Positions 1 to 64,000 of a stretch of 64,000 nt of DNA are shown here, in pieces (position 1 is the first letter of the stretch; every line of letters starts with the position of its first letter). The stretch is from Candidatus Eiseniibacteriota bacterium. Lineage in GTDB: Bacteria; Eisenbacteria; RBG-16-71-46; CAZAMP01. The stretch spans positions 1,312,001-1,376,000 of the forward strand of contig OZ245046.1 in NCBI GenBank assembly GCA_965224245.1, given 5' to 3'. The position numbers were made by a program, and so were the translations under genes. The notes beneath the pieces were generated by a model. It did not search any database. It was not told where the DNA came from and saw only the letters and a program-made list of their open reading frames with translations.

Positions 1-2
1 TG

Positions 3-1103
3 TACTCCGGCTTCAGCCCCGCCGCCCACCGGCTCCGGCCGGTCGCGTTCGCGCCGACCGCGGACGTCCTCGTGAGAGCACGGCCGCGCCGCACCCTGCC
101 CGACGTCCCATCGGAGCTGCTGCGCCTCCACGGCACGCGCCAGGTCCGACACCCGTTCGCGTTCTGGGATCTCCTGGCCGCCGCCGGCTACGACGTCGGC
201 GTGATCGGCGCCTGGGAGGACGAGCCGGTGCCCGCTGGGGCGCGCGTGTTCTCGAGCGTGAGCCATCACGTCGTCGCCACGAGCCCGCCCACGCGGGTAC
301 TGGATCTCGCGCCGAGCCGTCACCTGTCGATCGATCCGGCGCTGGCCGAGCGGGCCGGGAACGCCGGGGTGGCCGCCGCGGTGACCGACATACCGCACGA
401 GGAGTGGATGTCGCTGCTGGCCGACGACGGTGCCGCCGATGCCGTCGTCGACGCCCCCTACGCCGATGGCGCGACGCCGACCGACCAGCGGCTGGCCCGG
501 CTCCGCGCGGTGTACGCGTCCGATCGGCTGCGCGTGGGGCTCCTGAAGGAGACGCTGCCGGTGATGACCGAGCCGTACTGTGTGTTCGCGTACATCCGCG
601 GCATCGACGTCGCGCAGCACTGCTTCCTGCATCAGCGTCTGGGGGAGATCGATCCGCGCGAGCGGGCGTTCGGGGATGTGATCGCGAGCTACTACCGCCG
701 CGTCGACGCGTGGCTGGGGGAGATCCTGTCCGAGGTGGGGGACGACACGCTGGTGCTGATCGTATCCGATCACGGAATCGATCCGACCGAGCGCCGCGCG
801 CACCCGTACAAGACCGGCTTTCACGACTTCGCGCCGAACGGCGTCTTCGTCGCGAACGTCCCGTCGCCCGGGGACGCGGTGGACGAGCCGGTGCACGTGC
901 TCGACGTTGCCCCCACGATCCTGAGTCGCGTGGGGCTGCCGGTCCACGCGGGCATGGAGGGTCGCGTGATTCCGTTCGTCACCGAGCGCACGTACGCGGT
1001 GGACGACTGGTGGTCATTGATGCCGACCGAGTACGAGCGCGGCAATCCGGAGCTGAGCACGCCCGAGATGGAGCGCTTCCTCAAGTCGATCGGCTATCTG
1101 TAG
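3..1103 (+). CDS. Alkaline phosphatase superfamily (type I phosphodiesterase/nucleotide pyrophosphatase-like) protein, 5'-partial
   Basis: Frame open from window start; DxxQH, LIVSDHG and DVAPTIL motifs; C-terminal LKSIGYL typical of this family. Confidence 0.7.
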   Translation, partial: YSGFSPAAHRLRPVAFAPTADVLVRARPRRTLPDVPSELLRLHGTRQVRHPFAFWDLLAAAGYDVGVIGAWEDEPVPAGARVFSSVSHHVVATSPPTRVLDLAPSRHLSIDPALAERAGNAGVAAAVTDIPHEEWMSLLADDGAADAVVDAPYADGATPTDQRLARLRAVYASDRLRVGLLKETLPVMTEPYCVFAYIRGIDVAQHCFLHQRLGEIDPRERAFGDVIASYYRRVDAWLGEILSEVGDDTLVLIVSDHGIDPTERRAHPYKTGFHDFAPNGVFVANVPSPGDAVDEPVHVLDVAPTILSRVGLPVHAGMEGRVIPFVTERTYAVDDWWSLMPTEYERGNPELSTPEMERFLKSIGYL

Positions 1104-1259
1104 GGGGGACGGGCCGGGGCCCGCGCGGGTGACGCGACCCGGCGTCAGCCCTCGAAGTCGGCGAGCCTGCGTGGCGAGCTCAGACGGTACATTCCGCTCT
1201 CCTCGATCGCGGCCCGAGCGCACGCGGTGCGGTCGCACGCGGTGCGTTCACACCGGCGG

Positions 1260-1346
1260 TCAGCGACGCAGCCACCACAAGAGGTCGATCGACATCGCCA
1301 GGATGACCACGAGCGCCAGAGCGGGGACAGACGCGAAGACAAACAT
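1260..1346 (-). CDS. Small 28-aa single-TM peptide MFVFASVPALALVVILAMSIDLLWWLRR (not in ORF track)
   Basis: AGGAGG 4 nt before ATG at 1346, TGA at 1262-1260, hydrophobic core with WW and basic tail, two upstream promoters. Confidence 0.6.
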   Translation of the reverse strand: MFVFASVPALALVVILAMSIDLLWWLRR

Positions 1347-1436
1347 GTTCCCTCCTACGGCAAGGCCCAGAGGTCGCGTCACATCCACCCTCACCCCTCC
1401 TCACTTCGAGACGCGCGAGCGCGCCTCTACGTCCGT

Positions 1437-1464
1437 AAATCGGCTCGATCTCGCGAGTGCTTTA
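1437..1464 (-). promoter_or_regulatory. sigma28 (FliA/SigD-type) promoter
   Basis: Minus strand cTAAAg...GCCGATTT with 16-nt spacer (TAAA-N16-GCCGATTT). Confidence 0.7.
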
Positions 1465-1485
1465 GGACGTGTCGACGGTGTGCAA

Positions 1486-1501
1486 TGCAAGGCACGGGCC
1501 A
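1486..1501 (-). promoter_or_regulatory. sigma54 -24/-12 promoter
   Basis: Minus strand TGGCCCGTGCCTTGCA (GG-N10-GC). Confidence 0.7.
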
Positions 1502-2189
1502 GCGCCTGCTCGGGCCATTCGCATCCGCCGGCGTTCCAAAGGATTACGGTGTGACGAGAAGGACGGTGGGGTCGCGAGCGGCCGCTCGCTCCGGTCGGGA
1601 ACCGTCCATCGCGCCGGTTCATCCCGACCAGGAATGAGCCAGCGACGGGAATCGAACGTGTACCCGGGTACACGTTCGCCCATGAAGACCTCCACGTCCA
1701 CGCTTCCGGTTGAGCCCTGCGCACGGAGTGCGCGGCAAGCGCGATCGAGAAAACGGACCGGGAAGATGGAATGGACGTCCTCGGAAGGACCGTGTCGCGA
1801 CACATGAGCGCCGCAGTCGTCACCTTACCGTGGCGGATCGTTGCTCATCAGCACCGCTCCGATGAGATCCCCGTCGTCGTCGTGGACCTCTCGGCGCAGG
1901 AGACGCAGCACGTCCGGAAGCTCCTGGCCATCCACCGGCACGTCGCGGGCGGCGCTGCTGGTCCCGGCGTGCAGGCGCGCCGTGCACGAGCAAGTCGATG
2001 ACGTGACCTCGGTCGCAGACGGAGATCGAGCGATTCGCCAGTCGACCGACCGGATGGGTTCCCGTCTATCGTGGTGGTGATCTCGCCGAGCGTCCCCGGC
2101 GCCGTCCGTTGCCGCACGGCCCGCGAGTGGTACGTCGACGGCACGTGCCTCGATCGAGTGAGCGAGTCCGGTGCCGGGACGAGACGCCC

Positions 2190-4679
2190 TCAGGAGAGCT
2201 TGGCCACGATCAGCGTGACGTCGTCCTCGGCGTCCCCGTCGGCGAAGTCGGCCGCGGCGTCGACGATCAGCGTTCGGAGCTCGGACGCCGACCGATCTCG
2301 ATGGGCCTGCACGAGCGCCACCACCCGGTCCTCGCCGAACTCGAGATCGCCGTGGTGCGTCTCGATGAGCCCGTCGGTGTAGAACACGATGACCGTGCCC
2401 GGCTCGGGCTGGAGCGTCTCGTGACGATACGACGCGGCCCGGTCGATTCCGAGGAGCAGCCCGCCGGTGCTCATCTCCAGCACCTCGCCCTCGGGCGGCA
2501 CGACCAGCGGCGGGGGATGCCCCGCGTTCGCGAAGGTGGTGGCCAGCGTGTCGGGATCGATCGTGGCGCAGAAGAGCGAGACGAACTGACCGGGCTCGAT
2601 GCTCTCGCAGAGCCGATCGTTCACGCACGCCAGGAGCTCGCCCGGCGTATCGTGTCGATCGGACTCCGCGCGAAGCGTCGCATCCACCGACGCCATGATC
2701 AGCGCGGCGGGCACGCCGTGCCCGGACACGTCTCCCACCGCGATGCCGAGGCGCCCCCCGGGCAGCTCGGTGTAACGGTAGAAGTCGCCGCCGACCTCGG
2801 TGCACGTCCGCGTTCCGCCGGCGATCTCGATCCGATCCAGCCGGGGATCCCGGTCGGGGAGGAGCTTCTGCTGGATGTCGCGCGCGACCGCGAGCTCCCT
2901 CGCGATGCGCTCCTCGTCCACGCGGCGCGCGTGGGAGATCGCGTTGCGCATGCCGACCTCGGCCTGGCCGGCGATCGACTGCAACAGCTCGAGGTCCTCC
3001 AGTCCGTACGACTCGCCGCCACGCCGGCGTCCGAGCGCCAGGACCGCCAGCATCTCGCGACGTCGACCCAGGGGGACGAGCACGCCGCCGTGGAACACGT
3101 TGAGGATGCGCTCCTCGGCGTCGCCGAGCTCGCCGAAGGGGAGGCTCTCCTCGATGTCGGTGGAACGGAGCGGTCGCGACGCGGTCGTGACGGTGTCGAG
3201 AAGCCGGGCCGGAAGCGGCGGGAGATCCAGATCCTCCAGCGGAAGCCCCGAGGCGTATGCCATCCGGAACTCGCCGCCACGCTGGCTCGCGTCGTCGGGC
3301 CGGAGGAAGATCGCGGCCTCGCGAACGCGGAGCGTGCGCGAGAGCTTGTCCACGACCGAGGACAGGAGCCCCCCGAGGTCGAGGATGCTCGGCAGCTCCC
3401 GGCCGAGCTCGCGCAGCATGCGCCGCTCGTCGTAGCGATCCCGGAACAGCGTCCGGTCGACGAGCCGTTCGATCCGGTGGCGAAGCGGCGTGAACACGGC
3501 GGCCACCGTCACCAGCGACAGGACCATGATCCAGCGGTTGCGCTCGCCGGTGGCGTTCTCGAGCACCCGCCCGAACACGATGTACACCCCCGACGTGATC
3601 AGGAAGAGACACGCGGTCAGGAGCGAGAAGGCCGCGCTCCGCTTCACCACGATCTCGATGTCGAGCACGCGATGGCGCACGATCGCGTACGCGAAGCTCG
3701 CGGGCATCACCAGAAGTCCGACCACGGCGACGTTCACGTACGTCGACCAGGAGTTCGGCCACACCAGGTGCACCGCGGTGCCGAGGAGGAGCGGCGCGAC
3801 GCCGACGAGCGTCCCCACCAGGACCACCGTGTAGCGCCGCCGTTCGGCTCGCGAGCGCACGCCCACGTAGCCGACCACGAAGCTCACGAGTGCCAGCGCG
3901 GCATACACCACCAGCGACAGCCCCGCGAGCACGTTGACCGCCATCGTCGCCAGCACGACGCCGGGCGGATGCCAGAGCCGCGCCGTGAACACGTACGCCA
4001 CCACCGGCAGCGCGATCAGCGCCGGAACGTAGAGCCACCGGAGCACCGGGGGATGCGCGCGCACGACGCCCGAGAGTCGCGGGAACAGCAGGAAGAAGTG
4101 CAGGATCACCGGCGCCAGGAGGAGCGCACCCAGCGACCGGCACAGCGCGAAGACCAGCGGCGCCACCGGTGGCGACTCGGGTGCGATCGGCAGCAGGACG
4201 AGCGAGAACGCGCTGCAGAACGCGAAGAACAGCAGCGTCAGGCGCCCCTCGATGTGGAGCGCCGCGTAGAGTCCGATCAGCAGGAACCCGATGCCGGTCA
4301 CGAGGCGCGCCAGGCGGGAGAGCCGCTCGTGGGCGTGAATCGCGGTGGCGTCCACCGAGATCGGCAGCGGGCCGTCCGGCGTGATCAGATCGAGCCGCGG
4401 CGTGCGCCCGAGAGCGCCGGAGTAGAAGTAGTCGTTCAGGAACGGGACGAGCGCATCGATCGGCTGATCGTTCACCCCGACGATGCGCGCGCCGACCGGG
4501 ATCCCGGCCCGCTCGCCCGGGCCGTCCGCGTCCAGCGAGACGATCCGATCGCCCTGGAGCGTCACCCCGAAGTACGGCTGATCGAAGAGAGCCTCGCCGC
4601 TCGCCGCGTAGAGCACGATGAGGAAGAGCCCCCAGGCGATGGCCAGGCGTTTTCTCCGACCGGCGTGGCGCGCTCTCAT
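2190..4679 (-). CDS. Membrane PP2C/SpoIIE-family (RsbU-like) phosphatase with N-terminal PDZ, multi-TM and GAF-like domains; start uncertain (ORF open to 4793)
   Basis: EVGGDFY, VGDVSGHG, ANAGHPPP, YTDGLIE and DDVTL motifs; PDZ-like GPGERAGIPVGARIVGVN; about 8 TM segments. Confidence 0.9.
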   Translation of the reverse strand: MRARHAGRRKRLAIAWGLFLIVLYAASGEALFDQPYFGVTLQGDRIVSLDADGPGERAGIPVGARIVGVNDQPIDALVPFLNDYFYSGALGRTPRLDLITPDGPLPISVDATAIHAHERLSRLARLVTGIGFLLIGLYAALHIEGRLTLLFFAFCSAFSLVLLPIAPESPPVAPLVFALCRSLGALLLAPVILHFFLLFPRLSGVVRAHPPVLRWLYVPALIALPVVAYVFTARLWHPPGVVLATMAVNVLAGLSLVVYAALALVSFVVGYVGVRSRAERRRYTVVLVGTLVGVAPLLLGTAVHLVWPNSWSTYVNVAVVGLLVMPASFAYAIVRHRVLDIEIVVKRSAAFSLLTACLFLITSGVYIVFGRVLENATGERNRWIMVLSLVTVAAVFTPLRHRIERLVDRTLFRDRYDERRMLRELGRELPSILDLGGLLSSVVDKLSRTLRVREAAIFLRPDDASQRGGEFRMAYASGLPLEDLDLPPLPARLLDTVTTASRPLRSTDIEESLPFGELGDAEERILNVFHGGVLVPLGRRREMLAVLALGRRRGGESYGLEDLELLQSIAGQAEVGMRNAISHARRVDEERIARELAVARDIQQKLLPDRDPRLDRIEIAGGTRTCTEVGGDFYRYTELPGGRLGIAVGDVSGHGVPAALIMASVDATLRAESDRHDTPGELLACVNDRLCESIEPGQFVSLFCATIDPDTLATTFANAGHPPPLVVPPEGEVLEMSTGGLLLGIDRAASYRHETLQPEPGTVIVFYTDGLIETHHGDLEFGEDRVVALVQAHRDRSASELRTLIVDAAADFADGDAEDDVTLIVAKLS

Positions 4680-4920
4680 GGGTGCGGAGAGTCTCCCGTC
4701 TGGGAAGCGTGTCGCGGTCTCAGGCTCGCGCATCGTACCACGAGCAGCCGTGGGCCCCGGCGGTGGACAGGATCTGGCCACACCGGTCGACAACTGACCT
4801 CCGCGTGGCGATCGGGGCGTGGGCGCGAGCGGCGCCCCAGCACGCTGCGCAGATCGGTCGCCGTTGCCAGGTGCCGGCGGAGCGCCAGGCCGGCGATCCG
4901 GTCACCGGCTGGCGAACGAC

Positions 4921-4936
4921 TGGCACATCGATTGCA
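4921..4936 (+). promoter_or_regulatory. sigma54 -24/-12 promoter of the flgN-fliW-csrA unit
   Basis: TGGCACATCGATTGCA, near-perfect consensus, 40 nt before AGGAGG-ATG. Confidence 0.85.
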
Positions 4937-4976
4937 ATGTGCCGGGAGCTCCGAGACTCCGTCGTGAGGAGGCCGA

Positions 4977-5504
4977 ATGAAGTCGACGTTCCCGAGCATC
5001 GCGAGCGGGACGCGCGGACTCGCCGATCCGATCGGAATGCCCGACGGGCGAGACGCGACACCCCCGCCATCCGAGACGCTGGCCCGGCTGGAGGACCTCC
5101 TGTGGCGGGAGCTGGATCACTATCGCGAGCTCTGCGACGTGCTGGCGCACGAGACCGGGATGCTCGAGGCCGATCGGCCCGAGGCGCTCCCGCCCCTGTT
5201 CGAGGAAGAGACCCGGATTCTCGAGGATGCACGCGATCTTGCGCCCCAGCGGACGCAGGCGCTCACGGAGGTGTCGGCGGCGCTCGGTGCGGCGCGAGCC
5301 CTGACGCTCGTGGAGGTGGCCGAGCGTCTCGAGGGTGACGAGCGGGTTCGACTGGAGAAGCTGCGTACCGCCCTCGCCCACATCGTGGCGAGAGTCGATC
5401 GGATCAACCGGACCAACCTGCTGCTGATCCGCAACCGCATGAGCCTGGTCCCGGCGTCCATGCACGCGATCCTCGAGGAGGCACCGTCTCGAACGGTCGT
5501 GTGA
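4977..5504 (+). CDS. flgN: FlgN-family flagellar export chaperone
   Basis: Helical protein with LxxLLxxExxxYxxL and LxxxVxxVxxINxxNxxLI pattern; adjacent to fliW/csrA. Confidence 0.7.
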   Translation: MKSTFPSIASGTRGLADPIGMPDGRDATPPPSETLARLEDLLWRELDHYRELCDVLAHETGMLEADRPEALPPLFEEETRILEDARDLAPQRTQALTEVSAALGAARALTLVEVAERLEGDERVRLEKLRTALAHIVARVDRINRTNLLLIRNRMSLVPASMHAILEEAPSRTVV

Positions 5505-5679
5505 GCCGGGGATCCGCCGTGAGCCGGGATGGCCGGATGCCGGTGCGCCCGCGTCGCCAGCCGCACCGACGCAGGGAGTGCTCCAGATGTCGGCCCGGAT
5601 GTCCGAGCTGTATCACAGGGCGGTGCCGATAGTCCGTCGCTCGGCCAGGATGGCCGATTGGTCCGGGAGGCCAAGGGAC
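5505..5679 (+). promoter_or_regulatory. GGA-hairpin array (putative CsrA-binding leader of fliW-csrA)
   Basis: 8 GGA motifs in 175 nt, including TCGGCCA-GGA-TGGCCGA (5641-5657), GCC-GGGAT-GGC and GCA-GGGAG-TGC; the last overlaps the RBS. Confidence 0.6.
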
Positions 5680-6126
5680 ATGGAGATCCAGACGCGGTTG
5701 TTCGGAACGATCGAGGTCGGGAACGAACGCCTCATCACGTTTCCAGGAGGCCTCGTCGGCTTCGAGGCGTGCACGCGCTTCGTGCTCGTCGAGTCCGAGG
5801 AGCTCGAGCCCCTCAGATGGCTGCAGTCGGTGGACGTGCCTCACCTGGCGTTTCCGATGGCCGACCCCGGCTACTTCATCGACGACTACGAGGTGCGGAT
5901 CACCGGCGACGACGAGGACATCCTCGACGTCGACGAGGAGTGCGACGAGATCGTGACGCTGGTGATCGTGACCCTGCCCGACCGGACGCACCCGGTCCGC
6001 GGCAACCTTCGTGCACCGATCGTGATCAATCTGAGCAATCGCATCGGTCGGCAGGTCGTGCTCAGCGACGAGACCTACGGCTACTGCCAGTCGAGCCTGG
6101 CGGAAGCGGCGCGCGTCGAGAAGTAG
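5680..6126 (+). CDS. fliW: Flagellar assembly factor / CsrA antagonist FliW
   Basis: TRLFGTIEV, ITFPGGLVGF, WLQS, NLRAPIVIN and GRQVVL motifs. Confidence 0.95.
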   Translation: MEIQTRLFGTIEVGNERLITFPGGLVGFEACTRFVLVESEELEPLRWLQSVDVPHLAFPMADPGYFIDDYEVRITGDDEDILDVDEECDEIVTLVIVTLPDRTHPVRGNLRAPIVINLSNRIGRQVVLSDETYGYCQSSLAEAARVEK

Positions 6127-6135
6127 GGGGAGAGC

Positions 6136-6387
6136 GTGCTGGTTCTGACGAGAAAGCCCGGCGAGAACATCCGGATCGGGTCCGACGTCGTGATCACCGT
6201 GCTCGGAGTGCGGTCCGGTCACGTGAAGATCGGGATACAGGCGCCTCGCGGCATCCCGGTTCATCGGGAAGAGGTATACGAGAAGATCGCCGAGACCAAT
6301 CGCGATGCGACGCGCCAGACGACCGACGATGCCGGAGAGGCCGCCCGGCGCGTTCGCTCGAAGCTGGAGCTCCCGCCCGAGGACTAG
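6136..6387 (+). CDS. csrA: Carbon storage regulator CsrA
   Basis: MLVLTRKPGENIRIG...VKIGIQAPRGIPVHREEVY; C-terminal extension typical of FliW-regulated CsrA. Confidence 0.97.
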   Translation: MLVLTRKPGENIRIGSDVVITVLGVRSGHVKIGIQAPRGIPVHREEVYEKIAETNRDATRQTTDDAGEAARRVRSKLELPPED

Positions 6388-6465
6388 ACCGTGTGCGACC
6401 CGTCGGCGCTCCCGATTCGACGGGGTGAGCTCGAACGGTCCACCGCCTTCTGGCAGAGATGGGGC

Positions 6466-6493
6466 TAAAGACCGGGCCACGTGCTGACGAAGA
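6466..6493 (+). promoter_or_regulatory. Putative sigma28 promoter of the flagellin-like gene
   Basis: cTAAAg with 16-nt spacer then GACGAAGA (5/8 match to GCCGATAA). Confidence 0.45.
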
Positions 6494-6554
6494 GTGCGGT
6501 GTGGCCCGACCGGTGGCCGCTTTGAACCACCACCCTCGGCACGGAGGAGCGCAC

Positions 6555-7310
6555 ATGACGTGGGCGGCATCCCGGATCCGACCGGACGACGGCCGGCGGC
6601 CGTCGCCCGACCTCGATGGCGACGTCGTCCTGCGCCAGCTCCGACTCGCCGAGTGCCGCCGACGCAACGGCCCCGTGGAGGACGTCGCCCGGAGATCCAT
6701 CGCGCCGGAGGCGAAACCGGTGGCGATCTCCGACGTCCCGCGGCGTCCGGGGCATTCCGTGAACACGCGACACGTGTGCGACGGCCTCGACGAGGCCAGA
6801 GACCTAATGGCGGTCGGGGAAGCCGCGCTCCGTCGGATCGACGACATCCTGACCGAGATCAGCGTGAAGATCACACGCACGGCATCTGGCGTGACCGAGG
6901 TCGGCGAACGCGAGGCCGCCTCTGCGCAGCTGACCGCGATGGTCGCCGAGATCGACGCGATCTCCGCCGAGACGAGATTCGACGGGGTCGAGCTGTTGAC
7001 CGGTGGTACGGTGCTGGTGTTCGCGGTGCGAGGACGGACGATCGTCACGTATGCGACGAACGCGTTCGACGCGGCGAGCCTCGGCATCCGGATCGGGTCG
7101 CGCACGAACCGCGATGCGATCGATCCGGCCAGCGACCCGACGTGTCTGAACGAGGTCGAGACGGCCCGCGTGCGCGTTCACGAGGCCATGGCCTCGCTCC
7201 GCTCCGTGATCGATCGCATCGCCATCGAGGAGCGTCTGATCCCGACGACCGACGACGAGTCCCGGGTTGCGTTCAGCCGCGGTGAGGATGCGGCCCCGCT
7301 CGCGGGGTAG
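6555..7310 (+). CDS. Degenerate flagellin-like protein (N-terminal helical D1 region kept, D0 termini absent)
   Basis: ARDLMAVGEAALRRIDDILTEI...EIDAISAETRFDGVELLTG matches the flagellin N-region; CLNEVETARVRV..SLRSVIDRI resembles the start of the C-region; RBS GGAGG before ATG 6555. Confidence 0.75.
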   Translation: MTWAASRIRPDDGRRPSPDLDGDVVLRQLRLAECRRRNGPVEDVARRSIAPEAKPVAISDVPRRPGHSVNTRHVCDGLDEARDLMAVGEAALRRIDDILTEISVKITRTASGVTEVGEREAASAQLTAMVAEIDAISAETRFDGVELLTGGTVLVFAVRGRTIVTYATNAFDAASLGIRIGSRTNRDAIDPASDPTCLNEVETARVRVHEAMASLRSVIDRIAIEERLIPTTDDESRVAFSRGEDAAPLAG

Positions 7311-7611
7311 AGCGAATCCGGCAGGCGCCGGGACCCGGACGGCTGGATCGCCGCGGTGCTGGCCCATGCCGGCCCGCTCGTGCGCGATACGTCGAAGCGG
7401 CGTGGTGGATGGCGAAGAGATCGGTCCGACCGGCCGAGAACGAGTGTGAGCCGGCGCGCGACCCGTCGACCCGAGTCGACGTCGCGAGGCCGCCGCTCTT
7501 CACAGGGTCGGCCATCCCCGATGACGCGGGGATCGCCGGAGGACGGATGGGTCCCGCACCCGCGATGCCAGCGGTGGTGCGGTCGTGAGTCGATGAGGGT
7601 GGAGGTGCATC

Positions 7612-7827
7612 GTGAGCACCGAGCACGACACGGCGTCCGGCGACGAGCTTCGGGTGGTGCCCGGCGGCGCGCCGCTCCCGGAGTCCGAGGAGAACCGATC
7701 GGACGAGGATGGTGTCCGGGCGCGCAAGGTCGCCGAGGCGCGGCTGAAGATCATGAACGCGTACTATTTGCGCGAGGACGTTCGACGAGAGCTCGCCGAG
7801 CGGCTGATCCTGGCGCTGGGCAGCTAG
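7612..7827 (+). CDS. flgM: FlgM-like anti-sigma28 factor
   Basis: Disordered acidic N-half plus VRARKVAEARLKIMNAYY...ELAERLI resembling the FlgM sigma-binding C-terminus; RBS GGAGGT. Confidence 0.6.
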   Translation: MSTEHDTASGDELRVVPGGAPLPESEENRSDEDGVRARKVAEARLKIMNAYYLREDVRRELAERLILALGS

Positions 7828-7985
7828 CCCCGGTCGGCCGGACGCCGACACGCATCCCTGGCCGCGCAACGGCTTGGGCCAGGCCCGGTTGAACCGATCC
7901 GGCTCGACTGGTAGGATGCCCGCCGCTTCGGGTTTGCGCAGCTCGCGAAACCCCCTCGCATCGTCCCCGAGCCGAGGAGAGTGGC

Positions 7986-9608
7986 GTGACGGGCTCGGTG
8001 AGCACGTCCGAGAGTGGTCCGTCGTTCCGGGACCGTCGCTCCCCATCCGCAGCCCCGCGCCGCGAGCCGCCGTCGCGGCTGGCGCTGTGCCGCGAGCTTC
8101 TCGTCGGCCTCCACGGTGCGAGCGGCTTCGTCCTCCTCACGTCCCGCGACACCCGCCGCCATCGGGTGTTCGATCACCTCGGCGTCACCCCCTCGGACGC
8201 CGACCGCATCGCGCGAGCGCTCGACGGCTCGGACGTCGTGGCACGCTGGCACCGCGATCGCTGGCCCGAGCCCGACGTCCTCGACGCGGGCGACGTGCTG
8301 ATGACCGACCCGGAGTCGCTCGTGTCACCGGGGAGCGTCGTGCCCCGCCTCGCGCTGCCGCTGGTCGCGGACGGCGAGGGCGTCGGCGTGCTCGTGTGGG
8401 AGTCGGACGTGCCCCCGATCGGATCGCCGGCGCGCCTGTCGGCGCTCCTCGCGGGGGCCGTCGTGGATGCGCGGCACGCCGCCGCCCTCCACACCGACAA
8501 CGAGCTCGCCCGCTCGCTCTTGCGCGAGGTGTCGGTGGGTCTGATCGCGATCGATCCCGTGGGACGCGTGACGTATCTGAACGCGGCCGGCGAGCGCATT
8601 CTGGGCGTGGCCGCGGGAGAGGCCGTCGGGGCCGATTCGCTGCGCGTGTTCCGCACGCTCGTCGACGGTGAGAACGTCCTGTTGGACGGTCTCGAGGCGG
8701 ACCTCCCGGGGATGGAGGTCTGGCTCCGGCGGGGCGACGGTCGCGAGATGCCGGTGAACCTCGAGATCTCCCCGATCCGCGACAGTAGCGGGGAGACGCT
8801 CGGCGCGGTGGGCACGTTCCAGGACTTCTCCGAGATGCGGAGCATGCAGGAGCGCCTCCGGCACCGCGATCGCCTGGCCACGATCGGGGAGCTCGCCGCC
8901 GGCATCGCGCACGAGATCGGAAACCCGCTGACCGGCATCCGGGGCTGCGCGCAGGTGCTGGGTCGGCGATTACCCGAGGGCGACGGGTCGCACGACCTCA
9001 TCTCGGCCATCCTGGAGGAGGTCGACCGCCTCGGTCGACTCTCCAAGCAGATCCGGCACTACGTGCGGCCGCGTCCTCCGGAGATGGCGCGCGGAGACGT
9101 GAGCACCGCCGTCGAGCGCGTGCTGACGATCGTCGAGCCGCGCCTGGACGAGCTGGGGATCTCGGTGCACTGGTCCCGACCCACGCTGCCCGAGATCTAC
9201 TTCGACCCGGACCAGATGCAGCAGGTGATCCACAATCTCGTCCAGAACGCGGTGGACGCGATGGCGGACGGGGGCGGACGGCTGGAGATCGGCGCGAAGC
9301 TCGTCACCCGCTCGGTGTCGGCCCCCCGCCGGGGGCGGCGGGCCACCGATCGCACGGCCGACGCCCCGCGACAGGCCGAGCGGGAGTACGTGCGGATCAC
9401 GGTATCCGACACGGGGCAGGGCATTCCGGCCGACGTCGTTGAGCGCGTCTTCAATCCGTTCTTCACCACGAAGTCCACCGGGCTGGGCCTGGGCCTCAGC
9501 ATCAGCCAGACCGTGGTGACCGAGCACGCCGGGTTCCTGTCGGTCGTGAGTCAGGCCGCGAAAGGGACGACGTTCACGCTGGATCTTCCGGTCGATAGGA
9601 GAGCGTAG
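7986..9608 (+). CDS. PAS-domain sensor histidine kinase (NtrB/FlgS-like)
   Basis: PAS, H-box AGIAHEIGNPL, N-box NLVQNA, DTGQGI, FNPFFTTK, GLGLGLS. Confidence 0.93.
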   Translation: MTGSVSTSESGPSFRDRRSPSAAPRREPPSRLALCRELLVGLHGASGFVLLTSRDTRRHRVFDHLGVTPSDADRIARALDGSDVVARWHRDRWPEPDVLDAGDVLMTDPESLVSPGSVVPRLALPLVADGEGVGVLVWESDVPPIGSPARLSALLAGAVVDARHAAALHTDNELARSLLREVSVGLIAIDPVGRVTYLNAAGERILGVAAGEAVGADSLRVFRTLVDGENVLLDGLEADLPGMEVWLRRGDGREMPVNLEISPIRDSSGETLGAVGTFQDFSEMRSMQERLRHRDRLATIGELAAGIAHEIGNPLTGIRGCAQVLGRRLPEGDGSHDLISAILEEVDRLGRLSKQIRHYVRPRPPEMARGDVSTAVERVLTIVEPRLDELGISVHWSRPTLPEIYFDPDQMQQVIHNLVQNAVDAMADGGGRLEIGAKLVTRSVSAPRRGRRATDRTADAPRQAEREYVRITVSDTGQGIPADVVERVFNPFFTTKSTGLGLGLSISQTVVTEHAGFLSVVSQAAKGTTFTLDLPVDRRA

Positions 9609-11074
9609 TGACACCCTCGTTCGATCCGTCTCGCTTCTCGATTCTCATCGTCGACGACGAGAAGAACATCCGCTTCTCGCTGACCGAGCGGTTCAAGGAC
9701 GAGTATGCCGCCGTGTACGCCGTCGCCAGCGGACACGAGGCGCTCGCGCTCCTGGAGAACGAGCCGATCGACGTGGTGCTCCTGGATCAGAAGCTCAAGG
9801 AGTCCGGTGAGCACGGGCTCGACGTGCTGGCGGAGATCAAGGCGCGTCACGAGCACGTGGTCGTCATCATCCTGACCGCGTTCGGGGAGTTCGGGCAGGC
9901 CATGCAGGCGGCCCGTCTCGGTTGCTACGAGTACCTCGCGAAGCCCCCCGACTTCGATCACCTGGGTCTGATCATGCGAAACGGGCTCGTCGCGGCCGAG
10001 CTCCAGCGGGAGGTCGCGCGGCTTCGTCAGTCCCAGCGCCGCCAGTACAAGGTCGAGCTGATTCAGGGCGCGGACTCCCCCATGAAGGACGTGCTCACGC
10101 TGACGCAGCGCGTGGCCCGCAGCTCGTCGATCGTGCTGATCCTCGGCGAGACCGGGGTGGGCAAGGAGCTGATCGCCCGGACCGTGCACTACCACAGCCC
10201 CCGATCTCACGGCCCCTTCGTCGAGGTGAACTGCAGCTCGATCCCCGAGACGCTGATCGAGTCGGAGCTGTTCGGTCACGAGAAGGGGGCGTTCACCGAT
10301 GCACGGCGCTCCAAGCCGGGTCTCTTCGAGGTGGCCGCCGGGGGCACGCTCTTCCTGGACGAGATCGGCGAGCTGCGTCTTCCGGTCCAGGCCAAGCTCC
10401 TCAGGGTCCTGGAGAACAAGACGTTCCGCCGGGTCGGCGGAACCGAGGACCGGACCGCCGACGTGCGGGTGGTCTGCGCGACGCATCGGAATCTGCGCGA
10501 GATGGTCGATGCCGAGGAGTTCCGCGAGGACCTGTTCTACCGGCTGTCCGCGATCGACATCCCGGTGCCGCCGCTGCGCGAGCGGGTGTCCGACATCCCG
10601 AACCTGGTCAAGCACTTCACCGATCTGTTCAACTCCGAGTTTCACCTGCGCGTGTCCGAGATCGCGCCGGACGCGATGGAGTGTCTGACGCGACACGCGT
10701 GGCCCGGAAACGTGCGCGAGCTCCGCAACGTGATCGAGCGCGTGATGCTGACCCTCGACGGGGACGTGATCACGCGAGACGATCTGCCCGACGCCGTGCG
10801 CGGCGCCGCACGGCACGAGCCTCCCGGACTCGCCGACCCGCTGGAGGGCGGCGGGCGCGACGCTCTCGCGACCTCGGACGGTGTCCCGACCCTCGCTCAG
10901 CTCGAGCGCTGGGGCATCGAGCGCGCGATGCGGGCGACCGGCGACAACAAGACGCGGGCGGCGGAGCTGCTGGGGATCTCCCGTCAGACCCTCCGGATGA
11001 AGCTCCGCGACTTCGACCGCGACGACGCAAAGGAGCGCGGCGCCGACGTCGGCGCCGACGCGCCGACGGCCTGA
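9608..11074 (+). CDS. sigma54-dependent response regulator (REC-AAA+-Fis HTH)
   Basis: VVLLD receiver, GETGVGKE, ESELFGHEKGAFTDA, FLDEIGE, WPGNVREL, NKTRAAELLGISR. Confidence 0.95.
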   Translation: MTPSFDPSRFSILIVDDEKNIRFSLTERFKDEYAAVYAVASGHEALALLENEPIDVVLLDQKLKESGEHGLDVLAEIKARHEHVVVIILTAFGEFGQAMQAARLGCYEYLAKPPDFDHLGLIMRNGLVAAELQREVARLRQSQRRQYKVELIQGADSPMKDVLTLTQRVARSSSIVLILGETGVGKELIARTVHYHSPRSHGPFVEVNCSSIPETLIESELFGHEKGAFTDARRSKPGLFEVAAGGTLFLDEIGELRLPVQAKLLRVLENKTFRRVGGTEDRTADVRVVCATHRNLREMVDAEEFREDLFYRLSAIDIPVPPLRERVSDIPNLVKHFTDLFNSEFHLRVSEIAPDAMECLTRHAWPGNVRELRNVIERVMLTLDGDVITRDDLPDAVRGAARHEPPGLADPLEGGGRDALATSDGVPTLAQLERWGIERAMRATGDNKTRAAELLGISRQTLRMKLRDFDRDDAKERGADVGADAPTA

Positions 11075-11110
11075 GAGCCGCCCGACCCGACTCGTGATGT
11101 CCGACATGCC

Positions 11111-11126
11111 TGGCATACCGCTTGCT
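11111..11126 (+). promoter_or_regulatory. sigma54 -24/-12 promoter
   Basis: TGGCATACCGCTTGCT. Confidence 0.8.
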
Positions 11127-11172
11127 CTCTCCATGTTGATGCGCCACCGAACGGAGGCGCTGATTGTCGACC

Positions 11173-11185
11173 TAAGGAATTGATT
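11173..11185 (-). promoter_or_regulatory. IHF binding site
   Basis: Minus strand AATCAATTCCTTA matches WATCAANNNNTTR, within an AT-rich patch. Confidence 0.6.
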
Positions 11186-11296
11186 GTAAATAGGTTAGGT
11201 AGGGAAGGGCCGCCGGTGCCGCGGGTGTGACGCTCGTGGTGGCGGCTAGTTCCGGTGCGCTGGTGCGGCGGGCCGGACGGAGACGTGGGTGTGTTC

Positions 11297-12061
11297 ATGC
11301 CGGTGAACGACCTCGATACCCTGATCGTGGACGCGGACGACGAGCGAGCGGCCCGCCTCGTGGCGGCCCTCGGAGGGCGCGAGGGCGCGCCGGTGGTCGG
11401 TCAGGCGCGCGACGGGGGGACCGCGCTGCGGATGCTCGATCAGATCCGGGTCGGGGTCGTTCTGCTGGCGACGCGACTTCCCGAGCTCGACGGCCTCACC
11501 ACGCTTCGCCTTCTTCGACGGCGGAGCGGCGTTCCGGTGGTGGTGCTCGCGGATCCGGGCGACGTCGAGGCGGTGCTGGATGCGCTGGCCATGGGCGCGA
11601 ACGGCTACGTCGTCGCCTGCGATCTCGTCGAGGCGTCGTCGCCGGCCGGCGTGCTCCGCGCGATCGTGGAGCCGGCCGAGCCCTCGATCGCGGAGCGGGA
11701 CGAAATCGTGATCGTCAGCGTGAATCGGGGCGGATCCCCGCTGATTGCCGAGACGCTGTGCGGGCTCTCCGGTTCCCGCGACAAGGCGCTGTACCTGCTC
11801 GTCGACGGTCCGGAGTGGATCGTCGAGCCACTGGCCCGGCGTCTGCATCGGAGCACGCCGTGGCGATGCCTTCCCGCCGTCGATGGGGATCACCTCGTGC
11901 CGGGCCACGCGCTGGTCGCGAGCACGGCGCAGGGGCTTCGCGCGGCACCACGCGGGCGCCGGCTCAGGCTGTCCGCGGGCGTCGGCTGGTCGTGTCTCGG
12001 AGACGCGCTGGCGGAGCTGACCCACCCGATGACTCCCAAACCCATGCGAGGTGCAGCGTGA
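11297..12061 (+). CDS. CheB-like protein with pseudo-receiver and degenerate, truncated methylesterase domain
   Basis: VVGQARDG..VVLLATRLPELDG (Asp replaced by Ala); SVNRGG instead of GASTGG; VDGP instead of QHMP; DGDHLVPG retained. Confidence 0.65.
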   Translation: MPVNDLDTLIVDADDERAARLVAALGGREGAPVVGQARDGGTALRMLDQIRVGVVLLATRLPELDGLTTLRLLRRRSGVPVVVLADPGDVEAVLDALAMGANGYVVACDLVEASSPAGVLRAIVEPAEPSIAERDEIVIVSVNRGGSPLIAETLCGLSGSRDKALYLLVDGPEWIVEPLARRLHRSTPWRCLPAVDGDHLVPGHALVASTAQGLRAAPRGRRLRLSAGVGWSCLGDALAELTHPMTPKPMRGAA

Positions 12062-13683
12062 ACCCCAGGTCGCACGCGGAGCGCGCCCGGACGATCGGTG
12101 CGGCGTGCACGGTGGTCGCGGTCGCGATACTGGCGACGGCGCTCTCGCTCCCTTCCACCCAGGCGTCGGGCGGCGACGGGCGTCCGGGCGAGCGTCTCAC
12201 CGGCGTGCGCGTGGTCGAGCGGGCCACCAGCATCGCGGTCGAGCTGCCGATCACGTCGCTTCCGCGCATGATGGTGCTGGCCCGTCCCCATCGTCTGGTC
12301 ATCGACGTTCCGGTGGCATCGGGGTTGCCGGGTGCGCCCGAGCTGACGCGCTGGCGCGTGGACCGGTGGGGGGTGCGCGAGATCCGGACGAGTCAGTTCT
12401 CCCGGAATGCGGACGAGACGATCACGCGTCTCGTCCTCGAGATGGATCACCGCCCGAGGTGGGAGCTCGAGGGCGGGCCGCTCGGCTACGCCGTGCTCGT
12501 GGCCGCCGAGCCGGACGGCGAAGGTCCCCTCGTGTTCGGGGTCCTGCCGGCATTGCCGGAGTTCGCCGCGCCCGGGCCGCCCGACGAGCTGCCCGGAGAC
12601 GCCGCCTCGGAGGCCGCGGCCGGCGTCGGACGAACCGCCGGCGGCGAACGGTCAGACACCGCCGACGGGATCGACGCCACGGACGCAACCGATACCACCG
12701 GAGAACACACCGTCGACGCGGCGCCGGAGTCGGCCTTCCAGCACCGGCCCCTCTCGGACCGGCGCGCCGCCGAGCTGATCGCCGACGCGGAGGTGAAGCT
12801 GGCCGCGGCGAGCTATCGGGAGGGCCTCGAGAGCCTGGCTCGCGTGTTCACGAGCCATCCGAGCAGCCGCCATGTCGTTCGCGCGCGCACACTGGCGGCC
12901 GAGTTCGCCTGCGCGCTCCACTTCGGCGACGAGGCGGTGTCGCATCTCCTCGCTGCGTTCGCCGACACGACCGGGGCGGTCAGGTCGGCGCACGGGGCCG
13001 TCGTCGCCGCCGCGCAGGCGACGGGAGTCGTGGAGCCGATCGACTCGGTCCTGGCGCGCGGGGCGCGCCTGCTCGCGACGTGCCCGCTTCGCCCGGAGTC
13101 CTGGCACGCGCTGTCCGAGCTGCACACGATGGCCTCGCGGCGGCTCGGCCCGTCGCATCCGGCGGTCACCGACGTCGCATCGACTCTCGGGATCGCGCTC
13201 GCCGAGGCGGGGCAGTCGCTGGACCGGGCGCGCGAGCTCCTGATCCGGGGACTCGAGCGGACCTCCGATCCGGCACGGACGGCCGAGCTCCATCGCGGTC
13301 TCGGGCTCTGTCACGAGCATGCCGACGATCGACTGGCGGCGGCGGCGGAGCTCCTGATCGCCGCCCGGCTCACGGTGGCAAACGATCGGGACGCATCGCT
13401 GGCGCTACGGCTTCGTGCCGCGGACAACTACTACCGCGCCGACGCGCTCGAGCCCGCTACCGAGCAGTACCGGCTCGTGTCCGACCTCGAGGAGGTGGCC
13501 GACGAGCTGCGCTGCTGGGCGTTGTTTCAGCTGGGCAACTGCTACTACCGCGCCCGGCGGTTCGACCTCGCGGCCGAGACGTTCACCGCGGTCGAGGGTG
13601 CGTTTCCGAGCTCGTTCTGGGCCGACCAGGCCCGAACGCGACTCGCCGCCATCCGACGGACCGGCGTGACCATCGGGTCGTAG
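12058..13683 (+). CDS. Secreted AMIN-domain and TPR protein
   Basis: Signal/TM N-terminus; LARPHRLVIDV..VREIRTSQF..TRLVLE (AMIN); C-terminal TPR ALFQLGNCYY..FPSS; GTG overlaps upstream TGA. Confidence 0.7.
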   Translation: MNPRSHAERARTIGAACTVVAVAILATALSLPSTQASGGDGRPGERLTGVRVVERATSIAVELPITSLPRMMVLARPHRLVIDVPVASGLPGAPELTRWRVDRWGVREIRTSQFSRNADETITRLVLEMDHRPRWELEGGPLGYAVLVAAEPDGEGPLVFGVLPALPEFAAPGPPDELPGDAASEAAAGVGRTAGGERSDTADGIDATDATDTTGEHTVDAAPESAFQHRPLSDRRAAELIADAEVKLAAASYREGLESLARVFTSHPSSRHVVRARTLAAEFACALHFGDEAVSHLLAAFADTTGAVRSAHGAVVAAAQATGVVEPIDSVLARGARLLATCPLRPESWHALSELHTMASRRLGPSHPAVTDVASTLGIALAEAGQSLDRARELLIRGLERTSDPARTAELHRGLGLCHEHADDRLAAAAELLIAARLTVANDRDASLALRLRAADNYYRADALEPATEQYRLVSDLEEVADELRCWALFQLGNCYYRARRFDLAAETFTAVEGAFPSSFWADQARTRLAAIRRTGVTIGS

Positions 13684-13979
13684 TCCGTCCGCGACCGCGC
13701 CGGGAGTTCCGGCTCTCGCCTCGTTGATCACCAGATTCTCCGTTTCGGGTGGGGTGCGGCCCCACGGCCCGCCGCCGATGGTGTGTCGGCCGACCGGTGG
13801 TCACGTCTTCGCCGGCGCGGCCGCACCGTCCGCACGAGACGGTTAGGAACTTGCCGCCACCTGCCGAGGAGGCCGCCGGCGATGCGACGGCCCGCCGGCG
13901 CCCCGGCCCACCGATCCCACGCCGTGACCCGGGGGGCGGCTGCCCGGCGAGTCAGCATGTGAAGCGACAACCTGCATCA

Positions 13980-13992
13980 CATCAATGAATTA
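13980..13992 (+). promoter_or_regulatory. IHF-like site upstream of a sigma54 promoter
   Basis: cATCAATGAATTA (one mismatch to WATCAANNNNTTR). Confidence 0.5.
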
Positions 13993-14086
13993 CATGGAAC
14001 GTCGCGAAACTGCTCGAATGGGATGCGGCGTCGATGGGAGGCCGGGGAACTCGGTCGAGAGCGGTCAGCCCGGCAGACGCAGGCCG

Positions 14087-14102
14087 TGGCCCGCAAGTTG
14101 CT
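14087..14102 (+). promoter_or_regulatory. sigma54 -24/-12 promoter of the fliA unit
   Basis: TGGCCCGCAAGTTGCT. Confidence 0.75.
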
Positions 14103-14161
14103 CTTTACGCGGGTCCCCGTCGAGGGGTGCTCCCGATCCCGATCCGAAGGAGACGACGCAC

Positions 14162-14446
14162 GTGAACACGACCAACGCCGCCGGCTCGAAGCTCACCGGC
14201 CCTCTCGTCGCACTCGTCGTCACATCGGTCGGTCACTCCAACGGTATCGGCACGCTGGCCTCGATCTTTCGTGCCGTCGCCACTGGCGTGATCGCGGCGG
14301 TTCTGGTGCACCTCGGGGGATTGGCCGTCGTCGCGACACGGCGCTCGCCGCGTGGCCTCGACGGCACGCGTGCGCGTGGCACACGGACGAACGGCACGCG
14401 CGGGCACGACGACGGCGCGCGCGAAGCGGTCGGCAGGGCAGCCTGA
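14162..14446 (+). CDS. Small membrane protein upstream of fliA
   Basis: AAGGAG RBS before GTG; two hydrophobic stretches; 19 nt gap to fliA. Confidence 0.55.
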   Translation: MNTTNAAGSKLTGPLVALVVTSVGHSNGIGTLASIFRAVATGVIAAVLVHLGGLAVVATRRSPRGLDGTRARGTRTNGTRGHDDGAREAVGRAA

Positions 14447-14465
14447 GGAACGGGGGAGAGCGTTC

Positions 14466-15245
14466 ATGACAGCGCGGAAAGTGGCAAACGCACAGGTCGA
14501 GGAAGCACCGGCGAGGCCGGTTCGTGAGATGTCGAAGGAAGAAGCCCTCAAGAAGTACGCGCCCCTGGTCAAGTACGTCGTGGATCGGATCGCGACCGGG
14601 CTGCCCAAGACGATCGAGCGAGACGACCTGGTCAACACCGCGGTAATCGGGCTGTTCGATGCGATGGAGAAGTTCGACGAGGGGCGCGGCACCAAGTTCG
14701 AGACGTACGCGGTCTGGCGCATTCGCGGCGCGGTGCTCGACGAGCTCCGGTCGCTCGACTGGGTCTCGCGCAGCGTGCGCAAGAAGGCAAAGGAGGTCGA
14801 GCAGGCGGCCCGCCGCCTGGACCAGCGCCTGGGCCGCGCGGCCAGTGACCACGAGGTGGCCGACGAGCTGAACCTGTCGGCGGGCGACTTCAACCGGCTG
14901 CTGGAGGAGGTGCGAGGCTCGATGCTGCTCTCGCTCGACCAGTCCTTCAGCGTGGACGACGACCACGACGTGTCCGGTCTCGCCGACATGATCGAGGACG
15001 ACAAGGCAGCCGACGTCCTCGGCGACATCGAGCTGGAGCAGGCCCGCGACATCCTCCTCGACGCGATCAACAAGACGAGCGACCAGGAGAAGCTCGTGAT
15101 CGCCCTCTACTACTACGAGGAGATGACGCTCAAGGAGATCGGCGAGGCACTTCAGATCTCCGAGTCGCGGGTATCGCAGATCCACACCAAGGCCATCGTC
15201 CGACTGAAGAACCGGATGCGACGGGTCATGAAGGAGCAGGCGTAG
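14466..15245 (+). CDS. fliA: RNA polymerase sigma factor, FliA/WhiG (sigma28) family
   Basis: KFETYAVWRIRGAVLDELRSLDWVSRSVR; LYYYEEMTLKEIGEALQISESRVSQIH. Confidence 0.95.
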   Translation: MTARKVANAQVEEAPARPVREMSKEEALKKYAPLVKYVVDRIATGLPKTIERDDLVNTAVIGLFDAMEKFDEGRGTKFETYAVWRIRGAVLDELRSLDWVSRSVRKKAKEVEQAARRLDQRLGRAASDHEVADELNLSAGDFNRLLEEVRGSMLLSLDQSFSVDDDHDVSGLADMIEDDKAADVLGDIELEQARDILLDAINKTSDQEKLVIALYYYEEMTLKEIGEALQISESRVSQIHTKAIVRLKNRMRRVMKEQA

Positions 15246-15280
15246 CTCCGGCGTTCCGAGCCGGCAGCCCCGCGAGAGGA

Positions 15281-16249
15281 GTGAGCATGAGCGGCCTTTC
15301 CAGCGTCCGGACCGAGTCGACGTCGAGGACGGGGATGCGGACGAGAGACACCGACTCGACGTCGTGGCGACGCCGCAGGGCGCGGATCGCGCTCGTGCCG
15401 GGCGTGCGGGCGACACTGGCGACCGCGTTCGCGGTGCTCTCCACGATCGGGGCTCCGAAGGCCGCATCCGAGACCGTGCCGGCCGGTGTTTCGAGCGTCG
15501 ACGCCGATGCCCCGCTGGCCACCATTCTCGATGGACGTCTGGCCGCCGGTCGCGAGCGCGCGGTGGCGGCCCAGGAGACACGGTTGGAGGTGTATGCCGA
15601 GGACCTGGCCCGGCGTGCCGCGTCTGACGGGTACATGCAGCCCGTCGGTCGGATCGTCACGCCGAGCGAGATCGGAGGCGGGATCCTCGTGGGGTCGGCC
15701 GTCACGGTGCTCCTTCTGCTGGTCGCGCTCCGCGCCCTCGCGGGGCGCGGGTGGGGGACGAGCATGCCGCGTCGTGAGCGCGACGAGATGATCGCGCTGG
15801 AGGAGCGTGTCCTGGCGGGCCTTCGCGAAATCGAGACTCGGCTGGACCGACTCGTCGAGCGCATGGCCGAGGCGCGCCCGAGCGCGGCTCAGAGCTCACC
15901 GCGCGACGGGATCGTCGCGGACGACGACGGGGACGAGCCGGTACCCGAGGCGGCGCCGGCCGGGTCGCCGAGCGACGGCGGCTATTCCGACCGACTCGGC
16001 ATGCTGACTCTCGACGCGCGCCGCGCCCGGAGGGCGCACGTGATCGAGAACGCACCGGCGGGGCACGGGTCTCCTGGGGACGGCCCCACACCGGGATCGC
16101 GTCGTCGCGGTGGCTCCGAGAGCGACCGCCGCCGGGTGGTGATGTCGATGCTGGAACGTGGCGTGTCGCCGGAGGAGATCGGTCGGCGAACGAGCCTCGG
16201 CCCGGCCGAGGTCCGGTTCATCATGAAGCTGGCCGGCTCGCGCGGATGA
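15281..16249 (+). CDS. Membrane-anchored protein with coiled coil and C-terminal HTH-like motif (DUF2802/DUF6115-like)
   Basis: TM GGGILVGSAVTVLLLLVAL, coiled coil, C-terminal MLERGVSPEEIGRRTSLGPAEVRFIMKL; directly after fliA. Confidence 0.55.
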   Translation: MSMSGLSSVRTESTSRTGMRTRDTDSTSWRRRRARIALVPGVRATLATAFAVLSTIGAPKAASETVPAGVSSVDADAPLATILDGRLAAGRERAVAAQETRLEVYAEDLARRAASDGYMQPVGRIVTPSEIGGGILVGSAVTVLLLLVALRALAGRGWGTSMPRRERDEMIALEERVLAGLREIETRLDRLVERMAEARPSAAQSSPRDGIVADDDGDEPVPEAAPAGSPSDGGYSDRLGMLTLDARRARRAHVIENAPAGHGSPGDGPTPGSRRRGGSESDRRRVVMSMLERGVSPEEIGRRTSLGPAEVRFIMKLAGSRG

Positions 16250-16432
16250 CCGCCGACCGGAGCGGGATCCGCGGCCTGCTCCGTCTCCGGCGGGGGCGGC
16301 GGGGCCGCGACAGCGGGTCGGAGTGAACGAGCTCTCGATGGGTGAGTGTGAACGGATACGCGCCTCGGCGCGGTGGTCGCGCGCGAAGGCGCGCGCAGTC
16401 CCACGCGGTCCCCGAGCCGCGAGGAGGGGTTC

Positions 16433-17677
16433 ATGAAGAAGCGGAACGGAAGCGGATCGCGGCGGCTCGTGGAGATGACGGCCAAGTTCCAGGATTCCCA
16501 GCATCAGCTCATCGACACGTTGAGCAAGAAGGGCATGATCGCGGCGACCGAGCTGAAGCGACTCTCCAGCGCGGTCGATCGGGCGGTGTCCCAGAAGCGA
16601 TCGTCGGACGTTCTGGACACGGCGACGTTGCTCCACGAGCGTGTCGTCCAGGCGCTCGACACGTCGATCGACGACGTGCCCGAACAGCGCGAGGCGCGCG
16701 AGATCGAGGTCCTGGGAGCCCTCGTGGCGCTCGTCCAGTCGACCGGTGATCACCGCACGATCTTCGACCGCTCGCTGACGCTGCTCCAGGGCGCCATTCC
16801 GTTCCAGAACGGCACCCTCTTCCTGTACGACCGGACCGAGCAGGAGCTCGAGCCGGTGGCCATCGTCGGACAGCGCGTGGATCTGATCGGAGGCGTTCGC
16901 TTCGAGAAGGGCGCGGGCCTGAGCGGCTGGGTGGCCAAGAAGAAGCAGCCGATCCTGATCTCCGAGCTCGCCCGCCCGCCGCGACCGGACGAGCCCGCGA
17001 TCCGCTCGTTCCTGTCGATGCCGCTGGTGGTCCAGGGCGAGATGATCGGTGTCCTGAACCTCGGACATGCCACGCCGCGGACGTTCGACGAGGTCCATCA
17101 GCGTTTCGTGGGCCTGTTCGGCGCCATCCTCGCCGGGGTTCTCGAGCGTGCGCTGACCGAGCGCGAGCTGCGCCGGCAGACCGTCTGCGACCGGCTCACC
17201 GGGGTCTACGGCCGCCGCCACTTCCAGGAGCGACTCGACGCCGAGATCGAGCGCGCGCGGCGCCACTACCAGCACTTCTCGCTACTGTTCCTGGACGTCG
17301 ACGACCTCGATTCGTTCAACACGCGCTACGGACACCAAGCCGGCGACCGGGTGTTGATCGAGGTCAGCAAGGTGCTCCAGCGCTGGTGCCGGGCGTCGGA
17401 CATCGTGGCCCGGTACGGGGGCGAGGAGTTCGTCGTACTGATGCCACAGACGGACCCCGACGAGGCGGGCATCGCCGCCGAGCGCCTGCGCCGGGCGATC
17501 GAGACACACACGTTCCCGCAGAAGCGCCGCGTGACGGTCTCGGTGGGCGCGGCGGCGTTCCCGGGCGACGCCGACACCGACCTCGATCTCCTCGCCAAGG
17601 CCGAGCAGGCGCTGTTCATGGCCAAGAAGGACGGTCGCAACCGGGCCCTGGCGTTCAGCGCGCTGGCGATGCACTAG
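16433..17677 (+). CDS. GAF-GGDEF diguanylate cyclase
   Basis: DRLTG, FNTRYGHQAGD, RASD I-site, RYGGEEF; GAGGAGG RBS. Confidence 0.92.
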   Translation: MKKRNGSGSRRLVEMTAKFQDSQHQLIDTLSKKGMIAATELKRLSSAVDRAVSQKRSSDVLDTATLLHERVVQALDTSIDDVPEQREAREIEVLGALVALVQSTGDHRTIFDRSLTLLQGAIPFQNGTLFLYDRTEQELEPVAIVGQRVDLIGGVRFEKGAGLSGWVAKKKQPILISELARPPRPDEPAIRSFLSMPLVVQGEMIGVLNLGHATPRTFDEVHQRFVGLFGAILAGVLERALTERELRRQTVCDRLTGVYGRRHFQERLDAEIERARRHYQHFSLLFLDVDDLDSFNTRYGHQAGDRVLIEVSKVLQRWCRASDIVARYGGEEFVVLMPQTDPDEAGIAAERLRRAIETHTFPQKRRVTVSVGAAAFPGDADTDLDLLAKAEQALFMAKKDGRNRALAFSALAMH

Positions 17678-17815
17678 CGGTACGCCGCTTCGGATACACC
17701 GGGCCGGCGCCCGTTCGGGCGGGCGCCGGCCGACGCGGCCCGTTCATGCGAGGGGTTTCTGGTACTGTCACCCCGAGCGCGATCGAGTGGGCCGGATCGC
17801 ACACGAGGACGGAGC

Positions 17816-19597
17816 GTGGGCCAGATCGACGATACACGATCCCGAGACGACGGACGCCGACCGGACGGGGGCGGCGGCGACCCGAACGATCCCGCGCGCC
17901 GCCTCCTGGTCGTCGACGACGATCCCCACGTGCTGGAGGTCGTCTCCGAGCTCTTTGCCTCCCACGGCTACTCCATCGCCGAGGCCACGAACGCGCGCGA
18001 CGCGATCGCGCTCCTGGACGCCGAGGAGTTCGACGGCGTCGTCACCGACCTCAGCCTCCGTGGCGACAGTGGCCTCGACGTGCTCCGGGCCGCGCGGCGT
18101 CGAGACCCGGACGCGGTCGTCGTGCTCGTGACCGGCTTCGCGTCGGTCAGCACGGCGATCGGCGCGCTCCGGGAAGGCGTGTACGACTACCTCACCAAGC
18201 CGTTCGATCTCTACCAGCTCAGCCAGGTCGTCGAGCGCGGGATCGCCGCGCGCGAGCTGGCGCGCGAGAATCGCCGTCTCGTGTCCGACCTCCGGGCCGC
18301 GAACGCGCGGCTGCGCTCGCAGGAGGAGGTCCTCGAGGCCAAGGTCCGCGAGGCGACCGCGCGCCTCCGCACGCTGTATGCGGTGGCCCGGGATGCAACC
18401 GGCGAGCTGGACCTGACCGGCGCGCTGGAGCTGATCGTGACCAACGCGGTGCGGCTCGTGCACGCGCAGGTCGGTCTCGTGTTCGTCCCCGACGAGGACT
18501 CCGGCGGCCTGCGCTGTGCGATGGCTCACGGTCTCGGCGGGGAGGCGCACGCGGTCACGGCGGCACCGGTGACCGGTGGTCCGCTGTACGTGGCGCTCCA
18601 GGAGCGACGGGCGTTCCACTGGCGACCGGCCGGCGGCGATGGCGTGAGTCCCCACGAGCGGATGCTGTCGCAGGCGCTCGATCGGGACGCGCTCGTGGCC
18701 CCGCTGGAGTTCAAGGGAGAGGTCGTGGGGCTCCTGGTCATCGGCGACCCGTTCGACGATCGGTTCGACGACGATGCGATGGAGCTCCTGACGCTGTTCG
18801 CGCTGCAGGCGGCGAACGCGCTGGGCAACGCGCGCCAGCACGAGGCGCTCAAGGACGTCGAGCAGCTGAAGTCGGACTTCGTGGCGATGGTCTCGCACGA
18901 GCTCCGGACGCCGCTGACGGCGGTCAAGGGGAGCCTGGATCTCCTCGACGCCGAGCTTCACGATCGTGTCGACGACGGGCAGCGCGACCTCCTGCGCATC
19001 TGTGACGCGAACTGCAAGCGTCTCCTGTCGATCGTGAACGACGTCCTCGACTTCAGTCGACTGGAGGCCTCCCGGCTTCCCCTGCAGCTGGCGCCGGTCG
19101 ACGCCTGGCCGCTCATCCATGCCGCGGCCAAGGACATGGAGGCACTGGCGGCGGAGTCCGAGGTGCACATCCGCTGCGACGTGGGCGAGAACCTCCCGCA
19201 GGTCGTGGCGGACGAGATGCGAATCTCGCAGGTGCTCATGAACCTGCTCTCGAACGCGATCAAGTTCTCGCCGGACGGTGGGGAGGTCGTTCTCCGCGCA
19301 CGAGCCGCTCACCCCGACGGGCTCGAGTTCACGGTCGTGGATCACGGGTGTGGGATTCGCGCGGCGGACATCCCGAATCTCTTCCAGCGCTTTCGCCAGC
19401 TCGACGGCGGCGCCGCCCGGCCCGTCGGCGGCACCGGGCTCGGGCTGGTGATCTCGAAGTCGATCGTCGAGGCTCACGGTGGCCGGATCTGGGTGGAGAG
19501 CGAGGAGGGGGTGGGCAGCACCTTCGGCTTCATCTTGCCCGCCGATCCGCTCGACGCGACCGAGACCGACACGCCGCGGCTGGCCAGCCTCTCCTGA
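17816..19597 (+). CDS. Hybrid sensor kinase (REC-GAF-HisKA-HATPase)
   Basis: VVDDD/TD receiver, VSHELRTPL, NLLSNAIKFS, GTGLGL. Confidence 0.92.
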   Translation: MGQIDDTRSRDDGRRPDGGGGDPNDPARRLLVVDDDPHVLEVVSELFASHGYSIAEATNARDAIALLDAEEFDGVVTDLSLRGDSGLDVLRAARRRDPDAVVVLVTGFASVSTAIGALREGVYDYLTKPFDLYQLSQVVERGIAARELARENRRLVSDLRAANARLRSQEEVLEAKVREATARLRTLYAVARDATGELDLTGALELIVTNAVRLVHAQVGLVFVPDEDSGGLRCAMAHGLGGEAHAVTAAPVTGGPLYVALQERRAFHWRPAGGDGVSPHERMLSQALDRDALVAPLEFKGEVVGLLVIGDPFDDRFDDDAMELLTLFALQAANALGNARQHEALKDVEQLKSDFVAMVSHELRTPLTAVKGSLDLLDAELHDRVDDGQRDLLRICDANCKRLLSIVNDVLDFSRLEASRLPLQLAPVDAWPLIHAAAKDMEALAAESEVHIRCDVGENLPQVVADEMRISQVLMNLLSNAIKFSPDGGEVVLRARAAHPDGLEFTVVDHGCGIRAADIPNLFQRFRQLDGGAARPVGGTGLGLVISKSIVEAHGGRIWVESEEGVGSTFGFILPADPLDATETDTPRLASLS

Positions 19598-19649
19598 TCC
19601 CGCCGCCGTTCGCCCCCCGTCGCGTCCCCTGCCGGGAGCCGTTTTGACA

Positions 19650-19676
19650 TAAAGATAGGGCTCCGGCGATCGATCC
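19650..19676 (+). promoter_or_regulatory. Weak sigma28-like promoter upstream of glycan genes
   Basis: TAAA-N15-ATCGATCC; overlaps a TTGACA. Confidence 0.3.
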
Positions 19677-19774
19677 ATAGAAAGACGTCGCTCGCGAACG
19701 GAGGTCCCCGTCGGGGCCGTTCGCCGGCGATCCGCGATCGATCGCGGCTCTCGCGAATGCAGGAGGAGTGCCCC

Positions 19775-20920
19775 ATGCAGGTCCCGCTGATCGACGTGTC
19801 GCGCCAGCACCACGTCGTGTCCGACGAGCTGCAGGCTCGTTGGCGTCAGATTCTGTCGTCCGGAGCCTTCGTCGGCGGGCCGTTCGTCAGCGAGTTCGAG
19901 ACCGCGTTCGCGGAGTATCTCGGCCTGGATCACGTCGTCGCCGTGTCGTCGGGAACCACCGCGCTGCACCTCGCGCTCCGCGCCCTGGCGCTGGAGCCGG
20001 ACGACGAGGTGATCCTGCCCACGAACTCGTTCGTGGCCACCGCCGAGGCGGTCGTGCTCGCCGGCGCGACTCCCGTGTTCTGCGACGTGGATCCGGACAC
20101 CGCGCTGATGACGCTCGACACGGTGCGCCCGCACGTCACCGACCGGACGCGCGTGATCGTTCCCGTCCATCTCTTCGGCAACGTCGTGGACATGGACCCG
20201 CTCGTCGCGTTTGCCGCGGCGCGGGGTCTCACGATCATCGAGGACGCCGCCCAGGCTCACGGGGCGGTCTACGAGTCGGCCGGTCGCGAGGGCCGTGCCG
20301 GGACGCTCGGGCACATGGCGTGCTTCAGCTTCTACCCGACGAAGAACCTGGGCACGGTGGGCGAGGGTGGCGCGGTCTCCACCGGAGACCCCCGGCTCGC
20401 CGAGCGCGTGCGGGCGCTTCGCGACCACGGCCAGTTCGAGAAGCACGTCCACCTGTGGGTGGGCGACAACGGGCGGATGCCGGCGCTGCAGGGCGCCGCT
20501 CTGGGCCTGAAGCTGCCGAGTCTGGATCGCGGAAACGCACGGCGGCGCGAGATCGCGACGATCTACCGGGCCGCGCTCTACGATTCGCCGTTCGTCCCGA
20601 TCGCTCAGCCCGCGTGGAGCGAATCGGTCTATCACCTGTTCGTGGTCCGCGTCGCGAAACGGTCGAGGTGTCGCGAGATGTTGACCGAGAACGGTGTGGC
20701 GACGGCCGTGCACTACCCGACACCGATTCATCTTCAGCCGGCATTCGCCCGCTGGAGCGCGGGCGCCAGATCGCTTCCGGCGGCCGAGGCGCTCTCGGCG
20801 GAGATCGTCTCGCTGCCGATGTTTCCCGAGCTGAGCGACGTGGAGCTCGAGCACGTCCTGAGGACGCTGCGCGTGGTCGGTGAGCGCGTAGCGCGGGACG
20901 CGATCTCCGCCGCCGCCTAG
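19775..20920 (+). CDS. DegT/DnrJ/EryC1/StrS family aminotransferase
   Basis: SSGTTALHLAL, IIEDAAQAHGA, FSFYPTKNLG..GEGGA. Confidence 0.95.
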   Translation: MQVPLIDVSRQHHVVSDELQARWRQILSSGAFVGGPFVSEFETAFAEYLGLDHVVAVSSGTTALHLALRALALEPDDEVILPTNSFVATAEAVVLAGATPVFCDVDPDTALMTLDTVRPHVTDRTRVIVPVHLFGNVVDMDPLVAFAAARGLTIIEDAAQAHGAVYESAGREGRAGTLGHMACFSFYPTKNLGTVGEGGAVSTGDPRLAERVRALRDHGQFEKHVHLWVGDNGRMPALQGAALGLKLPSLDRGNARRREIATIYRAALYDSPFVPIAQPAWSESVYHLFVVRVAKRSRCREMLTENGVATAVHYPTPIHLQPAFARWSAGARSLPAAEALSAEIVSLPMFPELSDVELEHVLRTLRVVGERVARDAISAAA

Positions 20921-20946
20921 CGTCGCGTTTTCGCGGCGAGGACCTC

Positions 20947-22515
20947 ATGCACGCGCTGCCCTGGATCGACCCGGAGCCCGACTCTCCGTCCCTCGCGCTG
21001 GCACCGTGTCCGGGTGTGCGCGAGCGCGTCTCCGCCCGGCGGCGGCTGTCTCGCGCCGCACTGATCGCCGACGCGGCCGCGATGACCGCGGTGACGGCCG
21101 TAGCCGCGCTGGTCGCGTTGCTGTGGCCGTCGCTTCCGCGCGCGGGTGCGGTCCCGGCCGCTCTCGTCGTCGCGACCGTGTTCGCGGTCAACGCGATCTC
21201 GGATCGATACCGCTGGGTCACGCTCACCGATGCGTCGGATCGGCTCCGGGCGCGTCGCACCGCGGCCGTCGGCATCGGGATCTCGGCACCCCTGGTCGGG
21301 GGCGTTGCGGCCGGGCTGGCGACGCTCGGCGGGCAGGCGCTCGACGCGCTGGTCTGGACCGAGGCGCTTCTCCTGGGTGCGATCCCGGCAGTCGAGTCCG
21401 CGCGAGCGGTGATCGCACGCGTCGTGCTGCCCCCGCTCCGAGACGCGGTCCGCCGCCGCACGTTGCTGGTGTCGGACGCGGTCGGGCCCACGGACGCGGA
21501 CGTTCCCGATCTGATCTGGAACCGTCCCGGAGGCGCCGGATACCCCGCCGATCCCTGGTACGAGGACGTGCTGATCCCGTGCGAGCTCTCGCTCGCGGGG
21601 GCGGCGCGGGTCTCCGGAGCCGGCGCCCTCGCGCTTGCGCCCGAGCACGACGTCGTCACGCACGTCGTGCACGAGGTCGTGCGATCAGGCGCCGATCGCG
21701 TCGTCATCGACGGGCTCGGGGACGCCTCGCGCGAGCTCATGGATCTCGCGGTCGGCGTGGCGGCTCGCGGGATCGACGTCTGGGTGGCGTCGACTCTCTG
21801 CGACGCCCTCCGCGGTCGCGTGACGGGACCCGGTCGCGACGGCGTCCCGCTCCTCCGCGTCCCCGGCGCCGCCGCTCGCGCGCGAGGGGCGCGACTCCGA
21901 CGTCTGCGAGACGTCGTGGGAGCCGCGATGGGTCTCGCGCTGGCCAGTCCCCTCCTGATCGGGCTGAGCGTGCTGATCGGAGTGACCAGCCGGGGGCCGA
22001 TCCTGTTCCGTCAGACCCGGATCGGCCGGGACGGGCGGCCGTTCACGTTCTTCAAGTTCCGCACGATGGTGCACGGCACGCCGCCGGACCGGCACCGTGC
22101 GTACGTCACGGATCTGATGCAGTCCGGCCGTCCCGCCGGCGCCGACCCGAACGGGACGGCCGTGTTCAAGCTGGTCGACGACCCCCGCGTCACCCGCGTC
22201 GGCCGCTTCCTGCGCCGGACCAGCCTCGACGAGCTCCCGCAGCTGCTCAACGTGTTGCGCGGCGACATGAGCCTCGTCGGACCGCGCCCCTGTCTTCCGT
22301 ACGAATGGGAGCTCTACGACCCGTGGCAGCGGGTCCGTCTCCGGGTCACGCCCGGATGTACCGGTCTGTGGCAGGTGACCGGTCGGAGCCGCGTGAGCGT
22401 GGACGGCATGATCGTCCTGGATCTTCACTACATCGCCACCCGCACGTTCTGGCGAGACGCGTCGCTCATCCTGCGAACGGTTCCGGTGATGGTGTGTGGG
22501 CGGGGAGGGCACTAG
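20947..22515 (+). CDS. Polyprenyl glycosylphosphotransferase (bacterial sugar transferase, WcaJ/ExoY-like)
   Basis: [48 protein letters not shown]. Confidence 0.92.
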
Positions 22516-22517
22516 GC

Positions 22518-23570
22518 ATGACACGAGCGAACATGAAGGTGGGCGTCGTCGGTTGCGGCTACTGGGGACCGAACCTCGTCCGGAACCTGGTCGCGCACGA
22601 GCGGTGCGACGACGTCGTGTGCTGCGACACGGACGTCTCGCGGCTGAAGCTGGTGAAGAGGCGCTATCCGTCGGTGTCGGTCCTGACCGATGCCGACGCG
22701 ATGCTGGCCGACGAGACCGTGGATGCAGTCATGGTCGCCACGCCGCTCACTCAGCACTACCCGCTGGCCAGGGCGGCGCTGAACGCCGGCAAGCACGTGT
22801 TCGTGGAGAAGCCGTTCACGGGCTCGTCGGTCGACGCGCGGGAGCTCATCGGACTGGCGCGGGCGAGAGGCCGGACGTTGATGGTCGGGCACACGTTCCT
22901 GTACAGCGCGCCGGTGCGCAAGATCAAGGAGCTGATCTCGCGAGGCGAGCTGGGAGACATCCACTACATCGCCATGAGCCGCGTGAACCTGGGACTCCAT
23001 CAGACGGACATAAGCGTGGTCTGGGATCTGGCGCCGCACGACTTCTCCATGCTCCTCTACTGGCTCGACGAGCTGCCGATCGAGGTGACGGCCATGGGAC
23101 AGGCCTACGTCCAGTCCGGCATTCCCGACGTGGCGTTCATCAATCTCCGATACCCGTCGGGCACCATCTGCAACGTGAACGTCTCGTGGCTGAGCCCCTC
23201 GAAGATCCGGCAGACCACGATCGTGGGGTCGCGCAAGATGCTGATCTACGACGACACGAGCACCAGTGAGCGGGTGAAGATCTTCGACAAGGGCGTCGAC
23301 TATCGCGACCCGGCGACTTTCGGCGAGTTCCAGCTCTCCTATCGCACCGGCGACGTCGTCTCACCCCGGCTCGAGACCGCCGAGCCCCTCTCGGTGGAGA
23401 TCGGCGAGTTTCTCAGGGCGATCGAGACCGGCCGGCCGCCGCTCACCGACGGGGCGAACGGGCTGGCGGTGGTGGAGATGCTGGAGAGCGCCGAGCGCTC
23501 GCTCGTCGAGGCGAGCCGCGGCCGAACCGCCCGGATTCCGGACCGGGAGCTGGCGCCGTCGCTCGAGTGA
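22518..23570 (+). CDS. Gfo/Idh/MocA oxidoreductase (sugar-nucleotide dehydrogenase type)
   Basis: GVVGCGYWGPNL, KHVFVEKP, WDLAPHD. Confidence 0.9.
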   Translation: MTRANMKVGVVGCGYWGPNLVRNLVAHERCDDVVCCDTDVSRLKLVKRRYPSVSVLTDADAMLADETVDAVMVATPLTQHYPLARAALNAGKHVFVEKPFTGSSVDARELIGLARARGRTLMVGHTFLYSAPVRKIKELISRGELGDIHYIAMSRVNLGLHQTDISVVWDLAPHDFSMLLYWLDELPIEVTAMGQAYVQSGIPDVAFINLRYPSGTICNVNVSWLSPSKIRQTTIVGSRKMLIYDDTSTSERVKIFDKGVDYRDPATFGEFQLSYRTGDVVSPRLETAEPLSVEIGEFLRAIETGRPPLTDGANGLAVVEMLESAERSLVEASRGRTARIPDRELAPSLE

Positions 23571-23732
23571 CGCTGGAGCGTCGTGTGAGGGAGCACGGCG
23601 GGCCCGAGCCGGGCCACGGCTTCCCGTCGGATCGGCGCTTGACCCTCAAATCGACGCGCTGCTAGCCTCGTTGCCCTGAGAACGGCTCGCAGCCGGAGCG
23701 GCGCCCGAGCGCCCTTCGACGATCGAGTGTCG

Positions 23733-23758
23733 ACCCGCCGGACTCCGGCGGGTTTTTT
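23733..23758 (+). terminator. Intrinsic terminator about 40 nt upstream of valS
   Basis: ACCCGCCGGA-C-TCCGGCGGGT followed by a T-run. Confidence 0.75.
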
Positions 23759-23799
23759 CGAATGGGCGCGCGAGACGACGGCTCGCCCGGGGAGGCGCC

Positions 23800-26448
23800 G
23801 TGGGGCAGCTGCCGAAGACGTACGATCCGTCACAGATCGAGGCACGCTGGTACGAGGCGTGGGACCGCGAGGGTGCCTTCGCGCCCGACGCCGACACGGC
23901 GAAGCCGACGTACGTCATCATGATCCCCCCGCCGAACATCACCGGCATCCTTCACATGGGCCACGTCCTCAACAACACGCTCCAGGACATCCTGGTCCGC
24001 TGGCGGCGCCTGTCCGGCGACGCCGTGCTGTGGCTGCCGGGCACCGACCACGCCGGCATCGCGACCCAGAACCGCGTCAAGGAGAGCCTCCAGGAGGAGG
24101 GCATCGACATGCGCGATCTGGGCCGCGAGGCGTTCGTGGAGCGGTGCTGGGCCTGGCGCGAGCAGTACGGGGGCGCGATCATCCGGCAGCTCCGCCGCCT
24201 CGGCTGCTCGCTGGACTGGTCGCGCGAGCGCTTCACGATGGACGAGGGCCTCTCGCACGCGGTGCGCGTGGTGTTCGAGACGCTGTACGAGAAGGGGCTC
24301 ATCTACCAGGGAGACTACATGACCAACTGGTGCCCGACGTGCCAGTCCGCGCTGTCGGACGAGGAGGTCGAGCACCAGGAGGTGAAGGGACGGCTCTGGC
24401 ATCTCCGCTACCCGCTCTCCGACGGATCGGGCCACATGGTCGTGGCCACCACGCGACCCGAAACGATGGTCGGCGATCAGGCGGTCGCCGTGCATCCGGA
24501 GGACGAGCGCTATGCGCACGTGATCGGCAAGACCGTTCGACTTCCGATCGTCGAGCGCGAGGTGCCGATCATCGCCGACGAGTACGTGGATCGCGAGTTC
24601 GGGTCCGGAGCGGTGAAGATCACGCCGGGCCACGACCCGAACGACTTCGAGCTCGGACGGCGACACAACCTGACGGTGCTCACGGTCATGGACGCGGCCG
24701 GACGGATGACGTCGGCCGCGGGACCGCTGGCCGGAATGTCCCGCGAGGACGCGCGCGACGAGGTGGTCCGCCGGTTCGAGGAGGTCGACCTCCTCGAGGG
24801 CACGAAGTCCCACGTACACAACGTCGGGCATTGCTACCGGGACGGCGCCGTCATCGAGCCGATCGTCAGCCGGCAGTGGTTCGTCAAGATGGCGCCCCTG
24901 GCTGCGCCGGCCATCGAGGCCGTGCGGGACGGCCGGATCACGTTCACCCCCGAGCGCTGGGCGAAGACGTACTTCCACTGGATGGAGAACATCCGCGACT
25001 GGTGCATCAGCCGCCAGCTCTGGTGGGGGCACCGGATCCCGGTCTGGTACTGCGAGGCGTGCGGTGAGGCGCATCTCGAGAAGGAGCTCGAGAAGTGCAA
25101 GTCGTGCGGCGCCAACGCGTTTCAGCAGGACCCCGACGTCCTCGACACCTGGTTCTCGTCGTGGCTCTGGCCGTTCTCCACGCTCGGCTGGCCCGAGGAG
25201 ACGCCCGATCTCGCCCGGTTCTACCCGGGGAACACGCTCGTCACCGGCCCGGACATCATCTTCTTCTGGGTGGCCCGCATGATCATGGCGGGGATGGAGT
25301 TCCGGGGCGAGATCCCGTTCCACGACGTCGTGTTCAACGGCATCGTCCGCGACGACATCGGTCGCAAGATGTCCAAGAGCCTCGGGAACTCGCCCGACCC
25401 GATCGACATCATCGACGCGAACGGAGCGGATGCGCTGCGGTTCACGATGGTCTACCTGATGCCCAAGGACGGAGACGTCAACTTCGCCGAGAAGAAGGTC
25501 GAGACCGGTAGCTTCTTCGCGAACAAGCTCTGGCAGGTCTCCCGCTTCGTTCTGATGAAGCTCGGAGACGAGTCCATAACCGACGCGCCGGCGGCCCGTT
25601 CGCTCGCCGACCGCTGGATCCGATCCCGGTTCGACGCCGTGGCCGCCGACACGACGCGATGCCTGGAGCGGTTCGAGTTCTCCGACGCGGCGCACCTGCT
25701 GTACGACTTTCTGTGGCACGAGTTCTGTGACTGGTACGTCGAGATGGTCAAGGTGCCGCTGGATCCCAGGCGGGACGTGCCGGCACCGGCCCGGGCCGCC
25801 GCCCGCGCCACGCTGGTGGACGTGCTCGCGGGAACGCTCGCGCTCCTGCATCCGTTCATGCCGTTCATCACCGAGGAGATCCACGCCCAGCTTCCGGGCG
25901 AGCGGGGTCATCTGGCGGTGGGGCGGTGGCCCCGCTCGGGGGGGACGCGTGACGTGGAGCTCGAGGCCCGGATGAAGGTCCTGATGGGGGTCGTGACCAC
26001 GATCCGGAACCTCCGGAGCGAGATGAACGTCCCACCGGCGAAGACGGCGGACGTGACGCTCCGGACGCCCGCCGGCGTGGCCGAGTGGCTCGCCGACGAG
26101 GTGGATCTGATCGCGGCGCTGACGCGCGCGGGGTCGATCGCCGTCGGCCCGGACGTGGAGCCCCAGATGCCCGCGTCGTCGGGGGTCCAGCACGACGTGG
26201 AGGTCTTCGTTCACTTGCAAGGTCTGGTCGACGTCGACGCCGAGATGGATCGACTCCGGCGGGAGCTCGACAAGGCGTCGGCACACTACCAGTCGACGTT
26301 CAAGAAGCTCAGCAACAAGGACTTCCTCGACCGGGCGCCCGAAGACGTCATTGCCCGGGAACGCGAGCGACTGGTGCGGCTGGAATCGGACCGGGAGAAG
26401 CTGAGCCGCTCGCTGGCCGTCCTGAGCGGCGAGCCGGACGCGTCGTAG
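23800..26448 (+). CDS. valS: Valine--tRNA ligase
   Basis: PPPNITGILHMGH, DWCISRQLWWGHRIP, KMSKS, C-terminal coiled coil. Confidence 0.98.
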   Translation: MGQLPKTYDPSQIEARWYEAWDREGAFAPDADTAKPTYVIMIPPPNITGILHMGHVLNNTLQDILVRWRRLSGDAVLWLPGTDHAGIATQNRVKESLQEEGIDMRDLGREAFVERCWAWREQYGGAIIRQLRRLGCSLDWSRERFTMDEGLSHAVRVVFETLYEKGLIYQGDYMTNWCPTCQSALSDEEVEHQEVKGRLWHLRYPLSDGSGHMVVATTRPETMVGDQAVAVHPEDERYAHVIGKTVRLPIVEREVPIIADEYVDREFGSGAVKITPGHDPNDFELGRRHNLTVLTVMDAAGRMTSAAGPLAGMSREDARDEVVRRFEEVDLLEGTKSHVHNVGHCYRDGAVIEPIVSRQWFVKMAPLAAPAIEAVRDGRITFTPERWAKTYFHWMENIRDWCISRQLWWGHRIPVWYCEACGEAHLEKELEKCKSCGANAFQQDPDVLDTWFSSWLWPFSTLGWPEETPDLARFYPGNTLVTGPDIIFFWVARMIMAGMEFRGEIPFHDVVFNGIVRDDIGRKMSKSLGNSPDPIDIIDANGADALRFTMVYLMPKDGDVNFAEKKVETGSFFANKLWQVSRFVLMKLGDESITDAPAARSLADRWIRSRFDAVAADTTRCLERFEFSDAAHLLYDFLWHEFCDWYVEMVKVPLDPRRDVPAPARAAARATLVDVLAGTLALLHPFMPFITEEIHAQLPGERGHLAVGRWPRSGGTRDVELEARMKVLMGVVTTIRNLRSEMNVPPAKTADVTLRTPAGVAEWLADEVDLIAALTRAGSIAVGPDVEPQMPASSGVQHDVEVFVHLQGLVDVDAEMDRLRRELDKASAHYQSTFKKLSNKDFLDRAPEDVIARERERLVRLESDREKLSRSLAVLSGEPDAS

Positions 26449-26553
26449 CCCGCGACGTTCCCGGCTGGACGCCCGTCGCAGCCGACTCCCGAGGACCGTT
26501 GCGTCCGCGACGGCCCGATCGACGACACGCGCCCGAGCGGAAGGAACCGACGC

Positions 26554-27903
26554 ATGAACCTCTCATCCTGTTTCTCCACGCGGCGACTGGCCACCAGCGC
26601 GGCGCTCTGCCTCGTCACGGCCATCGGCACGGAGGCTGACATGATCAGCATCACCGCTTACAACGACAACCTGGCGCTGGTGAGGGACACCCGTCACCTC
26701 TCGCTGGAGAAGGGCGCCAACGACGTGCGCCTCGCCGACGTCGCGGCCCTCATCGATCCCACGTCGGTGTTGCTGTCCGGGGACGGCGTGGGCGTCGTCG
26801 AGCAGAACTTCGAGTTCGACCTGGCCGATGGGGAGCGCATCCTCCAGAAGTACCTGGATCGCGAGCTGACGGTGGTCCTGGAGTCGGGCGACGTGCACAC
26901 GGGGCGTCTGGTCAGCCACTCGTCGGGATCGCTGGTCCTGGTCCAGGGCGACCGCACGATGGCGCTGAACCGCGAGCGCGTCGATCGGATCGACTACCCC
27001 GAGCTCCCCGGTGGGCTCACCACCAAGCCCACGCTCGTGTGGACGCTGAACGCCGACCGCGCGGGAGACCACGACGTCACCCTGTCGTATCTGACGAGGG
27101 GTGTGTCGTGGCACGCGGAGTACGTGGCGCTGGTGAACGAGGACGACACCGCGCTGGAGCTGAACGCATGGGTGTCGCTGGAGAACACCAGCGGCGCGAC
27201 GTACGACGGGGCGCGGCTCCAGCTGGTGGCGGGGACCATCAACCGCGCCCAGCCCGAGCGCAAGGGGCGCAGGTTGGACTTCGCAATGGGCGCCGACGCT
27301 CGTGCGCCGGAGTTCGAGGAGGAGTCGTTCTTCGAGTATCACCTGTACACCCTCGACACTCCGGTCACGGTGAAGGACCGGCAGACCAAGCAGGTGGCGC
27401 TCTTCCCGGCGGCGTCGGTGGGCGAGGTGGAGAAGCGCTACGTCTATCGGGGTGGCAGAGCGGTCCAGGTTCGCCTGGAGTTCGAGAACGCCGCGGCGAA
27501 CGGTCTCGGGCTCGCGTTGCCCAAGGGCGTGGTCCGGGTCTACAAGGCCGACAGCCGCGGAGGCGCCCAGCTCGTGGGCGAGGACCGCATCGCGCACACG
27601 CCGCGCGACGAACGCGTGGAGCTCGTGCTCGGCAATGCGTTCGACATCACCGGCGAGCGCACGGTCAAGGACGTCCGCCAGATCGGACAGCGGGTCCAGG
27701 ATCAGACGGTCGAGATCGTGCTCCGCAACCACAAGGACACCGACGTCACCGTGAAGGTCGAGGAGCAGGCGTGGGGCGACTGGAGCGTCACCGAGTCGAC
27801 CCATCCGTACGAGAAGGAGTCGGCCACGTTGCTGTCGTTCGAGATCCCGGTGGAGTCCGACGGCGAGACCACGCTCACGTTCACGCTTCGCACCCAGCGC
27901 TGA
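26554..27903 (+). CDS. DUF4139 domain secreted protein
   Basis: Signal-like N-terminus; YNDNLALVRD, SYLTRGVSWHAEY, FEYHLY. Confidence 0.75.
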   Translation: MNLSSCFSTRRLATSAALCLVTAIGTEADMISITAYNDNLALVRDTRHLSLEKGANDVRLADVAALIDPTSVLLSGDGVGVVEQNFEFDLADGERILQKYLDRELTVVLESGDVHTGRLVSHSSGSLVLVQGDRTMALNRERVDRIDYPELPGGLTTKPTLVWTLNADRAGDHDVTLSYLTRGVSWHAEYVALVNEDDTALELNAWVSLENTSGATYDGARLQLVAGTINRAQPERKGRRLDFAMGADARAPEFEEESFFEYHLYTLDTPVTVKDRQTKQVALFPAASVGEVEKRYVYRGGRAVQVRLEFENAAANGLGLALPKGVVRVYKADSRGGAQLVGEDRIAHTPRDERVELVLGNAFDITGERTVKDVRQIGQRVQDQTVEIVLRNHKDTDVTVKVEEQAWGDWSVTESTHPYEKESATLLSFEIPVESDGETTLTFTLRTQR

Positions 27904-27906
27904 GCA

Positions 27907-29904
27907 ATGCCGGCGTTCGATCTCGTCTCGAAGTACTCGCCGACCGGCGATCAGCCGGGCGCGATCCGGGAGCTCGCCGAGGGGCTCCGGGCCGGGGAGC
28001 GTGACCAGACGCTCCTCGGCGTCACCGGATCGGGGAAGACGTTCACGATCGCGAACGTGATCGCCCAGATCGGCAAGCCCACGCTGGTCATCAGCCACAA
28101 CAAGACGCTGGCGGCTCAGCTCTACGGCGAGTTCCGGAGCTTCTTCCCGAGCAACGCGGTCGGGTACTTCGTCTCGTACTACGACTACTACCAGCCCGAA
28201 GCCTACATGCCGCGGACCGACACCTACATCGAGAAGGACGCGACGATCAACGAGGACATCGATCGGCTGCGTCTGAAGGCCACGGCCGATCTCCTCAGCC
28301 GTGACGACGTCGTGATCATCGCCAGCGTCTCGTGCATCTACGGTCTGGGGGATCCGAGCAACTTCCGCGGACTGATGCTCTCGGTGGAGACCGGGGGTGA
28401 GATCGCGCGCGAGGACATCCTCCACGCGCTCGTGGGGATCCAGTACTCGCGGAACGACATCGAGCTCCGGCGGGGCACGTTCCGCGTGCGCGGCGACGTG
28501 ATCGAGGTCTTTCCCGCGTACGAGGAGGCCGCCGTCCGGATCGAGATGTTCGGGGACGAGATCGAGGGTATCCGGGACATCGACCCCCTGACCGGCAAGA
28601 CGCTCGGGCAACGCGACCGGATCGCGATCTATCCGGCCAAGCACTTCGTGACGAGCCGCGATCGGCTCGACGACGCGATCACCCGGATCCGCGCCGAGCT
28701 GGATGAGCGCCACACGGCGCTGATGCGGGAGAACAAGCTCCTGGAGGCCGAGCGCCTGTGGAACCGGACTCGGTTCGATCTCGAGATGATGCGTGAGGTG
28801 GGCTACTGCCCCGGCATCGAGAACTACTCGCGTCACATGGACGGCCGGGAGGCGGGCACGCCTCCGAACACGCTCATGGAGTACTTCCCGGACGACTTTC
28901 TGCTGATCATCGACGAGAGCCACGTCACGCTGCCCCAGATCCGGGCGATGTTCGTCGGAGATCACAATCGCAAGTCCACGCTCGTGGACTACGGGTTCCG
29001 GCTCCCGTCGGCAAAGGACAACCGCCCGCTGCGGTTCGAGGAGTTCGAGGAGCGGATCTCGCAGGTGATCTACGTCTCGGCGACGCCCGGCGATTACGAG
29101 CTGGAGCGAACCGAGGGAGTGTTCGTGGAGCAGGTGATCCGCCCCACCGGCCTGATGGACCCCGAGATCGAGGTCCGTCCGGTGGCGGGCCAGATGGACG
29201 ACCTCCTCGACGAGGTCAGGACGCGCGCCGAGCGCAAGGAGCGCGTGCTCGTCACCACGCTGACCAAGCGAATGGCCGAGGACCTGACCGACTACTTCGC
29301 GGAGATGGGTGTCCGCGTGCGCTACATCCACGCCGACGTGGACGCGATCGAGCGCGTGAAGCTCCTCCGCGGGCTCCGGCTGGCCGAGTTCGACGTGCTG
29401 GTGGGGATCAACCTCCTCCGCGAGGGGCTGGATCTGCCCGAGGTGAGCCTGGTGGCCATCCTGGACGCCGACAAGGAAGGCTACCTGCGCTCGGAGCGTT
29501 CCCTGATACAGACGGCCGGACGCGCCGCCCGCAACGCCGACGGCCGCGTGATCTTCTACGCCGACAAGGTGACGCGCTCGATGCGGGCCGCCATCGAGGA
29601 GACCGCGCGCCGGCGTCGCAAGCAAGAGGCCTACAACGAGGAGCACGGCATCACCCCCACGACCGTCACCAAGGCGGTGGCCGACATCATGGCCAGCACG
29701 AAGGTCGCCGACGCGTCGGTCAAGGAGGAGACGCCGTCCCGCACCGAGCGTCTGGCGGCCCAGCTGGCCGAGGAGGGCGACATGGACGCCCTGATCGAGA
29801 AGCTGACCGACGACATGCTCGCGGCCGCCGAGCGACTGGAGTTCGAGACCGCGGCATCGCTGCGAGATCAGATCGACGATCTCGTTCAGCGGAGGCCCAC
29901 GTGA
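27907..29904 (+). CDS. uvrB: Excinuclease ABC subunit B
   Basis: [32 protein letters not shown]. Confidence 0.98.
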
Positions 29905-30848
29905 TCCCCGAGCCCGCGCATCCTCAGGCCCGGTGGCCCGGCGGAGACGAGCTCGACGCGCTGATCGCACGGTCGCTGGACGAGGACGTCGGACCGGGTG
30001 ATCTCACGACGACCGCCACGGTGCCCCGAGACGCCAGAGGGTCGGCCGTGATCGTGGCCAAGGCCGCCGGGCGACTGGCCGGCCTCCCGTCGCTGGCGTC
30101 GGTGTTCACGGCCGTCGCGCGCCGGGGTGCCGGGGGCCAGGTCGACGTCCGGTGCGAGCGCCGCGATGGGGATCGGGTCGAGGCCGGCACGCGGGTCGCG
30201 GCGCTGACGGGCTCGCTCCGGACGCTCCTGGTGGGCGAGCGAGTTGCCTTGAATCTGCTCGGGCATCTGTCCGGCATCGCGACGCTGACCGACCGGCTCG
30301 TGGCCGACGTCTCGGGTACCGGCGCCCGGATCGTCGACACGCGAAAGACGATCCCCGGTCTTCGCGAGCTGGCCAAGTACGCGGTGCGCTGCGGCGGAGG
30401 CGTGAACCACCGGCACGGCCTGTACGACGCGGTTCTGATCAAGGAGAACCACGTCGCGGCCGCGGGAGGCGTTCCCGAAGCCGTGCGCCGCGCGCTGGAC
30501 GCGATCGCGGCGCGAGGAGCGCCGGCGCCGGGAGACGCACCGATCCCCGTGCAGGTGGAGGTCACGACGCTCGGCGAGGCGAGGGAAGCCGTGGGGGCCG
30601 GCGCCCGGATGCTCCTTCTCGACAACATGTCGCCCGCCGACGTCCGGGACGCGGTGGCCGGGCTGTCCCGGTCCCACCCCGAGGTCACGATCGAGGTCTC
30701 CGGTGGGCTCACGCGAGCGAACGTCCGCGCGTACGCGGAGGCGGGTGCGCACCGGCTCTCGATCGGAGCGCTGACCCACTCCGCGCCCGTGCTCGACCTC
30801 TCGATGCGGGTCGACCGGACCACGGCCGGGTCGGGCGAGGCGGGATGA
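29901..30848 (+). CDS. nadC: Nicotinate-nucleotide diphosphorylase
   Basis: [38 protein letters not shown]. Confidence 0.95.
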
Positions 30849-31672
30849 CGCCCGACCGCGCCGGCTACGACGTGACCCGGCTCCACGCGTTGTTCGAGTC
30901 GTCGCCGCTGGGAGGGGAGCTGGACGTTCGAGGCGCGGTCGACTCGACGAACTCCATCGCGCGCGAGCACGCCGAGCGGGGCGCCGGTCACGGAACGCTC
31001 GTGATCGCCGACGAGCAGCGCCGGGGACGCGGGCGGCTCGAGCGTGGATGGTACTCGCCCCCCGGAGTCGGCCTCTGGATGACGATCGTGACGCGGCCCG
31101 AGCTGGGACCTCTCGCCGGGGCGCTCGTGCCGCTGGCGGCCGGCGTCGGCGCGGCGGAGGGCCTCGAGCGGCTCCATACGGTCAGGATCGCGCTGAAATG
31201 GCCGAACGATGTCATGATGGACGGCCGTAAGCTCGGTGGGATCCTGGTCGAGTCCGCGACGCGGGGGGACCGGCTCCACTGGGCGCTGGTCGGCATCGGG
31301 ATCAATCTGACCACGCCGCCGGAGGCGTTTCCGGCGGACGTCGGGCCTCACGCGACGTCGCTCCGGCAGGCGGGCATCGAGCGCGTCGATCGCGAGGCGA
31401 CGGCGATCGCGGTGGCGGTCGGCGTGGTCTCGGCCGTCGAGCGTCTCGAGTCGGACGCGAGCGGGCTTCTGGAGGCTTTCGAGACCCGGGACGCGCTCCG
31501 GGGACGCCGGGTGCGCGTGCACGGCGCGCGCCTGCACGACCGCGACCCGACCGTCGAGGCGAGCTTCGAGGGAACGGCATCCGGGATCGACCCGACCGGA
31601 GCGCTCCGCGTCGACGTGGACGGCGAGCGTCACGTGGTGCGCATGGGCTCGATCCGGGTGATTGACCCTTGA
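30845..31672 (+). CDS. birA: Biotin--protein ligase
   Basis: DSTN, GRGRLERGW, KWPNDV, KLGGIL. Confidence 0.92.
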   Translation: MTPDRAGYDVTRLHALFESSPLGGELDVRGAVDSTNSIAREHAERGAGHGTLVIADEQRRGRGRLERGWYSPPGVGLWMTIVTRPELGPLAGALVPLAAGVGAAEGLERLHTVRIALKWPNDVMMDGRKLGGILVESATRGDRLHWALVGIGINLTTPPEAFPADVGPHATSLRQAGIERVDREATAIAVAVGVVSAVERLESDASGLLEAFETRDALRGRRVRVHGARLHDRDPTVEASFEGTASGIDPTGALRVDVDGERHVVRMGSIRVIDP

Positions 31673-31750
31673 GGCCGGTCGGCAGGGACGGCTACACTGG
31701 CAAGCCTGTATATTTACGCCGCTTAGCCGTGCACCGAGGCCATTTCTCAC

Positions 31751-33067
31751 ATGGATCAGCCTGACAACGCAAAATCGGGTCCGCGCATCGTCGAGCGGCA
31801 AGCGCACACGATCTCGCGCCGCGACATCGATCCCGACGCGCTGAAGGTCCTGTACCGCCTGGCGCGCAACCGCCTCACGGGATACCTCGTCGGGGGCGGC
31901 GTGCGGGATCTGCTGCTGGGACGAGAGCCCAAGGACTTCGACATCGGGACGCATGCGACGCCACCGGAGCTGCGACGCCTGTTCAAGAACAGCCGTACCA
32001 TCGGGCGCCGGTTTCCGATCGTGCACGTCTATTTCCGGGGCGGGAAGGTCGTGGAGGTATCCACGTTCCGGCGCAACGCCCCGGATTCCGGTGACGGCCG
32101 GCGCATCGTCCGGGACGACTCGTGGGGCAGCCCCGAGGAGGACGCCTGGCGCCGCGACCTGACGATCAACGGACTCTTCTACGACATCGAGACGTTCAGC
32201 GTCATCGACTACGTGGGCGGGCTCGACGATCTCGAGCGGCGGATCATCCGGACCATCGGCGATCCGTTCGTGCGCTTTCGCGAGGATCCCGTGCGCATCA
32301 TCCGCGCCGTACGACACGCGGCGAGGATCGGGTTCGAGATCGAGCCGCGAACCTGGGAGGCGATGACCGAGCTGCACCCGTTGATCGCCACCTGCTCGGC
32401 GCCGCGCGTGCTCGAGGAGTTCCTGCGGGAGCTGCGAGGGGGCTGCGCCGCGCCGTCGATCAAGCTGATGAGCGAGTCCGGGCTGCTGGCCGACCTCGCG
32501 CCGCGGCTGGACGCGTACGTGCGCGCGATCGGAACCGACGGCGAGGAGGGCCGCCAGTTCTGGGCTCGGCTGGAGGCGCTCGACGCCACCGATCTCAACG
32601 AGGTACCGGCGCCGAACGCCGTCGCGCTGTCGGTCGTGATCGGAGCGGTGGTCGGCCCCGAGGTGACCGCGGCCGAGAAGTCGGCCAACGGCAATCGCCG
32701 ACCCGACATCGGCAAGGTCGTGCGCGACGCGCTGGTTCCGGTGCTGACCGATCTGGGGATCTCGCGCCGCGATCTCGAGCGCTGCTTTCACATCTACCTG
32801 GCCGGCCGGCGCCTGTTCCGGATCGTGGCCGACGGCGGGCACATCCCGGGCAAGCTGCAGGCGAAGAGCTACTTCCCGGACAGCTGGGCCTACGTGCGCA
32901 TCCTGCTCGAGGCCGAGGGGTGGTCCGAGGAGCGCATCGAGGCGCTCCGTCGATCTCCGAGCGAAAAGCGGCGCCGGCGGCGCCCGCGCTCCCGGTCCCG
33001 CTCGCGGAGCCGGCAGCGTGCGCGCACGCGAACGAACGCCGGCGACCCGCACGCCCGTCAGCCGTGA
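31751..33067 (+). CDS. pcnB: Poly(A) polymerase
   Basis: LVGGGVRDLLLG.EPKDFD, IGRRF signature, RRDLTING, REDPVR. Confidence 0.9.
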   Translation: MDQPDNAKSGPRIVERQAHTISRRDIDPDALKVLYRLARNRLTGYLVGGGVRDLLLGREPKDFDIGTHATPPELRRLFKNSRTIGRRFPIVHVYFRGGKVVEVSTFRRNAPDSGDGRRIVRDDSWGSPEEDAWRRDLTINGLFYDIETFSVIDYVGGLDDLERRIIRTIGDPFVRFREDPVRIIRAVRHAARIGFEIEPRTWEAMTELHPLIATCSAPRVLEEFLRELRGGCAAPSIKLMSESGLLADLAPRLDAYVRAIGTDGEEGRQFWARLEALDATDLNEVPAPNAVALSVVIGAVVGPEVTAAEKSANGNRRPDIGKVVRDALVPVLTDLGISRRDLERCFHIYLAGRRLFRIVADGGHIPGKLQAKSYFPDSWAYVRILLEAEGWSEERIEALRRSPSEKRRRRRPRSRSRSRSRQRARTRTNAGDPHARQP

Positions 33068-34182
33068 CCGCCGCGGCGGTGCGGCTGATGGCCGACCTCC
33101 GGTCGCTGGCCGTTCCACGAGCCGCCGGGACCGACGCCGAGCGGCGTCTGGCCCGCGACGTGTCCGAGCGGCTCGCCTCGCTCGGCTACGACGTGCACGA
33201 CGAGCCGTTCACGTTCGATCCTCGCTGGATCCGACGAGGCTATCCGGTCGCGTTACTCGTGGCCGCGGTCCTGGTGACCTGGACGCCGTTCTCGCCGTCG
33301 CCCGCGTTCACGCTCGCGCTCGTGTGCGCCGTGACGTTGCCGGTGGTGGTGGCCGCAGGATCCGGCGCGTGGCGCTTCGATCGGGGGACCGCGATCGCGA
33401 CGTCCAACGTCTTCGCCACCCGCCCGGGCACGAGGGGACCGGTCACGGTCGTCGTCGCGCATCTGGACTCGAAGAGCCAGCGACTCTCGTTCGCCGGTCG
33501 ATCGCTCGCGGCCGCGGTGTCCGCGGCGGGGGTCCTGGGTCTCGCGGCGGCGCTCGCGCTGTGGCCGGACGTGCGCGCGCTGCACCTCGCGTGCGCGGCG
33601 GCGGCGGCCGGCGCGCTGGCGGCGAGCGCGCTCGCGGGGTACGGGAACGCATCGCCGGGTGCTCTCGACAACGCCACCGGAGTCGCGGTGCTGCTCGAGC
33701 TGGCCCGGCACCGCGCCGGCCACGATGCACCCGGGCGGGTGGAGTGGCTCGTCACCGGCGCCGAGGAGGATGGTCTGGTGGGCGCCGATCGCTTCCTGGC
33801 CCGACATGGCGAGCGCCTGCGCGCCGAGCACGCGGCCGTGGTCAACCTCGACACGGTGGGCGGCGCCGGGCCGTCGATCCTGATCACGCACCGCTGGCGC
33901 GGCGGCGCCGGGGAGGACGGGCTGGCCGGGACCATCCGAGAGCGGGCGCGTGAGCTGGGCATCACGCTCGTCGAGAAGAGGGTGCCGTTTCCCGCCGGCG
34001 TGGACAGCGCCGTCTTCGCGCGCGCCGGGTTGCCGGCGGTGACCCTCGCGTCGGGTACGTGGCGCTCGACGTTTCGGCACGTGCACCGGCCGTCGGATGT
34101 GCCCGATCGCGTCGACGTCGCCACGCTGGAGCGGACGGTCCGACTGGTGGACGCGCTGCTCGACGCCCGCGCCCGCTCGTGA
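33064..34182 (+). CDS. Membrane-associated M28 family peptidase
   Basis: AHLDS, GALDNATG, GAEEDGL, NLDTVG, H..D motifs plus TM segments. Confidence 0.8.
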   Translation: MTAAAVRLMADLRSLAVPRAAGTDAERRLARDVSERLASLGYDVHDEPFTFDPRWIRRGYPVALLVAAVLVTWTPFSPSPAFTLALVCAVTLPVVVAAGSGAWRFDRGTAIATSNVFATRPGTRGPVTVVVAHLDSKSQRLSFAGRSLAAAVSAAGVLGLAAALALWPDVRALHLACAAAAAGALAASALAGYGNASPGALDNATGVAVLLELARHRAGHDAPGRVEWLVTGAEEDGLVGADRFLARHGERLRAEHAAVVNLDTVGGAGPSILITHRWRGGAGEDGLAGTIRERARELGITLVEKRVPFPAGVDSAVFARAGLPAVTLASGTWRSTFRHVHRPSDVPDRVDVATLERTVRLVDALLDARARS

Positions 34183-34192
34183 GGATCGGATC

Positions 34193-34918
34193 ATGCGTCT
34201 GAACCGCTTCATGGCCGCCGCCGGGATCGCATCGCGGCGTAAGTGCGAGGCCCTCATCGCCTCGGGCCGCGTCCGGGTGAACGGTGAGACCGTCACCGCG
34301 CTCGCCACGCTGATCGATCCCGCGCGCGACGTCGTCGAGTTCGACGGCGTGCGCGTGCGTCCCGAGTCCGATCGTCGCGTGTACGTACTGTACAAGCCGG
34401 CCGGTCTGATCACCACGCTCCACGATCCACAGGGGCGTCCGACGATCGCGTCGGTGATCCCTCCCGCGCTCGGCCGCGTGTATCCGGTGGGGCGCCTCGA
34501 CCGGGACACGACGGGCCTGATCCTCCTGACCGACGACGGGGATCTCGCGTATCGGGTGACGCATCCGAGCCATCACGTACCGAAGCGCTATCTGGCCCTG
34601 GTGGCCGGGTGTGTCTCGGCCGGCAAGATCGAGCGGCTCGTGTCCGGCGTTCGACTCGACGACGGTCCCGCGCGCGCGCGCGCGGCGCGCCGCATCGCGA
34701 CCGACGGGCGCCGGAGCGTGCTCGAGATCGTGCTGGGTGAGGGACGAAAGCGTCAGGTCAGACGGATGCTCGAGCATGTGGGGCATCCGGTCGACCGGCT
34801 GCACCGTTCGGCGATCGGACCGGTAGAGCTGGGGGATCTCGCGGAAGGGGAGGTGCGCGTGCTGGATCCGGGCGCCCTCGCCCGCCTGCGCGACGCGGTG
34901 GGCCTCGACACGACGTGA
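34193..34918 (+). CDS. rRNA pseudouridine synthase (RluB/RsuA family)
   Basis: MRLNRFMAAAGIASRR S4 domain, VGRLDRDTTG, EGRKRQVRRM. Confidence 0.93.
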   Translation: MRLNRFMAAAGIASRRKCEALIASGRVRVNGETVTALATLIDPARDVVEFDGVRVRPESDRRVYVLYKPAGLITTLHDPQGRPTIASVIPPALGRVYPVGRLDRDTTGLILLTDDGDLAYRVTHPSHHVPKRYLALVAGCVSAGKIERLVSGVRLDDGPARARAARRIATDGRRSVLEIVLGEGRKRQVRRMLEHVGHPVDRLHRSAIGPVELGDLAEGEVRVLDPGALARLRDAVGLDTT

Positions 34919-34960
34919 TCCGCGTCGGCCGGTTGGGCCCGGCCCCGAAAAACCGAGCCC

Positions 34961-35004
34961 AAAAGAAACGAGGACCGCGTCATGGGCAGAGCCACGCGAT
35001 CCTC
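34961..35004 (-). terminator. Intrinsic terminator, minus strand
   Basis: GAGGATCGCGT...ACGCGGTCCTC followed by GTTTCTTTT. Confidence 0.55.
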
Positions 35005-35083
35005 ATACGCGCGTCGGGAGCTTGCGGTCAGGCAAGTCGCCCATCTACGCACGATCAAAAGCTATCATCGGTCGTGCCGCCGG

Positions 35084-36028
35084 TCAACCACAAGCGTGTT
35101 CGTAGCAGCGGTCGGCCAGAGCCACGGCGCGGACGCCCTCGGTCAGAGGGATCGGGTTGGGGCCGCCGCCTACGAACCTCGCGAAATCGGCGAGCGCCTC
35201 GCGCACCGTCGGCACGGGGGCGACCGGGACGGCCTCGCGGCGTCCCGGCTCGCGGCCGATTTCGAGCGCGTGGTGCTGATAATCGCCGAAGATCTGCCCG
35301 CGCTCGCCCACGAGCTCCACCCGGCACGAGCGGTGCGTGGTGTACTTCGACACCTCGAAGCTGACGTGACATCCGGACGCGGTTCGGCCCGTCGCGTGGA
35401 AGAAGTCCTCGGTGGTCGGATCGAGCACCTGCTCCATCACGCAGTGCTCGATGTCGATCTCCTCGCCGAGAAGCCACGCCGCGGTGTCGAACAGGTGCAC
35501 CCCCGTCAGGAGGACGGACCCGCCGACGGAGATCGCGCGCTCGCGCTGCCATGCCAGCGTGCTCGGCTCGAGCCGCTGCGAGAGCCGGACGTAGTGAAGG
35601 CGACCGATCTCGGGGAGGTGTGCGCGCGCCGCGACGAGCACCGCGTCGTAACGGAGCGTGTGCGCCACCATCACGCGACCGCCGAGCGCTCGGTCCCGTT
35701 CCAGAAGCGGCACCGCCTCGGCCGCCGTGGCCACCGCCGGCTTCTCGACGAGCACGAATCGCGCGCGGTCGAGCGCCGAGGCGATCAACGGTGCGTGCGA
35801 CGAGGGCGGCGTGACGATGATCACTGCGTCCACCGCGTCGACCAGCTCGGACGCGCTCGAGAACGCGGTGACGCCGAGCGCGTCCGACGTCTCCCGGAGG
35901 CTCTCGGAACTGCGCCGGAACACGCCGACGAGCTCGAGCTCGGGACGGTCGCGGAGGATGTGGTTCGCGTACCGGCGCCCGTGCGTACCCACGCCGATGA
36001 TGCCCGTTCGGATGCGTGTCCGACTCAC
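35084..36028 (-). CDS. Gfo/Idh/MocA oxidoreductase
   Basis: GIIGVGTHG, LVEKP, GGSVLLTGVHLFD. Confidence 0.85.
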   Translation of the reverse strand: MSRTRIRTGIIGVGTHGRRYANHILRDRPELELVGVFRRSSESLRETSDALGVTAFSSASELVDAVDAVIIVTPPSSHAPLIASALDRARFVLVEKPAVATAAEAVPLLERDRALGGRVMVAHTLRYDAVLVAARAHLPEIGRLHYVRLSQRLEPSTLAWQRERAISVGGSVLLTGVHLFDTAAWLLGEEIDIEHCVMEQVLDPTTEDFFHATGRTASGCHVSFEVSKYTTHRSCRVELVGERGQIFGDYQHHALEIGREPGRREAVPVAPVPTVREALADFARFVGGGPNPIPLTEGVRAVALADRCYEHACG

Positions 36029-36098
36029 TCGTTTCCTCCATGGTCGACTCTCGCGGCGGTGCGTTCGCCTCGCCGGTCGCCGCCGAGCCGTCGACCGG

Positions 36099-37307
36099 TC
36101 AATCGGCGTCCTCGTGACTGAGCGAGGAGCCGGTGTCGCCGGCGTCGTCCGCGTGGAGCGTACCGCCCCGGAACACGGTGTCGCGACCGAAGCGTCGCTC
36201 GAGCCGGTCCAGCGCGGCGTCCAGCGTCTGCCGGCGGGTCTCGGCCTCGTTCTCGACCAGCGAGAGCGTCTCGCCCTCGCGGCCGACGATTCCGGAGACC
36301 CCGACCCCGACGAGCCGCACCGGACGACCCGTCCAGCTCTCCTCGAAGAGCGATCGGGCCACGCGATGGATCACCGCGGCGTCGTCGGTGGGCTCGGGGC
36401 GGGTGACGCGACGGGTGATCGTCTTGAACGTGAAGTCGCGCAGCTTCAGCGTGATCACCCGACCCCGCACGCCGTCTCGGCGCAGGCGCCGGGCGACGCG
36501 GGTCGCGTGGTCCAGCATCGTTCCCAGCAAGACGCGGGCGTCGGTCTGGTCGACCGCGTACGTCATCTCGTGGCTGTACGACTTCGCGTCGTGGTCGGGG
36601 ACGACGGTGCGGGAGTCGAGCCCCCTGGCCAGATCCTGTAGATGGGTGCCGTGGCGGCCGAAGTGCGTCTCCAGAAACCACCGCTCGGCCGTGGCCAGAT
36701 CGCCGACGACCGAGAGCCCGACCGCCGTCAGGCGTTCGAGGGTGCGCGGGCCAACGCCCCAGAGGCGCGCCAGGGGCAGGGGAGCCAGGAACGACGCGAC
36801 TCCGCCCGGCTCGACGACCACGAGCCCGTCGGGCTTCTCGAGGTCCGACGCGATCTTGGCCACGAACTTCACCGGCGCGATGCCGACCGACGCCACCAGG
36901 CCGCTCTCGGCGAACACCTCGTCCTTGATGCGGCGCGCGAGGGGGCGGGACGGGCCGAGGCTCCGATCGGTGCCCGACAGATCGAGAAACGCCTCGTCCA
37001 GCGAGAGCTTCTCGAGGCTGGGGCTGAACCGCTCGAGGACGCTCATGACCCGCTTCGACACGTCGGCGTAGCGGTCCATCCGCGCGGGCACGCGGACGAG
37101 GTGGGAACAGCGCCTGACCGCCTCGGACATCGGCATGGCCGAGTGGACCCCGTAGCGCCGGGCCTCGTACGACGCGGCCGCCACCACCCCGCGCGCGTTC
37201 GAAGGCCCGCCGACCACGACGGGCTTTCCGGCCAGCTCGGGGTGATCGTGGATCTCGATGGAGGCGTAGAACGCGTCCATGTCGACGTGGGCGATGCGGG
37301 CGGCCAT
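36099..37307 (-). CDS. dinB: DNA polymerase IV
   Basis: HVDMDAFYAS, SYEARRYGV, SLDEAF. Confidence 0.95.
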   Translation of the reverse strand: MAARIAHVDMDAFYASIEIHDHPELAGKPVVVGGPSNARGVVAAASYEARRYGVHSAMPMSEAVRRCSHLVRVPARMDRYADVSKRVMSVLERFSPSLEKLSLDEAFLDLSGTDRSLGPSRPLARRIKDEVFAESGLVASVGIAPVKFVAKIASDLEKPDGLVVVEPGGVASFLAPLPLARLWGVGPRTLERLTAVGLSVVGDLATAERWFLETHFGRHGTHLQDLARGLDSRTVVPDHDAKSYSHEMTYAVDQTDARVLLGTMLDHATRVARRLRRDGVRGRVITLKLRDFTFKTITRRVTRPEPTDDAAVIHRVARSLFEESWTGRPVRLVGVGVSGIVGREGETLSLVENEAETRRQTLDAALDRLERRFGRDTVFRGGTLHADDAGDTGSSLSHEDAD

Positions 37308-37742
37308 GACTCTCTCGACGGGGAAGACCGACGTCCGCGCACATGGTAGCGCGCTCGGTTCGTGATTTGGAGCGCGGAGTCGCGCCAGGCGTCGAGGACT
37401 CGACGCCTGCGCCGCCCACACGCCGGGGGTGGGAACGGGCACGACGCCGTCCACTGGCGGTGCCCGGGTGGTCTGCGGGGTCCCGGACGCCGTCCGGATC
37501 GCGTCGCCGGCGCCGCGGGCGACCCGACCCGTGGCGGACGCTAGTGCCGGTGCCGCCGGTACTTGGCCGGGGCCGGACCCCGTGGCCGCGGAGTTGCAAT
37601 GAGCCGAGCCCGGAGCGACGGGGGCCGCCCTGCCCGTATCTGCGGGCAGCGCCGCCCCCGCGATCCTCGGTGTGCCGAGCCGCGCCCGTGCCACCCGCCG
37701 GACCGTCGTCGATCCGGCCGGTCGGTCCGCGGCCCGACGTAC

Positions 37743-37878
37743 GCGATTCGCAGCTCGGTGACGGAGCCGGTGCCAACGCCATGCCGCGCCTCGCGCGGTC
37801 CTCGTCGATCCTCGATCGTCCGCCCGTGTCCTCACGCCATCCTCACGACCGGCTCCGTCACCGAGCTCCATTCTCGCT
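37743..37878 (-). ncRNA. Candidate CsrA-sequestering sRNA (CsrB/RsmZ-like)
   Basis: Perfect 20-bp inverted repeat (37752-37771 / 37848-37867) enclosing five GGA motifs at 10-11 nt spacing; sigma28-like promoter just upstream. Confidence 0.5.
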
Positions 37879-37885
37879 TGCGGGC

Positions 37886-37913
37886 GCTTCGGTCGGTGAA
37901 CTACTGTCTTCAG
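37886..37913 (-). promoter_or_regulatory. sigma28-like promoter for the candidate sRNA
   Basis: Minus strand cTGAA-N15-ACCGAAGC. Confidence 0.35.
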
Positions 37914-38013
37914 CCGAAATTCACGCACGCTGTCCTCAGGAGGGCGTGTGTCACCACGTCACCACCGACCAACAGCGCGCCGCGAGGGGCCTCCGCCGCG
38001 CAAGGGGGATGTC

Positions 38014-38232
38014 ATGGGAACCGACGTCGACACGACGCTCGAGATCGGGGCGGCCGCCGGCGAGGTGTACCGCTACCTGCACGAGAACGGCGAGGTGTCC
38101 GTCTCGAAGCTGCGAAAGGACCTGTCGCTCTCGACCGGTCGGGTCGATCAGGCGATCGGCTGGCTGGCGCGCGAGGAGAAGGTCGACTTTCTCAAGGACC
38201 GCCGGACGACGCTCATTCGCCTGAAGTCCTAG
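38014..38232 (+). CDS. Small winged-helix protein (DUF2582-like)
   Basis: IGAAAGEVYRYL...AIGWLAREEKV pattern. Confidence 0.8.
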   Translation: MGTDVDTTLEIGAAAGEVYRYLHENGEVSVSKLRKDLSLSTGRVDQAIGWLAREEKVDFLKDRRTTLIRLKS

Positions 38233-38233
38233 C

Positions 38234-39232
38234 GTGGGGACGTCGCGTCCCCTCGCCGAGCTGGGTCGGACCTCTCCGCGTCTGAAGCCGTTTCGCGAGC
38301 TCAAGCGCGCGGCCGCGCGGAGACGGACCGGATCGTTCGTGCTCGAGGGACCGCACCTCGTCGAGCGCATGCTCGCGGCCCTGGTTGCGGACTCCCCACC
38401 GCCGTACGAGCTCCGGGACGTTCTCGTGGATGCCCGGTACGCTCCCCGCTTCACGGCGGGCGGGCTGGCCACGTGTCGCCGGCTCGGGATCGAGCCCGCG
38501 CTGGTCTCGGAGCGGACGATGAGCGCGCTCGCGGACACGCGATCCCCTCAGGGGGTCCTGGCGGTGGTCGGTGCTCCGCCCGACGCACGGGACCTGAGCG
38601 CGCGCGCGCTCCGCGCCGCCGACCGCCGGACGCTGCGCATCGTTCTCGCACTGGGCGTCTCGGACCCCGGCAATCTGGGAGCCCTGGCCAGGACCGCGGT
38701 CGCGATGGGAGCCCATCTGTTCCTGTCGCACGGCGGAGTCGATCCGTTCTGTCCGAAGGCGCTGCGCGCGACCGCGGGGGACTTCGTCGCGATTCCGTAC
38801 GGTGAGGTCACCGCTCCGGAGCGGCTGGCCCAGCGACTGTCGGAAGCGGGGGTCATGACGATTGCGACGACGGCCCGCGGAGGCAAGCCGCCGCACCTGG
38901 TGGATCCGCCGGGGCGCGCGCTGGTCCTGGTGGGAGCCGAAGCCCACGGCCTCGCCGACAACTGGGTCCGGCACGCGGATCTCCACGTCACGATTCCGCT
39001 CCACCGCGGGGTCGAGTCCCTGAACGCCGCGGTGGCGGGGTCGATCGTGCTGTATGCGCTCTCGACGTCGCGTCCGACGGCGGCGCGGGGCGGCCCGGGC
39101 GGCTCCACCCGAGGACGGGCGAGCGGCCGAGGCGACGGCCGGACCTCCGATCGCGGCCGCGGCACGTCCTCCGATGGCGGGCGCGGCAAGCGTGCCCGCG
39201 GCGGGGTCGACCGCCCCAGGCGGCTGCGGTAG
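38234..39232 (+). CDS. TrmH/SpoU family RNA methyltransferase
   Basis: DPGNLGALART, VGAEAHGL, VESLNAAVAG. Confidence 0.9.
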   Translation: MGTSRPLAELGRTSPRLKPFRELKRAAARRRTGSFVLEGPHLVERMLAALVADSPPPYELRDVLVDARYAPRFTAGGLATCRRLGIEPALVSERTMSALADTRSPQGVLAVVGAPPDARDLSARALRAADRRTLRIVLALGVSDPGNLGALARTAVAMGAHLFLSHGGVDPFCPKALRATAGDFVAIPYGEVTAPERLAQRLSEAGVMTIATTARGGKPPHLVDPPGRALVLVGAEAHGLADNWVRHADLHVTIPLHRGVESLNAAVAGSIVLYALSTSRPTAARGGPGGSTRGRASGRGDGRTSDRGRGTSSDGGRGKRARGGVDRPRRLR

Positions 39233-39269
39233 AGTCGGTCTCGATACCCTCGTCAGAGGAGAAACACCC

Positions 39270-41696
39270 GTGAAGGACCCCGCCACCGATCACCACGTCC
39301 CGATCGCCCGGCTTCGCTGGCAGTCGGATCCCGCCGATCTGGACTTCGAGTCGAGCGCGGACCTCGAGCCCACCGACGACATCATCGGACAGGATCGCGC
39401 GATGAAGGCGATCCGGCTCGGGCTGGATCTCCGGAGCTTCGGCTACAACATCTTCATCACCGGTCTCGTGGGCACCGGGCGCATGACCGTGATCCAGCGG
39501 TTCCTGTCCGAGCTCGGGGCGGACGGCGACGTGCACACGGGCGGGGAACTCCGGGACCTGTGCTACGTGCACAACTTCACGAACCCCGACGCCCCGCGCC
39601 TGATCTCGCTGCCGCCGGGACAGGGGGGCGCGTTCGACCGCGCTCTGCAGCGGCTGGTTCACACCCTACGTCACCACGTGCCTCAGATCTTCGAGAGCGA
39701 GGCCTACGGTCGCCAGCGCAAGACGCTCATCCAGGGCTATCGCACCCAGCAGTCGCAGATCATCGATGCGTTTCAGTCCCGGGTTCAGCACGAGGGCTTC
39801 GCGGTGATCCAGGTCCAGATGGGGCCGATCACCCGACCGCACGTGCTCCCGGCGATCGAGGGCGAGGCGGTTCCGATGGAGCAGCTCGACTCGCTCGTGC
39901 AGGAGGGCAAGCTCGAGAGCACCGACGCGGAGCGGATGCGCCAGCAGTATGCCGTGCTCGTCGAGGAGCTGGGCACGGTCTCGCGCCAGATGCAGGTGAT
40001 CGAGCGCAAGGTGCAGGAGGAGGTCGAGGGCCTCAACCGGGGAATCGTCCGCGAGGCGCTCCACGACGTTCTCGAGGAGATCCGGTCCACGTTCCCGACC
40101 GACGCGGTGAAGGTGTTCCTGGACGAGGTCGAGCACGACGTGCTCGAGAACGTCCGCCCCGGCCTGGAGACCGACGACGAGGACGAGAGCGAGGACCCGA
40201 CGCACTTCTACGGGGTCAACGTCGTCGTCGCCAACACGAGGACGAAGACGGTCCCGGTGGTCAGCGTCACCCACCCGACGCATGCGGACCTCTTCGGCGC
40301 CATCGAGGCACCGAGCGATCGGGATCGCGTCACGCGCGCCGACTTCTCCCACGTGCGAGCCGGAGCGCTGATGCGGGCCGACGGGGGGTTTCTGGTTCTG
40401 AACGGGCGCGACGTCCTCCAGGATCCGAGCGTGTGGGCCGCGCTCAAGCGCAGCCTGCGCACCGGGCTGGTGGAGGTCCGCGTGGTCGAGACCGGGGGCT
40501 ATCCGTGGGGTACCGCCCTCAAGCCCGAGCCGGTGGCGATCCGGACCAAGGTCGTCATCATCGGTGACGCACAGATGTACTCGCTCCTCTACGCGCTCGA
40601 CGAGGACTTCCGCAAGATCTTCAAGATCAAGGCGGAGTTCGACGCCGAGATGCCGCGCACGCCGGGCGCGACCCAGCAGTACGCGCGTTTCGTGGCCAAG
40701 ATCTGCCGATCCGAGAGTCTCCCGCCGTTCGATCGCGGGGCGGTGGGGCAGATCCTCGAGTACGGCGTGCGGCGGGCCGGCCACCAGGACAAGCTCAGCA
40801 CGCACTTCACGTTCGTCAAGGACGTGATCGTCGAGGCGGCCTACTGGGCGCGCGAGTCGGGCTCGGACGTGGTCCGGGGCGAGCACGTGGACCGCGCGAT
40901 CGACGAGAGCATTGCCCGCGTCAACCTGGTCGAGCGCAAGCTGAAGGCCGCGATCGAGCGGGGGGAGATCCTGATCGAGACCTCCGGTGATCGGGTCGGT
41001 CAGGTGAACGGCCTGGCCGTGTACGGGCTCGGCGACCACTCCTTCGGCGTGCCGACGAAGATCACCACGAGCGTGGGGGCCGGCCGCACGGGGATCGTGA
41101 ACATCGAGCGCGAGGCGGACATGAGCGGGGCCACACACGACAAGGGCGTCCTGATCCTGCAGGGCTTCTTTCGCGAGCGCTTCGCGCGCGAGAAGCCGCT
41201 CGCGCTGTCGGCCAGCCTGTGCTTCGAGCAGTCCTACAGCGGCGTCGATGGGGACAGCGCCTCGTCCACGGAGGTGTACGCGCTGATGTCGGCGCTGTCC
41301 GGGCTCCCCATCCGGCAGGGCATCGCGGTCACCGGCTCGGTCAATCAGAAGGGCGAGATCCAGCCGATCGGGGGCGTCAACGAGAAGATCGAGGGGTTCT
41401 TCGACGTCTGCCGCGCGCGCGGGCTCTCCGGCGATCAAGGCGTGCTGATCCCCGAGCAGAACGTGCCGCATCTGATGCTGCGCGAGCCGGTCGTGGAGGC
41501 CGTGCGCGACCGAACGTTCGCCGTCTACGCGGTCCGAACGGTGGACGAGGGCATCCAGATCCTGACCGGCGTGGCCGCGGGAGAGGCCGATGCGAACGGC
41601 CGTTATCCGGCCGCGTCGGTGAACGGACGGATCGCGCACCGGCTGGACGAGCTGGCCGACCGCGCGCAGGCGTTCGGAGCCGGTGAGACGCTGTGA
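39270..41696 (+). CDS. Lon-family (LonC/YcbZ-like) protease
   Basis: IIGQDRA, GQVNGL, EQSYSGVDGDSAS, IGGVNEKIEGF; non-canonical Walker A GTGRMT. Confidence 0.88.
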   Translation: MKDPATDHHVPIARLRWQSDPADLDFESSADLEPTDDIIGQDRAMKAIRLGLDLRSFGYNIFITGLVGTGRMTVIQRFLSELGADGDVHTGGELRDLCYVHNFTNPDAPRLISLPPGQGGAFDRALQRLVHTLRHHVPQIFESEAYGRQRKTLIQGYRTQQSQIIDAFQSRVQHEGFAVIQVQMGPITRPHVLPAIEGEAVPMEQLDSLVQEGKLESTDAERMRQQYAVLVEELGTVSRQMQVIERKVQEEVEGLNRGIVREALHDVLEEIRSTFPTDAVKVFLDEVEHDVLENVRPGLETDDEDESEDPTHFYGVNVVVANTRTKTVPVVSVTHPTHADLFGAIEAPSDRDRVTRADFSHVRAGALMRADGGFLVLNGRDVLQDPSVWAALKRSLRTGLVEVRVVETGGYPWGTALKPEPVAIRTKVVIIGDAQMYSLLYALDEDFRKIFKIKAEFDAEMPRTPGATQQYARFVAKICRSESLPPFDRGAVGQILEYGVRRAGHQDKLSTHFTFVKDVIVEAAYWARESGSDVVRGEHVDRAIDESIARVNLVERKLKAAIERGEILIETSGDRVGQVNGLAVYGLGDHSFGVPTKITTSVGAGRTGIVNIEREADMSGATHDKGVLILQGFFRERFAREKPLALSASLCFEQSYSGVDGDSASSTEVYALMSALSGLPIRQGIAVTGSVNQKGEIQPIGGVNEKIEGFFDVCRARGLSGDQGVLIPEQNVPHLMLREPVVEAVRDRTFAVYAVRTVDEGIQILTGVAAGEADANGRYPAASVNGRIAHRLDELADRAQAFGAGETL

Positions 41697-41718
41697 TCGA
41701 ACGCCGGGGCGGTCGCGC

Positions 41719-41976
41719 TCACGCGGGCTCGATGACCTCCACCTGGACGCGCTTCTTGTGCTTGGCGCCGATCGCGGACATGATCGTGCGAAGCGCCTGG
41801 ATGTTGCGGCCGCTCTTGCCGACGACCTTCCCCATCTCGCTCTGCGGGCACCGAATCTCGAATATCACCAGGCTGTGACCTTCCGTCGTCGAGATGGTCG
41901 CGGCTGACGCGTCATCCACCAGTGAGGTGACGAGCATCGTGATGGTGCGCTGCAGGCTGTCGACAGTCTCGTCCAT
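41719..41976 (-). CDS. khpA: KH-domain RNA-binding protein KhpA
   Basis: MGKVVGKSGRNIQALRTI, 85 aa. Confidence 0.85.
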   Translation of the reverse strand: MDETVDSLQRTITMLVTSLVDDASAATISTTEGHSLVIFEIRCPQSEMGKVVGKSGRNIQALRTIMSAIGAKHKKRVQVEVIEPA

Positions 41977-42152
41977 TGCGCTTCTCCGACGTGAAACTCG
42001 GGGAGGACGAACGCATCTGACGGCGCCCGCCTGGTGGGACCGACCCTGTATAGCCGAACGGCGAGACCGGCCGCAAGTGGGGGAACCCGCGATGGCCTCT
42101 CGCGACCGGCGAGAGAGGGGCCTCTCGAGCCCGGAGGAAGCGGACGCGCCAA

Positions 42153-42240
42153 TGGTGCCGGAGGCGGGAATCGAACCCGCACGGGCAAGAAGCCCACGGG
42201 ATTTTGAGTCCCGCGCGTCTACCAATTCCACCACTCCGGC
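42153..42240 (-). tRNA. tRNA-Leu(CAA)
   Basis: GCCGGAGTGGTGGAATTGGTAGACG..CGGGA-CTCAAAA-TCCCG, long variable arm, GGTTCGATTCC, CCA end. Confidence 0.97.
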
Positions 42241-42256
42241 GGCGAGGCACGTCGGG

Positions 42257-42335
42257 AGCATAGAAATCGGGTCCCGAGGGTGTCAAGCCACGCACCCGAA
42301 CCGGGTTGACAGCCCCGAGATGCATTCCCGATAAT
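42257..42335. promoter_or_regulatory. Divergent sigma70 promoters for the two tRNAs
   Basis: Minus TTGACA-N18-TATGCT (42286-42257); plus TTGACA-N18-GATAAT (42306-42335). Confidence 0.75.
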
Positions 42336-42350
42336 CCCGCGCCTCGGAGT

Positions 42351-42426
42351 GGGGCCGTAGCTCAGTTGGGAGAGCGCATGACTGGCAGTCATGAGGTCGT
42401 CGGTTCGATCCCGATCGGCTCCACCA
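42351..42426 (+). tRNA. tRNA-Ala(GGC)
   Basis: GGGGCCGTAGCTCAGTTGGGAGAGC..CATGA-CTGGCAG-TCATG..GGTTCGATCCC..CCA. Confidence 0.97.
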
Positions 42427-42609
42427 TTTCACTCATCCCCACCGCCTGAACACGATCGTCGACTCTCGCACGAGACCCGGCTCGTGTGGATCCCGACCGC
42501 CGCCGCGATCCCGACGTCCCGCGTCGGCTCCCTTGACCGATTCCACGCTCGTTGCTAGGTTGCGGCGCAACGATCGAGCATCACCACGCCCGGGGCGCGA
42601 GGACGAACG

Positions 42610-43392
42610 ATGACGGCTCTTGGACACGTGACCGACGCCGACGCAGAGGAATCCCCGTATCGCGGTGTCCAGGTCCATCTGGAGGCGTTCGCCGGGCCGC
42701 TCGATCTCCTGCTGCATCTGATCCAGCGGGACGAGATCGACGTCTACGACATTCCGATCGCCCACATCACCACGCAGTATCTCGAGCACCTCGAGCTGAT
42801 GTCCGAGCTGGATCTCGAGGTCGCCGGAGAGTACCTCGTGATGGCGGCGACCCTGATCCGCATCAAGTCGCAGATGCTCCTGCCCACGCCGGCGATCGAC
42901 GAGGACGGCGAGGAGATCGATCCTCGCGAAGAGCTCGTCCGTCGCCTGATCGAGTACCGCAAGTTCAAGACCGTCGCCGAGCAGCTGCGAGAGCACGAGC
43001 TCTCGCGCCAGAGGCGCCACGCCCGGCAGATCGAGCCACCCGAGCTGGCGCCCGACGAGCTGCCCATCGGGCGCGTCACGGCCTTCGATCTGGTCACGCA
43101 CCTCAAGGCCGTGCTCGCGCGTCTGGACGACGTGACGACCCACGAGGTCGAGCTGGAGCCGGTCCACCTGGAAGATCGCATCGAGCTCCTGCGAGCGCGG
43201 CTGGCGGGGCAGCGCGAGCTGACCTTCACCGAGTATCTCAGGGACGTGCGCTCCCGCATGGGAGTCGTCGTCAGCTTCATGGCCGTGCTCGAGCTGATGA
43301 AGGCGGGTGAGATCTCCGCCGTTCAGGAGCACGCGTTCGGTGAGATCCTCATCCTGAGGAGGGATGGCCTTGGATCCGACGCAACTGCGTGA
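42610..43392 (+). CDS. scpA: Segregation and condensation protein A
   Basis: FAGPLDLLLHLI, YLVMAATLIRIKS, DPREELVRRL. Confidence 0.95.
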   Translation: MTALGHVTDADAEESPYRGVQVHLEAFAGPLDLLLHLIQRDEIDVYDIPIAHITTQYLEHLELMSELDLEVAGEYLVMAATLIRIKSQMLLPTPAIDEDGEEIDPREELVRRLIEYRKFKTVAEQLREHELSRQRRHARQIEPPELAPDELPIGRVTAFDLVTHLKAVLARLDDVTTHEVELEPVHLEDRIELLRARLAGQRELTFTEYLRDVRSRMGVVVSFMAVLELMKAGEISAVQEHAFGEILILRRDGLGSDATA

Positions 43393-44164
43393 CGTGGTGG
43401 AAGCGCTCCTCTTCTCCAGCGACACGCCCCTGAAGGGACGCACGCTGGCCGAGGTCATCGGTAACGACGTGTCGGCCAACGACGTCCGCAAGGCGGTCAA
43501 GGAGCTCGGCGACCGCTACGTCGAGGGCGGCTCCGCGGTCACGATCGCCGAGATCGCCGGCGGGTATCAGCTCCTCACGCGGTCCGAGTTCGACTCGTAC
43601 GTGCGCAAGCTGTTCAAATCGCGACAGAAGGCGCGGCTCTCGAGGGCGGCGCTGGAGACGCTCGCCATCATCGCGTACCGGCAGCCGCTCACCCGTCCTC
43701 AGATCGAAGAGGTGCGGGGCGTGGACGCCGGTGGGGTGCTGCACACGCTCGCCGAGCGGGGTCTGATCAAGATCGCCGGACGCGCCGAGGGGCCCGGACG
43801 GCCGCTCCTGTATGGCACCACGCCGAGCTTCATGGAGCACTTCGGGCTGAAGTCGCTCGGGCAGCTTCCGCGGATCGACGACGTCGCCGACGAGCTGGAC
43901 CGCCGACTCATCGCCGAGGATCTGGCCAAGGAGCTGGGCGGGGACTCGAGCGAGTTCGACGACGCCATCTCGGCCGAGCTGGATCCGCCGGCCGACGTGG
44001 ACGATGCCCAGACGGAAGGCGTCGAGGCGGATGGCGTCGGGGCGGAGGCCGAGGTGGACGACGTCCAGGACGACGTGCGTGACACGACGGTCCCTTCGGA
44101 CGAGCGCCAGGACGTAGCCCAGTCAGAGGCCGCCGAGCCGACCGACCAGCCCCTCTCCGCGTAG
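43364..44164 (+). CDS. scpB: Segregation and condensation protein B
   Basis: LSRAALETLAIIAYRQP, GRPLLYGTT. Confidence 0.95.
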   Translation: MALDPTQLRDVVEALLFSSDTPLKGRTLAEVIGNDVSANDVRKAVKELGDRYVEGGSAVTIAEIAGGYQLLTRSEFDSYVRKLFKSRQKARLSRAALETLAIIAYRQPLTRPQIEEVRGVDAGGVLHTLAERGLIKIAGRAEGPGRPLLYGTTPSFMEHFGLKSLGQLPRIDDVADELDRRLIAEDLAKELGGDSSEFDDAISAELDPPADVDDAQTEGVEADGVGAEAEVDDVQDDVRDTTVPSDERQDVAQSEAAEPTDQPLSA

Positions 44165-44293
44165 TGGTTGCGAGTCGCCGGATCGCTCCTGTAGGATCTT
44201 CCGTCTGTCATTTCTGGCCGTGCGTTCGGCGGGCGCCCGCGCGCCGCGGATGCTCGGCCACGTGAGTCCCGGCGAACCGAAGGTCCTCAGATC

Positions 44294-45556
44294 ATGGCCG
44301 TCCGGCTCCAGGGCGAGTTCTCCCCTCCGGGGGACAAGTCCATCTCGCACCGCGCGCTCCTGTTCTCGGCCCTCGCGGCCGGCCGGAGCGAGATCGCCGG
44401 GCTGAATCCCGGACGCGACGTCGAGGCCACGCGTGCGCTCCTCGGCGCGCTGGGGACGACGATCGCCGACGAGGGGGGACGGGTGGTGCTCGAGGGCGCC
44501 GGCGGGCGCTTCCGATCCCCGTCCGGTCCGCTGGACTGCGGGAACTCCGGCACCACGATGAGGCTGGCCACCGGGCTTCTCGCCGCGCGGGACGTCACCG
44601 CGACCCTGATCGGCGACGCGTCACTCTCGGGCCGCCCGATGGAGCGCGTGGCCGAGCCGCTCCGCCAGATGGGCGCCCGCGTGGTCACCACCGACGGCCA
44701 CGCGCCGATCCGGATCGAGCCGGCCGGCATGCTGACCCCGATCACGTTCCGGAGTCCGGTGGCGAGCGCGCAGATCAAGTCGGCCGTCCTCCTCGCGGCG
44801 CTGGACGTGGCCGGCACCACCGTCGTCCGAGAGCCCGGGCGCTCCCGCGATCACACCGAACGGATGCTCGGGGCGATGGGGGCCGCGATCACCGTGGACG
44901 CCGACGCGATCCGTCTGACCGGCGGCGCGGCCCTGGATCCGATCCGGATGACGGTGCCCGGCGATGCGTCGTCGGCCGCGTTCTTTCTCTCGGCGGCGGC
45001 GGCGCTGCCGGGATCCCGCGTCACGGCGATCGGGGTCGGCCTCAACCCGACCCGGACGGGGTTTCTCGGGGTGCTGGAGCGCATGGGGGCCCCGGTCGGC
45101 ATCGCGGGTCTCCGCGTGGAGGGCGGCGAGCCGGCCGGCGACGTGACCGTGGAAGGGGCCCGCCTCCACGGCACGACCGTGGAGGCCGACGAGGTCCCCT
45201 CGTTGATCGACGAGATTCCGATCCTGGCCGTGATCGCGGCCGTCGCCGACGGTCCCACCGAGATCCGGGGTGCCGCCGAGCTGCGGGTCAAGGAGTCCGA
45301 TCGGCTGAAGGCGGTCGCGATGGGCCTGAGCGCACTCGGGGCCGGGGTCGAGGAGCGTCCGGACGGACTGTCGATCTCGGGCGGGGGCTACCGGCGCGGC
45401 GGATCGGTCGCCAGCGAGTCCGACCATCGGATCGCGATGAGCTTCGCCGTCGCCGACCTGCTGTGTCCCGAGCGTGTCCACGTCGACGACGCCGGGGTGA
45501 GCGACGTCTCGGATCCCGCGTTCGCCGGCGTCCTGGCCGGGCTGGTGGTCAGATGA
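44294..45556 (+). CDS. aroA: 3-phosphoshikimate 1-carboxyvinyltransferase
   Basis: PGDKSISHR, GNSGTT, SAQIKSA, RVKESDR, DHRIAMS. Confidence 0.97.
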   Translation: MAVRLQGEFSPPGDKSISHRALLFSALAAGRSEIAGLNPGRDVEATRALLGALGTTIADEGGRVVLEGAGGRFRSPSGPLDCGNSGTTMRLATGLLAARDVTATLIGDASLSGRPMERVAEPLRQMGARVVTTDGHAPIRIEPAGMLTPITFRSPVASAQIKSAVLLAALDVAGTTVVREPGRSRDHTERMLGAMGAAITVDADAIRLTGGAALDPIRMTVPGDASSAAFFLSAAAALPGSRVTAIGVGLNPTRTGFLGVLERMGAPVGIAGLRVEGGEPAGDVTVEGARLHGTTVEADEVPSLIDEIPILAVIAAVADGPTEIRGAAELRVKESDRLKAVAMGLSALGAGVEERPDGLSISGGGYRRGGSVASESDHRIAMSFAVADLLCPERVHVDDAGVSDVSDPAFAGVLAGLVVR

Positions 45557-46215
45557 GCCGCCGCGTGCGGATCGCCATCGACGGTCCGTCGGCGAGCGGC
45601 AAGACGACGACGGCCCGCGCGGTGGCCCGGCGGCTCGGATACCGCTATCTCGACTCCGGTGCGCTCTATCGGTGTCTGGGGCTCAAGATCTCGCAGCTGG
45701 GCGTCGATCCCGACGACGCCGGGGCGGTCGCGGCCGTCGTCTCCTCGACCACGGTCGAGTACGACGACGAGGGTCGCGCCTGGCTGGACGGTCAGCTACA
45801 ATCCGGCGCGCTTCGAACGCCCGAGGTGGCCGACCTGGCATCCCGCGCGAGCGTGCATCCGGCCGCGCGCGACTGGATCACCGCCCGTCTCCGGGACGCA
45901 GCGGCCGGTGGGGGCGTGGTCGTGGAGGGGCGCGACATCGGTACCGTCGTCTTGCCGGACGCCGAGGTGAAGGTGTTTCTGAGCGCCGATCTGCAAGTTC
46001 GTGCAGAGAGGCGATTTACGGATCTGCAAGAGTCTGGTCACGGGGGCGCCCTGGCCGACGTGGCCGAGGACCTGAGGCGTCGTGACGAGCGGGACAGCGC
46101 GCGCGCGGCGGCTCCTCTCGTGCCGGCCGAGGGGGCCGTGCTCCTGGATGGGTCGCACCTGTCGTTCGAGGAGCAGGTCGAGGCGGTGCTGGCGCTGGTT
46201 CGTGACGTCGCGTGA
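45553..46215 (+). CDS. cmk: Cytidylate kinase
   Basis: IAIDGPSASGKTT, DSGALYR, EGRDIGTVV. Confidence 0.95.
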   Translation: MSRRVRIAIDGPSASGKTTTARAVARRLGYRYLDSGALYRCLGLKISQLGVDPDDAGAVAAVVSSTTVEYDDEGRAWLDGQLQSGALRTPEVADLASRASVHPAARDWITARLRDAAAGGGVVVEGRDIGTVVLPDAEVKVFLSADLQVRAERRFTDLQESGHGGALADVAEDLRRRDERDSARAAAPLVPAEGAVLLDGSHLSFEEQVEAVLALVRDVA

Positions 46216-46865
46216 ACGCGGTCTATCGGAGCGGATGGCTCCTGGGACGGCTCGTATTCCGGGTGCTTCTCGGGGTACGATACGTCGGCTCGGAAAAGGT
46301 ACCGCGGTGCGGAAGCGTCGTGGTGGCGCCCAATCACCGGAGCTACCTCGATCCACCGCTCGCGGGCTGCGGGATCGAGCGGGAGCTCCACTTCTTCGCG
46401 AAGTCGGAGCTGTTCGCGGTACCGCTACTGGGGTCGCTCATTCGCGCGTTCAACGCGATTCCCGTCCGGCGGGGACGGGCCGATCGCAAGAGCCTCGCGC
46501 TCGCCGTGGAGTGCGTCACCGCCGGCGGGGGATTGATGCTGTTCCCCGAGGGAACGCGCTCGAAAGGCGAGGGCTTCCTGGCCCCGAAGGTCGGGGTGGC
46601 CATGATCGCGCTGCGGGGCGCGGCGCCCATCGTGCCGGTGTACCTGACCACCGGGGGGGCCGGACGGCTCTGGCGATCGATGCTGAGGATGGATCCCATT
46701 CGCGTCGTGTACGGCGATCCCGTCACGGCGGACGAGCTCGTGCCGGACACCGGCGCCGCCGAGCGATCGGCTCGCTACACGGCGATCGCCGAGGCGATCA
46801 TGGCACGAATCGAGGCGCTCGGCGCCGGCGGTGGCGAAGCCGGCGGCGGCGAGCGTGAGGTGTGA
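46212..46865 (+). CDS. plsC: 1-acyl-sn-glycerol-3-phosphate acyltransferase
   Basis: NHRSYLD, FPEGTRS. Confidence 0.9.
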   Translation: MNAVYRSGWLLGRLVFRVLLGVRYVGSEKVPRCGSVVVAPNHRSYLDPPLAGCGIERELHFFAKSELFAVPLLGSLIRAFNAIPVRRGRADRKSLALAVECVTAGGGLMLFPEGTRSKGEGFLAPKVGVAMIALRGAAPIVPVYLTTGGAGRLWRSMLRMDPIRVVYGDPVTADELVPDTGAAERSARYTAIAEAIMARIEALGAGGGEAGGGEREV

Positions 46866-47005
46866 GTGAACCAGGCAGGGCCCGCGGGGCGCCGACCGGC
46901 GTGCTCGAGGGCACACGCGCGCGCGAGCGCGCGGCGGCGAGCAGCGTGGGGCTGCTTCCGAACCAATCCCGTTCTCCTGTCGGACGGGTGGATGACGAAC
47001 GGAAC

Positions 47006-48763
47006 ATGACGGACGAAAACCAGAAGATGCCGGCCATCGACGTGATGTCCGAGGGACGACCCGACTACCTGGACGACGACGAGCTGCTCAGCGACTCGGA
47101 GATGAGCGAGCTGAACGAGCTCTACGAGGAGTCCTTCTCCCACCTGGGCGAGGGCGAGATCGTCTCGGGCAAGGTGATCGCGGTCAACGACAACGACGTC
47201 CTCGTGGACATCGGATTCAAGTCCGAGGGCATCATTCCCAAGGCCGAGTTCCCCGATCCGTCGGTGCTGGCGGTCGGTGACGTGTTCGAGGTCTTCCTCG
47301 AGTACATGGAGGACCAGGACGGTCTCGTGGTCCTGTCCAAGCAGCGCGCCGACTTCATGAAGGTCTGGGACAAGGTCAAGGATGCCGCCGACGCGAACGA
47401 GATCGTCGAGGGTCGCATCACGCGCAAGATCAAGGGCGGCGCCGTCGTCGACCTGTTCGGGGTCGAGGCCTTCCTGCCCGGCTCGCAGATCGCGCTCCGG
47501 CAGGTGCACAACATCGACGATCTGATGGAGCAGACGCTGCAGTTCAAGATCATCAAGCTGAACAAGCGTCGCCGGAACATCGTCGTCTCGCGCCGCATGG
47601 TGCTCGAGGAGGAGCGCGAGAAGCTCAAGACCGAGGTACTCAAGGACCTGGCCGAAGGGCAGGTGCGCGAGGGCGTGGTCAAGAACATCACCGACTTCGG
47701 CGCGTTCGTGGATCTGGGCGGCATCGACGGTCTTCTGCACATCACCGACATGAGCTGGGGCCGCGTGAACCACCCGTCCGAGGTGGTCTCGATCGGTGAC
47801 AAGCTCTCGGTCAAGGTCCTCAAGTTCGATCCGGAGCGCGAGCGCATCTCGCTCGGTCTGAAGCAGCTCTCCCGCTACCCGTGGGAGAACGTGGCCGAGA
47901 AGTACCCCGTGGGCTCGAAGGTCCAGGGGCGGGTCGTGTCGATCACCGACTACGGCGCGTTCGTCGAGCTGGAGAAGGGCGTCGAGGGGCTCATCCACGT
48001 CTCCGAGATGTCCTGGGCTCGCCACATCAAGCATCCCTCGAAGGTCCTCTCCATTCAGGATCAGGTCGAGGCGATGGTGCTGAAGGTGGACCAGGAGCAC
48101 GAGAAGATCTCGCTCGGCCTGAAGCAGGCCCAGCCCGATCCGTGGGAGAACCTGGAGGAGCGCTATCCCGAGGACGCCATCGTCGAGGGCCGGGTTCGCA
48201 ACCTGACGAACTTCGGTGCCTTCGTCGAGCTGGAAGAGGGCGTGGACGGTCTCGTGCACATCAGCGACATGTCGTGGACCAAGCGCATCGAGCACCCGAA
48301 CGAGGTCGTCAAGAAGAACGACGTGGTCAAGGTCAAGATCCTGAACATCGACAAGGAGCAGCGCCGGATCTCGCTCGGTCTGAAGCAGGCCGAGGACGAT
48401 CCGTGGCCGACGCTCGTCGAGCGGTTCGAGGTCGGCACCGACGCCACCGGTAAGGTCGTGCGCATGCTGGATCGCGGCGTGGTGGTGGAGCTCGAGGACG
48501 GCATCGAGGGATTCGTGCCGCTCAGCCAGCTCGGCGTCGAAGGGCTCAAGAAGCCCGGCGACGCGTTCAACGAGGGGGACGAGCTGAACCTCAAGGTCTC
48601 GCGCGTGGACGTGGCGAGCCGCCGGATCGTGCTCAGCGCCCGCGCCGCGCTGGCCGAGCAGGACGAGGAGGCGCTTCGCGAGTACCGCGAGCGCTACGAG
48701 GACTCCGACGCAGCCTCGGACGGGGTGTCGGTCGCCGACGACTCGTCCGGCGGAGACGCCTAG
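47006..48763 (+). CDS. rpsA: 30S ribosomal protein S1
   Basis: Six S1 repeats (DFGAFVDLGGIDGLLHITDMSW and related). Confidence 0.97.
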   Translation: MTDENQKMPAIDVMSEGRPDYLDDDELLSDSEMSELNELYEESFSHLGEGEIVSGKVIAVNDNDVLVDIGFKSEGIIPKAEFPDPSVLAVGDVFEVFLEYMEDQDGLVVLSKQRADFMKVWDKVKDAADANEIVEGRITRKIKGGAVVDLFGVEAFLPGSQIALRQVHNIDDLMEQTLQFKIIKLNKRRRNIVVSRRMVLEEEREKLKTEVLKDLAEGQVREGVVKNITDFGAFVDLGGIDGLLHITDMSWGRVNHPSEVVSIGDKLSVKVLKFDPERERISLGLKQLSRYPWENVAEKYPVGSKVQGRVVSITDYGAFVELEKGVEGLIHVSEMSWARHIKHPSKVLSIQDQVEAMVLKVDQEHEKISLGLKQAQPDPWENLEERYPEDAIVEGRVRNLTNFGAFVELEEGVDGLVHISDMSWTKRIEHPNEVVKKNDVVKVKILNIDKEQRRISLGLKQAEDDPWPTLVERFEVGTDATGKVVRMLDRGVVVELEDGIEGFVPLSQLGVEGLKKPGDAFNEGDELNLKVSRVDVASRRIVLSARAALAEQDEEALREYRERYEDSDAASDGVSVADDSSGGDA

Positions 48764-48879
48764 CCGGGCAACCGTGGTTCCACGGGGCGCGGTCCGCGTC
48801 CCGTGGATCCTCGACACCGCCGGCAGTCGTGGTATAACGCTACCTGCGTCCCGTTCGTGCGCCCAGCCGGAGATCCGTC

Positions 48880-50265
48880 ATGGTCGAGCCACATCCCCAC
48901 CCCAAGCGCGTCACGTGCTACCTGGAGAGCTACGGCTGCCAGATGAACGTGAACGACTCGGACATCGTCGTGAGCCATCTCCGTCGGGACGGCTACCACG
49001 TGGTGGACGATCCCGCGCGGGCCGACGTGATCCTCCTGAACACGTGCTCGGTGCGCGAGCGTGCCGAGGAGCGCGTGGTCGGCCGGCTGTGGGATCTCAG
49101 TCGTCACCGCAAGCACAGCCGGCTGCGCGTGCTCGGCGTCATGGGCTGCATGGCCCAGCGGACGGGCCACCGCCTGGTCGAGCAGTGCCGCGAGGTCGAC
49201 CTGGTGGTCGGGACACAGGCGTTCACCCGGATTCCCCAGCACGTCGAGACGCTCCTCGCCGGTGGCGGACCGCTCGTCGACCTCGAGGCCGTGGACGAGA
49301 TGCCACGGCTCGACATTCGCGCCCACGCGATGCGGGGGCGGGTCGGATTCGTCAGCATCATGCGCGGCTGCAATCGCTCGTGCACGTACTGCATCGTACC
49401 GGCGCTGCGAGGCAAGGAGATCTACCGCACCACCGCCGACGTGGTCGCCGAGACGCGCGGGCTGGCGGCCCGGGGCATGCGCGAGGTGATCCTGCTCGGT
49501 CAGAACGTCAACTCGTGGCGCGAGGGGCGCGCCCGTTTCGGAGACCTCCTGCGTCGCGTGAACGACATCGACGAGATCGAGCACATCCGGTTCACGACCC
49601 CGCATCCCCGCGACTTCGACGCCGACTGTCTGGAGGCGATCGCGTCGTGCGAGAAGGTGTGCGAGCACCTCCACATGCCGCTCCAGTCCGGCTCCAACGC
49701 CGTGCTGCGCCGGATGATCCGGGGCTACTCGCGCGAGAAGTACCTCCGGATCGTGGAGGCCGCGCGCGAGCGCATTCCCGACGTCGCCATCACGACCGAC
49801 ATCATCGTCGGGTTTCCCGGCGAGACGCGCGAGGAGTTCCAGGAGACGCTCGACGTGGCCCGTCGCGTCGGGTACGACGCCGCGTTCACGTTCAAGTTCT
49901 CGCCCCGCGAGGGGACCAAGGCGGCGGACATGCCCGACGACGTGTCCGACGCGGAGAAGCGAGCCCGGCTGGCCGAGCTCAACGCCGTGGTCAAGGAACA
50001 TGCCCACCAGCGCAACCAGCTGCTCGTCGGTCGATCGTTGCCGGTCGTCCTGGAGCACGTCGAGGACGCGGCCACGGATCTCTCGAAGGGACGTACGCGC
50101 ACGAACAAGTCCGTGCTCGTGCGCGCTCCACGCTCGGATCTCGGGCGCATTCGCCAGGTTCGGATCTCGCACGCGAAGGGTCTCATTCTGCACGGGACGC
50201 TCGAGCCGGTCGGCCAGTCCGCCGGCCCCGCCGCGCGCGTCAGCGCGCGCGTTCAGGCCTCGTAA
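48880..50265 (+). CDS. miaB: tRNA methylthiotransferase MiaB
   Basis: GCQMN, NTCSVRE, CNRSCTYC radical-SAM motif, TRAM domain. Confidence 0.95.
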   Translation: MVEPHPHPKRVTCYLESYGCQMNVNDSDIVVSHLRRDGYHVVDDPARADVILLNTCSVRERAEERVVGRLWDLSRHRKHSRLRVLGVMGCMAQRTGHRLVEQCREVDLVVGTQAFTRIPQHVETLLAGGGPLVDLEAVDEMPRLDIRAHAMRGRVGFVSIMRGCNRSCTYCIVPALRGKEIYRTTADVVAETRGLAARGMREVILLGQNVNSWREGRARFGDLLRRVNDIDEIEHIRFTTPHPRDFDADCLEAIASCEKVCEHLHMPLQSGSNAVLRRMIRGYSREKYLRIVEAARERIPDVAITTDIIVGFPGETREEFQETLDVARRVGYDAAFTFKFSPREGTKAADMPDDVSDAEKRARLAELNAVVKEHAHQRNQLLVGRSLPVVLEHVEDAATDLSKGRTRTNKSVLVRAPRSDLGRIRQVRISHAKGLILHGTLEPVGQSAGPAARVSARVQAS

Positions 50266-50274
50266 GGAGCCACG

Positions 50275-50637
50275 ATGATTTTCTACATGATCTTTCTCGC
50301 GGCACTCGCGTTCGTGCTGATCTTCCTCGGCATCCGCAACGGCGGCGAGACGGTCACGGTGGTCGGGTTCACCGAGACGTATCCCAACCTGTCGCAGCCA
50401 CTGGTGCTGCTGGTGACGTTCCTCCTGGGGATGGCGACCTGGATGATCGTCTCGGTCGTCCAGTTCTTCGGCGCCAAGGGAGAGCTTCGCCGCCTGCGCA
50501 AGGAAAACCGCCGCTTGCGCGACGAGCTCACCCGGGTGCGGAACGCTCCCATCCAGGATCTGGACGAGCCCGGCGACGTCCTGGACGACTCGTCCGCCGT
50601 GGCCCGCGACTTCGCCGACTCCGACGCCGTTCGCTGA
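50275..50637 (+). CDS. lapA: LapA family membrane protein
   Basis: Two TM segments plus coiled coil; upstream of lapB. Confidence 0.75.
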   Translation: MIFYMIFLAALAFVLIFLGIRNGGETVTVVGFTETYPNLSQPLVLLVTFLLGMATWMIVSVVQFFGAKGELRRLRKENRRLRDELTRVRNAPIQDLDEPGDVLDDSSAVARDFADSDAVR

Positions 50638-50649
50638 TCGGAGGATCCG

Positions 50650-51813
50650 GTGTCCCTGGATTCCAGCGCGTTCGTGGCGGCGGCGGCCGCCGCCGTCATC
50701 GTCCTCGCGGTTGCGGTGGCGCTCCTGCGCTCGTCGCTGTCCCGCCGGCGCTCGACCTCCGACACGTACGCCGACGCGCTGGAGGCGCTGGCCAACGGGC
50801 GGGCGCGTCAGGCGATGACGCTCCTGCGCGACGTCGTGGAGGCGGACACCGACCACGTGAAGGCGTACCTCCTTCTCGGCCGCCTCTTTCGCGAGCGCGG
50901 GGACACCGATCGCGCCACGCGCATTCACCAGGAGCTCCGCTCGCGGCCGCTCGACACCGGCATGCGGCGGCGTGTCCTCCGGGAGGTCCTGGAGGACCAC
51001 ATGACCGCCGGGCGCTGGGCCGACGCGAAGTCCGTGGCCCTCGAGCTGCGCCGGATCGGCGGTGACGAGCGGGTCGTGCTGAGGGCCCTGGGTCGGATCC
51101 ACGAGGAGCTCCGGGAGTGGGGCGACGCCCTGTCCACGTTCGAGGCGCTCGAGAAGCGCCAGGAGACGCCCTCGGACCGGCGCATCGCGCTCTACCGTGC
51201 ATTCGTCGCGCGCGACTATCAGCGCCGGGGCAAACTCAAGGAAGCCCGCAAGCACTACGAGTCGGCGCTGAAGGTGGAGCCGGGTCTGGTCGGAGCGCTG
51301 CTCTACCTCGGGGACGTGTTCGAGGCAGACGGCGATCACGCGAAGGCCATCGACACCTGGACGACGCTCGTGAAGAGGAACCCCGGCGCGGCGGTCCTGG
51401 TCCTGGAACGCATGGAGCACGCGACCTACAAACTGGATCCCGCGCGCATCACGAAGCTGACGGCGTTCTACGAGCAGATCCTCGACGAGTCGCCCGGCGA
51501 CGTGTCGACGATGCGGGCGCTGGCCAATCTCCATCGCCGCCGCGGCGACGTCGACGAGGCGCTCGCGGTGCTCACCGCCGCCGACGAGCGCGTCCCGTCC
51601 GACGCGACGATCGGCCTGGAACGGGCCGAGCTCCTCTGGCAGACCGGTCGCCGCGACGAGGCCTTCGAGGTCGTACGTGGTCTTCTGTCCACCACGAAGT
51701 CCCGTGCGCAGGAGGACTTCCGCTGCGCGAAGTGCGGATACGAAAGCGGCGATTATCTGTGGCGATGCCCCTCGTGCAGCCACTGGGAGAGCTTCGACGA
51801 GGCCGTGTCGTGA
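50650..51813 (+). CDS. lapB: LPS assembly protein B (TPR plus rubredoxin-like)
   Basis: N-terminal TM, LGRLFRERG..RATRIHQ, C-terminal CAKCG..WRCPSC..W. Confidence 0.88.
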   Translation: MSLDSSAFVAAAAAAVIVLAVAVALLRSSLSRRRSTSDTYADALEALANGRARQAMTLLRDVVEADTDHVKAYLLLGRLFRERGDTDRATRIHQELRSRPLDTGMRRRVLREVLEDHMTAGRWADAKSVALELRRIGGDERVVLRALGRIHEELREWGDALSTFEALEKRQETPSDRRIALYRAFVARDYQRRGKLKEARKHYESALKVEPGLVGALLYLGDVFEADGDHAKAIDTWTTLVKRNPGAAVLVLERMEHATYKLDPARITKLTAFYEQILDESPGDVSTMRALANLHRRRGDVDEALAVLTAADERVPSDATIGLERAELLWQTGRRDEAFEVVRGLLSTTKSRAQEDFRCAKCGYESGDYLWRCPSCSHWESFDEAVS

Positions 51814-53060
51814 CCGCTCGGGTGCTCGCGATCCTGGTGGCGGTGTGTCTGGTGACTGCGCCGCGCGCCGATCCCCTGGACGACGCATGGCACCTCGCCG
51901 AGTCCGGGGATCGGGACGGGGCCCGGACCGCGCTCGCCGCGGCTCGGGCGTCGCTGCCGGTGGCCGGGCTCGTTCGCGCGGACTATCTCGAGGCATGCCT
52001 GACCGACGACTGGGAGGTGGCCCGCGAGCGCTTCGCGACGATCGCTGAGGAGCATGCCGGCTCGGAGTGGGGCCTGCGGGCGCTCACGCAGCTCGGGGAG
52101 GGAGCGCTCCTCGCCGGCGAGCCGGAGCTGGCGCTGGGCTACTTCGAGCGCGCGCTCGCCTCCGCCCGCGTGGACGCGGACGCCGCCGCTCTCCGGGTCC
52201 GGAAGGCACAGAGCCTCCTCGCGCTCGGCGATCCGACCGCGGCCACCGAGCCCCTGCGGCAAGCGCTCGCACTCCTCGACGAGGGACCCGATCGCGACCG
52301 CGCCGAGCTGATGCTGACCGCATGCGATTACGAGGCCGGACGCTACGCCGACGGGCTTCAGAAGGCGCTCGCGCTGATCGATCGGTCGGACGACGTCACG
52401 CCTCCGGCGCTGCTCTATGCAGCCCGCTGCCTGACCGCCCGCGGCGAGGGACCGCTCGCGTTGCAGTACCTCGACCAGCTCGTGCGCGACCATGCCGACA
52501 CCGCCGAGGGAGCGTGGGCCCGCCACCTCGCCGACAGCCTGGGTGTCATCCACCGATCTCCGATCGAGCCGATGGAGCCCCGGGTCGTCACCGAGGCGTC
52601 GGGGGACGAGCGCACCGGCTCGTCCGACGACCGCGACGACGAGACCGCCGACGCGGGTCGTGCCTCGGGCCGGCTCTCCCACGACGACTCGGACGACGAC
52701 GAGGACGAGGACGGCCGCGCCGCCACCGACGTCACCGGCGATCGGGACCGGGACGAGGACGAGCAGCCGACCGCCGGTGACGGTGCCGCCGGCGACGATG
52801 AGCTCGCGGCGGACGACGCTGGTGACGGGGGCGCCCCGTTCGTGGACGTCGGCGCGTTTCCCGAACGGGTGGGGGCGCTGAGCCTGCTGTCGCGGCTGCG
52901 GCGCCGAGGCGTCTCGGATCTCGCGCTGGTGCGAAGCGATCGCGAGGGTCACACCGTGTTCGTGGTCCGGGTCGGTCCGTACGCCGACCGCGAGACCGCG
53001 GAGGCCGAGCGCGACCGGCTGGCCGAGCTGAGCGGCATGCCGGCGGTGGTCACGCGGTGA
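51810..53060 (+). CDS. Secreted TPR and SPOR-domain protein
   Basis: Signal peptide, TPR helices, acidic linker, VDVGAF...VRVGPY SPOR motif. Confidence 0.75.
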   Translation: MTARVLAILVAVCLVTAPRADPLDDAWHLAESGDRDGARTALAAARASLPVAGLVRADYLEACLTDDWEVARERFATIAEEHAGSEWGLRALTQLGEGALLAGEPELALGYFERALASARVDADAAALRVRKAQSLLALGDPTAATEPLRQALALLDEGPDRDRAELMLTACDYEAGRYADGLQKALALIDRSDDVTPPALLYAARCLTARGEGPLALQYLDQLVRDHADTAEGAWARHLADSLGVIHRSPIEPMEPRVVTEASGDERTGSSDDRDDETADAGRASGRLSHDDSDDDEDEDGRAATDVTGDRDRDEDEQPTAGDGAAGDDELAADDAGDGGAPFVDVGAFPERVGALSLLSRLRRRGVSDLALVRSDREGHTVFVVRVGPYADRETAEAERDRLAELSGMPAVVTR

Positions 53061-55765
53061 CGGCGGTGCGCACGACGCCGATGATGGCGCAGTACCTGCG
53101 CGCCAAGGAGCAGCACCCCGACGCGATTCTCCTGTTCCGGATGGGGGACTTCTACGAGGTCTTCTTCGAGGACGCCAAGCTCGCGTCGCGCATCCTCGGA
53201 CTCACGCTCACCAAGCGCGGTCAACACGCGGGCGACCCGATCCCGATGGCGGGCGTTCCGTGGCACAGCGTCGACGGCTACGTCGCCCGGCTCATGGACG
53301 CTGGCCAGCGCGTGGCGATCTGCGAGCAGGTCGAGGATCCGAAGAAGGCCAAGGGCATCGTCAAGCGCGAGGTGACCGAGGTCATCACCCCTGGCACCAT
53401 TCTCGAGAGCGACGTGTCCGCTCCCGGAAACCGCTACCTCGCCGCGGTGTGCCCGGGTCCCCGGCGAACCGGCGTCGCGTTCGTCGACCTGTCGACCGGA
53501 GAGTTCATGACCGGCGAGTTCCCGGCGACGGGCGTGCGTGACGAGCTCCTCCGGTATCGACCGGCGGAGATCCTCGTGGCCGACCCGGCGGCGGTCTCGG
53601 TGCCGGACGAGCTCTCGGCCGTCGTCACCACGATCGACGAGCCCTGGACGTTCGACCCCACGCGCGCCACCGAAGCGCTCACGCGCCAGTTCCACACCGC
53701 GGATCTGGACGGGTTCGGATGCGGCGATCTGACCGAGGGCCTGGGGGCCGCGGGCGCACTGCTCGGCTACGCGCGAAAGCTGAAGGGTGACGTGCTCGCC
53801 CACCTGACGGGGCTTCGCCGCCTGCAGCCGCGCGGCTCGCTCTTTCTCGATGCGGCCTCGCTCGTGCATCTCGAGGTACTGGACGCGCCGAGCGGCGGGA
53901 CGTCGCTCGCCGAGGTGCTCGATCACACCGTCACCGCGATGGGGCGCCGGTTCCTCCGGTCCGCGCTGGCCCGCCCCCTCGGAGATCGTGCACGCATCCA
54001 CGAGCGACTGGACGCCGTGGCGCGGCTGGTCGACGCGCGCGAGCTCCGTCAGGCGCTCACCGATGCGCTGGATGCGACCTACGACCTCCAGCGGCTCTCG
54101 GCCCGCGTCGGCACGGGTCGGGCCAGTCCGCGCGATCTGGTGGCGCTCCGGCGCACGCTGGGCGAGCTCCCGGGCATCCGGGTCGCGCTGGACGACGCGG
54201 GCGGCCGGCTCGGGGAGCTTCGCGACGCGATCGATCCCCTGCCCGGGCTGGCGTCCCATCTCGAGCGCGCGCTGCGGGACGAGGCGCCCGCCAACGTCAC
54301 CGACGGCAACGTGTTCAACCCGGGGTTCTCGGACGAGCTGGACGCGATCCGGGTCGGCGCCGAGGAGGGACGTGGCTGGATCGCCCAGCTCGAGGAGCGC
54401 GAACGGTCGGCCACCGGAATCCCGAACCTGAAGGTCGGGTTCAACAAGGTGTTCGGCTACTACATCGAGGTGACACGCTCGCATCTCGGCTCGGTGCCCG
54501 ATCACTATCAACGCAAGCAGACGCTCGTGGGCGCCGAGCGCTTCGTGACCGAGCCCCTCAAGGAGCGGGAGTCGTCGATCCTGGGTGCGGAAGAGCGGCT
54601 GGTCGAGATGGAGACGGCGCTCTTCTCCGAGCTGCGCACGCGAGCGGCCCGCGATCTCGTCGTGCTCACCACCACCGCGTCCGCCCTCGCCGAGCTGGAC
54701 TTCCTGCGCGCGCTGGCCGAGGCGGCCGTCCGTCGCGGGTACGTGCGGCCCGAGATCCACGACGGCCCGGAGATCCGGATCCACGACGGCCGGCACCCCG
54801 TGGTCGAGACGCAGCTTCCGTCCGGTGAGTTCATCCCCAACGACTGCGAGATCCGGCCCTCGGATCGACGGGTTCATCTGATCACCGGCCCCAACATGGC
54901 GGGGAAGTCCACGTATCTCAGGCAGGTGGGGCTCATCGTGCTGATGGCGCAGGCCGGCTCGTTCGTGCCTGCCGCGTCGGCGTCGATCGGGGTCGCCGAT
55001 CGGATCTTCACGCGCGTGGGGGCGAGCGACAATCTCGCGCGCGGCCAGTCCACGTTCCTGGTCGAGATGAACGAGAGCGCGAACATCCTGCACAATGCGA
55101 CCTCGCGGTCGCTCGTGCTGCTGGACGAGGTGGGGCGGGGAACGAGCACGTTCGACGGACTCTCGATCGCCTGGGCGATGACCGAGTACCTGCACCACGG
55201 CATGGCCGAGCGACCGCGGACGCTCTTCGCGACCCACTTCCACGAGCTGACGCGACTGGGCGACTCGCTCCGGGCGGTGGCGAACTTCCGCGTCGAGGTC
55301 AAGGAGTGGGAGGATCGGGTGATCTTCCTGCGGAAGATCGTCGAGGGGCGAGCCGATCGATCCTACGGCATCCACGTGGCCCAGATGGCCGGCCTGCCGG
55401 CCACCGTCGTCGAGCGCGCCCGCGTGATTCTGGCCGAGCTCGAGGCCGGCAAGCGGGCCGAGTCGAGCCCCGAGGTGCAGCAGACCTCGTTGTGGGACGA
55501 TCTTCTCGGTACCGACGGGGCCGCCTCCTCGGAGACCGCCGAGAGGGCCCACGGAGTACCCGTGAGCGGCGCCGCATCCGGCGCCGACGACGCTGGGGCG
55601 CCGACCCCGTCGGATGGGCAATCCGGGCCGGAATCCGAGGTGGTCGATTCCGACCGCGAGGCGGTCCTCGAGGCGTTGCGCGCCACCGATCTCGACCGGA
55701 CGACCCCGCTCGAGGCGCTGGCCATCCTGTCCGACCTTCAATCTCGCCTCGCGTCCGACCGATAA
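53057..55765 (+). CDS. mutS: DNA mismatch repair protein MutS
   Basis: TPMMAQY, RMGDFYE, GPNMAGKST, DEVGRGTST. Confidence 0.98.
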   Translation: MTAVRTTPMMAQYLRAKEQHPDAILLFRMGDFYEVFFEDAKLASRILGLTLTKRGQHAGDPIPMAGVPWHSVDGYVARLMDAGQRVAICEQVEDPKKAKGIVKREVTEVITPGTILESDVSAPGNRYLAAVCPGPRRTGVAFVDLSTGEFMTGEFPATGVRDELLRYRPAEILVADPAAVSVPDELSAVVTTIDEPWTFDPTRATEALTRQFHTADLDGFGCGDLTEGLGAAGALLGYARKLKGDVLAHLTGLRRLQPRGSLFLDAASLVHLEVLDAPSGGTSLAEVLDHTVTAMGRRFLRSALARPLGDRARIHERLDAVARLVDARELRQALTDALDATYDLQRLSARVGTGRASPRDLVALRRTLGELPGIRVALDDAGGRLGELRDAIDPLPGLASHLERALRDEAPANVTDGNVFNPGFSDELDAIRVGAEEGRGWIAQLEERERSATGIPNLKVGFNKVFGYYIEVTRSHLGSVPDHYQRKQTLVGAERFVTEPLKERESSILGAEERLVEMETALFSELRTRAARDLVVLTTTASALAELDFLRALAEAAVRRGYVRPEIHDGPEIRIHDGRHPVVETQLPSGEFIPNDCEIRPSDRRVHLITGPNMAGKSTYLRQVGLIVLMAQAGSFVPAASASIGVADRIFTRVGASDNLARGQSTFLVEMNESANILHNATSRSLVLLDEVGRGTSTFDGLSIAWAMTEYLHHGMAERPRTLFATHFHELTRLGDSLRAVANFRVEVKEWEDRVIFLRKIVEGRADRSYGIHVAQMAGLPATVVERARVILAELEAGKRAESSPEVQQTSLWDDLLGTDGAASSETAERAHGVPVSGAASGADDAGAPTPSDGQSGPESEVVDSDREAVLEALRATDLDRTTPLEALAILSDLQSRLASDR

Positions 55766-55828
55766 CTCCGTTCGACGGCTCGCCCGTCCCGGGACGCCGC
55801 CGGCCCCACGGGCCGATCCGGCTGCCGG

Positions 55829-55857
55829 TTGCAAAGAAAAGGCCGGACTCCTATGCT
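55829..55857 (+). promoter_or_regulatory. sigma70 promoter
   Basis: TTGCAA-N17-TATGCT. Confidence 0.6.
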
Positions 55858-55905
55858 AGATGCAAGCGAGGTACCGGGGCCTCGAGGTCAGAAAGGAACC
55901 GGACC

Positions 55906-56349
55906 ATGTGGAAGAGAATCGTCAGCGGGGCGCTGGTCGTCTCGATGCTCGGCTCGATGGGCTGCGCACAGCGGCACGTCGTCCCCGGCGTCAACCTGAT
56001 GCGGGGTGACGTCGTCGAGAACGTCCACATCAAGACGACCGATGGATACACGTACGACTTCGACCGCGGCTACGTCCGCGGCGAGACGTTCTTCGGCACG
56101 CTCGTGGAGGACGTCGAGGAGCTGACCGACTCGGGCGACGTGTACCTGCGTGAGCAGGCACGCGAGATCCCGATCCCGATATCCTCGATCGTGAAGGTCG
56201 AGCAGACGACGCGGAGCATCTCCAGCAACACCGTCTACGTCGTCGGCGCCATCGGTGCGGGGGCCATTCTCGTGGCCGCACTGAGCGGAAGCGATCTTTC
56301 CGACGTCTCGGCGCGCAGCACCGGAGTCGCGAGCAAGCCGAACCAGTAG
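55906..56349 (+). CDS. Hypothetical lipoprotein with C-terminal TM
   Basis: MWKRIVSGALVVSMLGSMG-C lipobox-like; AAGGA RBS. Confidence 0.7.
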   Translation: MWKRIVSGALVVSMLGSMGCAQRHVVPGVNLMRGDVVENVHIKTTDGYTYDFDRGYVRGETFFGTLVEDVEELTDSGDVYLREQAREIPIPISSIVKVEQTTRSISSNTVYVVGAIGAGAILVAALSGSDLSDVSARSTGVASKPNQ

Positions 56350-56359
56350 CAGGCCGTCG

Positions 56360-57097
56360 ATGTCGGGTCAGGAGTGGTTTCGCGACGCCTTCGACGAGCT
56401 CTACCTGACCGTCTATCGGCATCGAGACGGCGACGAGGCCCGGCGGCTGATGAGCTGGCTGGGCCCTCTTCTTTCCGTGTCCGGCCGACTCGTCCTGGAC
56501 CTCGCATGCGGAGCCGCGCGTTTTCGTGAACCTCTCGAGGCACTCGGCGCGTCCTATCTCGGGTTGGATCTCTCGATGCCGCTCCTGCAACGCGCGATGA
56601 CGCGCCCGGGTGCGCTCGTCAGGGCCGACATGCGGCACATTCCGCTTCGTCCCGGCTCTCTCGACGTCGTGCTTTCGATGTTCACGAGCTTCGGCTACTT
56701 CGCCACCGACGGCGAGAACCGAGCCGTGCTGGCCGGCGTGCACGAGGTGCTGGCCCCCGGCGGCCGGTTTGCGATCGACACCCTGAATGCCACCCGCGTG
56801 GCCGAGACGCTGGTTCCCGAAGGCGAGCGTCGTGTGGGAGAGTATCAGGTCACCGAGACCCGCCGGATCGTGGATGGGCGGGTGGTCAAGGACATCACGA
56901 TCGATCGCGGACCGACGCGACTGCGACGCTACCGGGAGTCGGTCCGGCTCATCACGAAGGACGATCTCCTGGGCTGGACGGCTGCGGCCGGGCTCGAGCC
57001 GCTGGGGTTCTGGGGCGCGTACGATGGCTCGGACTTCGACCGCAACGGCTCGCCGCGTCTGATCGCGGCGTTTCAGAAAGCGCGAGGCGTGCGATGA
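56360..57097 (+). CDS. Class I SAM-dependent methyltransferase (possible NmbA-like)
   Basis: LDLACGAAR, MFTSFGYF, YLTVYRHRD; coupled to bshC. Confidence 0.85.
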   Translation: MSGQEWFRDAFDELYLTVYRHRDGDEARRLMSWLGPLLSVSGRLVLDLACGAARFREPLEALGASYLGLDLSMPLLQRAMTRPGALVRADMRHIPLRPGSLDVVLSMFTSFGYFATDGENRAVLAGVHEVLAPGGRFAIDTLNATRVAETLVPEGERRVGEYQVTETRRIVDGRVVKDITIDRGPTRLRRYRESVRLITKDDLLGWTAAAGLEPLGFWGAYDGSDFDRNGSPRLIAAFQKARGVR

Positions 57098-58788
57098 TGA
57101 TCCCGATTCCGTCCGACGTCCTCGCGGGCGACGTCCTCGCCGGCGCCGGTGACTCCGGCGGATCGACGTCCGAGCTCTACGACCGCTACGTCCGCCGGGT
57201 GCCGCTGGCCGACGGGCTGTCGCCCCGGCGATGTCCGACCCTGACCGATCTGATCGCGCATGCCCGTACGCACACCGAGCCCGTCCCGCCCGCTCTCCTC
57301 GCCGAGCTTTCCGAGCTTCACGACCGACTCGACGCCCCGTCCCGGAGCCTCGACACGCTGGCGCGGCTCGGTCGTGGAGAGACCGTCCTCGTCTTCGCCG
57401 GCCAGCAGCCCGCCCTCCTGGGGGGGCCGCTGTACACGCTGCACAAGGCGGCGACCGCGGTCGCGGTGGCGGCGCGGATGACGGCGGCCGGCGTCTCCGC
57501 GCGGGCGGCGTTCTGGGTGGCCTCCGACGACGCGGATCTCGCCGAGGCGGCGACCGCCTACGCGCCCGGTCCCGACCGGGGGCTCCGCAAGGCCTCGATC
57601 GCCCGGGGGCGGCCCGAGGGCACGCTGGTGGGATCCCTGCCGGTCACCGAGTGCGAGCGGGCGTGGACGACGCTCTTCGGTGACGCGGTTCCGTACCCGG
57701 GGGCTCCCGCCGGCGCCCGGGACTTCGGCGACTACCTGGCCGCGCACCTGCTCGCGCTGTTCGGCCCCCACGGGCTGGTCGTCGTGGACAGCCGACTCCC
57801 GGCTCTCCGCCGCGCGGCCGAGCCGCTCGTCGCGCGGTACCTCGGTGCCCACGAGCAGATCGCGCGAGTCGTGGACGCGGCCGGCGGCCGGTACGAGGCC
57901 GTCGGCTGGGACCGCGCCCTTCACCCGGCGTCGACGGGGTCCGCGCTGTTCGAGATCGACGAGCGGGGACTCCGACGCAAGCTGGAGCCCGGCGAGGCCC
58001 CGGGATCGGCGGAGTCGACGTCGCTCGGCGTCTTGCTGCGCCCGTATCTCCAGGAGGCGGTCTTTCCGTCGGCGGGGTTCGTCTGTGGTCCGGGCGAGCT
58101 CGCCTACCTCGTGCAGTCCGAGGCCGCGGCGCCGCTGCTGGGTGTCGAGCGCTCGCCGTACATCCCGCGACTGTCCGCCACCTGGATCGATCGAACGCTC
58201 GCCGATCTGGTCCGTTCACAGGATCCGGGCGGACCGCGGGATCTCGCGTCGGTCTCGCCCGACGCGTGGCGCGCGCTCTTCGCCGACCCGACCGCGGTGG
58301 TCGCCGGACGCCTGGAGCGTGACGTGCCGCGGGACGTGGATGCCCGCCTCGCGCGCCTGACGTCGACGCTGAACGACGAGCTCCAGGCGCTGGAGGCGGA
58401 CGCGCGCGGGGGAGACGGGGGCGACGCCGGGCTGGCGGACGTGGCCGCGTCGGTGCGGAAGAAGATCGACTACCAGATCGGACGGATCCGGGGACACGTC
58501 CTGGAGCGCCTGCGCCGCGAGGCGAAGGCGGAGGGTCGCGTCTACACGAACGTCGGCGACTATCTCTCTCCGCGGCGGGCCCTCCAGGAGCGCGCCTTCA
58601 GCATGCTCTGGCCTCTCACTCTCGCCAGCGGCGCCGCGATCACCGACGCGCTCTGCGACGCGGCCGGGCGGCACTGGGACGCGGTCCAGCGCGCCGAGTC
58701 GGTCCACCTGATCGGCGACCTGGATGCACTCGAGGGGCCGATGACCACCGAGGAGCCGGTGTGGCGCGAAAACTACGAATCGGTGTGA
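57094..58788 (+). CDS. bshC: Bacillithiol biosynthesis protein BshC
   Basis: GQQPALLGGPLYTLHKA, FWVASDDAD, GPGELAY, LQER. Confidence 0.85.
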   Translation: MMIPIPSDVLAGDVLAGAGDSGGSTSELYDRYVRRVPLADGLSPRRCPTLTDLIAHARTHTEPVPPALLAELSELHDRLDAPSRSLDTLARLGRGETVLVFAGQQPALLGGPLYTLHKAATAVAVAARMTAAGVSARAAFWVASDDADLAEAATAYAPGPDRGLRKASIARGRPEGTLVGSLPVTECERAWTTLFGDAVPYPGAPAGARDFGDYLAAHLLALFGPHGLVVVDSRLPALRRAAEPLVARYLGAHEQIARVVDAAGGRYEAVGWDRALHPASTGSALFEIDERGLRRKLEPGEAPGSAESTSLGVLLRPYLQEAVFPSAGFVCGPGELAYLVQSEAAAPLLGVERSPYIPRLSATWIDRTLADLVRSQDPGGPRDLASVSPDAWRALFADPTAVVAGRLERDVPRDVDARLARLTSTLNDELQALEADARGGDGGDAGLADVAASVRKKIDYQIGRIRGHVLERLRREAKAEGRVYTNVGDYLSPRRALQERAFSMLWPLTLASGAAITDALCDAAGRHWDAVQRAESVHLIGDLDALEGPMTTEEPVWRENYESV

Positions 58789-59963
58789 CCTGCCTGCCCA
58801 GCGCGGGGGGCAGCGGGATCCTGGCCACCGAGCTCGGCATGAACGTGGCTGGCCGTGGACACGACGTTCACTTCATCTGTCTGGAGCGACCGGTCCGGCT
58901 GCACGGCGACGAGCGGGTGGACAGCACGCTCTGGTTCCACCAGGCGCGTGCGTCGGACTACCCGGTGTTCTCGAACCCGCCCACGACACTGGCGCTGGCG
59001 GCCAAGATGGCCGAGGTGGCCGAGGCTCACCGACTGGACATCCTGCACGTGCACTACGCGCTGCCGCACGCGACCGCTGCCTACCTGGCCCAGCAGATCC
59101 TGAAGGGACGGCATGACGTTCGCACGGTCACGACGCTCCACGGCACCGACATCACGCTCGTGGGCCAGCATCCGTCGATCTTCGACGTCACGCGTTTCAG
59201 CATCTCGGCCAGCGACACCGTGACCACCGTCAGTGCCTGGCTGGAGGCACAGACCCGGGAGATCTTCGGCTTCGGGGGCGACATCACCGTCATCCCCAAC
59301 TTCGTCGACGGGCACGTCTTCCGACCCGTGCCGAACCACCCGATGCGTGCGCGGTTCGCGTCGCCCGACGAGAAGATCATCCTTCATGCGTCGAACTTCC
59401 GTCCCGTCAAGAACATCAAGGCCGTGGTGGACGTGTTCGCCGGCGTGGCCAAGGCGCTGCCGGCGCGGCTCCTTCTGGTGGGCGAGGGATCCGAGCGCCG
59501 TCCGGCCGAGGAGCGCATCCGCGAGCACGCGCTCTCGGATCGGGTGCTCTTCCTGGGCAACCACCAGTTCATCGAGCAGTTCATCCCGCTCGCCGACCTG
59601 TTCCTCCTGCCGTCGCTGCACGAGTCGTTCGGCCTCGCGGCGCTGGAGGCGATGAGCTGCAGCGTACCGGTCATCGCCACGAACGTCGGAGGAGCGCCCG
59701 AGGTGATCACGCACGGCGTCGACGGATTCGTGGTGGATCCCAACGACATCGACCGGATGATCACGCTGGCGCGGGAGATTTTGTCGGATCCCGCCAAGGC
59801 CGAGGCGCTGGCGCTGGCGGGTCGCCGGACGGCGGTCGAGCGCTTCTCGCCCGACATCGCGGTGGATCGTTACCTGGATCTCTACGAGAAGGTGGCGTCC
59901 ACGACGTCTCGCCCCAGAAGCGCGAACAAGCGCGACGAGGTGCCCTCGGCGCGATACGAGTGA
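58761..59963 (+). CDS. bshA: N-acetyl-alpha-D-glucosaminyl L-malate synthase BshA
   Basis: GGSGILATELG, LHVHYALPHA, TTLHGTDITLVG, SNFRPVK, ESFGLAALEAM. Confidence 0.95.
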   Translation: MARKLRIGVTCLPSAGGSGILATELGMNVAGRGHDVHFICLERPVRLHGDERVDSTLWFHQARASDYPVFSNPPTTLALAAKMAEVAEAHRLDILHVHYALPHATAAYLAQQILKGRHDVRTVTTLHGTDITLVGQHPSIFDVTRFSISASDTVTTVSAWLEAQTREIFGFGGDITVIPNFVDGHVFRPVPNHPMRARFASPDEKIILHASNFRPVKNIKAVVDVFAGVAKALPARLLLVGEGSERRPAEERIREHALSDRVLFLGNHQFIEQFIPLADLFLLPSLHESFGLAALEAMSCSVPVIATNVGGAPEVITHGVDGFVVDPNDIDRMITLAREILSDPAKAEALALAGRRTAVERFSPDIAVDRYLDLYEKVASTTSRPRSANKRDEVPSARYE

Positions 59964-60613
59964 TACACGTCCAGGCGCGTCGCCGTGCACTCGTCCGACC
60001 GTTCGACCGCACCGGGCGCGAGACCCGCGGCGACCAGCTCGTCGGTGACGGCCGCCGGCAGATCCAGTCGCCAGCGATCTCCGGACCGGACGTGATGTCG
60101 CCCCCCGAACGCGGCATGGACGTCGTCGCCCACCTCGAAGCGCTCGGGACCGATCCCGGGCCCGATCCCGGCCCAGAGATCGGCCGGTGGGCAGCCGTAG
60201 AGGTCGTGTAATGCGCGAACGGTGCGCGAGACGATGCCCGCGGCGGCGCCACGCCATCCGGCGTGCACCAGCCCCAGAACGCCTCGCCGCGGGTCGATGA
60301 GGAAGACGGGCAGGCAGTCGGCCACGCGAAGGGTCAGGACGAGCCCGGCGCGGTCGGTCACGAGCGAGTCGCCGGTCCCTTGAGACCCGGGGGTCGAGAG
60401 TGCCAGAATGCGGCGGCCGTGCACCTGGCTCGCGGTCGCGAGCCGGTCCCCGCGGATGCCGAGAGTGGCCAGAACGCCCGGATCGGGCCGGGCGGGTGCC
60501 GCGGGGTCGGCGGTCACGTCCCGGGTCGTGACCAGCGCGACGTCGGCGTCGCGCACCGGGCACGTCTCGAAGCGGAACACGCGGCGGCCGTCCGGGAGCG
60601 CGCGAACGGGCAC
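59882..60613 (-). CDS. pgeF: PgeF/YfiH (purine nucleoside phosphorylase-like) protein
   Basis: QVHG, ADCLPV, HAGWRG, GPGIG, SYR. Confidence 0.9.
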   Translation of the reverse strand: MPVRALPDGRRVFRFETCPVRDADVALVTTRDVTADPAAPARPDPGVLATLGIRGDRLATASQVHGRRILALSTPGSQGTGDSLVTDRAGLVLTLRVADCLPVFLIDPRRGVLGLVHAGWRGAAAGIVSRTVRALHDLYGCPPADLWAGIGPGIGPERFEVGDDVHAAFGGRHHVRSGDRWRLDLPAAVTDELVAAGLAPGAVERSDECTATRLDVYHSYRAEGTSSRLFALLGRDVVDATFS

Positions 60614-60652
60614 TGACCCACACTCCTCTGTGCAGCCGGGAGAAACCGACAC

Positions 60653-61249
60653 GTGGAATCGCTCGCGACCGTCGATCGAGACCTCTTCTACCTGATCAAT
60701 CACGGGTGGGCCAACGGGTTTCTCGATCGTGTGTTTCCGTGGATCACGCGCCTCGGGAACTTCTGGCCGATCATCGCCGCGCTGGTCGCGTGGCTGGTCT
60801 GGCGCGGCGGAGCGCGCGGGCGGACCACCCTCCTGGCGGTCGCGCTGTCGATCTCGATCACCGATCCGGTCACCGTGCGCGTGCTGAAGCCGGCGTTTCA
60901 TCGCGAGCGGCCGTGCACCGCCCTCGAGGACACGCGCCTTCTGGCCTCGAGGAAGTCGTCTCCGTCGTTTCCGTCGGCCCACGCGGTGAACGCGTTCGCG
61001 GTCGCGACGGTGTTCGCCGGGTTCTACGCCTCGTCCCTGGTGATCGCGCTGCCGCTGGCGATCGCCGTGGGGCTCTCGCGGGTGTACATCGGGGTGCACT
61101 ACCCGTTCGACGTCCTGGCCGGCGCCGTGCTCGGCACGCTCATCGGCAGCGCCGTGCTGGGCGTCCTCCGGCTGTCGGCCGCGCGCGTCCCGTGGCTCGT
61201 GGCGCCCCGGCGTCCGTTCGCCCCGGCGCTCGGGGAGGAACCCTCGTGA
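60653..61249 (+). CDS. PAP2 family phosphatase
   Basis: K.....RERP, SFPSAH, SRVYIGVHYPFDV. Confidence 0.9.
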   Translation: MESLATVDRDLFYLINHGWANGFLDRVFPWITRLGNFWPIIAALVAWLVWRGGARGRTTLLAVALSISITDPVTVRVLKPAFHRERPCTALEDTRLLASRKSSPSFPSAHAVNAFAVATVFAGFYASSLVIALPLAIAVGLSRVYIGVHYPFDVLAGAVLGTLIGSAVLGVLRLSAARVPWLVAPRRPFAPALGEEPS

Positions 61250-62766
61250 CCGGTGCGCCAGGCCGCGTGGACGGCGCCGCGACCGGCGGCGGGGGCGGGG
61301 CGGCGGTCGGGACCGGTCCGGTCACCGGTGCCCCGGGCACGCTTCCCCTCCGGGTGCACGCGTACGTGGGCGGCACGATGCTCGTGGCGGTGCTCGTGAC
61401 CTGGCGGATGGGAGCTCCCGTGGATCCCCCGTTCACGCTCCTGGCCTGGTTTCTGGCCACGCTGGCGACCGAGCTCCTGTGGGTCGAGACGCTCCCGGGG
61501 CAGGCCACGACGTCCGTGGGCGCCGCGATGAACTTCGCATCGCTGTTCATGCTCTCGCCGGCCGGTGCGCTCTGGGTCATCGGTGCGGCGACGTTCCTCG
61601 GCACGCTCGTGCAACGCCGGCGCGCCTACCGCGCGGTGTTCGGGGGGGCCGCCGTCGTGCCGGTGGTGGCGCTGAGCGCGTCGGCGTTCCGCGCACTGGC
61701 CCGGATCGACGGCACGGACGTGAGCTGGATGACGGTCGAGACGGTCGCCGCGATGCTGGTGGCCTTCGTCGCGTTCTTCCTGTCGAACACGTTGATCGTG
61801 GCCGGTGTGATCTCGCTCAGCGAGGGCCAGCCCCTCAGGCGCGTGTGGCGGGAGAACTTCGCCCATCCGACCGAGATCCGCGAGACGGCGGCGCTCTTCG
61901 CGATGAGCCCGTTGATCATGATCGTGTACCGCGCGGTGGGCTGGCCCGGGTTCCTCCTGTTCGCGATCCCGCTGATCGTCCATCGCAACGCGAGCCTTCG
62001 CTTCATGACCCTCGAGCGCACGCAGCGATCGGTGCTGCGGAACGCGCGGCTGGCGGCCAAGGGCGAGATGGCGGCCGAGATCGCGCACGAGCTCAACAAC
62101 AGCCTGGCGGCGCTCGGGGGCAATGCCCAGCTCCTGGAGCATCAGATCGGAGGGGGCGGAGCGCCGGATCAGGCGCGGGTGAGGGCGCGCACGATCCACG
62201 AGCAGGTCGAGCGCATGCGGATCCTGACCGAGGGGCTCGTCGAGTTCGCGCACCGCAATGCCGTCCTCCAGGAGACCGACCTCGTGAGCCTGGTCGAACG
62301 AACGGTCGCGTTCCTGCGACCCCAGAGCCGGTTCGACGGAATCGACGTCCGACTGAACCTGGACGAGAACGTCGGGCTGGTGGCCGTGGACCAGGGACAG
62401 CTGCAGCAGGTGATCGTGAACCTGCTGTTCAACGCGGCCGACGCCACCCGCGAGCGACAGCAGACCGACCCCACCATGTCACCGGTGATCGAGGTTGCGC
62501 TGACGCGCTCGCGACGCGGGCGCGAGATCGGCATCGCCGTGCGGGATCACGGAACCGGGATCGATCGCAGCGTCATCGAGCGGATCTTCGAGCCCACGTT
62601 CACGACGAAGTCCGACGGTCACGGCTTCGGGCTGGCCACGTGCCACCGGATCGTGCAGAGCCACGGGGGGCGCATCGAGGTCGACACCCGGCTCGGGCAC
62701 GGCGCCACGTTCACGGTGGTGCTGCCGACCGCGACCCGGCCCGGCGCTCCGGGCGCAGCCGCCTGA
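61246..62766 (+). CDS. Multi-TM sensor histidine kinase
   Basis: About 7 TM segments, IAHELNN, NLLFNA, FEPTFTTK, GFGL. Confidence 0.88.
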   Translation: MTGAPGRVDGAATGGGGGAAVGTGPVTGAPGTLPLRVHAYVGGTMLVAVLVTWRMGAPVDPPFTLLAWFLATLATELLWVETLPGQATTSVGAAMNFASLFMLSPAGALWVIGAATFLGTLVQRRRAYRAVFGGAAVVPVVALSASAFRALARIDGTDVSWMTVETVAAMLVAFVAFFLSNTLIVAGVISLSEGQPLRRVWRENFAHPTEIRETAALFAMSPLIMIVYRAVGWPGFLLFAIPLIVHRNASLRFMTLERTQRSVLRNARLAAKGEMAAEIAHELNNSLAALGGNAQLLEHQIGGGGAPDQARVRARTIHEQVERMRILTEGLVEFAHRNAVLQETDLVSLVERTVAFLRPQSRFDGIDVRLNLDENVGLVAVDQGQLQQVIVNLLFNAADATRERQQTDPTMSPVIEVALTRSRRGREIGIAVRDHGTGIDRSVIERIFEPTFTTKSDGHGFGLATCHRIVQSHGGRIEVDTRLGHGATFTVVLPTATRPGAPGAAA

Positions 62767-62841
62767 TCGCGGTCGTCATCCCCGGAGCGCGTACGTCGCG
62801 GCGGTCGGATGGGCCCCTGGGGCCGCGGGGCGGCCGAGGGG

Positions 62842-63384
62842 TCAGCCGTCGAGTCGCTCCATCTCCTCGCGGATGCGTGCCCGCACGGGATCCGAGCTCG
62901 CCGGCCGGTCGGCCGCGGTGCCGGCCGTCGGCTCGGGCTCCGATCGGCGCCAGCGCAGCGTCGCGATCAGACCCAGCCCCACGAGCACGGCGATCGGCGT
63001 CATCCAGTAGGCCAGGCGGTTGAAGCCCTTGGGCGACGGCTCGACGAGAATGCGTTCGCCGTAGCGTTCGACGTAGGCGGCGATGATCTCGTCGTCCGAC
63101 CATCCCTCGGCGATCTTGGCGCGGATGTCGGCCTGCACGACGGGGGCCTGGCCCGAGCCGTGGTCGGCCACCGAGGCCGTCCAGCAGCAGGGCGCCACGA
63201 GCTCGTGATCGAGCGCCTCGGCTCGTGCCTCCTGTTCGGGGGTCAGGACCGGCGCGTCGGCGGCGACGGCCCGCCCGGCCATCGCGAGCACGCACGCGCA
63301 GATGACCGCGCCTCCTCGGACCCCGCGAACGATGCGGGCGGCGAAGGGACGGACGTCGGCAGGAACCCTGTGGATCGGTGTCAT
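62842..63384 (-). CDS. ccmH: Cytochrome c biogenesis protein CcmH-like
   Basis: ELVAPCC...IRAKIAEGWSDDEI..YVERYGERILVEP followed by a TM. Confidence 0.8.
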   Translation of the reverse strand: MTPIHRVPADVRPFAARIVRGVRGGAVICACVLAMAGRAVAADAPVLTPEQEARAEALDHELVAPCCWTASVADHGSGQAPVVQADIRAKIAEGWSDDEIIAAYVERYGERILVEPSPKGFNRLAYWMTPIAVLVGLGLIATLRWRRSEPEPTAGTAADRPASSDPVRARIREEMERLDG

Positions 63385-63478
63385 CTCGAAACCTCGTGCG
63401 TTGTCGTCCGTGGCCTACTATACCGATTCCGAGAAGCCGCCCGCCATCGTTCTCGGCGGGCACCCGGGCGGGAGCCAC

Positions 63479-64000
63479 ATGACGACGAACCCCTCGCTGC
63501 GAGATCGGTTTCGGGCCGCCGCGCCACGGTCGCTGGTGACGCTGCTCGAACGACTGCACGCGGCCGGACACGCCGCCTATCTGGCCGGAGGATCGGTCAG
63601 GGACCTCGTGGGCGGGGCCGAGGTCTCCGACTGGGACGTGGCGACGTCCGCGCACCCGCCGGAGGTCGCCGATCTGTTCGCGCGCACGACGCTGCTCCAT
63701 GCCGCCCACGGGACCGTACAGGTCCGGCTGGGGCGCGACCGGTACGAGCTGACGACCTTCCGCGCGGACGGTCCCTACGGGGACGGCCGCCGCCCGGATC
63801 ACGTCCGCTTCTCGGACACGATCGACGAGGATCTGGCCCGCCGCGACTTCACGATCAATGCGATGGCCTACGATCCGCTCGCCGATCGGCTTGAGGATCC
63901 GCACGGAGGGCGGGCCGACCTCGAGGCGCGGGTGCTCCGGACCGTCGGCGACCCGGCCGTGCGCTTCGGTGAGGACGCGCTCCGCCTGGTCCGCGCCGCT
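63479..64000 (+). CDS. cca: CCA tRNA nucleotidyltransferase, 3'-partial (not in ORF track)
   Basis: AYLAGGSVRD..DWDVAT, HGTV, TTFRADG.Y.DGRRP, DLARRDFTINAMA, RFGEDALR. Confidence 0.9.
   Translation, partial: MTTNPSLRDRFRAAAPRSLVTLLERLHAAGHAAYLAGGSVRDLVGGAEVSDWDVATSAHPPEVADLFARTTLLHAAHGTVQVRLGRDRYELTTFRADGPYGDGRRPDHVRFSDTIDEDLARRDFTINAMAYDPLADRLEDPHGGRADLEARVLRTVGDPAVRFGEDALRLVRAA

Follow-up and report, generated by a model that had tools for sequence, protein, structure and literature searches.

Switch genes of a probable ancestral flagellar super-operon persist in a Candidatus Eiseniibacteriota genome that lacks flagellar structural genes

The window, meaning here the whole 64,000-nucleotide stretch of DNA that was analysed, carries a cluster of regulatory genes of flagellar type, the features of which are collected in Table 1. 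All of the genes named in an earlier sequence-only reading were recovered at their place in the cluster, and no flagellar structural gene lies inside the window. The genome (G000; 27 contigs, 97.39% complete) holds the cluster on a contig of 6.45 Mb. It was compared with G001, the sole other genome from the same family, which is flagellated, and with a class panel of 41 genomes, of which 27 lack FlhA.

Table 1. Genes and promoter motifs of the cluster (window coordinates; all promoter assignments are motif matches)
Feature	Position	Strand	Basis
Micro-ORF, hydrophobic, 28 codons, AGGAGG ribosome site	1260..1344	-	Read from sequence
Tandem sigma-54-like TGGC-N7-TTGC (1501-1487) and sigma-28-like TAAAG-N17-CGAT (1464-1439)	1439..1501	-	
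GAF-PP2C (SpoIIE-type) membrane phosphatase, cluster flank, conserved	2190..4793	-	Pfam SpoIIE 6.6e-50, GAF
Sigma-54 motif TGGCAC-N5-TTGCA, 42 nt upstream of flgN	4921..4935	+	
FlgN	4977..5504	+	Pfam 2e-16, 61.2 bits (cut-off 30.5)
FliW	5680..6126	+	PF02623 114.8 bits, above cut-off
CsrA	6136..6387	+	TIGR00202 79.3 bits (cut-off 70.1); NF002469 above cut-off
Sigma-28 motif CTAAAGAC-N15-CGAA, before flagellin relic	6466..6491	+	
Flagellin relic, 251 codons	6555..7310	+	Flagellin_N profile positions 67-136 only, 2.8e-7
FlgM-like small protein (probable anti-sigma-28)	7612..7827	+	Orthologue alignment
PAS-HisKA-HATPase histidine kinase	7986..9608	+	Pfam
NtrC-type sigma-54 activator, REC-AAA(sigma54)-HTH	9608..11074	+	Pfam, NCBIfam
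Sigma-54 motif upstream of pseudo-CheB	11111..11125	+	
Pseudo-CheB, receiver and partial CheB-like domain	11255..12061	+	CheB_methylest 18.9 bits (cut-off 24)
Homologue of G001 AMIN/TPR protein	12051..13727	+	tblastn 33% identity, G001 residues 5-476
Sigma-54 motif TGGCCCGCAAGTTGC, upstream of FlgV-like gene and fliA	14087..14101	+	
FlgV-like small two-TM protein	14163..14446	+	Translation
FliA/WhiG sigma-28 factor	14466..15245	+	TIGR02479 259 bits (cut-off 189.6)
TM+HTH membrane protein, C-terminal HTH-like domain	15281..16249	+	Translation
GAF-GGDEF diguanylate cyclase	16373..17677	+	Pfam, translation
REC-GAF-HisKA-HATPase hybrid kinase	17816..19597	+	Pfam
Sigma-28-like TAAAG-N16-CGAT, 107 nt upstream of DegT	19650..19674	+	
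DegT aminotransferase, Bac_transf priming sugar transferase, unknown ORF (22496-23269)	19757..23269	+	Pfam

The flanking phosphatase shares 53% identity with its collinear counterpart in G001 and adjoins FliW and CsrA in G013 and CsrA in G009. FlgN (45% identity to G001) is a chaperone of FlgK and FlgL, both of which are absent here. FliW matches the NCBIfam FliW models with E-values down to 5.7e-35, yet under their equivalog cut-offs, and it retains all 17 columns that are invariant across seven orthologues.

The flagellin gene is in frame and, from the alignment and per-region counts, collinear with flagellins of 279 amino acids. Its N-terminus is degenerate, it carries an 11-residue insertion and the last 33 residues are gone; both D0 ends are thus lost. 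In a Tajima-type count of unique changes between G000 and G001, for which a single sister genome was available, this gene had accumulated 70-86 changes versus 11-18 in G001 (chi-square 32-58), an evolution about five times faster. The acceleration and the loss of both D0 ends identify the copy as a relic. Its leader has also lost the conserved CsrA hairpin, and the flagellin-FliW-CsrA checkpoint named in the sequence-only reading is therefore not intact. The small protein encoded downstream has no Pfam match itself; three of its six orthologues do match Pfam FlgM, and a profile of the family searched against solved structures found FlgM as its best match (E 0.011). By these sequence criteria it is probably an anti-sigma-28 factor.

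The PAS kinase (52% identity to G001) is collinear in 9 of 12 non-flagellated loci, and the adjacent sigma-54 activator is 60% identical to that of G001. In the pseudo-CheB, which is retained in G013 and G002, an alanine aligns at the position of the acceptor aspartate. The next protein has no Pfam match, its G001 homologue being the one in which AMIN and TPR domains are found. The FlgV-like protein is 35% identical to the product of the ORF preceding fliA in G001 and fits FlgV as described in PMC11607428, where the sigma-28 sub-module also includes a protein of the TM+HTH type. The TM+HTH protein of the window is 27% identical to its G001 counterpart, with weak matches to DUF2802 and DprA_WH. 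FliA is 81% identical to the G001 protein, whose gene adjoins those for FlhF and FlhA.

Downstream of fliA, the cyclase has intact GGEEF and RxxD motifs in its translation. A GGDEF homologue follows FliA in all 15 genome loci (in three loci of family f11 the match is limited to the N-terminal half of the protein). Among the 18 closest metagenome loci, 16 show this order and the remaining two end less than 1 kb past FliA, too early to tell. The gap between the two genes is below 100 nt in six loci. The hybrid kinase is collinear in 12 of 15 genome loci. Bac_transf and the unknown ORF follow it in G002, G021, G006, G020 and metagenome loci L062 and L078, and the G013 locus ends inside Bac_transf; the DegT, Bac_transf and unknown genes are not at this place in G001. 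FliA scores above cut-off in 39 of the 41 panel genomes, including all 27 without FlhA, and non-flagellated genomes from at least ten other families retain the core of kinase, activator, FliA, GGDEF protein and hybrid kinase. G013, from which FlhA, rod and flagellin are all absent, still has FliW-CsrA, a sigma-28 box, the FlgM-like gene, kinase-activator and FliA-GGDEF-kinase. The core module is the rule across the class and not a state peculiar to this genome. FliA, the GGDEF gene and the hybrid kinase, in several genomes together with Bac_transf, are adjacent in flagellated relatives too. Since the core is kept across the class and its members are neighbours in flagellated relatives, the adjacency is ancestral; the link is older than the loss of the flagellum and does not represent the rewiring suggested earlier.

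The cluster shows strong enrichment of both types of promoter motif, and the motifs are conserved in G001. TGGC-N7-TTGC occurs 189 times genome-wide. The first 15 kb of the window contain five of these, three of which (before the micro-ORF, pseudo-CheB and the FlgV-like/fliA pair) are matched by motifs ahead of the corresponding G001 genes; for pseudo-CheB the orthologous motif is at G001 region coordinate 43179. Of 17 TAAAG-N16/17-CGAW motifs in the genome, three are within the first 20 kb. The micro-ORF has a 27-codon equivalent at the same place in G001, with a DLLWW motif in common, and at the place of the tandem promoter G001 has TGGCAC-N5-TTGC plus a ...GCCGATGA motif. The flgN motif resembles the ACTGGCACA...TTGC that heads the G001 rod operon, and a near-identical TGGC(A/G)CGCAAGTTGC corresponds to the FlgV-like/fliA motif in G001, G011, G037 and G018. 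The CTAAAGAC box recurs with identical spacing upstream of a G001 flagellin gene, and similar boxes precede flagellins in G027, G020, G014 and G033. RpoN is present in the genome. The proposed order from sigma-54 to sigma-28 can thus be read from conserved motifs, including the one before the FlgV-like/fliA pair. The suggested link to envelope and glycan genes holds in part: a sigma-28-type motif lies upstream of DegT, but the relatives examined showed none ahead of Bac_transf, so that this link rests on one site. A search of this genome for sigma-28 sites ahead of mglA and within the GGDEF gene gave none.

Profile searches of the whole genome (97.39% complete) returned no match for FHIPEP/FlhA, Flg_bb_rod, YscJ_FliF, FliG_C or MCPsignal, and none of the G001 flagellar proteins was recovered when the entire genome was searched with them by tblastn. 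A search for a normal flagellin elsewhere returned the window copy as the sole Flagellin_N match. The window proteins are collinear with those of G001, in which 24 Pfam-named flagellar genes without a counterpart here are spread over five blocks: FlgF, FlgG, FlgA, FlgI, FlgJ, FlgK, FlgL, FliS, FliD, FlaG, FliF, FliG, FliH, FliK, FlgD, FlgE, FliL, FliM, FliN, FliP, FliR, FlhB, FlhA and FlhF. The five separate gaps coincide exactly with the places of structural genes. Retained in comparison to G001 are FlgN, FliW, CsrA, one flagellin, the FlgM-like gene, PAS kinase and sigma-54 activator, as well as the dead CheB look-alike, the FlgV-like protein, FliA, TM+HTH, the GGDEF cyclase and the hybrid kinase, which bears out the view that only the regulators were kept. 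The flagellum was lost in this lineage after its split from G001, and, as the sister genome is still flagellated, the loss postdates the origin of the family. At least five separate deletions took away flgK-flgL, fliS-fliD-flaG, the genes for rod and ring, a glycosyltransferase with a second flagellin, and a block of about 19 kb from a 168-aa ORF through fliF to flhA-flhF, and left the regulators and their promoters in their original positions.

With 97.39% completeness in 27 contigs, some 2-3% of the genome may be missing, and the flagellar genes could in principle be on contigs lost in assembly or binning. This is very improbable: the gaps lie within an uninterrupted stretch of the 6.45-Mb contig, at the positions of the G001 structural genes, and the 4.7 kb from 4900 to 9600 are found whole, with 0 differences, in one contig of a public run. 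Alternatively, the loss may be so recent that the regulators are functionless leftovers awaiting deletion. Besides the flagellated sister and the clearly degenerating flagellin, the gene distribution fits such a decay. The window FlgN is the only one among FlhA-less genomes in the 41 searched, so that it may simply be decaying, and FliW is kept in only two of the 27 genomes without FlhA, which makes a long-term need for it doubtful. However, unique changes in G000 versus G001 were 13.4 and 13.8 for FliW, 4.5 and 4.5 for CsrA, 6.6 and 10.1 for FliA, 39.9 and 31.9 for the activator, 25.0 and 21.9 for the PAS kinase, 25.2 and 23.8 for the cyclase and 39.4 and 40.8 for the hybrid kinase. These seven regulators are evolving at relative rates of about 1, without acceleration, whereas the adjacent flagellin gene is accelerated; the five deletions took structural genes and spared every regulator; the promoter motifs are conserved; and at least ten other families have the same core in non-flagellated genomes. 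Simple decay is accordingly quite unlikely, in line with the earlier expectation that the kept genes are not decaying.

A reading in which function is confined to the class-wide core, with CsrA as a general regulator, is also unlikely. Transcripts and promoters shared with needed genes would then be all that preserves FlgN, FliW, pseudo-CheB, the micro-ORF, the FlgV-like gene and the flagellin relic. The layout would allow this. The flgM-like gene has no sigma-28 box of its own in this genome and is separated by the relic from the sigma-28 promoter, whereas in G013 no flagellin intervenes and the flgM-like gene comes immediately after that box; the FlgV-like gene here lies between the sigma-54 promoter and fliA. 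FliW, however, is unaccelerated and is still found, with no flagellar genes nearby, in G013 and in the metagenome loci L059 and L060, and pseudo-CheB is retained in G013 and G002.

We consider the window to contain the remnant of an ancestral flagellar super-operon after deletion of its structural genes, with a probability of roughly 0.7. Almost all of the flagellar switch genes are kept in their original order and under normal constraint, and the genes that build a flagellum are all deleted. Of the sequence-only reading, the loss of the apparatus, the retention of regulators and the promoter order stand; the rewiring does not. As the regulators are under constraint without an apparatus, the switch most likely controls something else now.

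In the circuit suggested by the motifs, the PAS kinase would phosphorylate the NtrC-type activator, which together with RpoN would fire the sigma-54 promoters of flgN, the pseudo-CheB/AMIN-TPR pair, the 28-codon membrane peptide and the FlgV-like/fliA/TM+HTH unit. FliA, restrained by the FlgM-like protein, would then fire the sigma-28 promoters of the micro-ORF, the DegT/sugar-transferase operon and the flagellin relic, the last of which probably serves the following flgM-like gene as well. FliW and CsrA, with their constraint unchanged, probably act on non-flagellar mRNAs, and flgN is perhaps, like the flagellin gene, a relic on its way out. Non-flagellated Legionella provide the closest precedent for this cluster. 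The tie of FliA to a catalytically intact (by its motifs) GAF-GGDEF cyclase and a hybrid kinase predates the loss and is class-wide. What the circuit still controls is therefore most likely a lifestyle decision involving c-di-GMP and the cell surface (polysaccharide) that would always have been co-regulated by the flagellar cascade.

The genome under study (G000; 6.94 Mb, roughly 70% G+C, 27 contigs) has a G+C content at which most long open reading frames are spurious, and genes were therefore called by third-position G+C and named with Pfam and NCBIfam. The window spans G000:C1:1312001–1376000. The resulting genes, which agree with those listed in the sequence-only reading, are collected in the table below together with promoter-type motifs. 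The cluster ends after the ORF that follows Bac_transf, since genes for ValRS, a DUF4139 protein and UvrB come next. At the other margin a phosphodiesterase/sulfatase-superfamily gene (72–1103, +) faces the micro-ORF in convergent orientation; compared with the flagellated relative G001, it was probably inserted between the cluster and the homologue of the next G001 gene. The micro-ORF itself is unannotated, has a strong ribosome site and is preceded by a sigma-54-like and a sigma-28-like box in tandem; a 27-codon counterpart with the DLLWW motif in common occupies the same place in G001 (about 5863–5946 of locus L023), likewise behind such boxes.

Genes and promoter-type motifs of the cluster, in window coordinates
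Feature	Position	Strand	Basis or remark
Hydrophobic micro-ORF, 28 codons	1344–1260	-	
Sigma-28-type site	1464	-	before micro-ORF
Sigma-54-type site	1501	-	before micro-ORF
Membrane GAF-PP2C phosphatase	2190–4793	-	
Sigma-54-type site	4921	+	before flgN; perfect TGGCAC-N5-TTGCA
FlgN	4977–5504	+	Pfam
FliW	5680–6126	+	Pfam
CsrA	6136–6387	+	NCBIfam
Sigma-28-type site	6466	+	before flagellin-like gene; CTAAAGAC box same as a G001 flagellin promoter
Flagellin-like gene	6555–7310	+	Pfam
FlgM-like small gene	7612–7827	+	orthologue alignment
PAS histidine kinase	7986–9608	+	Pfam
NtrC-type sigma-54 activator	9608–11074	+	
Sigma-54-type site	11111	+	before pseudo-CheB
Receiver + partial CheB domain (pseudo-CheB)	11255–12061	+	Pfam
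AMIN/TPR protein homologue	about 12051–13727	+	
Sigma-54-type site	12314		within a gene
Sigma-54-type site	14087	+	before FlgV-like/fliA pair
Small two-TM protein (FlgV-like)	14163–14446	+	
FliA/WhiG sigma factor	14466–15245	+	NCBIfam
Membrane protein, C-terminal HTH-like domain (TM+HTH)	15281–16249	+	
GAF-GGDEF cyclase	16373–17677	+	Pfam
REC-GAF hybrid kinase	17816–19597	+	Pfam
Sigma-28-type site	19650	+	107 nt before DegT
DegT	19757–20920	+	Pfam
Bac_transf priming sugar transferase	20947–22515	+	Pfam
ORF without assigned function	22496–23269	+	

Searches of the whole G000 genome (97.39% complete) returned no match to FHIPEP/FlhA, Flg_bb_rod, YscJ_FliF or FliG_C, all four of which were detected in control genomes, and no match to MCPsignal. 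The sole Flagellin_N match is the gene within the cluster, and RpoN is present in a single copy. A panel search provided 40 relatives from one class, giving 41 genomes with G000 included. Only one of these, G001, belongs to the same family, and it carries FlhA and two flagellins. When 80 kb of G001 was compared with the window in both directions, all window genes between and including the phosphatase and hybrid kinase were matched in G001 with the order kept and with 27–81% identity. Between the matched genes lie five G001 blocks, named by Pfam, for which no counterpart was found anywhere in G000. They comprise FlgF, FlgG, FlgA, FlgI and FlgJ (the scan of this block omitted one ORF straddling two fetched pieces); FlgK and FlgL; an 800-aa GT2-TPR protein and the second flagellin; FliS, FliD and FlaG; and a stretch of about 19 kb encoding FliF, FliG, FliH, FliK, FlgD, FlgE, FliL, FliM, FliN, FliP, FliR, FlhB, FlhA and FlhF. 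In total the blocks hold 24 Pfam-named flagellar genes. The apparatus that the sequence-only reading had found wanting in the window is thus absent genome-wide, and the regulators are collinear with those of a flagellated relative in which the structural genes stand between them.

The absence does not correspond to an assembly hole, as the gaps fall within an uninterrupted 6.45-Mb contig and positions 4900–9600 recur with 0 differences in one contig of a public sequencing run. Contigs from two sequencing runs consisted of identical DNA of the same organism and of unrelated kinase fragments, and offered no usable variants. A tblastx comparison of the intergenic stretches with the G001 region, searching for scars of the deleted genes, gave only scattered, composition-driven matches of 37 bits or less. 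At the distal end, DegT, Bac_transf and the ORF at 22496–23269 are absent from this place in G001, where ValRS lies directly 3' of the hybrid kinase.

As no congener exists, relative-rate counts were used instead of dN/dS, scoring residues changed uniquely in G000 or uniquely in G001 against outgroup orthologues. No acceleration was seen in the regulators. The counts for G000 and G001, respectively, were 13.4 and 13.8 for FliW (5 outgroups), 4.5 and 4.5 for CsrA (6), 6.6 and 10.1 for FliA (14), 39.9 and 31.9 for the activator (9), 25.0 and 21.9 for the kinase (7), 25.2 and 23.8 for the GGDEF cyclase (13), and 39.4 and 40.8 for the hybrid kinase (12); with a single outgroup each, they were 60 and 63 for the phosphatase and 1 and 6 for the FlgM-like protein. 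The flagellin gene is strongly accelerated, with 70–86 unique changes in G000 versus 11–18 in G001 and chi-square values of 32–58 across each of five outgroups. For FlgN, no outgroup was alignable by tblastn. A metagenome scan with FliA gave 80 loci, the best 72% identical; with the flagellin-like protein as query the same kind of scan returned no relative, and FliW as query against genome contigs brought up distant phyla only. The flagellin gene is a relic, and FlgN is perhaps one too; the remaining genes of the cluster are maintained.

The relic is in frame from the ATG at 6555, which is preceded by a GGAGGAG ribosome site, and it is collinear with the 279–280-aa flagellins of relatives. At the N-terminus it retains 9 of the 28 columns that are invariant in seven related flagellins, and conserved positions of the N-terminal motifs are now prolines and charged residues; from D1b to D1C it retains 29 of 53. 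It carries an 11-residue insertion and stops 33 residues early, so that the C-terminal D0 helix is lacking and Flagellin_C is not matched, and its Pfam match is limited to profile positions 67–136. Even the middle region is only 40% identical to the G001 flagellin, compared with 47–59% between G001 and the flagellins of other families. The protein therefore fails as a filament flagellin at both the N-terminal D0/D1a helix and the C-terminal D0 helix. Described earlier as a truncated flagellin, it is more accurately called a degenerating one.

The setting recalls the Hag-FliW-CsrA switch of Bacillus subtilis (PMC6070490; PMC6529632), in that fliW and csrA are adjacent and directly 5' of a flagellin gene, which in G000 has a predicted sigma-28 promoter; here csrA starts 10 nt past the fliW stop. 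In the flagellated relatives the flagellin leaders also carry a GGA-loop hairpin (GGGTATGGACACCC and variants) and a GGA-containing ribosome site, which is the classical CsrA arrangement and a further likeness to B. subtilis. In contrast to that switch, the upstream hairpin GGA has been lost from the leader of the relic, and G000 has no export apparatus that could relieve the loop. Moreover, according to PMC6070490, the N-terminal 72 residues of B. subtilis flagellin are enough for FliW to bind, and D1-C holds a second site, so that the part most needed is the most degraded in the relic. FliW scores 114.8 bits against PF02623 (cut-off 25) and falls below the NCBIfam equivalog cut-offs (120 versus 223), and CsrA exceeds its equivalog cut-offs (TIGR00202, 79.3 versus 70.1; NF002469, 83.9 versus 73). 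Complex prediction for FliW and the relic from two alignments scored 0.08 and 0.00 and gave no answer either way. A 2026 survey predicts that few CsrA homologues from Eisenbacteria would act as repressors on a Bacillus flagellin leader (PMC13443453), which, if G000 belongs to that lineage, fits a change of CsrA targets.

FliA reaches 259 bits against TIGR02479 (cut-off 189.6), with Sigma70_r2, r3 and r4 all found, and is orthologous to a flagellar-operon sigma factor: its collinear G001 counterpart, 81% identical, comes after FlhA, FlhF and a small ORF. FlgN scores 61.2 against PF05130 (cut-off 30.5). The FlgM-like protein has no Pfam match of its own; three of six orthologues match PF04316 (best E 5.4e-5), and the profile of the six-member alignment, four members of which come from non-flagellated genomes, has FlgM 9wsf_B as its top match among solved structures (E 0.011). 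In pseudo-CheB the receiver has Ala at the acceptor Asp position of solved receivers, and the CheB_methylest match covers only profile positions 3–80 of 174 at 18.9 (cut-off 24); with this partial domain and no MCP in the genome, the protein cannot be a receptor methylesterase. The translated GGDEF cyclase (Pfam 3.9e-44) contains RASD....RYGGEEF, that is, the GGEEF active-site motif and the RxxD site.

The small ORF just 5' of fliA, read by eye in translation, encodes two transmembrane helices with an arginine in the second and a polar tail. Together with the TM+HTH gene it fits the flgV/sigma-28/TM+HTH sub-module of flagellar super-operons as PMC11607428 describes it: such a small protein directly 5' of fliA, and a membrane protein with a C-terminal HTH directly 3'. 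The sub-module differs here in being present without any flagellum, and FlgV membership is judged from the published description. Protein Atlas scores for the TM+HTH protein were below 0.9 and serve as leads only; the clusters nearest to FliA there are commonest in Acidobacteriota, which is at odds with placing the lineage in Eisenbacteria.

Flagellin upstream regions of five flagellated genomes (G001, G027, G020, G014 and G033) contain CTAAAG, 16–17 bases and CGA(A/T/G). In its strict form, TAAAG-N16/17-CGAW, the motif has 17 matches across the G000 genome and is rarer than in shuffled sequence (12 observed on the main contig versus 27–35); three of the 17 fall within the window's first 20 kb, where about 0.05 would be expected. 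A wider TAAA-N15-19-CGA pattern added no site in the first 24 kb, and no such match was found in G000 before mglA/mglB or inside the GGDEF gene. The sigma-28 box recurs in non-flagellated relatives: in G013 between csrA, which it directly follows, and the flgM-like gene, in G002 ahead of the flgM-like gene, and in G021 ahead of fliA. Elsewhere in G000, intergenic sites that look plausible stand 5' of a bactofilin gene and of two exported-protein genes. The first (TAAAG-N16-CGAT at G000:C1:4867662; L051 1662) is about 200 nt 5' of the bactofilin gene (Pfam 2.3e-26; L051 1863–2219), a possible candidate target outside the cluster. The other two (G000:C1:5663336, +, and 5671108, -; locus L052) are 8 kb apart and face genes for an exported protein without Pfam match and one of 841 aa with CarboxypepD_reg and SdrD_B-like domains.

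The sigma-54-type motif TGGC-N7-TTGC occurs 189 times in the genome, five of them in the first 15 kb of the window versus about 0.4 expected. Motifs in G001 match at three retained units, namely the micro-ORF, pseudo-CheB and the FlgV-like/fliA pair, and additional ones stand ahead of its rod, fliF and flhB operons. The motif before flgN resembles that heading the G001 rod operon, which suggests that a deletion may have fused the rod-operon promoter to flgN. Motifs of this type lie 5' of fliA in five of 12 non-flagellated loci, as TGGCACGCAAGTTGCT in G011, G037 and G018, which have it in common with G000, and as other variants in G002 and G021. In line with the cascade proposed earlier, both motifs are enriched in the cluster region in genome-wide scans, and the order sigma-54 to sigma-28 is readable in the DNA as conserved motif positions, from which we infer promoter activity.

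Across the class, FlhA was found in 14 of the 41 genomes. FliA/WhiG clears its cut-off in 39; these comprise the 27 FlhA-less genomes and all but two (G027 and G033) of those with FlhA. CsrA occurs in 28 genomes (15 of the 27 without FlhA), FliW in nine (of those without FlhA, only G000 and G013) and FlgN in 11 (of those without FlhA, only G000). A homologue of the GGDEF protein lies 3' of fliA in 15/15 fetched loci, as the N-terminal half only in three loci of one family, and the hybrid kinase does so in 12/15. The PAS kinase and activator are 5' of fliA in nine of 12 non-flagellated loci. In five genomes, of which two are flagellated, Bac_transf lies 3' of the hybrid kinase; the ORF of the 22496–23269 type comes after it in four of them, and the G013 locus ends within Bac_transf. 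The non-flagellated G013 (99% complete; no FlhA, rod or flagellin match) carries phosphatase, FliW, CsrA, sigma-28 box, FlgM-like, kinase, activator and pseudo-CheB, and also encodes an FlhG-like ATPase, FliA, the GGDEF protein, the hybrid kinase and Bac_transf. Its FlhG/MinD-like ATPase, with a Walker A motif in translation, is directly 5' of fliA (L024, about 13022–14323), where G000 has the FlgV-like ORF, and recalls FleN of Legionella longbeachae.

Metagenome loci of 9 kb or more (24 compared) extend this picture. FliA is at least 54% identical in 18, of which 16 have the GGDEF homologue 3' of it and two stop less than 1 kb after fliA; the six with FliA 45–48% identical show no such synteny. 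FlhB-FlhA-FlhF is upstream only in L062 and L063, and L059 and L060 have the order FliW-CsrA-kinase-activator-FliA. The gap between fliA and the GGDEF gene is below 100 nt in six loci. In many soil contigs (L028, L035, L071, L079, L082, L083, L088, L099 and L101) a conserved ORF of about 300–320 aa lies between the two genes; in G000 and G001 this interval is occupied by the TM+HTH gene instead.

The FliA-cyclase-kinase linkage is found in flagellated members as well (G001, G006, G014, G020 and L062), so the tie is old and outlasts flagellar loss. The cascade had been read as rewired to the cyclase and kinase genes; the connection was kept rather than newly made. Further variation was seen among the flagellar loci. 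In G032 the match to FlhA is distributed over three reading frames (G032:C1:1165015–1166966), and the locus looks to be undergoing decay. Seven flagellated genomes from four families (G010, G016, G017, G024, G028, G032 and G036) each have two FliA-family genes, one beside FlhA and the other of the class-wide type, and lack FliW, which suggests that flagellar loci of the class come in two kinds. G021, without FlhA or flagellin, has a lone Flg_bb_rod ORF of 270 aa (G021:C18:81210–81302).

The closest precedent for the cluster is in non-flagellated Legionella. In the account of PMC5655016, an L. longbeachae subclade lacks the flagellar regulon yet retains FliA, FleN and FleR/FleS, and L. oakridgensis retains functional FliA and FlgM, the latter apparently degraded rather than secreted. 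As there, the structural regulon of G000 has been lost and sigma-28, a putative FlgM-like anti-sigma and a sigma-54-dependent two-component pair are kept; no basal body is left in either case for export of FlgM, and its control must be by other means. In contrast to what is reported of Legionella, the lineage of G000 is a different and uncultured one, retention is class-wide rather than confined to a few species, and the module adds FliW-CsrA, the FlgV-like and TM+HTH proteins, pseudo-CheB and the flagellin relic. A GGDEF cyclase and hybrid kinase are also physically coupled to FliA, and the collinear sister makes the deletions directly visible. More broadly, a tree-of-life survey records FliA matches in 41% of non-motile genomes (PMC12199754).

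The literature found on Eisenbacteria flagella held no description of the cluster, and only the Legionella and general motility-loss work bore on it. Setting the case apart from what is known are the lineage, the breadth of retention, the operon-level coupling of sigma-28 and cyclase, the collinear flagellated sister, and an unchanged constraint on FliW-CsrA while their flagellin partner decays. Sigma-WhiG of Streptomyces, named in the sequence-only reading, is a FliA/WhiG-family sigma factor that serves development and is controlled through c-di-GMP. The G000 protein is alike in family, in presumably working without flagella and in its predicted association with c-di-GMP signalling. It differs in having an FlgM-like neighbour, with no RsiG-like anti-sigma identified and no RsiG-type c-di-GMP-binding motif seen by eye in TM+HTH, the sole protein inspected; in a c-di-GMP link that consists of gene adjacency; and in upstream sigma-54 control.

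Taken together, with the apparatus absent and the regulators collinear and unaccelerated, the earlier proposal of a regulatory skeleton that outlived its flagellum proves largely right, and the cluster can best be understood as one case, recent and unusually complete, of a pattern that spans the class. From gene adjacency and one promoter motif, we infer that the present output of the circuit may be c-di-GMP signalling and surface sugar synthesis. The 'flagellar' cascade of the class could conceivably be a lifestyle switch containing a sigma-28/c-di-GMP unit, in which FliA and the GGDEF cyclase would be co-transcribed in several genomes. With the flagellum gone, FliW-CsrA and FliA-FlgM would act as partner switches that do not depend on export. 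Some trigger other than secretion would free FlgM and FliW, with c-di-GMP and the neighbouring PP2C phosphatase as candidates, along with the non-exportable flagellin derivative as a regulated sink for FliW. CsrA, now under sigma-28, would turn into a global regulator of cell shape and surface polysaccharide; sigma-28 motif matches stand before DegT and the bactofilin gene. We regard this reading as unlikely, with a probability of roughly 0.15.

That FliA is retained in 27/27 genomes without FlhA speaks for a second output that the cascade has had all along, and points to c-di-GMP and surface polysaccharide as this output. Flagellar loss is recurrent within the class, as judged from the 41-genome panel, and G000 and G001 form a clean natural experiment: they belong to one family and agree in gene order, yet only G001 has a flagellum. 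The pair shows that, after loss of the machine, a cell can dispense with all structural genes, the flagellin and probably FlgN, but not with sigma-28, its putative anti-sigma, FliW-CsrA, the sigma-54 two-component pair or the linked c-di-GMP cyclase and kinase.
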